A DNA stretch of 37,687 nt, taken from the NCBI RefSeq assembly GCF_006345805.1, contig NW_021836858.1, positions 1 to 37,687 of the forward strand. Reading direction: 5' to 3'. Origin of the DNA: Octopus sinensis (taxonomy: Eukaryota). Positions 1 through 37,687 of the stretch are shown here, in pieces. The notes below the pieces were generated by a model. That model saw only the letters and a program-made list of their open reading frames with translations, was not told where the DNA came from and searched no databases. The first letter of the stretch is position 1; each line of letters begins with the position of its first letter. The position numbers were made by a program, and so were the translations under genes.

Positions 1-205
1 TGAAAATATGCACCCCTATGTAAAAGTGCTAGCGAGCTTGCATGGCACTTTCAGTTTGCTCAATTGAAAGGCATCGCCTCTCGGGCAAAATTCCTCATAT
101 TTTTAAATGTGGCTCGCGTAGACACGAATGAAAACGGGTTATAATGCCGAAACATGTAAAACAATAATAAACTATTTCAATCCCGAGCAAGGCCCGGTAT
201 ATCTG

Positions 206-679
206 TCTATAAAATAAAGAAGGCGAACGTTGATACAAATTGGATTTTTATGTAAAAAGGAGTCTAAATCGGGCTGGAAGGGGATTAAAATTTACAGTAG
301 AGTGTAACTTGAGGTGGGAAATTGATCTGGAGACGTTTTGGGGTGCTACAGTGGTTAATTTGGTGTGAAAACGGAGATTTTATTGATTTTTGGGGACAAC
401 TGGGGGCCTAGATCGGACACCTTTTGCCCGATTTCAATCAAATTTTTAACATGGTAAAGTTGAAGTGGATTTCTAATTTAAACGCGGAATTCTATTTTTT
501 TATAAATGTCAGAGAGATAGCTAGAGAAAGATAAAGAGTAAGAGAAAGCGAGGGAGCGTCCGAGAGAAAGGAAGAGTAAGAGAGTGGGAAAGTGAGAAAG
601 GAGGGAGAATGTGGCGATAAGAAACAGAAAGTAACAACCACAACCTCACCCGCGAGTAGAGAGGGTCACCTTAAGCTAG
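206..679 (+). mobile_element. Probable Helitron-like element
   Basis: Starts TCTATAAAATA and ends AAGCTAG|T; the hairpin is degenerate. A Helitron-like 3' end (CCCGAGCAAGGCCCGG at 182-197) precedes it. Confidence 0.4.
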
Positions 680-1120
680 TCTCTATATTATAATTCTGAA
701 ATGCAAAAAGTTTGTTTGTCTGGTTTTGGCATTAGAACGGGTTAAAGGGCACTAGATCCCGTCGGATTGACTCCAAAATTTACAGGGACATGTAAAATGA
801 GGTGAGGATGGGAGTGGGCTAGGTTAGAAATCCCTATCTTAAAAGGTGTCGTTGCTAGGGCCAAAAATGCACACTTTGACAAGTCTACTCTCATTCTTTT
901 ATCTGCCTGTCTTTCTCCATCTCTCTCTCTCTTTCTTCCCTTCCTTTCACCTTCTCTCTATAACGTCGTTTCACAGCGTCTATTATCTTTCCATCGCATT
1001 CTATTATCTGCCTGTCTTCCTCCATCTCTCTCTCTCTCTCCTCTCTTTCCTCCCTTCCTTTCACGTTCTCTCTACAACGTCGTTTGATAGCGTCTACTAT
1101 CTTTCCTCCGCCGCCTGTCA

Positions 1121-1160
<40 letters not shown>

Positions 1161-2006
1161 GTCTGTCTTCATTCATAGAGAGAATTATCATCGCCATCAC
1201 CACCACCACACAATCATGAGAATCTTTCTCTTAAAACAAATCATCTTTAGGTTTCAAAATATTTTTCAGTCCTCTCTTTCATATATCACTTTTCTTTCTC
1301 GATCTCTCTCTTTTCCCCCTTCCCTCCAATTTCTCTCTCTATAACGACGCTTGACACCTCCGCCGTCTCTCTTTCTTCTCCAACGCGTCGCTCAATGTAT
1401 GTCTGTTTGTATCTCTAAAGACGAAACGTGACTGCCGCAAAAGTTTAAATATTCCCACCACAGGTCTTTCAGAAAGGTGAATTATTATCTCCCACCGCCA
1501 CCGCACGATTATAACAGATATTATTTATCAGAAGATATGTTATTATTTTGCGTGGATAAAAGATTTAAAGAATTTATTTGTATGCTCAAGGCGACCGTCG
1601 TTAAAAATTTGTCGGTAAATTTGAAAAATTTTCCAGTTTTTAAATATTTACTTCTTAACTATTTCATTCGTTTTCTCATTGTAAACCAAATGATCTTTAG
1701 GTTTCAAAATATTTTATTTTTCAGTCCTCCCTTTCATATATCACCTTTTCTTCCTCGATCTCTCTCTTTTCCCCCTTCCCTTCACATTCTTTCTATAACG
1801 ACGTTTGACAGCTACAGTTTGGCACTGCCAGAAATTCAATAATCAATAAACACGCTGAAGCGTTAATCAACATTTGTTAAACAAATCTACTTACAAACAG
1901 TGTAATAGTGTTGTTCGAGAAATAAAAAGAAATCACTAATCCGAATAACTCATTGAAAATTGTAAATGAGAAACTTAAATCATATAAACATTTATAATAA
2001 AATCCC

Positions 2007-2422
2007 TATTCCTTTACGACCCACGAGGGGCTAAAAATGTAAACATAGGTGAAATCCCTATTCCTTTACGACCCACGAGGGGCTAAAAATGTAAACATAG
2101 GTGAAATCCCTATTCCTTTACGACCCACGAGGGGCTAAAAATGTAAACATAGGTGAAATCCCTATTCCTTTACGACCCACGAGGGGCTAAAAATGTAAAC
2201 ATAGGTGAAATCCCTATTCCTTTACGACCCACGAGGGGCTAAAAATGTAAACATAGGTGAAATCCCTATTCCTTTACGACCCACGAGGGGCTAAAAATGT
2301 AAACATAGGTGAAATCCCTATTCCTTTACGACCCACGAGGGGCTAAAAATGTAAACATAGGTGAAATCCCTATTCCTTTACGACCCACGAAGGGCTAAAA
2401 ATGTAAACATAGGTGAAATACC
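2007..2422. repeat. Minisatellite, 8 x 52 bp, derived from the SINE 3' tail
   Basis: Unit TATTCCTTTACGACCCACGAGGGGCTAAAAATGTAAACATAGGTGAAATCCC at 2007, 2059, 2111, 2163, 2215, 2267, 2319 and 2371. It runs into the SINE tail at 2423. Confidence 0.95.
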
Positions 2423-2653
2423 TATTTCTTTACTACCCACAAGGGGCCAAACACAGAGAGGACAAACAAGGACAGACAAACGGATTAAGTCGATTACATC
2501 GACCCCAGTGCGTAACTAGTACTTATTTAATCGACCCCGAAAGGATGAAAGGCAAAGTCGACCACGGCGGAATTTGAACTCAGAACGCAGCAGCAGACGA
2601 AATACCGCTAAGCATTTCGCCCGGCGTGCTAACGTTTCTGCCAGCTCGCCGCC
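2423..2653 (-). mobile_element. tRNA-derived SINE, family A (full length)
   Basis: Head GGCGGCGAGCTGGCAGAAACGTTAGC (A box) and GAGTTCAAATTC (B box). 17-bp direct repeat at 1990-2006 and 2663-2679. Confidence 0.9.
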
Positions 2654-3049
2654 TTATTTATAATTTATAATAAAATCCCAATTTACTACAGTTACAAAAT
2701 AGATGAATGAACTATAAAAATAACCATCGTTTCAGTGGAGTATGTATTGATTGAAAATCAATGACAGACCTCTAATTAGTTATGTACAATAACAAAAACT
2801 AGTATTTGAGTAATACAACATCAACAGGCAATTGTCAAACCTCATAAAATGTATTACGAACACCAAACCCACAACAAGGAAGGACAATGAATACCACTGC
2901 AAAGTAGATATGTTATAACATGAATATAAGCTGCCATAAGGAAGTAATTTGAAAGAGAGAAAAAAATACTATGCTCGCGCATAAGACCTGATTCATGAAG
3001 CATTGTCTGTCGGTCGACATGACAGCATAACAGATGTCAGTCATTCCAA

Positions 3050-3281
3050 GGCAGCGAGCTGGCAGAAACGTTAGCACGCCGGGCGAAATACGCAGTCGTA
3101 TTTCGTCTGCCGCTACGTTCTGAGTTCAAATTCCGCCAAGGTCGACTTTGCCTTCCATCCTTTCGGAGTCGATAAATTAAGTACCAGTTACACACTGGGG
3201 TCGATGTAATCGACTTAATCCGTTTGTCTGTCCTTGTTTGTCCCCTCTGTATTTAGCCCCCTTGTGGGTAGTAAAGAAATA
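3050..3281 (+). mobile_element. tRNA-derived SINE, family A, with 12-bp TSD
   Basis: Same A and B boxes. TCAGTCATTCCA at 3037-3048 and 3286-3297. Confidence 0.92.
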
Positions 3282-3644
3282 AATATCAGTCATTCCATTC
3301 GGCAAACGATGCGAAAACTAATCAATGGACGTGTTTCTAAGTGATTATTACAATATCTAATGAAGGCCAGTAATTTCTGGAAGGAGTTAAGTCGATTACA
3401 TCGACGCCGAAAGGATGAAAGGCAATGTCGATCCCGGTGGCATTTAACCTCAGAACTTAAAGTTGGAAGAAATATCGTTAAGCTTTTTGTCCGGAGCAAT
3501 AAAGATTCTGGCAACCCTTATTACAACATCGAATATTATTTGGATAAATAAACCAATACTTTTAGGACATGAATCTAACCAACCGATTCACTTGTTATTT
3601 AACTATTTATTAAGAATCGTTTATATTTTCATTTCAAATTATCA

Positions 3645-3945
3645 ATACGCAGGTTGTGGTCAATGAAGAGAGTGGACGCGATACCAAAAGTAATTGGTTT
3701 ACTTGAAAGTATCAGCACTCAGCTACTAACATGGCTGAAGAAGATCGGTGCAAGTGTGAAGGTAGAACACCTACAAGAACCAGCATTGCTTGGAACTACA
3801 AGAATTCTTCGCAGGGTTCTTGAAGAATGATCAGTAAACAAGTGTCGCCTTAGTCTGCTGGTTGTGGAAAGCTGACACTTCCCATCATGCCCAGCAAATC
3901 AAACTGAGTTTTCCTCAAACAAAACAATGACGATGATGACGGTGA
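3645..3945 (+). mobile_element. 3' end of an R4/Dong/Rex6-type (restriction-like endonuclease) non-LTR retrotransposon
   Basis: 3651-3830 translates RLWSMKRVDAIPKVIGLLESIST...EHLQEPALLGTTRILRRVLEE*, the typical C-terminus (LQK.ALLGTARILRRVL). A short 3' UTR and a (GAT/GAC)n tail follow. Confidence 0.8.
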
Positions 3946-4014
3946 TGATAGTGATGCTGTTGTTATGATTACGATATGCTGCACACCAAAATGTATTTCA
4001 CTTTTCTGTTGAAG

Positions 4015-4144
4015 GTCTGCAACAATCATGAGATGTGTAAGACTTATATCAGCGACCACGTCAACGCCACGGCCATCGATGCTGCCAAAGTAGAACAAAG
4101 AAAAGGCGAAATATTAAAAAACGTGGACGACTTACTTAAAACAC
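4015..4144 (+). CDS. Exon 1 (first exon seen) of a PKD1/REJ-like GAIN-domain gene: VCNNHEMCKTYISDHVNATAIDAAKVEQRKGEILKNVDDLLKT
   Basis: Acceptor ttttctgttgaag| and donor |gtaagt. 130 nt, open, phase 0 to 1, matching the next exon. The peptide resembles the end of a REJ module. The 5' part of the gene lies outside the window or was not recognised. Confidence 0.75.
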
Positions 4145-4698
4145 GTAAGTAAACTGTTTTTCACTTCATACCACTACATTGCAGTAGCAGACTTTCATGC
4201 TATCAACAAGAATTTATATGGTTCACACACACACACACACACACACACACATCGGTGCAAGTGTGAATGTAGAACACCAACTAAAAATATATATTAAAGG
4301 CGGTGCTCAAGCATGGCCGCAGTCAAATGACTGAAACAAGTAAAAGAGTAAAAGAGTAAAAGAGTAAAAGAGTATACGAGACCAGTACCCGACAAGGCAT
4401 CGAGACCCTATGTATACCGCTAGCGGAGGAATCGCTGTTATATCTGACTTTCGGGCATCAACCATTGACAAGGCTAAGGGAGGCCAGAACCACGTGATTT
4501 GGTAGTCCGAATCACGTGAGTTGGTGGCGATAGTGGATCATTATCTAGCACTAGCGATATAAACACGAGTGCTTACATGCACCACAAGTCCATATGGGAG
4601 GCTATCTCAGTGACACAACATCCGCTTTTATGCGGAGATAAATAAATATATATATATATATATAGATCAAAATAAAAAAACATGATGCGAAGGATTCA

Positions 4699-4776
4699 GC
4701 GGTACATATGTTTCGGGCCTTTATTAGACAGATTTATAACAATGCATAATGTATGTCTGTGGCCTTCTTCAGCCGC
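4699..4776 (-). ncRNA. Mirror-image hammerhead ribozyme motif on the minus strand
   Basis: Exact reverse complement of 4956-5033, in the left arm of the palindrome. Confidence 0.75.
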
Positions 4777-4955
4777 GCACCACAGCTTCCACAAGGACAT
4801 GTGTTACATCAAAAATTCTTGGTTGGGGATGCAAATCCTCTCATTCACGTACGACATAATGCTGCTGCCGCATTATGTCGTACGTGAATGAGAGGATTTG
4901 CATCCCCAACCAAGAATTTTTGATGTAACACATGTCCTTGTGGAAGCTGTGGTGC

Positions 4956-5033
4956 GCGGCTGAAGAAGGCCACAGACATACATTATGCATTGTTATAAAT
5001 CTGTCTAATAAAGGCCCGAAACATATGTACCGC
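4956..5033 (+). ncRNA. Minimal type I hammerhead ribozyme motif (Penelope-type)
   Basis: GCGG-CUGAAGA-A-GGCC...GGCC-C-GAAA-C-AUAU-G-UA/CCGC. Stem I is GCGG:CCGC and stem III is the palindrome ACAUAUGU. Predicted cleavage after A5029. The base of stem II is an A.C mismatch. Confidence 0.75.
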
Positions 5034-5139
5034 TGAATCCTTCGCATCATGTTTTTTATTTTGATCAATTTACTCCACCACCTACACCACCAAACGGTAT
5101 ACACAGGTGCTTATAATTATCAAGTACTCACCCCGAATT

Positions 5140-5196
<57 letters not shown>

Positions 5197-5435
5197 TATG
5201 CGTGTATATATATATATGTACACATATATATGCGTGTATATATATTGTTACTTTGGCGCTCGAAGAAAAATGTTATAAAGTAAAAGTATGGTGTTTTGGA
5301 GGTTCGCTTTTCATCGGATATAGAGGGAAAAGTCTACAGAAGAGAAGGAAGAAGGAAGAAAAGTGATAAGAACAGACAATCACCGAATAAAGCGCGTGCG
5401 TAATTCACATGTGTGATCACTATATTAACACAATG

Positions 5436-5477
<42 letters not shown>

Positions 5478-6550
5478 TTGTGTGTGTGTGTGTGTGAGTG
5501 TGTGTCTCCTGTAAACCAATTTTCGTGAACAACCCAGAGCATTCAGTGATGGACTCTTCCGTCGACGAATGAGTGTTTCGCTTTTTGCCGAGCGACCTGC
5601 ACAAATGAATCGTTTATAGTGATCAAATGTGTGCTGTACATTAGCTCGCTCTCTTCATGAAATCAATGTTGCCTGAATAGGTTCACGGCGTACCACGTGT
5701 CAGGTTTCGAAGTGACCGCAGAGCAACGTGAAAAGGAGTGTTTTGCTTAAGAACACAACGCATCACCTGGTCTAATAATTGAACCACGATCTTGCAAGCG
5801 TCAGTGCAACACCCTTACCACCAGGCCATGCGCTCCCGCATAAAGTACTCAGTATAAGTGCACATTAGAATGAAAAATTTTAACTGGATGATCATCGCTA
5901 TTGATAGTTTCATGTTTTAGACAATCTTCGGATGATTTATAACCAGCGTCTTCCACAAAAGTAGACAAGTACATTTATAAGTTGCTAAACAGTTTTTGAT
6001 CATATGTATTTATTCTGAATCATTAAAAGGAGAAAGGACTACAACTCCTTCTAAAACCTCCTTGCACAGCTGATTTCTTTCTTTTGGGTTACCAGAGATC
6101 GGTTTAATTTTGATATCGAAAAAAAAGCTATAAAATGGGCGAAAATTTATGAATGACAAAATTAGAATCAGTAATGTGACCTGGAAAGTTTTCTGCATTA
6201 ATTCTTAGTTCGGAAAATAAGAGAAGGGTGAGTCACTGGAAAGAAATTATGATTGCAAAATAGAAAAATGTTGTTTGGGATATTATTGAGAAAATGTATA
6301 AAATGCAAAAAGAATAAAATGCTTAGACCAAATATTATGGAAGCAGAGTAAGATAGTTTAATGTTAGTCTACTGAATCTCATACTGAGATACATTTCCAA
6401 AAATTTAGCAGATACTTACAGAGGTGTTGGCATTTCTCTCCTTGGTGTATTGCTTAGCCTTATTAGCTCAGATATGGGAATATTAATCATATGTTAACAT
6501 ATACATTGACTATATCAATATATATATATATATGTATTTTTTTTTTACAG

Positions 6551-6660
6551 AAAACTATTTCGAAGTTTTATTATCATTGATTGGCATCCTTAGAATCGAA
6601 GACAATACCCGCAAAAAGAGATCAGCCGAGCAAGAAATAATGAGCCAGGATGTGATCAAA
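6551..6660 (+). CDS. Exon 2: (Q)NYFEVLLSLIGILRIEDNTRKKRSAEQEIMSQDVIK
   Basis: Acceptor ttttttacag| and donor |gtaaat. Only one frame is open (phase 1 to 0). Contains RKKR/S. Confidence 0.8.
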
Positions 6661-6809
6661 GTAAATTTGCCTTTGTCTTCACAATAATGATATATCCTAT
6701 CAGCCCTTCATCCACTAATTTTTTTTTCATATATTTAAATTGTGAAGAAGCCTGTGACAGTAGAGTACTGAACTAAATGCATTGCAATATTAAGGTTTCG
6801 TGTAGATGA

Positions 6810-7020
6810 TGAGAGGAATAAATCGTAAGCACGCCTGAAAAAGCACGCTTAGCGGGGCATTTCGTCCGTCTTGGCGTTCTGAGATCAAATTCCGCCAAAT
6901 CTGACTTTGCCTCTCATCCTTTCAGGGTGGATAAAATAAGTACTAGTTGAGTACTGAGGTCGATGTAATTGACTGAGCCCCTACCCCGAAATTGCTGGCC
7001 TTGTGCCAAAATTTGAAACT
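6810..7020 (+). mobile_element. Diverged SINE family A' (alternative tail)
   Basis: Degenerate B box and body, tail CCCCGAAATTGCTGGCCTTGTGCC. Similar diverged copies at about 12757-12955 (+) and 31010-31135 (+, followed by (ATT)n), and a fragment at about 3387-3512 (-). Confidence 0.75.
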
Positions 7021-7179
7021 AGCATTTAAGTTTCGTTCCTGCGTTATATTTGATATTTTCACACCGTCAGTTCGTACGAATGGACTGAGGACGAAAACAA
7101 TTCTGTTGTTGATACGTTCAATATCATTCATGTTTATAGATATCCATACAATTTATACATATCTATACACACACACAGA

Positions 7180-7215
<36 letters not shown>

Positions 7216-7269
7216 ACACACACACACATACATACATACATACATACATACGTACATACATACATACAT

Positions 7270-7352
<83 letters not shown>

Positions 7353-8122
7353 CATGGTGTGGTTCTAGTTTCTGGTAATCAAATTCATCTCAGGAAGTAC
7401 TTTCAAAGATATACGCAGGTGATTCTGTGTGCGTGTATGTGTGTGTGTGTGTTTGACATTTACATACACCTGTAGAAATTCATCATGCGAGGGTTGATGG
7501 CATAATTGTGCAATAAAAAACCCACTATAATTACATGTCATTAGCATATGAAAGAAATAATTGATATAATTAATAAACTAAATAATTATTATATCTGGTT
7601 TTCTATGCCTGGAAGATGGATACAAACCCTCACTTCTCCCAACTCCATAGTCCTGTTTACATTTAGTCTATTGTATATCATGCTCGTTGGAACTGATCTC
7701 AAACCAACAAGACAAAAGAAATCAGTTAAGCAGTTGGCTGCAAATGCTGAAGCGATGAGGGTAGTGGTTGCTTCTCATGTCACATCCGAATCCAGGGATG
7801 AAAATAGAAACAATTCTGACAATAAAAATATATAAAAGTAAATCAATTGCTTGTCGCCAGTGTAGCCACAGCTCTACATGGCATCTGTTTGCCTGGAATT
7901 AGATACTACGGTTGAGCATCTTTCCAGTTGTCACAAATGCTGTGTCGGTGCTGAGAGACGATTCCGCAATCAGATCTATTCTCTTATACAAAGCTTGATT
8001 TTTCTATATTTAACTGCTATTGTAATGTTGCCCGAACAGGAATACAAAAAGCAAAAAAAAAACGATTTCGGAATGTATGTAACAGCTGGGTTTTTTTTTT
8101 TTGGTTTTTTTTTTTTAACTAG

Positions 8123-8332
8123 GCCATCAATGCTTGGGAAATGACCGTATTGAAACCGCTATCTGAAAAAGAGGCCATAATTCTTAGCTCTGCAATAGTG
8201 AAACTGGACAATGAGCAATACAACGACGATTTTCTTAAAAAATTTATTTCTAATCTAGACTCCTTGATAAAAATCTTCAAATTAAACAGTCAAAGCATGC
8301 CAGACAGTATTTTTACATCAAGCGTCGACAAA
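8123..8332 (+). CDS. Exon 3: AINAWEMTVLKPLSEKEAIILSSAIVKLDNEQ...SIFTSSVDK (helical GAIN-A-like region)
   Basis: Acceptor ttttttaactag| and donor |gtaagt. 210 nt, phase 0 to 0. Overlaps ORF 8141-8347. Confidence 0.85.
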
Positions 8333-8708
8333 GTAAGTATAAACTGAAAATTCTTAATACCATATGAAATGTCAGTACTTTTTTTTTTTCATCTAATTTT
8401 ATATTTTGCTGTTTGTTGTAGTTGGGGGGTTATTTGTGGGGATGGCGTGCTACATCAAATACATCTGGAGATCTTTTTCAACGCTGGTTTACGTTCCAGA
8501 TCAGTGATTCCCAATCATATTTTGCCTATGGACCGCCGGGGGTTATATGGACGCCCGTTCAGGACAACTGTACCCGATAATAAACTTTGAAGGAATTAAG
8601 ATATAATACAGCTGGCGAGGTCTTTAATTACAGATTCTCCTTTGATTTTTGGTAGAAGCAATTATATTCTTAGAAATCTCACAACGAGAGATATTCAGCA
8701 ACAGTACT

Positions 8709-9851
8709 TTGGAGTAAAAATTGTTTGCCAACATAACATGGCAGTCCTGGTTTAGGACGAATGTTGCTGTAATTTAGCCCCAGGAGACATCGTCTCCAGC
8801 TGGCTATACGACACGATCTGTGTGCTTTTTTGAAAATATACTTTTCTGATTTAGACAAAAGGCCCAAAATGTTGGGGGAAGGGGCCAGTCGATTAGATCG
8901 ACCCCAATACGCAACTGGTATTTAATTTATCGACTCCGAAAGGATAAAAGACAATTTCGACCACGGCAGAATTTGAACTCAGAAAGTAAACACAGACGAA
9001 ATAGCGATTTCTTTAATACCCACAAGGGGCTAAACACAGAGGGAACAAACAAGGACAGACACACGGATTAAGTCGATTATATCGACGCCAGTGCGTAACT
9101 GGTACTTAATTTAGCGACCTCGAAAGGATGATAGGCAAAGTCGACCTCGGCGGAATTTGAACTCAGAACGTAGCGGCAGACGAAATACCTATTTCTTTAT
9201 TACCCACAAGGACAAACAAGGACAGACATAGGTATTAAGTCGATTATATCGACATCAGTGCGTAACTGGTACTTAATTTATCGACCCCGAAAGGATGGAA
9301 GGCAAAGTCGACCTCGGCGGAATTTGAACTCACAACGTAACGGCAGACGAAATACCTATTTCTTTATTACCCACAAGGGGCTAAACATAGAGGTGACAAA
9401 CAAGGACAGACATAGGTATTAAGTCGATTACATCGACCCCAGTGCGTAACTGGTACTTAATTTATCGACTCCGAAAGGATGAAAGCCAAAGTCGACCTCG
9501 GCGGAATTTGAACTCAGAACGTAGCGGCAGACGAAATACCGCTAAGCATTTCTCCCGACGTGCTAACGTTTCTGCCAGCTCGCCACTTTTTATATATTTC
9601 TTTACCACCCACAAGGGGCTAAACATAGAGGGGACAAAGTACCAGTTGCGTATTGGGGTCGATCTAATCGACTGACCCCTTCCCCAAAAATTTTGGGCCT
9701 TTTGTCTAAATCAGAAAAGTATATTTTCAAATAAGGACACAGATCGTGTCGTATAGCCAACTGTAGACGATGTCTCCTGGGGCTAAATTACAGCAACATT
9801 CGTTCTAAATCAGGACTACCATGTTATGTTGGCTAACAATCTTTACTCCAA
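8709..9851. repeat. 212-bp inverted duplication (8709-8920 and 9640-9851) enclosing a SINE concatemer
   Basis: 12 mismatches in 212 bp by manual alignment, no indels. Confidence 0.9.
8841..9586 (-). mobile_element. Head-to-tail concatemer of family A SINE units ending in an A'-type tail
   Basis: GACGAAATAC junctions at 8995, 9179, 9346 and 9530 (periods 184, 167, 184). A single head at about 9530-9586. Confidence 0.88.
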
Positions 9852-10243
9852 TTGTATTCTTGTATTCTAGGCTGCCGATAATAGATTTGTGGGAAGACAA
9901 AGAGATAGAGGCCATGGCAGCAGAATAAACAACTATGTCGATGTCAGTATGAAATTCGAAACTGAACTGTTCGTTCTGGTTGTCTGAAGCAGTTATAAAC
10001 TAGTTTGAGGATTAAAAATGCAACAAGGAACCAAATGACAAATCTATGACTACTCATTAAAATGCAAAAATAAGAATCAGTTGAGAACGAGGCTCGATCT
10101 GTCCCCTCTTCTATAAATTACTGGCATTGTACCAAAATTTGAATCCAATGTTTCACAGCGACACCACAAAAGCTGCATTTCCAGGATAAGTCTATTTGAC
10201 AGAGTTTATCGCTCTCCAAGCGGAACCAATAGAAACGGTTAAA

Positions 10244-10760
10244 TCTATATATATAAAACTGTAGTTGTGTGAGTGTCTGTCCCCTTCGATTTAGATTCCT
10301 AACTACTCCCACATTTTGCGGTGCAGTTTAACCAAATTCGGGTATCTTGTAGTCGTGATTAATATCGAGCCCGTCTGGCTATTAGCGCGCGTCTACGATG
10401 AGTCTACGATTTTAAAAATAATTTAACATCATTTTTTATTCCATTTTAATGCATAATTTTTCGTGTGTTGATGGCGGCGGAGTTGGCGTCCACGCTCAAA
10501 CACCTGCACCTGTGTTTGCTTCTCCCCCTTCTTCCCTCCCTCGTGAAGCTGTGGGGAAGGGAGTGTAAAGAAATCAATGTCGTAATGCGTTGTCAAGGAG
10601 ACCAGCGTTCTTTTAGAACAACGACTTCATGGCTTGAAGACACCAAAACAGAAATGGCTAAGAAAGCCCGAATTGGCGTCTATAAGGGAAGTAACTCTCT
10701 AAAAATGCTTATATAGTTATTTCCCTTACAAACCCGAGCAACGCCGGGCGATACTGCTAG
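10244..10760 (+). mobile_element. Non-autonomous Helitron, family copy 1
   Basis: A|TCTATATAT...CCCGAGCAACGCCGGG hairpin...CTAG|T. Inserted between A and T with no TSD. Confidence 0.85.
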
Positions 10761-11318
10761 TCTGATATAAGAAGCTACTCGGAGTTAGATCAATTTTACA
10801 GTATTTCCTTCCGGTGTGTTTGTTTTATCGTTATATATGCAATAAGTTTGGCGCCTTCGCTATTGGTATACAATTCTGTCTTTCAAGAAGAGACGAAATC
10901 AATTATATGTAGATTCATCTGAAAAGTGTTATAATCAAGAAAGGAAACGTTATATATTGCCAATATTTAACAACGCTTGTTTGCAAAACAATCATCTTTA
11001 ATATGAAATGTGATATTCTTACTGTTATATCGATTAAATGTCGAGTCTGCAATATTATTTCTTTTTATTCCGGGTAAACATACAAACCATTAGAAAGACT
11101 TGAAAGCCTGATCGATAAGCCTGATATTAAATATACCACGTACAACTTTGCTTGGTGATGCATGTTAATTTCTTTATTACATTAATTCATTTCACAGATT
11201 TCGTGATTGTCAGCTTTCGATGTACAAGGCCTTCAACGATGGACAAGGTCTTCAATTAAGACATTTATACTTTCTGTTATTTACTATTTGTATATTTATT
11301 TTCCTTTATTGCCCATAT

Positions 11319-11682
11319 AGGCGCAGGAGTGGCTGTGTGGTAAGTAGCTTGCTAACCAACCACATGGTTCCGGGTTCAGTCTTGTGAGTGGATTTGGTCG
11401 ATGGAAACTGAAAGAAGCCTGTCTTATATATGTATATATATATATATGTATGTGTGTGTGTTTGTGTGTCTGTGTTTGTTCCCCTAGCAATGCTTGACAA
11501 CCGAAGCTGGTGTGTTTACGTCCCCGTCACTTAGCGGTTCGGCAAAAAGAGACCGATAGAATAAGTACTGGGCTTACAAAAAGAATAAGTCCCGGAGTCG
11601 AGTTGCTCGACTAAAGGCGGTGCTCCAGCATGGCCGCAGTCAAATGACTGAAACAAGTAAAAGAGTAAAAGAGTAAAGAGTA
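11319..11682 (+). mobile_element. tRNA-derived SINE, family B (internal deletion after the B box)
   Basis: Head GGCGCAGGAGTGGCTGTGTGGTAAG, internal (TA)(TG) tract, (GAGTAAAA)n tail. Confidence 0.88.
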
Positions 11683-11684
11683 TA

Positions 11685-11897
11685 AGGGGCTAAACACAGA
11701 GGGGGACAAACAAGGACAGACAAACGGATTAAGTCGATTATATCGACCCCAGTGCGAAAGTGGTATTTTATTTATCGACCCCGAAAGGATGAAAGGCAAA
11801 GTCGACCTCAGCGGAATTTGAACTCAGAACGTAACGACAGACGAAATACCATTAAGCATTTCGCCCAGCGCGCTAACGTGTCTGCCAGCTCGCCGCC
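11685..11897 (-). mobile_element. SINE family A, tail-to-tail with a family B SINE
   Basis: Homologous to 2423-2653. The last about 20 nt of the tail are missing. Confidence 0.88.
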
Positions 11898-12144
11898 TTA
11901 CTATTTGTATATTATCAACAGAAAACATGCATGAGGAGATATGTTTGTCCGTTGGTTGTGATAGTAGAATCTAATCACGTCGTTATTCTTAGTTCTGGTG
12001 CTCGTTGCTTCAACCGATTGAAAGTAGTCCTTGGTGACATGGCCCTCATACGCGTCAACTCCTCACTTCCATTTTCATTTATTTAACAACCTAAGTTTTT
12101 GGCCGTCATTATTTATACCATATTGATATTTATACAAAAATTAA

Positions 12145-12372
12145 GGCGGCGAGCTGGCAGAACCGTTAGCACGCCGGGCGAAATGCGTAGCCGTGTTTCG
12201 TCTGCCGTTACGTTCTCAGTTCAAATTCCGCCGAGGTCGACTTTGCCTTCCATCCTTTCGGGGTCGATAAATTAAGTACCAGTTACGCACTGGGGTCGAT
12301 GTAATCGACTTAATCCGTTTGTCTATCCCCTCTGTGTTTAGCCCCTTGTGGGTAATAAAGAAATAGGTATTT
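12145..12372 (+). mobile_element. SINE family A (full length, ends AAAGAAATAGGTATTT)
   Basis: Homology to the other copies; A and B boxes present. Confidence 0.9.
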
Positions 12373-13168
12373 ATAAAAAAATTAATTAGATGCCTACTAA
12401 TTAAATCAAATATAGTTATGTACAGTCATATTTCACATGCTTGTGTACATTTGTTCATGGGAAGACAATATACTGCACATGTTGTCCCGAGAGAAAGAAT
12501 TCTTTTTATAAATAATGTGGATGTAAACACACGACACTTATGGCTTTGTGGTGTATTTACATCCATATTGTCTCTGAGGAGAAGTTCTTCTCTCGCGACA
12601 ACTTATGCAGCGTATTGTCTTTGCATGTCCGAATTAGATATGATTGTACATAACTATATCACAGAAAAACGTTCGTGAGCCGGAGAGGCCCTTTCGTTAA
12701 ATTTTATTCATTGCTTAATTCTCTATAATTATTTTATCGTAATATTCTATCTTAAAACAAGCTGACAGAATCGTTAGCACACCGGACGAAATGCTTTGCG
12801 AGATTTCGTCCGTCTTTATGTTCTGAGTTCAAATTCCGCTGACTTTGCCTTTCATCCTTTCGGGTTTGATAAAATAAGAACCAGTTGAGTACTGGTGTCG
12901 ATGTAATCGACTTACACCATTCCCGAAATTGCTGGCCTTGTACCAAAAAATAGAAATTGATCTTATATATGATATTTCCATCTACGATTCTTGAAAAAGA
13001 TACCACCCTAACAGTGACCCAGTCAATAACACCGACAATTACGCCAGAAAGATGCAAAATGTAAATAAATAATTAAACATAACATTAATTACAGCAGCGA
13101 TCTCCATTATTATAATGAATATATCCGTTTCTTTAATGCTACAATAATCCCATCTTATAATTTTGCAG

Positions 13169-13380
13169 GCCTTACAAGCAGCAAGCCGAAACTTCAGTTC
13201 AGAAATATCGCAGAATCTTCTTAACGGTATTCTTGCATTTGCTGGTTCTTATACAAGTCAGAAGAATATCAAATCCGCAAACCTCAACTTGTTTACGACG
13301 AAATCTATGTTGAATCAGCCGTTGACCAGGACACTGACAGAAAAAGTCACTTTCACTCCCGGAGAAACATTAGAGGAAAG
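13169..13380 (+). CDS. Exon 4: ALQAASRNFSSEISQNLLNGILAFAG...TPGETLEE(R)
   Basis: Acceptor ttttgcag|, phase 0 to 2. Donor AG|gttaac at 13380/13381. An alternative donor CC|gtaatt at 13398/13399 has the same phase. Confidence 0.75.
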
Positions 13381-13410
13381 GTTAACACACTATATACCGT
13401 AATTTAGTAG

Positions 13411-13411
<1 letters not shown>

Positions 13412-13446
<35 letters not shown>

Positions 13447-13465
13447 CGTCGTCGTCGTCGTCGTC

Positions 13466-13507
<42 letters not shown>
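13412..13507. repeat. Compound trinucleotide (GTT)11(GTC)7(GTA)14
   Basis: Counted directly; starts 31 nt after the exon 4 donor. Confidence 0.95.
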
Positions 13508-13508
<1 letters not shown>

Positions 13509-13762
13509 ACGATATCCTCACATCAATCCAGATTCAGCAAGTCTAGCATCAAAAGCGTTCCAGCCATGACCATTGCTAGGTCTGCTTCTTCTGGCGCAAT
13601 GTTGCTGAATAACCTACTCAATGAATATTATTATAGCGATTATGGTTTGTGCAGAGTCAGTCCTGCTCTTTCGTCCTTGAAACTTATATTAGTCCGGTAC
13701 AGTAAGTACCACAAGCTCAGTAGATGTCAGGGGGCAGGATAGTAGAGTTACTTTATCTTAGA

Positions 13763-14160
13763 CTAGCAGTATCGCCCGGCGTTACTTGGGTTTGTAAGGG
13801 AAATAACTATATAAGCATTTTTAGAGAGTTATAGCCAAAAAGTAGCAAAAAATGCATTAAAAATGGGAAAAAAATGATGGTAAATTTTTTTTTTTAATCG
13901 TTGACTCATCGTAGACATTTTTAGAGAGTTACTTCCCTTATATAATAGCGAAAAAAATGCATTAAAATGGAAAAAATTATGGTAATTTTTTTTTTAAATC
14001 GTAGACTCATCGTAGACGCGCGCTAATACCCACAAGGGCTCGATATGAATCACGACTATAAGATACCCGGTTTGGGTTAAACTGCACCGCAAAATGTGGG
14101 AGTAGTTAGGAATCTAAATCGTAGGAGACAGACACACAACCTCTCTTTTATGTATAAAGA
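13763..14160 (-). mobile_element. Non-autonomous Helitron, family copy 2
   Basis: Minus strand A|TC...CTAG|T. Homologous to 10244-10760, with an internal duplication of about 105 bp. Confidence 0.85.
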
Positions 14161-14443
14161 TAAACTGTTAAAGAGCAGACGGACCTCATCTACCCTGGGG
14201 CCATTGGAGGTACCTGTCAGGGATCTTCTTCGGGAAGCAATTCCGTGACATACTACTTGATCCATAACTGGGGCCCTGATAAGCGCCACAATTCTGGTTA
14301 AGAGCAGACCTGGAAACAATGATAGTCAACAGGTGATTCCACATTCCTCAAAATCCCGGAATTGCCAAACCAGGGCCCTACTACTGGAAGCACTTTGCCA
14401 AAGACGTTAATCATAACAAACCCGTTCGAAACAACAATGGCCA

Positions 14444-14901
14444 GCTGGGATCTTTTCGGTTTGAACGGCAGTTTTTTCTAGCGGTGTCAAATGAAAATGT
14501 CACCCATAATTATGACCCTAGTATCGATCTATTACATTTCAATATGTTTTAGGGTTAGGGTTAGAGTTAGAGTTAGTTAGGGTTAGGGTTAGGGCTAGGG
14601 GTGGGGGAAGAGTATCTTTTTTTCTTCACAAATGTAAATAAACCCAATCTGTTTCTTAAACGAGAGGATATTCATACGGCACAGAATGTTTTTTTACCTT
14701 AATAGACGTCAGTGATTGGTTGAAATTGCAGAAATTGAAGAAAAAAAAGAACAAATATCTTACAAACTATAGAATGTTCTCCATAAAGCCAAGAGAAAAA
14801 GATGTTTTATAAACACATTCTACCAGTATTCGAAGTTTAAAACTTTTTAATTACCTAGAAATTATGTTAAAAACTGCCGTTCAAACCGAAAAGATCCCAG
14901 C
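14444..14901. mobile_element. Non-autonomous TIR DNA transposon (MITE-like) with internal telomere-type repeats
   Basis: 33-bp perfect inverted repeat GCTGGGATCTTTTCGGTTTGAACGGCAGTTTTT (14444-14476 and 14869-14901). (TTAGGG)-like tract at 14549-14600. The superfamily and TSD were not resolved. Confidence 0.8.
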
Positions 14902-15036
14902 AATGTAACTACAATAAATGTATTCACCCTGGAAATAGTAATACTGTCTCAGCTCTTATTCTTGTACTAAGTACACTTTTTCAAGTTTATTGAAACCTGT
15001 GTTAATATTCAATTTTTTATTTTATGCTCTTTCCAG

Positions 15037-15194
15037 GTATGTCAACTGGGAGTGTAGTAAAACCGAGAAATGTCAAGGAGCTGTAGCACAAATATTGCAG
15101 ATCGCCAACGGAGCCAGTGTGTTTCCTCTGAATGACACCAAAACCGATGTAGTTTCTGACGTGATTGATTTCTCACTCTATAATCCCAGTTCAG
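15037..15194 (+). CDS. Exon 5: YVNWECSKTEKCQGAVAQILQIANG...DVVSDVIDFSLYNPSS(G) (GAIN-B-like)
   Basis: Acceptor ctctttccag| and donor CAG|gtaaaa. Phase 2 to 1. VVSDVIDFSLY..G resembles the polycystin-1-like GAIN strand pattern. Confidence 0.85.
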
Positions 15195-15295
15195 GTAAAA
15201 CATACTAGATATTACACATCACTATCAAATGTGTTACACCATAGAAAGAGGTCTCCAAATTTGCTGCGGGTTGGCATCCGAGCAAAGCTCCCTAC

Positions 15296-15723
15296 ACTCT
15301 TACTCTCTTTACTATTCTACTGGTTTCAGTCATTTGATTGCGGCCATGCTGGAGCACCGCCTTTTAGTCGAGCAAATCGACCCCGGAACTTATTCTTTGT
15401 AAGCCCAGTACTTATTCTATCGGTCTCTTTTGCCGAACCGCTAAGTGACGGGGACGTAAACACACCAGCATCGGTTGTCAAGCAATGCTAGGGGGACAAA
15501 CACAGACACACAAACACACACACACACATGCATATATATATATATATATACATATATACGACAGGCTTCTTTCAGTTTCCGTCTACCAAATCCACTCACA
15601 AGGCATTGGTCAGCCCAGGGCTATAGCAGAAGACACTCGCCCAAGATGCCACGCAGTGGGACTGAACCCGGAACCATGTGGTTGGTTAGCAAGCTACTTA
15701 CCACACAGCCACTCCTGCGCCTA
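15296..15723 (-). mobile_element. SINE family B (full length)
   Basis: Reverse-complement homology to 11319-11682, including the segment deleted there. Confidence 0.9.
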
Positions 15724-15849
15724 TGGCGAATGTTAAAGAACATCTAATGCCCTAGATTAGGCGAGATAACTCACCTCGTAACTGCTATCCGACAGCAAAT
15801 TTGGACGATAAACAAAACACATAGACTATGTCTGTACGATTGATAATAT

Positions 15850-15901
<52 letters not shown>

Positions 15902-15997
15902 ATATCTATCTATATATTATATATATATATATTTGTAAAAAATGAAGTTCGAAAATGCTGCTGTATTATACAATTTTTAATTTTTATATATACATTA

Positions 15998-16032
15998 TAA
16001 CATGTTTCAGTTCCTGAAATGAACCTTATCAA
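15998..16032 (-). ncRNA. Possible decayed hammerhead at the 3' end of the Penelope-like element
   Basis: Minus strand reads TTGATAA-G-GTTC-ATTTCAG-GAAC-T-GAAAC-AT-GTT. The core has two changes from CUGAUGA and there is no clear stem I. Confidence 0.35.
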
Positions 16033-16118
16033 AAAAAGTTATATATAAAAAGAGACAGCTCATGCCGTCAAACACAAGAAATTCATTTATAATACACAAC
16101 GGAGTCAGACATCTTAGA

Positions 16119-16183
16119 GTTCATGTATAGTTGATATATAGTTCATGTATAGTTGATATATGTTCATGTATAGTTGATATATA
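16119..16183. repeat. Three copies of a 21-22 bp unit GTTCATGTATAGTTGATATAT(A)
   Basis: Direct reading. Lies inside the 3' end of the Penelope-like element. Confidence 0.9.
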
Positions 16184-16395
16184 GTTTGAAGTATATGTTC
16201 AAAGTGTTCGATGCAGTGGCCCACGGTGGCGATACGTATTCAATACAAAAAACAGATCAAAGTGGTGGAAAGCGGTCAATACAGAAGATTGATGTTTCCG
16301 AAAGAGCGAGGAATTCATTTTTACCTTAAGCAATTGTGATGACCCATGGTGGAAGTTCGCTGGGTGGTTCTAGTGAGTTTTTGTGAAATGCTCGG

Positions 16396-16767
16396 TTTTA
16401 TAATGCCTGTTAGGTGGTCAATCTAGCGTAGCGTGACGTCATCAATGTTTTGACCAATCGTTTCGTTAGGTGGCTTTAACCAAGTGGAACGGGACGTCAT
16501 CATTATTTTGACCAATCGCTGCATTATAACTCCCTCTTGTTTGTTTCCTGTCTTGACCAGTCGCTTCGTTAGTCAAGCATAGCGGGACGTCATCCAGATT
16601 CTGCCCAATCACGACTTATAGCTACATTAGATCTGCCCCCTGTCTGTACTTGTTAGGTGACTATTCAAGCAGAAAAGGACGTCATCAATATTCTGACTAA
16701 TGACTGTCCCCTGTTTGTATCCTGTCCATTCTAGCAGAGCTAGACGTCATCAACTTGTTGACCAATC
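16396..16767 (-). promoter_or_regulatory. Candidate pseudo-LTR promoter: five GACGTCATC-N10-CCAATC modules plus TATAAAA
   Basis: GACGTCATC at 16435, 16493, 16586, 16678 and 16743. Each is followed after exactly 10 nt by CCAATC (CTAATG in the fourth). TATAAAA on the minus strand at 16402-16396. Confidence 0.6.
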
Positions 16768-16934
16768 AGAATCGGGTCTGACCCTTAGCTGTATCGTATG
16801 TATCAGGGTCAGATTTGCACGAAAGAATTTTTTTCCTTTTTTACTAAGGCATATTTCCGTCAGAGTGAGTGTCTGTTTGAAGTAGCGGCCGTGGTGAAAT
16901 TTGGTTCTCCTTTTCGGAGGACTTATCTTTTGTT

Positions 16935-19280
16935 TTAGTATTCCTGGCCCAGGGTGTTTAAACTTGGTCTAAATTTTTTTATGAAATATAGTTCTTTATT
17001 TTGGCGTTGTGTGAAGGTTGCGTTGTCACTGAATTTATAGAGCGGGTTAGTTGTAAATTTCGGATTTACATTTCCAGCACATCTATCTATGTGTCCGCTG
17101 ACCGGTATTTTGCGGTAATCAGGGTTTCTAATTTGTGATTTATGCACCGCCATCCTGTTACGTAAGCTATTTTTTGTATGGCCTATATACTGCCTATTGC
17201 AGCCTGCGCATGTTATGACGTAAATTAAGTTTTCTGATGCGCAGGTGAAGTTTGTTCTAATGGTGAACTGGTGGCCTTGTTCCAGTATAAATTCTGATCT
17301 TCTTTCAAGATGACACAGATTCCGCAGTTGGGCCTTCCACATTTTCTAACTGCTGGTTTTGTGGTTGATGTTGAGTGCAGTGTAGCTTGGGTTAAAATCC
17401 TTTTCAAGGATTTTGGTTGCCGTTTACTTTTAATGATGGTGTGTGTTTCGAGGATCCGGTTCATCTTTGGGTCTCCCTTTAGTAGGGCTGTGCTTTGTAG
17501 TATGGTGTTGAAGGCCTCATTGTTGAGTGGGTTGTGTGTAGAGATGTAGGGAAGGGTTTTTAATTGTTCTTTCTTTTTTGGTTTTGTTTGTCTCAGGTCT
17601 TCTATACTTAATTTAAGTACCCGTTGGATTGCACTGTCTATTAGGGGCTGTGGATAGTTTCTATTTGTGAGTGTGGTTCTAAGTTCCTGGAGACGTGTGT
17701 GTCGGGTGTTTGTGTCTGATATTATGGTGCAAATCCTTCTAGCTAAACAAAAAGGGACATTCATTCTAGTGTGTCGTGGGTGGCATGAATCAAAGGGTAG
17801 GTACTGTTTAGAGTCTGTCGGTTTATAGTAGATATCTGTCTCTATTTTGTTGCCGGTTTTCTTAATGAGGATGTCTAAAAATGGTAATTCTTTTTCGTTG
17901 TGGTCCATCGTGAATTGTATATTGTCATTTATTCCATTTAATAGAATTTTAAATTCCTCAAGTTTCTCTATGCCTTTGTCCCAGATGATGAAACAGTCAT
18001 CGAGGTATCTTTTCCAGTTGTTATGGATATAGGTGGCGAAGGTGTTTCCATATTTCTCGAGTGTCATCCGGTATAGTATTTTCTCGAGGTATCCCATCAC
18101 TAGGTTGGCAAAAGATGGTGCAGTACGCGTGCCCATCGCTGTTCCCGATCTTTGCCTGTAGAAATCATTGTCAAAAATAAAATAATTGTTCTCTAAAATG
18201 AATCTAAGTCCTTCTATTATAAGGTCTTTGTTTATGCGAGTTGGGAGTTCAAAGGGGTAGTTATTCAGCCAGAAGGTGATTGCTTCTATTCCTAGGTGTG
18301 AGGGATGTTAGAATAAAGATTAACTACGTCGAATGATACTAGAAGGGTTTTCTCATTGACTGTTTTAGGGAGGTGGTTGAGCATATCTATATCGTCTCTT
18401 ACGTAGCTTTTGATGTGTTTTAGGAAAGGTTTAAGAAGTGTGTCTAAGAAATTGCTGAGGCGGTGAGTTTCACATGCTGGCCCTGCTATTATCGGTCTTA
18501 GTTTAAGATCATTTGGTGAAGGGATTTTGATGAGTGTGTCGGTGGATGTTTTGCACGTTTCTCTAATGGTTTGGCTTTTGTGTACCTTAGGGATACCATA
18601 GAACAAACTCGATTTGCATTTGAAGTTAGTGATGTATTCATACTCCTTGTTCGTGAGTCCTTCTTGGTATGTGTTGATTAATGTCCTAAGGTTATGCATT
18701 ATTTTTTGCTGGTTATACTGTTGGGCCCTTTCATAATACGTTTCATCTCTTAATAGGGATAGCACTAAATTTTTATAATTGTTTGTATTCATTATTACTA
18801 TCGCGTTGCCCTTATCTGCCTCCTTAATTGTTATTGTTTTGTCTTCTCTTAGTTTGATGAGGTCGTTCCATTCTCTTTTGTTGAAGTTAGGGCTGTGTTT
18901 TTGTTTCTTGATGAATTGAAACGGGAAATTAGTTATGTAGTCACAATAGCGGTCTAAGGCTTTATTCTTACCTTTGGTGGGGGTGTAATTGCTCTTGTTT
19001 CTAGCTATTGAGTCCTCCTCTATTTGTTTGTCTTGAAATGCCTCGGTGAGTCTTAGTTTTCTGCAAAATTCCGAAATATCATCTTTCATTTCATAATAAT
19101 TAGAACGTTGTGGGGTGGGTGTAAATTTAAGTCCTTTGGAGAGTATGCTTATTTCGTTAGGTGTAAGTTCTTTGTTTGAGAGATTGATTATCTTAATTAC
19201 CTGAGGTTTCTTTTGTTTGTCCTTTGCCATCGTGTGTCCCTGTTCCTGTGTGTGGGGTCTAAAAAATGGTTGGTGTAGTT
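16935..19280 (-). pseudogene. Penelope-like RT-GIY-YIG coding region, broken by two 1-nt deletions (about 18295 and 17299)
   Basis: IINLS..L...E...LSKGLKFTPTP; FDVVNLYSNIP; GTAMGTRTAPSFANL; RYLDDCF; LPFLDI; CGRPNCGIC; NLIYVITCAGCNRQYIGHT; KELYFI..LN. The region 18295-18136 is open as LGIEAITFWL...NNYFIFDNDFYRQRSGTAMG. Confidence 0.92.
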
Positions 19281-20400
19281 ATGTTCAAAGCTATTATTTA
19301 TCTGTCTCATGTTGTTATAATTGTCAGAGTGAGTTTGTGGTGCTCTGTTCTGGAGTCTGTTGTTGAACCTAGTGTTACGTCTTAGTTCCTCAGGTGTATT
19401 GTGTTGGTAGTTGTTTCCTCCGTAGTGCATTTGTTGTTTGTTATGGTTGTATGGTTGGTTCCTGGGGTGGATGTTGGTAGTAGCGTTTTGGTTTGGTTAT
19501 GTGGGTTGTATTTTATAGTATTGTATGTTGTGGCTCTTAGGTTCGTGGAATGGTGTGGTGGGACCCTATAAGTGTTTTGGGGTTGGTGTAGGTAGTGTGG
19601 GGTGCGTTTTAAATGCATTTTTCTGGTGTAGAGTGTGTTTGGATTTCTTGGTGGTTGTTCTGCTCTGTTGGTATGTCTATTTTCGAACTGGTGTGGTGGG
19701 CCTCTGTAGGTGTTTTGGGGTTGGTGTAGGTAGTGTGGGGTGTGTTTTAGGTGTACTTTTCTGGTGTAGAGTGTGGTAGGATTTCTTGGTGGTTGTTCCG
19801 TTCTATTGGTATTTGGTTTTGATTTGCTTAATTTTATGAAGGGGTTGTTGGATATGTGTTCATTTTTGAAGTTGGTTTCATAATCTAGAAACCAGATGGC
19901 GCTCTTTTCCCATCGTTGGAGGGACTTAAGTTCCTCTTTTTCACATTCTTCATTCCATAGTGCTGTTAATGTTTCAGTATTGTTGTCGTCTATTAGTTTG
20001 ATGACTTCTTCGTTGATTTCCTCGTCTATGGTTTTTACTTTTTCTTCATTCGTTTTAGCTCTCAGCTTAAGTAGTTCTATTTCCATCTTCATTTTTTCTA
20101 ATGACATTTTTTCTCTAAGTTTTCTTTGTTCTTCTGGTTCTTCCGAGATGGGTTTGATTTGTAATTTACGGGGTATGACTAGGGGTGTTGAGTCTAGCTA
20201 TTTTGGTAAATCTCTGCTTTATTCTGATTTTGTATCATTTTCCAAAAAGCGAATTTTCTGTTTCGCTGTAGTGTTCTCCATTGGGGGAGGACTTGGTTCT
20301 TTATTTGTAATGTTGAAGTTGCTCGGTTCTTCTCATGTGTTCCTTCTTTTTGTTGCTCTTGTTTCGTAAGTTTGTGAAGAATGTCGTCATTGTATCGCAT
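19197..20400 (-). pseudogene. Penelope-like N-terminal coding region (coiled-coil, then N/H/Q-rich linker) in three frameshifted pieces
   Basis: ORF pieces 20194-20400, 19382-20107 (open upstream to about 20197) and 19197-19430 are contiguous and each is offset by -1. Confidence 0.7.
19551..19814 (-). repeat. Two in-frame 138-bp (46-aa) tandem repeats inside the Penelope-like ORF
   Basis: Units start at 19551 and 19689 (tggtgtggtggg). Peptide NRxEQPPRNPxTLYTRKxHLKxTPHYLHQPQNTYR occurs twice. Confidence 0.9.
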
Positions 20401-20448
20401 AGATTTTCAATAGATTTCATATATATATATATATATTATATATATATG

Positions 20449-20482
<34 letters not shown>

Positions 20483-20520
20483 ATATGTATGTATGTATAT
20501 GTATGTATGTATGTATGTAT

Positions 20521-20720
20521 GTCGAGCTTACGACCTTGAGGTTGTGACTTCGATTCCCGGACCGGGCTGCGTGTTGTGTTCTTGAGCAAGACACTTTATT
20601 TCACGTTGCTCCAGTTCACTCAGCCGTAGAAATGAATTGCGATGTCACAGGTGCCGAGCTGTATCGGCCCCTTGGATAACATTGGTGGCGTGGAGAGGCT
20701 GGTACGCATGGGCGACTGCT
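20521..20720 (+). mobile_element. 5'-truncated tRNA-derived SINE (another family)
   Basis: B box CTTCGATTCCC, then TTGAGCAAGACACTTTATTTCACGTTGCTCCAGTTCACTCAGC. A related degraded copy lies at about 5690-5837 (-). Confidence 0.65.
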
Positions 20721-20766
20721 GGTCTTCTATAAACAACCTGTATATGTTATATATATATATATATGC

Positions 20767-20831
<65 letters not shown>

Positions 20832-22015
20832 TATGCATATATATATATATATATATATATATTATGTATATATATATGTATATATGTATATATATATGTG
20901 TGTGTGTGTGTATAAATATATATATATACTTTAACAGCCGTTGTCTATGCTGGCACAGACTAGGCGGTTTGACCAGAGCTGGCAAGCTGGAGAGCTGCAC
21001 CAGGCTCCTGTCAGATTTGGCATGGTCTCTCTCTACTGCTGGATGTCCTTCCTAACGCCAACCACTTTACAGAGGAGTGTGCTGGGTGTCTTTACGTGGC
21101 GTCGCACGAGCGCTTTTTCATAGCGCCGCACGGGCGCTTTTACGACGGGCTTCTTTCAGTTTCCGTCAACCAAATTCACTAACAAGGCTTTAGTCGGCCC
21201 GCGGCTATAATAGAAGACAGTTGCCTTAGGTACCGTGCGGTGGGACTGAACCCGGAACCATGTGGTTGAGAATCAAACTTCTTACCACTCAACTACGCCT
21301 GCCCCTATCCAAATAATTTAGATTACAATGCTTAATAGTTCAGTACTGGTTTACAATAATGAACTATCATCCATAGATGTGGATGGAACTGGAAAATCTG
21401 TACGGGCATGAGACATTTTGAGGTCGCTTATTTAGCGCCACTGATTCGAACCTGCTTATTTCACATCAGACATTTTAATATTTATCTCCTTCTCTCCCTT
21501 CCACTCCGTCTCTCACTTTTTCGCTCCCTCTCTCTCTCTTTCTCCCTCTCTCTCTCTCTCTCATTCTTTCAGTATCTATATATGTATATTTCTGCGCATG
21601 CGCGTGCATGTCTATGTGTGCTTACCTCCAGTACCAAAAATTACCGTCACCAAAACAGGTTGAATGTTCAGTTAGCCGCCCCAAATCGTTTGCGCCCATA
21701 TAGCTGCGCCCAGTCGTCTCATTCCGGTCTGTAAAACCCTACCTTAATTCATATGAATCAACACCATATAACACTGACTTCATACTACAGACAGAACAAC
21801 AATGCACTTTGTTGCTTTATGATCCACTTGTAGCAATCCACTCGTACAAAATCTAGTTTTCTGTATTTGTTATCCTTGTATCAGTTACCTGCTCACTTCT
21901 CGTAACAGTTTATACATACAAATGCTTTTCATTCTCACTTTTCCATTCTGTTTCTTTTTCTCTTTCTCTCTCTCTCTCTCTCTCTCTGTCGCTTCTTCCT
22001 TGTTACGACCAAAAG

Positions 22016-22228
22016 GATTATTGGAAAGCGTTTCAAACCTGGACAATCCTGTAGTATTTGAAATACAACTTAACGAAATGCTTGAAAATAAAATATATAA
22101 ATGCCTCACCTGGGACTCTGACAAGTCTACCTGGGAAGACTTAGAGACAGCCAAAACAAATCAAAGCAACTCCAGAGTACAGTGTGAAACAACTCATTTG
22201 ACAAAGTTTCTAATTGGACAAGAATCAA
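22016..22228 (+). CDS. Exon 6 with GPS motif: (G)LLESVSNLDNPVVFEI...KCLTWDSDKSTW...VQCETTHL/TKFLIGQES
   Basis: Acceptor aag| after a CT tract and donor |gtaagt. Phase 1 to 1. The pattern C-x2-W...W...C-x-T-x-H-L-T-x-F is the two-cysteine PKD1-type GPS. Predicted autoproteolysis between 22200 and 22201. Confidence 0.88.
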
Positions 22229-22389
22229 GTAAGTCGACAATTAGAACAAAATTATTTTTGTTTTCATTCGTTTTTATAATTTGTTGTTTCATGTACAGCT
22301 GTTTCATATTTCTAATCTAGGTTTTGATGAGTGCTATACATCATATACCCCATATATATATATATATATATATATATATCTATATATAT

Positions 22390-22436
<47 letters not shown>

Positions 22437-22489
22437 GTAAAATATCTACATATATATAAAATGTAAATACATGTGTGTGAGTGAGAGGA

Positions 22490-22562
22490 GAGTGTATGTA
22501 TCTATGTATATATGAATGTATGTATGAATGTATGTATGTAAATATGTATATATGTATGTATG

Positions 22563-22598
<36 letters not shown>

Positions 22599-22811
22599 TG
22601 TATGTATGTATGTATATATGAATGTATGTATGTATGTATATATGTATGTATGTATGTATGTATATATGAATGTATGTATGTATGTATATATGTATGTATG
22701 TATGTATATATGAATGTATGTATGTATGTATGTATGTATGTATGTATGTATGTATGTATGTATATGAATGTATGTATGTGTATGTATGTATGTATGTAGT
22801 ATGATATATGA

Positions 22812-22842
<31 letters not shown>

Positions 22843-23018
22843 TATATGTATGTATGTATGTATGTATATATGAATGTATGTATGTATATGTATGTATGTA
22901 TATGATTGTATGTATGTATATATGAATGTATGTTGTATGTATGTATGTATGTATGTATGTATGTATATATGTATGTAGTATGTATTATGAATTTATGTAT
23001 GTATTGTATGTATGTATG

Positions 23019-23050
<32 letters not shown>

Positions 23051-24951
23051 TGTTATATTGAATGATGTATGTATGTATGTATGTATGTATGTATGTATGT
23101 ATGTATGTATGTATGTATGTATGTATGTATGTGTGTATGTATGTATGTATGTTGATGTATGGTATGTATGATGTATGTATGTATGTATGTTATATTGAAT
23201 GTATGTATGTATGTATGTATTATGTATGTATGTATGTATGTATGTATGTATGTATTATGTATGTATGTAGATATGAATGTATGTATGTATGTATGTATGT
23301 GTATGTAATGTATGTATGTATGTATGTATGTTGTATATGTATGTATGTATGTATGTATGTTGTATGAAATGTATTATGTATGTATGTATGTATGTATTTA
23401 TGTATGTAGGTATGTATGTTCTGTATATGAATGTATGTATGTATGTTAATGTATATTATGAATGTATGTATGTATGTATTATGACGATGTATGTATGTAT
23501 GTATGTTGTATGTATGTATGTATGTATGTAATGTAATGGATGTAATGTATGATGTATGTATGTATGTTATGATGTATGTATGATGTAGTATGTATGTATG
23601 TATGTATGTATGAATGTATGTATGTATGTATGTATGTATGTATGTATGTATGTAGTATATATGAATGTATGTATGTATGTATGTATGTAGGTGATGTCGT
23701 TGTAGTATGTATGTATTGTATGTATGTATGTATATATGTATGTATGTATGTATATATGAATGTATGTATGTATGTATGTATGTATATTTTATGTATGTAG
23801 TATGTATGTATGTATGTATATATGAATGTATGTAGTATGTATGTATGTTGTATGTATGTATGTATGTATGTATATATGAATGTATGTATGTGTGTTATGT
23901 ATGTATGTATGTAATGAATGTATGTATGTATGTATGTATGTTATGTATGTATATATGAATGGTCATGTATGTATGTAATGGATGTATGTATGTATGTATG
24001 TATGTATGTATGTATGTATGTATGTTGTATGTATATGAAGGTATGTATGTATGTATGTATGTATGTATGTATGTATGTATGTATGTATTATGTAATGTAT
24101 GTATGTATGTATGTATGTTATGTATGTATGAATGTATGTATGTATGTATGTATGTATTTATGTATGTATGTATGTATGTATGTAGGTCTATATGAATGTA
24201 TGTATGTATGTATGTATGTATATAATGAATGTATGTATGTATGTATATATATGAATGTAATGTATGTTGTATGTATGTATGTATGTATGTATGTATGTAT
24301 AATGTATGTATGTATGTATGTATGTATTAATATATGAATGTGTATGTTGGATGTGGTATGTATGATGTATGTATTGTAATTGTATGTATGTATATATGAT
24401 GTATGTAGTATGTATGTATGTATGTATGTATGTATGTATGTATGTATGTATGTATGTATGTAGTATGTATGTATGTATGTAGGTAGATTATGTATGTATT
24501 GTATATGTATGTATGGATGTATGTATGTATGTATGTTGGAGGTATGTATGTATGTATTATGATGTATGTATGTATGTATGTATGTATGTATATGTATGTA
24601 TGAATGTATGTATGTATGTTGTATGTATTAATGTATGTATGTATGTATGTATTATGTATGTATGAATGTATGTATGTATGTATGTATGTAATGTATGTAT
24701 GTATGTAGATTATGTATGTATGTATGTATGTAATGTATGTAGTATGTATGTATGTATGTATGTATGTATGTATGTATGTATGTATGTATGTAGTCTTATG
24801 TATATATGTATGTATGTATTATGTGTATGTCTGTATGTATGTAGTATGTTATATGTATGTATGTATGTATGTATATATGAATGAATGTATGTATGTATAT
24901 ATGTATGTATGTATGTATGTATATATGTATATATGAATGTATGTATGTATG

Positions 24952-24982
<31 letters not shown>

Positions 24983-25093
24983 ATATGAATGTATGTATGT
25001 ATGTATGTATGTATGTATGTATGTATGTATGTATGTATGTATGTATATATGTATGTATGTATGTATATATGAATGTATGTATATGTATATATA

Positions 25094-25129
<36 letters not shown>

Positions 25130-25145
25130 TGTATGTATGTATGTA
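22490..25145. repeat. About 2.65 kb degenerate (TATG)n satellite with recurrent TATATGAATG variants
   Basis: Direct reading. All the MYVC/YIHT ORFs here are artefacts. Confidence 0.97.
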
Positions 25146-27342
25146 CACGACTACACGCAAGCATAAACGTTCAATTACATCTCTTTTGCTTCACTCATTT
25201 TTTCAGAAACTAGTCAAGGTGCCGGCGGTGAGTACACGATTATATGTTTTCATTCTCAATGTTTCCTTCACATTTAATGTTTTTATAGAAACATTGGTAT
25301 TGTAGAGTCTCATTTTACACCCTGTTTCCTCCATAAGAACACGCTCATTCATGTAGGTATGCACATGCACAATTTAAGCGGTTGCACGACAGTAGATTGG
25401 GTGTGACGTTTATTTGCTGATTGACGAATCGCAGCGTGTTGCCATTACTAAAAATGTTACGTTTATATTTTCTAAACAACGCTTTTAAACATGTCGGCAT
25501 CATTGTCATTGTTAATATTGTTAATGATGATGGGGTGCTTTGGCTCTGTCCAGATTGCATATACTTAAGATCAAAGTCGTTCCAACCATGAGCCTCTCGT
25601 TATTTCATCAGAGACTACACGACTAAGTTATTCAATGTGTCCTTCCTTTTTCTTAAAGCTGTGAGATGTGTTTTGAGAGAACTTTGACTACTGTTTCTCG
25701 CAGTCCAAGTGACCACGTGGAGTCTACCACAAAGTGTATATTAAGGTAGCAGACGAATCTACACAGAATAATCCATAAAGAAGAAAACACAAAGACTGGC
25801 CTCGACACGATTTGAAGTTTGAGGAACGCAATCTAAAGGTCATGATGCATTCAGTTCGAAGTCTTGCCTTATTGTCCCTCGTCATCACCTTCAATCGATT
25901 TTTTGGACTTCACTTTTATTTTGGGATTATTTATAACGTTGATATCTTTCTCAATATGATTAGTCGTGACATCAATGCCTTTCCTAATATCATGAGTTAA
26001 TACCTTTCTCAGTATCATTAGTGATATAAATTATTTGAATCAACTACCAAAGGAATAGAACCGTTTTTCTTAATGTGTTCACCTAAAAATTCAATATTCA
26101 CTGATTTCTAATTTTTATTTCTTTCTCGATATTGAAAAGGGTGGGGTATGTGTGAGGTCAAACTCTGTACCTCAAGAATATAGCCAATTGAATCGACCCC
26201 AGTATAATACCTCAGAGATATTAAATACCAAAGTCAACACCAGGGATATTTCAACTCCAATCGCAAGGCGTCCAAAACACATACAGTATAGAATTTAATC
26301 TCTGCTCTATCGTACCAGCCATAAATAGGATTTGGGTTTTGACTGAGTGCAAAGTTCACGTGAAAAAATATCCTGACATTTAAAGCTTTCTTGGGGTGTA
26401 TTCACTGTGCAAGTTAACTTTGCACTAAGCAAGAATTGAAACCAAGTTAAGATCGGTCTTCATTCACCAGAAATTTCTGTCTTTCTCCATTGGACTAGCT
26501 GTTCTAATTGTTCTATAACATTGATTTAGTATTGGATAAGAAGAGACAAAAATGCTGGGAAACTTTACTATATGGAAATCAAACGATAAGGTCACTGCTA
26601 ACATTAACTATAGTAAATCAAATAATTGAAATTGAATTAAAATCATAGGCAAAGGAAAGTGAATTTATGATCAATTTTGTTCGCAAAAGTTGAGTCATAC
26701 AGACCTCAGAATTTAGAGAAACTTTTAATGTGAATGAAGAGAAATACAAGATTCAGTGTTTCAATCTCACTTTGAAGTTAGGTATTTGATATTATTTGTG
26801 TAGAAATGTTGATTAAGGAGACCGGACTCACGATTTCAAACCAGAGTTTAAGTGTATCAGTTTATTTACTCTGATAGTACTTTTGAAAAGGTTGATGCAA
26901 TATTTTTCGTTCTTCTAAAAATACTTAATATACGAGGCTCCTGCGCCTAATCACAATTAAACCGATATCATGTATGACATTGAGAATTAAACGATAGTCT
27001 CGAATCTTTATGTTTTGAGTTCAAAAACGCAAGAGGGCAGTAGTGAATAGAGTCAACTCAATCGACTTCACACTTTCCCGCCAAAAGCTGACTTACACAT
27101 TGCAAGAAAGCAATACATCTTCATAGTTGTTATACACAAGAAAACTCTTTGTATATTTATATCACACACACATACACACACACATACATATATATATACA
27201 TACATATTTATATTACACACACATACACACACACATATATACATACATGTTTATATACACACATATATATATATATATATATCATTCATACATACATACA
27301 CACACACGTATATATTTATGCATGTATGTGTATGTGTGTAAA

Positions 27343-27382
<40 letters not shown>

Positions 27383-28376
27383 GTGTGTGTGTGTGTGTGC
27401 GTGTGAGTAAAACAGTGGGTCACCAGATGAGCTCGAAAAAAAGAGACAAACGAAAGCTAGATGAAGAAAAGGAGTCAAAGATTGTGCTGGAAACCGTCCA
27501 AAAGATTTGGTAGTTTGTCTCTTTAGGTCAATAGATCTCGGCAAGAACATCCAAGGAAGAAGTGATCGAGCGCAGAATCCCCAATTGTGTATCCATTTCG
27601 GGGGCCGAGCTAGATCTATCTTTAAGCTTAATATTTTTATGATTGTGAAAAGAATGCAATGCGGCAAATGTTTTCTACTGACACTCACACAATACAGAAA
27701 TGTAAAATATGACGGATTTAAACTATAAACTAAGAACAATGCGAAGAGCTCGCCAAAATTTTATGCTCATGGAAGACCAAAAGAATAGTGTAAGAATAGT
27801 GTATGTATGTATGTATGTATGTATTATGTATGTATGTATGTATGTATGTATGAATGTATGTCTTTACACACAGAGATTATCCTATAACAGGTGTGTCTGA
27901 AAAGCTATAAACAGCGAAAGCGCTTATGTATTACAAACACTTCTTTCCAAAAGATTCTTGAAGTTATAAAAAATTAAAGTGAAGCTGGGGTCGCATACCG
28001 AGAATGATAGACATGAGACAGACCTCAAAATGAACCAACCGAACTCACAGAAAATACAAATTAGGTTATGCTAATCTCGAAGATTTGATGCCAAGACGGT
28101 CTTCTCAAATACAAAGACGGTGGAAAGAAGCATCAGATCAGAGTAAGCGGTAAAAGCTGAAGGAAATATTCGTCCAATGTAGACCAGGAACCGATGTTCG
28201 AAACTAAAGCCGAAAGGAATGTCACATGACCAAACAGATGTGTGACATTTGTTTTCTGTTTCTAGTTCTGTATTGCGTAATTGCCGAGGATAGTTAACTC
28301 CCAAACAGCACAGGCCATAAACTGTAAATGTCCACCGTGGCTAGAGTTAGACATATATAAATGAAACATTATGATT

Positions 28377-28785
28377 ACTCTTTACTCTTTTACTCTTTTA
28401 CTTGTTTCAGTTATTTGATTGCGGCCATGCTGGAGCACCGCCTTTAGTCGAGCAACTCGACCCCGGGACTTATTCTTTTGTAAGCCCAGTACTTATTCTA
28501 TCGGTCTCTTTTGCCGAACCGCTAAGTAACGGGGACATAAACACACCAGCATCGGTTGTCAAGCAATGCTATGGGGACAAACACAGACACACAAACACAC
28601 ACATGCATATATATATATACATATATACGACGGGCTTCTTTTTTAGTTTCCGTCTACCAAATCCACTCACAAGGCTTTGGTCGGCCTGAGGCTATAGCAG
28701 AAGACACTTGCCCAAGGTGCCACCCAGTGGGACTGAACCCGGAACCATGTGGTTGGTAAACAAGCTACTTACCACACAGCCACTC
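28377..28785 (-). mobile_element. SINE family B with 23-bp TSD
   Basis: TATATAAATGAAACATTATGATT at 28354-28376 and 28794-28816. Further family B pieces at 4293-4375 (+, tail), 21143-21305 (-) and 34010-34056 (-, tail). Confidence 0.92.
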
Positions 28786-30327
28786 AAAATATCTATATAA
28801 ATGAAACATTATGATTCTTCTACATATACCCAATGGGTATTAAGTTCTTCAATATTTCCAGGAGAGACTTTTCAAGCATATCGCAAGAGAAATACATTTA
28901 AATTTTACCTTAAAGAATTCTGATTTTTTCGCACAGTTTGTCCCTCATTTTTTTTCCAATACTTTTTCTTCTTCAGACTGGTTGTTGTGTCACTCTGGTT
29001 AGTTCTGGTTGAAACGATGTTATTTGTTGGTCGCAATATTCGGTCAGTACCGTTCTGTGCAAACTAGCATTGAGTGATTTATCATAGGTTTTCTTCACAG
29101 TCATGTGGTTTCGTATTCAATCACGTAGTTTCGTATTCGACCACGTAGTTTCGTATTCGATCCCACTACACGATACTTTAAACAAATAATTCCTACCATA
29201 ACATGGAGTTGACCTAGGGCTTAATGGAAAATATGAGAAAGTCAATCAGACTGTTCCTGTTCTTGGCTGATGAAACCATTCCGGTGTATTTAGTCAGGAT
29301 ATATTCAGGTTGATTTTCCGTCAACAGCTACCTCCGTTAATAGCTACTTCCCTAAATAGAGACAGCTGCTTGACACTGTGGCCATGAGTATGTACAAATA
29401 GGTAAATACCCCTACTGACACCTCCTCAGAAAATCTAGCATCCATTTGTAACAATAATAGGAAATAGAGCACGTAAAATATAATGTCTGGTTTTAGAAAG
29501 ACAACAAAATATCTATAACTGGTTTCAATCGGGTTTACCGTTGTTGTTTAACCGAGGACAGCCTTGGTTGATAATTGCCATGACTAAAGGCTTTTCGGTC
29601 ATGACTCCATAGCCCGATGTGTTCTTGCGTTTTGGAACGAGAGATATTTGGTAGCTATTTCTTGCAGATCGGGAAACTACAGAGAGGTTCCTACATCGGT
29701 TCACATTTCCTGACTATGTAATGTGATATCTTATCCACATATGCCATTCATTCACGGTAGCATCACATGGCGAAATTCTTCAGTCTATATTCTTACCTTC
29801 CCAACTTTGAGAAGACTCACTATGGACCATTTCAAGATCTTGTTCCCTCTAGTTATGCTCGTCTACTGGGTGTATAATGTTATACAGATATAAGACCTTT
29901 GAAGTGCGACAAACTGGCAGACTTGTTAGATCGTTAGACAAAATATGTTGTTCTGAGCTCAGATCTGGTCGAGGTCAACTTTTCCTTGTGTTCTTCCTGG
30001 TTAGATACGATAATCTCATTCAAGGACTTGGATTGATCATATCTTATGCATTTGTAAAAAATTGAAGCATTTATTTGAGATGTGAGTCGAAGAGCAGAAA
30101 GTAAATGAAGATAAACTCAAGCTCAGTCGAATTTGTGAAGCATTTTCAATTACGGGTAGAAGTTATTTCAGTTTACATCCATCCGCTCTAACAGCACCAG
30201 GGTCAGAGGATGAATGTTACGAATTCTAATTTTCCTTTTCATAACTTTTAGGCTCTTCAGATCTTGTTCGTTAATGCAAACAAATACGTTGGATTTAGTC
30301 ATGGTGTGTGTGTGCGCGTGCGTGTGT

Positions 30328-30368
<41 letters not shown>

Positions 30369-30494
30369 CGTGCGTGTGTGTGCGTGTGTGTGTGTGTGTG
30401 CAGAGAATGTTTCAGGAATTCAATGTCGAAATCATTTCAAGAAGTATATATATACTAAAAAAGTAAAACAGACGCAGTGGATAGAAGGATAATA

Positions 30495-30888
30495 TTCGAC
30501 TCTGAAGACACAAGGTCTGAAATTTTGGAGGAACGGGTCATTCGATTAGATCAACCCCAGTAGGCAACTGGTACTTATTTAATCGACTGCGAAAGGATGA
30601 AAGCAAAGTCGACCTCGACGGAATTTGAATTCAGAATGTAAAGACAGACGAAATACCTATTTCTTTACTACCCACAAGGGGCTAAACACAGAGAGGACAA
30701 ACAAGGACAGACAAACGGATTAAGTCGATTATATCGACCCCAGTGCGTAACTGGTACTTATTTAATCGACCCCCATAGGATGAAAAGCAAAGTCGACCTC
30801 GGCGGAATTTGAACTCAGAATGTAAAGACAGACGAAATACCGCTATGCATTTCACCCGGCGTGCTAACGTTTCTGCCAGCTCACCTCC
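30495..30888 (-). mobile_element. Dimeric SINE (family A unit plus A'-tailed unit)
   Basis: GACGAAATAC at 30647 and 30831 (period 184). Same architecture as 8841-9586. Confidence 0.85.
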
Positions 30889-31134
30889 TTAATAGAAGGA
30901 TAGTATTAATTATATTTATTATATGTAGTATGTCTTTGTGTTGTTTTTAATCTGTTAGGCCCTTGTGGCTAATAGCGCAAATTATTATCATCTTTATTAT
31001 TACTATTATTGAGGTTGACTTTGCTTTTCATCATTTCGGGGTCGATAAATAAAGTATCAGTGAAACATTGGGGTCGATCTAATCGACTAGTCCCCTGACT
31101 CAAAATTTCAGGCCTTGTGCCTTTAGTAGAAAGG

Positions 31135-31170
<36 letters not shown>

Positions 31171-32796
31171 ATTATTAGAGAAAGACTTCGTTTTGGAGCT
31201 CGTATGTTGTTTTGAAGAAAGTAATTTGCCGTTTACTGATGAAACCAACATGCATCCATTTGAGGCTGGTTGGCCTTGTGAAATTTCCGCGCCTCCGGGG
31301 CGAGTTTTGAAACTTTTTGGTAGCAAAATTATAATTTCTTGAAAAAATTACATTATAGCTTCGCAAATCCAGGAAGGGAGTGCTGTTAGCTGTTCCAACA
31401 TCCAATACATTCCCAATTTCTCACCACTACCTGTTAACAGAGAATGTATGAACAACAATAGCAACAACGACGACAAAAGAAACGGCGCGAATGGAAATTC
31501 GTGTGAAGGCAACACTGGCGCCACTTCTACTATTGCCGTCGGAACAAAGGAAAAGTGAGAGAAAGACGCGCTGACGAAAACAGCTAGGACGCAGAAACGG
31601 ACGTAAGAAAAACCTTCAAACAACGACACGCCAACATCGCCAACACCATCATCAGAATCACCACTGCAGAGACAACCGTCATCACAACCATCAGTAAAAC
31701 CCGTTAAACACCAAAACCAAGGACAACCACTAAAATACATCTTGAATTACACGACCGTTCTTACAAATATCATGCACTTACTTCAATGCGCATGTGCTGG
31801 AAATTGCCCGGAAGCAAGATCACATGTGTTAATGACCTCATGACAGTAAATTTAAATTGGGTAGCCATCACCCAAAACACAGGATTTCCGGAACACTCAT
31901 ATTCGCACTCCTCGAGGACTCCGAGGTGTACGCGTGTTTCGGTCAATCCGGATCGTGATTAATGGCAATGTTGTTTTAAGAGGATTTGGGTCTTCAGATC
32001 AGGATGATCCTCTTGGATTTGGATAGTGAATTGGTGACTTTGAATCTATGCAGCAGTAATGGTGGTGCTTTTGGACAGTGGCCGTTTATGCCCTGCCTTG
32101 GACAGAGTGGACAGACTTTAAGCGTCTAGAAGCATTCTTGGTAACGTTCCGCCATCAAGCAACGAAAATGCTATCGCATCGGCAGACAGGGATTGCGCAG
32201 AAATTGACCACATAGAAGGGGTGTTGTAAAAACCGCAGACAGTTCCAGCTCTCTGACAGGCACTGACTAGATTTTCCAAATGTGTCACTATGGACATGGA
32301 CAGCTAGATCTTATGAGTGCTTAGAGCCAATTGTATAAGTATGTGTCCTCAAGATGGTTTAGATAAACATAGCTTCGAACATCATCAATTTCCGTGAATC
32401 GGTTACACAGATCCCAAGGCTGTCATCATCGAAAATTTCTCTCATAACTCTGCTGAATGTAGAGTTTATGATTTTGTCCAAAATGCTCACAAGGAAAGAG
32501 GTTACCATTAGTCGTTGATGCCACGATGAAAGTTCTCAGTAAATTCGACAATTCGTACTTGGCCACTGCCCTCAGTTAAGTCAGTTTCAATTTTGTTTTT
32601 AGAGGCTGTGTCGCTTCAATGTACGGCGGTATCAGCTCAGGATTAGGTTAATTAACCCTTTCCAAACCGTTTTGAATCATCACCAACCCTTAAATCCTTT
32701 TAACCATATCGATAATATGATCAACATGTCTTATTTATTAACTTCTAAACCAAAGTTCGATATTTGTGTAATAAATGTTATTAATGGTTCTTTCAG

Positions 32797-32900
32797 GTTA
32801 TAAGTCTTCTGCGATAAGGCCCTCTCTATGCGTAAGCCTCTTTATCCTATACTTATCTTGTGCAATTATTTATCCCTGGAGACTTGTACATCAGACATGA
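32797..32900 (+). CDS. Probable terminal exon 7: (S)YKSSAIRPSLCVSLFILYLSCAIIYPWRLVHQT*
   Basis: Acceptor ttctttcag|, phase 1. About 19-residue hydrophobic helix, then TGA at 32898-32900. AATAAA at 33069-33074. No better phase-1 exon was found between 22229 and 32796. Confidence 0.55.
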
Positions 32901-33214
32901 TCTATCACTAGCTCACTTTGGTAGGTAATTTTCTATTCTTTACTGAACTTCCTGAAATTGCTTGTTGGCCTGTTTTGCTTCGGTTATGCTTTCTCTCGTA
33001 TATTTATTTATTTACTTTGTTTTTTACAGACTTTTTTCATTTTTGCCCACCTATCTTCTATCATCTATAATAAACAATATATATTACAACTATACGTAAA
33101 AAAATTATATATAAAAACATATATATATGTATATTAAGTAGGTAGGTAGGGTAAATCTTAGCTGTTTTCTCTTGAAGCACATCTGCTTATTAAGTCGCAT
33201 GTAATTGCTGTGTA

Positions 33215-33512
33215 GAGGCACATGGCCTAGTAGTTAGAGCAGCGGACTCGCGGTCGAGGGATCGCGGGTTCGAATCGCAGACCGGGCGATGTGTGTGTTT
33301 ATGAGCGAAAACACCTAAGCTCCACGCGGCTCCGGCAGAAGGTAATGGCGAACTTCTGCTGACTCTTTCGCCACAACTTTCTCTCACTCTTTCCTCCTGC
33401 ATCTTGCAGCTCACCTGCGACGGACCGGCGTCCCGTCCAGGTGGGGAACCTATACGCCAAGGAAACCGGGAAACAGGCCCTTATGAGCCAGGGATGGCTC
33501 GAGAAGGAACAA
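33215..33512 (+). mobile_element. tRNA-derived SINE, family C
   Basis: TGGCCTAGTAGTTAGAGC (A box) and GGTTCGAATCGC (B box). The head is shared with 37255-37640. Confidence 0.8.
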
Positions 33513-33571
33513 TGTAGTTGCTGTCGTTGTAGAGTTGAAAATTCTGGAAATATTTTTTGCAGAGCTATTGC

Positions 33572-33877
33572 ATAACAAAACAGGAAATTGGAAAAAAATA
33601 TTTGGCATTATTTATTCACCATTACACATGTTTCCTTTGCTAATAGGAATTACAAGGTTTTACATGTTAGACAAATATGTAAGAGATCTTCTAAAAGAAA
33701 CTCTTGAGACAGATGATCGAATAATATCATTCGATTCTCTGTCTGAAGAGTTTCTCATTGGAAATTCCTCACATGTCTATCTTACATGTAAAACTTTTTA
33801 ACTCATATTAGCAAATGAAACATATGGAATGGTAAATTATTGATACCAAATATTTTTCCAATTTCCTGTTTTGTTAT
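33572..33877. repeat. Imperfect 306-bp palindrome (fold-back or MITE relic)
   Basis: The arms pair around 33725/33726. The outer about 29 bp are perfect apart from a 2-nt indel. I counted 28 mismatches in the inner 125 bp. Confidence 0.9.
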
Positions 33878-34054
33878 ATACCAGGGGCAACAAGTTAATT
33901 CTGACTGTGGATAAGATATTTTATCCATAATATTTAATCTATATATTTGTCGGACTAACAAGTATGGATGAAGTATTTTATATGTATGAATTATATATGT
34001 ACATATTTTTTTCTAGTTTCAGCTCAGAGCTGCGGCCATGCTGATGCACCGCCG

Positions 34055-34116
<62 letters not shown>

Positions 34117-35056
34117 CATAAGACATAAATACATTCACATACCTAAGTATATACAAACATATACGCACAGGCTCAACATACACGCATACATGCAAGCATA
34201 CATCACATTACATTGTACAACATTGGAGCTTCTCAGTCGCTCAACCTGCTAGAAATAGCTGTCAATTTCTCACAATTCACGTCCTATATCTTTGAAAAGG
34301 AAAGGTAACTTGGATAACGTAGTATTAGATGCATTAGACCTGAAGAGGTGAGATGTTAATAGACAGGACAACTTTGATCCTAGATATTGTCAATCGGGGC
34401 CGACCTAAGGCTGAACAATAATTATTATAAAACTAAAATTTACTGTACAAGAAACCTGGTTTATCGTTCATTTATTTATCACTGATCCGAGATAATACAA
34501 TACGCTCAACTGTGAACCATGTTACGCTTATTTATGGCCGGCGATCAGTCAGGGATTCTGTTTGTACCGCAAAAACGACCCGCAGCGACCACCAATACTC
34601 GGCTTCCTACAATGCATTGGCTATCACTTGGGTTTACATGACCGTATTGCGATTCTGTTTAATTTTTATCCGGATTTACGTATTCGCGCCCATCAACATA
34701 AGAACCAATGAACAGAAAATATACAACAGCGCCTGATTCCAACAAATGGCATTGACAAATGTATTCTCAACAGGGAAAGGTGCAAACGATCAAGAAAATA
34801 CGCAACTGTGGGCCGTGAGTTTCGTGTCAATGAATTTGCTATTTTGCTCCATTTACAAATTATGTGGAAATGATCACTGAATCATTTATCACTGTTTTTT
34901 TTTGTTTTTTTTTTTTTGAAACCCGTAATAAACATGGATAGATATACTACATACCATTTATATATCTAAAAGAAGCAGATATATGTACGTTTTATACCTT
35001 TCTACAAACATTTTCATTAACAAAAAATGTTACCGATTTCTATAAGATATATTAAA

Positions 35057-35440
35057 CTAGCAGTATCGCCCGGCGTTGCTCGGGTTTGTAAGGGAAATAA
35101 CTATATAAGCATTTTTAGAGATGTAAAGTATAATAGCCATCTCAATATGGCTAACCACAAAGGGGGGGAGGTGTTACTGTAGCTTTTTACGTTCTGAGAT
35201 TTAATAATAAATTTTTAGAGAGTTACTTCCCTTATATATGCCAAAAATGCATTAAAAATGGGGAAAATTGGTGGTAATTTTTTTTTTAAATCGTAGACTC
35301 ATTGTAGACGTGCGCTAATACCCAGAAGGGCTCGATATGAATCACGACTATAAGATACCCGGTTTTGGTTAAACTGCACCGCAAAATGTGGGAATAGTTA
35401 GGAATCTAAATCGTAGGAGACAGACAGCACACAACCTCAC
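35057..35440 (-). mobile_element. Non-autonomous Helitron, family copy 3 (5' terminus missing)
   Basis: Same hairpin and CTAG end and same body. Fused to the CR1 fragment near 35440. Confidence 0.8.
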
Positions 35441-35860
35441 AGAAAGCCCCTCTCCTTCGATTGAGATGAAATCGTCGCAGATAGAGCTTTTCGGAGTGAC
35501 CCCGCAGCCGACGCTCTGGAGCAGGAGTGAAGAACAGCTCTTTCGAGAGGTTACACTTTCCGCTTATGATGTTGTGAGCGAGAATGAGATCACCACGGCG
35601 TCGTCGTTTTTCTAGAGAATAAAGGTCGAGCGTCTTCAGCCTATCTTCATAAGACAAATGCTTGAGACCAAGAACCATGCGGGTAGCCAGCTTCTGGACT
35701 CTTTCGAGATGCTGTATGTCTTTGAGGAGATAAGGAGAAGAGGCTTGAATCCCGTACTCCAATATGGGTCTCATCAGCGTGAATGGACTTACTGACTTCT
35801 GAAACAATTGTTGATAGTGTTGACCGTAACATGGCTTCATAAAGTTTTCCTATGGCTTCA
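35440..35860 (-). mobile_element. CR1-clade LINE RT C-terminal fragment
   Basis: LMRPILEYGIQASSPYLLKDIQHLERVQKLATRMVLGLKHLSYEDRLKTLDLYSLEKRRRRGDLI...RGHSEKL is the classic CR1 pattern. It is cut off at the junction with the Helitron copy. Confidence 0.88.
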
Positions 35861-35891
35861 CTAATTTCTGTACGGTATATGAACTTGAATG

Positions 35892-35892
<1 letters not shown>

Positions 35893-35968
<76 letters not shown>

Positions 35969-36363
35969 GGAACTTGATTCGATGAAGAAATTTGTCAGTC
36001 GCGGGATACCTTACACCGCCAGCTGCCGGTGACAAACGTAACTTTCTTTGGCTTTGAAGCGCTTCGTCTCCATCGACTGATTGTCATTCAATGACTATAA
36101 GTGTTTGATAAAGAATCAAATGTAAGGAACAAGCCTCTGGGTCAGTTAATCTACATACAAACACACATGTATACATTCATAGATATATATATATATAGAT
36201 ATATACATACATATATATATATGTATATATATGTATATATATATATATACATATGTATATATATATATACATATATATACATATGCATATATATATACAT
36301 ATATATATACATATATATGTATATATATACATATATGTATTCATATATATACATATATAATGA

Positions 36364-36408
<45 letters not shown>

Positions 36409-36540
36409 AATATAATGTATATACATATATATACATATATATCACATATACATATTTATATACCACATATATATTTATATACATATATATATAAATATAT
36501 ATATATGTATATATCATATATATACATGTATATATACAGG
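35893..36540. repeat. Microsatellite cluster: (GT)n at about 35893-35967 and (TA)/(TACA)n at about 36180-36540
   Basis: Direct reading. Similar tracts occur at about 5139-5250, 5437-5505, 7187-7353, 15851-15932, 20419-20521, 20746-20928, 22351-22428, 27160-27405, 30304-30401 and 34056-34113. Confidence 0.95.
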
Positions 36541-37254
36541 ATTGCATTTACCCCGTATGATTTCTGGTCATTCATTAGGATTTTTGTTGAGGTAACTATG
36601 GTCTGACTTGAAGCTTAACATAATATCCAAGGAGTTGATCGTAGCAGATTGTTGATGATAGTCGGGTTTAAGCTAAATTCGTTGAAGATTCTTATTTGAT
36701 TCTTCTTAAATCTATGCATAGAATGGTCGTTCTTATTTTCGAAATTTCCACACCGTCTCTGCACACAGTCGAGCATCACAAATTAAATTTCTTTCTCAAC
36801 TCTAAATGTAGGCTAATCAATCTCCTTTAAAAGTGAAAAAGCGAAAAGCAATGCTATTTTCGTTGCCATTAATTTTGGTCTTGGACTGGATTAATCTGGT
36901 GGAACGGCAGCGTCGTCGTCATCAAATTCTTTGACAGTATTGAGAACTAAAAGAACCTAAAATTTTACTCGGTTTGAAATCGAGAAATTTTTATCGTTCT
37001 CTGTCCAAACACCGCCTCCCACATTCTCTACTTGCTCAAGAGACAATTCACTAGGGTCAGGGACTTCAGTAGTCGAAGATTTTTGGGTGCTATACAGTTA
37101 TTGTTTACGAACGGTGGCTCTTGTTGGATGAAAAGAAACAACTCGTTGATATGGGAAACGAAGACAGAGCGGAGGTTGCAGATCTGTCTGTCTGTCTGTT
37201 TCTATTGTTACCGTGAGACTCATTCTGTCTTTTACTGTTCATTAAGCAGCGAGT

Positions 37255-37640
37255 GGAGGCGCAATGGCCCAGTGGTTAGGGCAGCGGACTCGTGGTCATA
37301 GGATCGCGGTTTCGATTCCCAGACCGGGCGTTGTGAGTGTTTATTGAGCGAAAACACCTAAAGCTCCACGAGGCTCCGGCAGGGGATGGTGGTGATCCCT
37401 GCTGTACTCTTTCACCACAACCTTCTCTCACTCTTACTTCCTGTTTCTGTTGTACCTGTATTTTCAAAGGGCTGGCCTTGTCACTCTCTGTGTCACGCTG
37501 AATATCCCCGAGAACTACGTTAAGGGTACACGTGTCTGTGGAGTGCTCAACCACTTACACGTTAATTTCACGAGCAGGCTGTTCCGTTGATCGGATCAAC
37601 CGGAACCCTCGTCGTCGTAACCGACGGAGTGCTTCCACCA
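37255..37640 (+). mobile_element. tRNA-derived SINE, family C variant
   Basis: TGGCCCAGTGGTTAGGGC (A box) and GTTTCGATTCCC (B box), followed by GAGCGAAAACACCTAAAGCTCCACG as in the 33215 copy. Confidence 0.8.
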
Positions 37641-37687
37641 CTTACAACTATAAGCAGCGAATCTAATAAAAAAACTACCTGCCTTGA

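What the first reader, a model, noticed from the sequence alone, without database searches (positions are those of the whole stretch)
4015..32900. Polycystin-1/REJ-like GAIN protein that appears to stop after one transmembrane helix
Seven exons join without a frame conflict into 378 aa: REJ-like end, GAIN-like region, PKD1-type GPS, then one hydrophobic helix and a 6-residue tail (RLVHQT*), with AATAAA about 170 nt downstream. Canonical PKD1-like proteins continue into PLAT and ten more helices, and adhesion GPCRs continue into 7TM. A single-pass layout recalls sea urchin sperm receptor REJ1. A cephalopod example would be a signalling-dead or cell-surface tethered polycystin ectodomain. None of the exons is obvious from the ORF track alone.
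Basis: partly seen in the sequence, partly recalled or inferred. Interest (0 to 1): 0.7.

Follow-up and report, generated by a model that had tools for sequence, protein, structure and literature searches.

The report
Single-pass REJ–GAIN receptor gene fragment
This octopus scaffold holds the middle-to-3' part of a gene for a one-helix membrane protein with a polycystin-like (REJ + GAIN) outer part. It is an ordinary member of an old family first seen in sea urchins, and its odd short ending is an alternative exon that looks terminal only because the scaffold ends before the usual last exon.

Summary
The exon chain is real. They equal RefSeq XP_029657927.2 (Octopus sinensis LOC115232225, 398 aa) minus an artefactual ATG extension and one missed 21-nt microexon (25207-25227).

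The product has the end of a REJ domain, a GAIN fold and an HL^T GPS. The AlphaFold model's best PDB matches are all adhesion-GPCR GAIN domains.

The window is a whole 37.7-kb unplaced scaffold, so the gene is cut at both ends. Orthologues in O. bimaculoides, O. vulgaris and Argonauta carry about 250-560 more N-terminal residues (REJ). They also carry a canonical last exon with a strong TM helix and a conserved 22-aa tail. In O. bimaculoides that exon lies 9.9 kb past the 'RLVHQT*' exon, about 6 kb beyond this scaffold's end.

The 'RLVHQT*' exon is an alternative exon whose flanks are conserved from Octopus to Argonauta.

The protein is still single-pass. Orthologues stop 22 aa after the helix, with no PLAT and no channel helices. 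Nearly all relatives have exactly one TM, including sea urchin SpREJ8, described in 2007.

Verdict: a new member of a known kind, not a truncated polycystin. The conserved tail argues against 'signalling-dead'.

The parts
4015..4144 (+). Coding exon: last ~43 aa of the REJ domain (VCNNHEMCKTY...LLKT). The true acceptor is at 4013-4014. RefSeq's ATG at 3976 is an artefactual start caused by the scaffold end.
   Evidence: Orthologues join '...KFSVE|VCN(S/K)YGMC' here. Pfam REJ on the Argonauta orthologue runs to aa 598, which aligns to this exon.
6551..6660 (+). Coding exon (NYFEVLLSLIGILRIEDNTRKKRSAEQEIMSQDVIK): start of the helical GAIN subdomain A, with a basic RKKR site.
   Evidence: AF2 helices 36-74.
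8123..8332 (+). Coding exon, GAIN subdomain A helices.
13169..13380 (+). Coding exon: end of subdomain A and start of the beta-sandwich subdomain B.
   Evidence: 98% identical to the O. vulgaris model P0003.
15037..15194 (+). Coding exon, GAIN subdomain B (W..C....C.G motif, nearly invariant C240).
22016..22228 (+). Coding exon with the GPS: C316, W326, C343 and H347-L348^T349 (HLT codons 22195-22203).
   Evidence: the best-conserved exon across all 29 HMMER relatives.
25207..25227 (+). It encodes stalk between the GPS and the membrane.
   Evidence: A 21-nt microexon sits at the same position in Argonauta and is present in O. bimaculoides (KISQGSS).
32797..32900 (+). Alternative exon that carries the stop (GYKSSAIRPSLCVSLFILYLSCAIIYPWRLVHQT*). 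It encodes a weakly hydrophobic helix and a 6-aa tail.
   Evidence: It is used in O. bimaculoides model P0033 and skipped in P0035. Its homologue sits in an Argonauta intron, upstream of that gene's canonical last exon.
32745..32966 (+). Conserved block around the alternative exon. It includes the shared acceptor TTCTTTCAG|GT and an invariant donor-like TTGGTAGGTAATTT (GT at 32921 and 32925) after the stop.
   Evidence: 75.5% nt identity over 200 bp to Argonauta. The flanks are 79% and 85% identical, against 61-74% for constitutive exons. Identity to O. bimaculoides is 94.4%, among the highest segments of the window. Three-way alignment.
33069..33074 (+). AATAAA, a possible poly(A) signal if the alternative exon is used as a terminal exon.

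Best explanation
The window is one whole unplaced scaffold of the Octopus sinensis assembly. It carries eight internal and 3' exons of a large type I membrane protein of the single-pass REJ-GAIN family.

The full protein is inferred from orthologues. From the N-terminus it has Cys-rich repeats, a ~450-aa REJ domain, a GAIN domain with an HL^T autoproteolysis site, a short stalk, one strongly hydrophobic TM helix and a conserved 22-aa cytoplasmic tail.

The 5' REJ exons and the canonical last exon (TM + tail) both lie just off the scaffold. The next upstream exon is about 1.7 kb before the scaffold start. The canonical last exon is about 6 kb past its end.

It is an alternative exon with an in-frame stop and deeply conserved flanks. 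Including it replaces the canonical anchor and tail with a weak hydrophobic helix plus RLVHQT.

Inferred mechanism, not shown here. The GAIN domain cleaves itself at H347-L348^T349. The large REJ ectodomain stays non-covalently attached to a stub made of the tethered peptide and one TM. The protein then acts as an adhesion or ligand/mechano-sensing surface receptor, as proposed for sea urchin REJ proteins. It would signal through partners bound by its conserved tail rather than through a channel or 7TM module of its own. The alternative exon would tune anchoring or abundance.
For: The window is the whole of VCDQ01001268.1, 37,687 bp.

The exon model reproduces XP_029657927.2 exactly with GT-AG sites.

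Full HMMER over 1.84e9 proteins finds 29 relatives. They include the Argonauta orthologue (957 aa, E=4e-106), Patella and Pomacea 'GAIN-B domain' proteins, S. purpuratus receptor for egg jelly 8, and other echinoderm and hemichordate proteins.

Pfam REJ scores E=4e-50 to 5e-97 in the relatives.

The 16 distinct relatives with a membrane anchor after the GPS region have exactly one TM there. The exception is one 7TM aGPCR.

The AF2 model has pLDDT 78, with helices 36-187, a beta-sandwich 194-357 and a helix 374-396. The top five Foldseek PDB hits are all GAIN domains (4dlo, 8oek, 8hc0, 6v55; E=3e-9 to 2e-6).

O. bimaculoides has two models of the orthologue. P0033 ends in RLVHQT*. P0035 (XP_014775389.1) ends in ...LIGAIVGSVIGVIILAIVGVALAKYLKDRSNRVVPFEGTNAQNTA*. 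In its locus the alternative exon is at 49986-50093 and the canonical exon at 59951-60109.

The window is collinear with that locus and ends at about 53.9 kb of it. The canonical exon is absent from the window.

TM + tail is 86% identical between Octopus and Argonauta, against 58% for the ectodomain. Conservation of the alternative exon is shown.
Against: No transcript data could be examined. Which 3' exon O. sinensis uses, and in what tissues, rests on gene models from three species.

The position of the canonical exon in O. sinensis is extrapolated from O. bimaculoides collinearity and was not seen.

Pfam GPS on the window protein alone is below threshold (E=0.015).

Autoproteolysis, topology and any ligand are inferred from family knowledge.

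None of the cephalopod models has a signal peptide, so even the orthologue models are probably 5'-incomplete.
Confidence: 0.85

Rival explanations
1. One reading: the main product in Octopus ends at RLVHQT*. That would make it a tethered, tail-less REJ/GAIN ectodomain anchored by the weak helix SLCVSLFILYLSCAIIYPW, polyadenylated after the AATAAA at 33069.
For: Two independent annotations use this exon as the CDS end: O. sinensis RefSeq and O. bimaculoides A0A0L8H652. The peptide is 91% identical between the two Octopus species, the best of all exons. AF2 models it as a helix. Its KD of 1.96 is above the usual 1.6 cut-off. AATAAA lies 169 nt downstream.
Against: A canonical exon with a far stronger TM (KD 2.87) and a conserved tail exists in O. 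bimaculoides and Argonauta. The O. sinensis model could not have used it because the scaffold ends first. In Argonauta a 2-nt indel shifts the frame of the homologous exon. It then reads GTKSSVIRPSISISLVILCSYIGQ*, whose hydrophobic part is too short to span a membrane (KD 1.54). Nucleotide conservation nevertheless continues through and past the stop. The constraint is therefore not on this peptide.
Confidence: 0.15
2. Exon 32797-c.32920/32924 is a 'poison' cassette exon. When included between the microexon and the canonical last exon, its stop triggers nonsense-mediated decay, so it regulates abundance rather than making a protein isoform.
For: The intronic flanks are more conserved than the coding exons. 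An invariant donor-like TTGGTAG|GTAATTT lies 20-25 nt after the stop in Octopus and Argonauta. The reading frame is not conserved but the in-frame stop is. Cassette length would be 124 or 128 nt, not a multiple of 3.
Against: No transcript evidence for use of the downstream donor could be obtained. The peptide is well conserved within Octopus. A poly(A) signal is present.
Confidence: 0.3
3. It is the 5' part of a classical 11-TM PKD1-like/PKDREJ gene whose PLAT and channel exons lie further downstream.
For: REJ + GAIN + GPS is the polycystin-1 ectodomain module, and the scaffold is truncated.
Against: Orthologues with complete 3' ends stop 22 aa after the single TM. Pfam finds no PLAT or PKD_channel in any relative scanned. 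None of the 29 HMMER relatives is an 11-TM protein. There are no Pfam hits in downstream ORFs of the window. No further gene was called in the 10 kb after the Argonauta stop.
Confidence: 0.02
4. The scaffold holds a decaying partial duplicate (pseudogene) of the real gene located elsewhere in the O. sinensis genome.
For: It is a short unplaced scaffold. The ectodomain evolves fast (75-84% aa identity between two Octopus species).
Against: All eight exons keep open frames and canonical splice sites. Exons and introns are collinear with the single O. bimaculoides locus at 80-95% nt identity. No second O. sinensis copy appeared in the protein searches.
Confidence: 0.05

Closest known systems
Sea urchin receptor-for-egg-jelly proteins with one TM (SpREJ8, SpREJ9; also suREJ1)
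   Same: REJ domain, GPS/GAIN just outside the membrane, one TM helix, short cytoplasmic tail, and no PLAT or channel part. SpREJ8 is a direct HMMER hit (E=1.8e-9 over query 9-358). Gunaratne et al. 2007 describe SpREJ8 and 9 as having 'only one putative TM' (PMC1934368).
   Different: Only ~25% identical. SpREJ8 is 3274 aa with a different N-terminal region. The cephalopod tail (KYLKDRSNRVVPFEGTNAQNTA) has no counterpart there. SpREJ8 is expressed in embryos rather than shown to be a sperm receptor. No function is known for the mollusc proteins.
Polycystin-1 / PKD1-like / PKDREJ (11-TM PKD1 family)
   Same: REJ domain followed by a GAIN domain with an HL^T GPS that has a single Cys before HLT (two-Cys GPS pattern; from my knowledge of PKD1). 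Large adhesive ectodomain.
   Different: No PLAT domain after TM1 and no further ten helices or channel-like region. Orthologues end 22 aa after TM1.
Adhesion GPCR GAIN domains (BAI3/ADGRB3 4DLO, ADGRB2 8OEK, GPR110 8HC0, Gpr126 6V55)
   Same: The same two-subdomain fold (helical A, beta-sandwich B with the GPS strand). These are the only significant Foldseek hits.
   Different: 11-16% sequence identity and no 7TM domain. The GPS has two rather than four cysteines.
Drosophila Cirl/latrophilin 1TM splice isoform
   Same: A GAIN-bearing protein produced as a single-pass variant, with the membrane part changed by alternative splicing. It is reported to work with a partner receptor (review PMC13197933).
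   Different: There the alternative is 7TM versus 1TM of an aGPCR. Here both isoforms are at most 1TM, and the switch is between two different C-terminal exons. No homology beyond the GAIN fold.

Membership tests
Single-pass REJ-GAIN proteins (SpREJ8/9-like clade of the PKD1/REJ superfamily) | REJ domain (Pfam PF02010) in the ectodomain | tested here: met
   Orthologues P0002 (E=3.9e-50, aa 215-598), P0003, P0033 and P0035 carry it. The window holds only its last ~43 aa (exon 4015-4144), which aligns to P0002 554-600. The rest is off-scaffold.
Single-pass REJ-GAIN proteins (SpREJ8/9-like clade of the PKD1/REJ superfamily) | GAIN domain with a GPS (HL^T/S) directly before the membrane | tested here: met
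   HLT at aa 347-349. The AF2 fold and Foldseek match GAIN structures. C240, C316, W326 and C343 are nearly invariant across 18 relatives.
Single-pass REJ-GAIN proteins (SpREJ8/9-like clade of the PKD1/REJ superfamily) | Exactly one TM helix after the GPS, short tail, no PLAT | tested here: met
   Hydropathy scan of all relatives. The orthologue C-termini are complete. No PLAT or PKD_channel was found in Pfam scans.
Single-pass REJ-GAIN proteins (SpREJ8/9-like clade of the PKD1/REJ superfamily) | Detectable sequence homology to a named member | tested here: met
   SpREJ8 NP_001075437 scores E=1.8e-9 over query 9-358.
Polycystin-1 / PKD1-like (11-TM) | PLAT/LH2 domain after TM1 | tested here: not met
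   No PLAT hit in P0002, P0003, P0007, P0009 or P0013, nor in window ORFs downstream of 32900. Orthologues end 22 aa after the TM.
Polycystin-1 / PKD1-like (11-TM) | Eleven TM helices, the last six channel-like | tested here: not met
   One TM after the GPS in the orthologues and in the 16 distinct relatives that have a membrane anchor.
Adhesion GPCR | 7TM domain following the GAIN domain | tested here: not met
   Only one distant hit (P0023) has 6-7 hydrophobic helices. The orthologues have one.
GAIN domain (any carrier) | Autoproteolysis at HL^T yielding non-covalently bound NTF/CTF | not testable with these tools
   The consensus H-L-T is present and conserved (HLT in Octopus, HLS in Argonauta). 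Cleavage itself needs a western blot of expressed protein.

The most novel reading that the evidence does not exclude
The 'RLVHQT*' exon is a functional, regulated alternative exon kept since before the Octopus-Argonauta split. It switches this REJ-GAIN receptor between two states. One is a firmly anchored form with a conserved signalling tail. The other is either a tail-less, weakly anchored or shed form, or an NMD-targeted transcript. This would be a splice-controlled way of tuning a GAIN-domain surface receptor, and it has not been described for REJ-family proteins.
Probability: 0.4. Interest if true: 0.4.

Novelty: new member of a known kind. Interest (0 to 1): 0.27.

Why it matters
It corrects an attractive but misleading reading. 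The cephalopod protein is not a polycystin that lost its channel half. It belongs to an old, widespread and functionally unstudied clade of single-pass REJ-GAIN receptors found in molluscs, echinoderms and hemichordates.

For annotation, LOC115232225 is a fragment cut at both ends by a scaffold break, and its C-terminus is an alternative exon.

For biology, the strongly conserved TM + tail and the deeply conserved alternative exon are concrete handles. They could be used to ask how GAIN-domain proteins without a 7TM or channel module signal. The fast-evolving ectodomain is compatible with, but does not show, a gamete- or cell-recognition role like suREJ1.

Tried and rejected
1. Pfam and PDB sequence searches of the 398-aa protein alone gave almost nothing: GPS E=0.015, and one chance PDB hit at E=0.6.
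2. The search for homologous proteins with the window protein returned only the protein itself. With exons 5-8 it returned nothing, 14 candidates. The word index clearly misses close relatives that the full HMMER scan and a query with P0003 found.
3. I tested a frameshift explanation for the odd C-terminus. The other frames of the last exon, and a DNA alignment to the Argonauta canonical exon, show no similarity.
4. I tested whether the alternative exon is a tandem duplicate of the canonical exon. The alignment score is no better than shuffles, with 343/500 and 499/500 shuffles reaching it. Rejected.
5. I searched for the canonical TM exon inside the window by nhmmer, tblastn and a hydropathy scan of all + frames after 32900. 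It is absent. One script looped and was repeated.
6. The O. vulgaris locus could not be fetched because the gene range is 157 kb.
7. Read-through of the donor at 22228 gives a hydrophobic ORF (...KLFLFSFVFIICCFMYSCFIFLI*). I treated it as T-rich intron sequence, not a conserved anchor, because the orthologues splice here.
8. The donor GTAAGC at 32832 would leave phase 0. That is incompatible with the phase-1 canonical exon, so it is not favoured.


Full report
**What is in the sequence**

The window is AT-rich, repeat-laden animal DNA. On the + strand, eight short open segments with canonical GT-AG borders join into one reading frame. They are 3976/4015-4144, 6551-6660, 8123-8332, 13169-13380, 15037-15194, 22016-22228, 25207-25227 and 32797-32900.

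That protein is XP_029657927.2, 'uncharacterized protein LOC115232225 [Octopus sinensis]', 398 aa.

This is the same model without the 13-residue ATG extension and without a 21-nt microexon (KTSQGAG), which is frame-neutral. AATAAA lies 169 nt after the stop.

**What the protein is**

Sequence-profile evidence on the fragment alone is thin. Pfam GPS scores E=0.015, below threshold, and the PDB sequence search gives nothing.

A full HMMER scan of 1.84 billion representatives gave 29 relatives. By their source names they are:
- An Argonauta hians orthologue (957 aa, 49% identity, E=4e-106).
- An Octopus vulgaris model, 98% identical over exons 4-5.
- A Sepia fragment.
- 'GAIN-B domain-containing' proteins of Pomacea and Patella.
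- S. purpuratus receptor for egg jelly 8 (SpREJ8).
- Further proteins of sea urchins, starfish, crinoids, brittle stars, a sea cucumber, a bivalve and the hemichordate Ptychodera.

Pfam finds a full REJ domain in these relatives (E=4e-50 to 5e-97). In the Argonauta orthologue it ends exactly in the residues that align to the window's first exon.

An AlphaFold2 model built on 18 relatives has mean pLDDT 78. It has a helical bundle (aa 36-187), a beta-sandwich (194-357) ending in the HLT strand, and a C-terminal helix (374-396). Its only significant PDB matches are the GAIN domains of BAI3, BAI2, GPR110 and Gpr126 (E=3e-9 to 2e-6, probability 1.00). GAIN + GPS is confirmed at the fold level.

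**Is one TM helix real?**

Yes, as a family trait. A hydropathy scan shows that the 16 distinct relatives with a membrane anchor after the GPS region have exactly one strongly hydrophobic segment. It lies about 30-60 residues after the HL(T/S), or after the aligned GPS region where my motif was not matched, and is followed by a short tail. One distant hit is instead a 7TM adhesion GPCR.

No PLAT or PKD_channel domain is found in the relatives or in open frames downstream of 32900 in the window. Gunaratne et al. (2007) already described SpREJ8 and SpREJ9 as having 'only one putative TM' (PMC1934368).

This is not a polycystin that stops early. It is a member of a single-pass REJ-GAIN clade.

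**Why the C-terminus looked odd**

The window is the whole of scaffold VCDQ01001268.1 (37,687 bp) of assembly GCA_006345805.1. Orthologues show that the gene is cut at both ends.

At the 5' end, O. bimaculoides, O. vulgaris and Argonauta models continue upstream through '...KFSV(E/Q)|' into about 250-560 more residues of REJ domain. None of those residues is encoded in window 1-3975.

At the 3' end, O. bimaculoides has two models of the orthologue LOC106872793:
- A0A0L8H652 (P0033, 639 aa) ends ...GHKSSAIRPSLCVSQFILYLYCAIIYPWRLVHQT*.
- XP_014775389.1 (P0035, 656 aa) skips that exon and ends ...VSGSTSLIGAIVGSVIGVIILAIVGVALAKYLKDRSNRVVPFEGTNAQNTA*.

The Argonauta protein ends almost identically to the second model.

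In the O. bimaculoides locus the 'RLVHQT' exon is at 49986-50093 and the canonical last exon at 59951-60109, 9.9 kb further on. The window is collinear with that locus. Window 32680-33193 matches 49873-50388 and window 35780-36418 matches 51997-52625. The scaffold therefore ends at about 53.9 kb of the locus, roughly 6 kb short of the canonical exon. By the same collinearity, the preceding REJ exon lies about 1.7 kb before the scaffold start.

Direct searches confirm that the canonical exon is not in the window.

**The alternative exon**

Its homologue is present in Argonauta inside the intron, about 380 bp upstream of that gene's canonical last exon. The acceptor is the same (TTCTTTCAG|GT) and identity is 75.5% over 200 bp.

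Identity is 72% in the 'coding' part, 79% in the 50 nt upstream and 85% in the 66 nt downstream of the stop. The downstream stretch includes an invariant donor-like TTGGTAGGTAATTT. The constitutive coding exons are only 61-74% identical.

A 2-nt indel shifts the frame in Argonauta. It reads GTKSSVIRPSISISLVILCSYIGQ*, with best hydropathy 1.54, too short to span a membrane. Nucleotide conservation continues regardless. Between the two Octopus species this is the best-conserved exon (91% aa) and among the best-conserved DNA segments (94.4%).

This pattern points to a regulated alternative exon rather than a conserved TM domain. I cannot tell from sequence whether it acts as an alternative terminal exon (AATAAA at 33069) or as a stop-carrying cassette that triggers NMD.

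It is not a duplicate of the canonical exon, and its peptide is not a frameshifted version of the canonical one.

**How it most likely works**

Shown:
- A REJ end, GAIN fold and HL^T motif.
- A single-pass architecture in the orthologues.
- A canonical TM + tail that is 86% identical between Octopus and Argonauta, while the ectodomain is 58% identical.
- An ectodomain that diverges quickly even within Octopus (75-84%).

Inferred from what is established for GAIN domains and REJ proteins:
- Autoproteolysis at H347-L348^T349 leaves the large ectodomain non-covalently bound to a stalk + TM stub.
- The protein serves as an adhesion or ligand/mechano-sensing surface receptor.
- It signals through partners bound by its conserved tail or TM, since it has no channel or 7TM module of its own.

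The conserved tail argues against 'signalling-dead'. A precedent for a 1TM GAIN protein working with a partner receptor is the 1TM isoform of Drosophila Cirl (PMC13197933).

**Comparison and novelty**

The nearest described proteins are SpREJ8/9, and suREJ1 for layout. The window protein meets every feature of that single-pass REJ-GAIN group that I could test. It fails the PLAT and 11-TM criteria of polycystin-1 and the 7TM criterion of adhesion GPCRs.

The gene is already annotated, as 'uncharacterized' in O. sinensis and as a 'PKD/REJ-like domain-containing protein' in O. bimaculoides. No paper in the searchable library treats a cephalopod REJ protein. I rate it a new member of a known kind.

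The only mildly new element is the deeply conserved alternative 3' exon.

**Limits**

No transcript data could be consulted. The last homology search failed and the O. vulgaris locus was too long to fetch. Isoform usage, cleavage, topology and function remain to be tested as listed under next steps.

Noticed in passing
window 16935-20107, minus strand (intron between exons 15037-15194 and 22016-22228): A retroelement with four consecutive ORFs of 241, 312, 303 and 135 aa. The last carries a GIY-YIG endonuclease domain (Pfam E=2e-7), which suggests a Penelope-like element. The RT-like ORFs gave no Pfam hit at E<=0.01. The segment has no counterpart in the collinear O. bimaculoides alignment (no match for window ~13.8-21.4 kb), so it may be a lineage-specific insertion.
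   Followed up: partly
window 22493-25145: A 2.65-kb (TGTA)n microsatellite of 676 copies at 83% match. It fills most of the intron between the GPS exon and the microexon and causes the strong GC/AT skew seen in the composition profile.
   Followed up: partly
window 2000-2451: A 52-bp tandem repeat of 8.7 copies, 98% identical (score 862), upstream of the first exon.
   Followed up: no
window 8887-9540; also 3048-3282, 12143-12365, 28626-28742, 33190-33520, 37246-37560 and others: Many copies, in both orientations, of short interspersed repeats (translated as '...RNWYLIYRLRKDGRQSRPRRNLNSE...'). One forms a 184-bp tandem array. Copies also occur in the Argonauta and O. bimaculoides loci. ARAGORN finds no intact tRNA.
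   Followed up: partly
window 22229-22320: Reading through the donor at 22228 gives ...QESSKSTIRTKLFLFSFVFIICCFMYSCFIFLI*, a hydrophobic C-terminus straight after the GPS. It is probably just T-rich intron, but an intron-retaining transcript would encode a different anchored stub.
   Followed up: partly
window 13169-15205 versus O. vulgaris CAI9726334.1 (P0003): The O. vulgaris gene model joins the REJ exons directly to exon 13169, skipping the three exons at 4015-8332 while staying in frame. It ends by read-through of the donor at 15194 (…SSGKTY*). Its gene range is 157 kb and it is named 'serine-rich adhesin for platelets-like'. It is likely a mis-model or a truncated isoform.
   Followed up: partly
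window 35406-35840, minus strand: A 144-aa ORF (…LMRPILEYGIQASSPYLLKDIQHLERVQKLATRMV…RRRRGDLI…). From memory it resembles the C-terminal part of a LINE reverse transcriptase. There was no Pfam hit at E<=0.01.
   Followed up: partly
window 6551-6660 (aa 74-78 of XP_029657927.2): A basic RKKR motif, conserved as RKKR or RRRRR in mollusc and echinoderm relatives, sits in a low-confidence loop of GAIN subdomain A. It could be a furin-type processing site.
   Followed up: no
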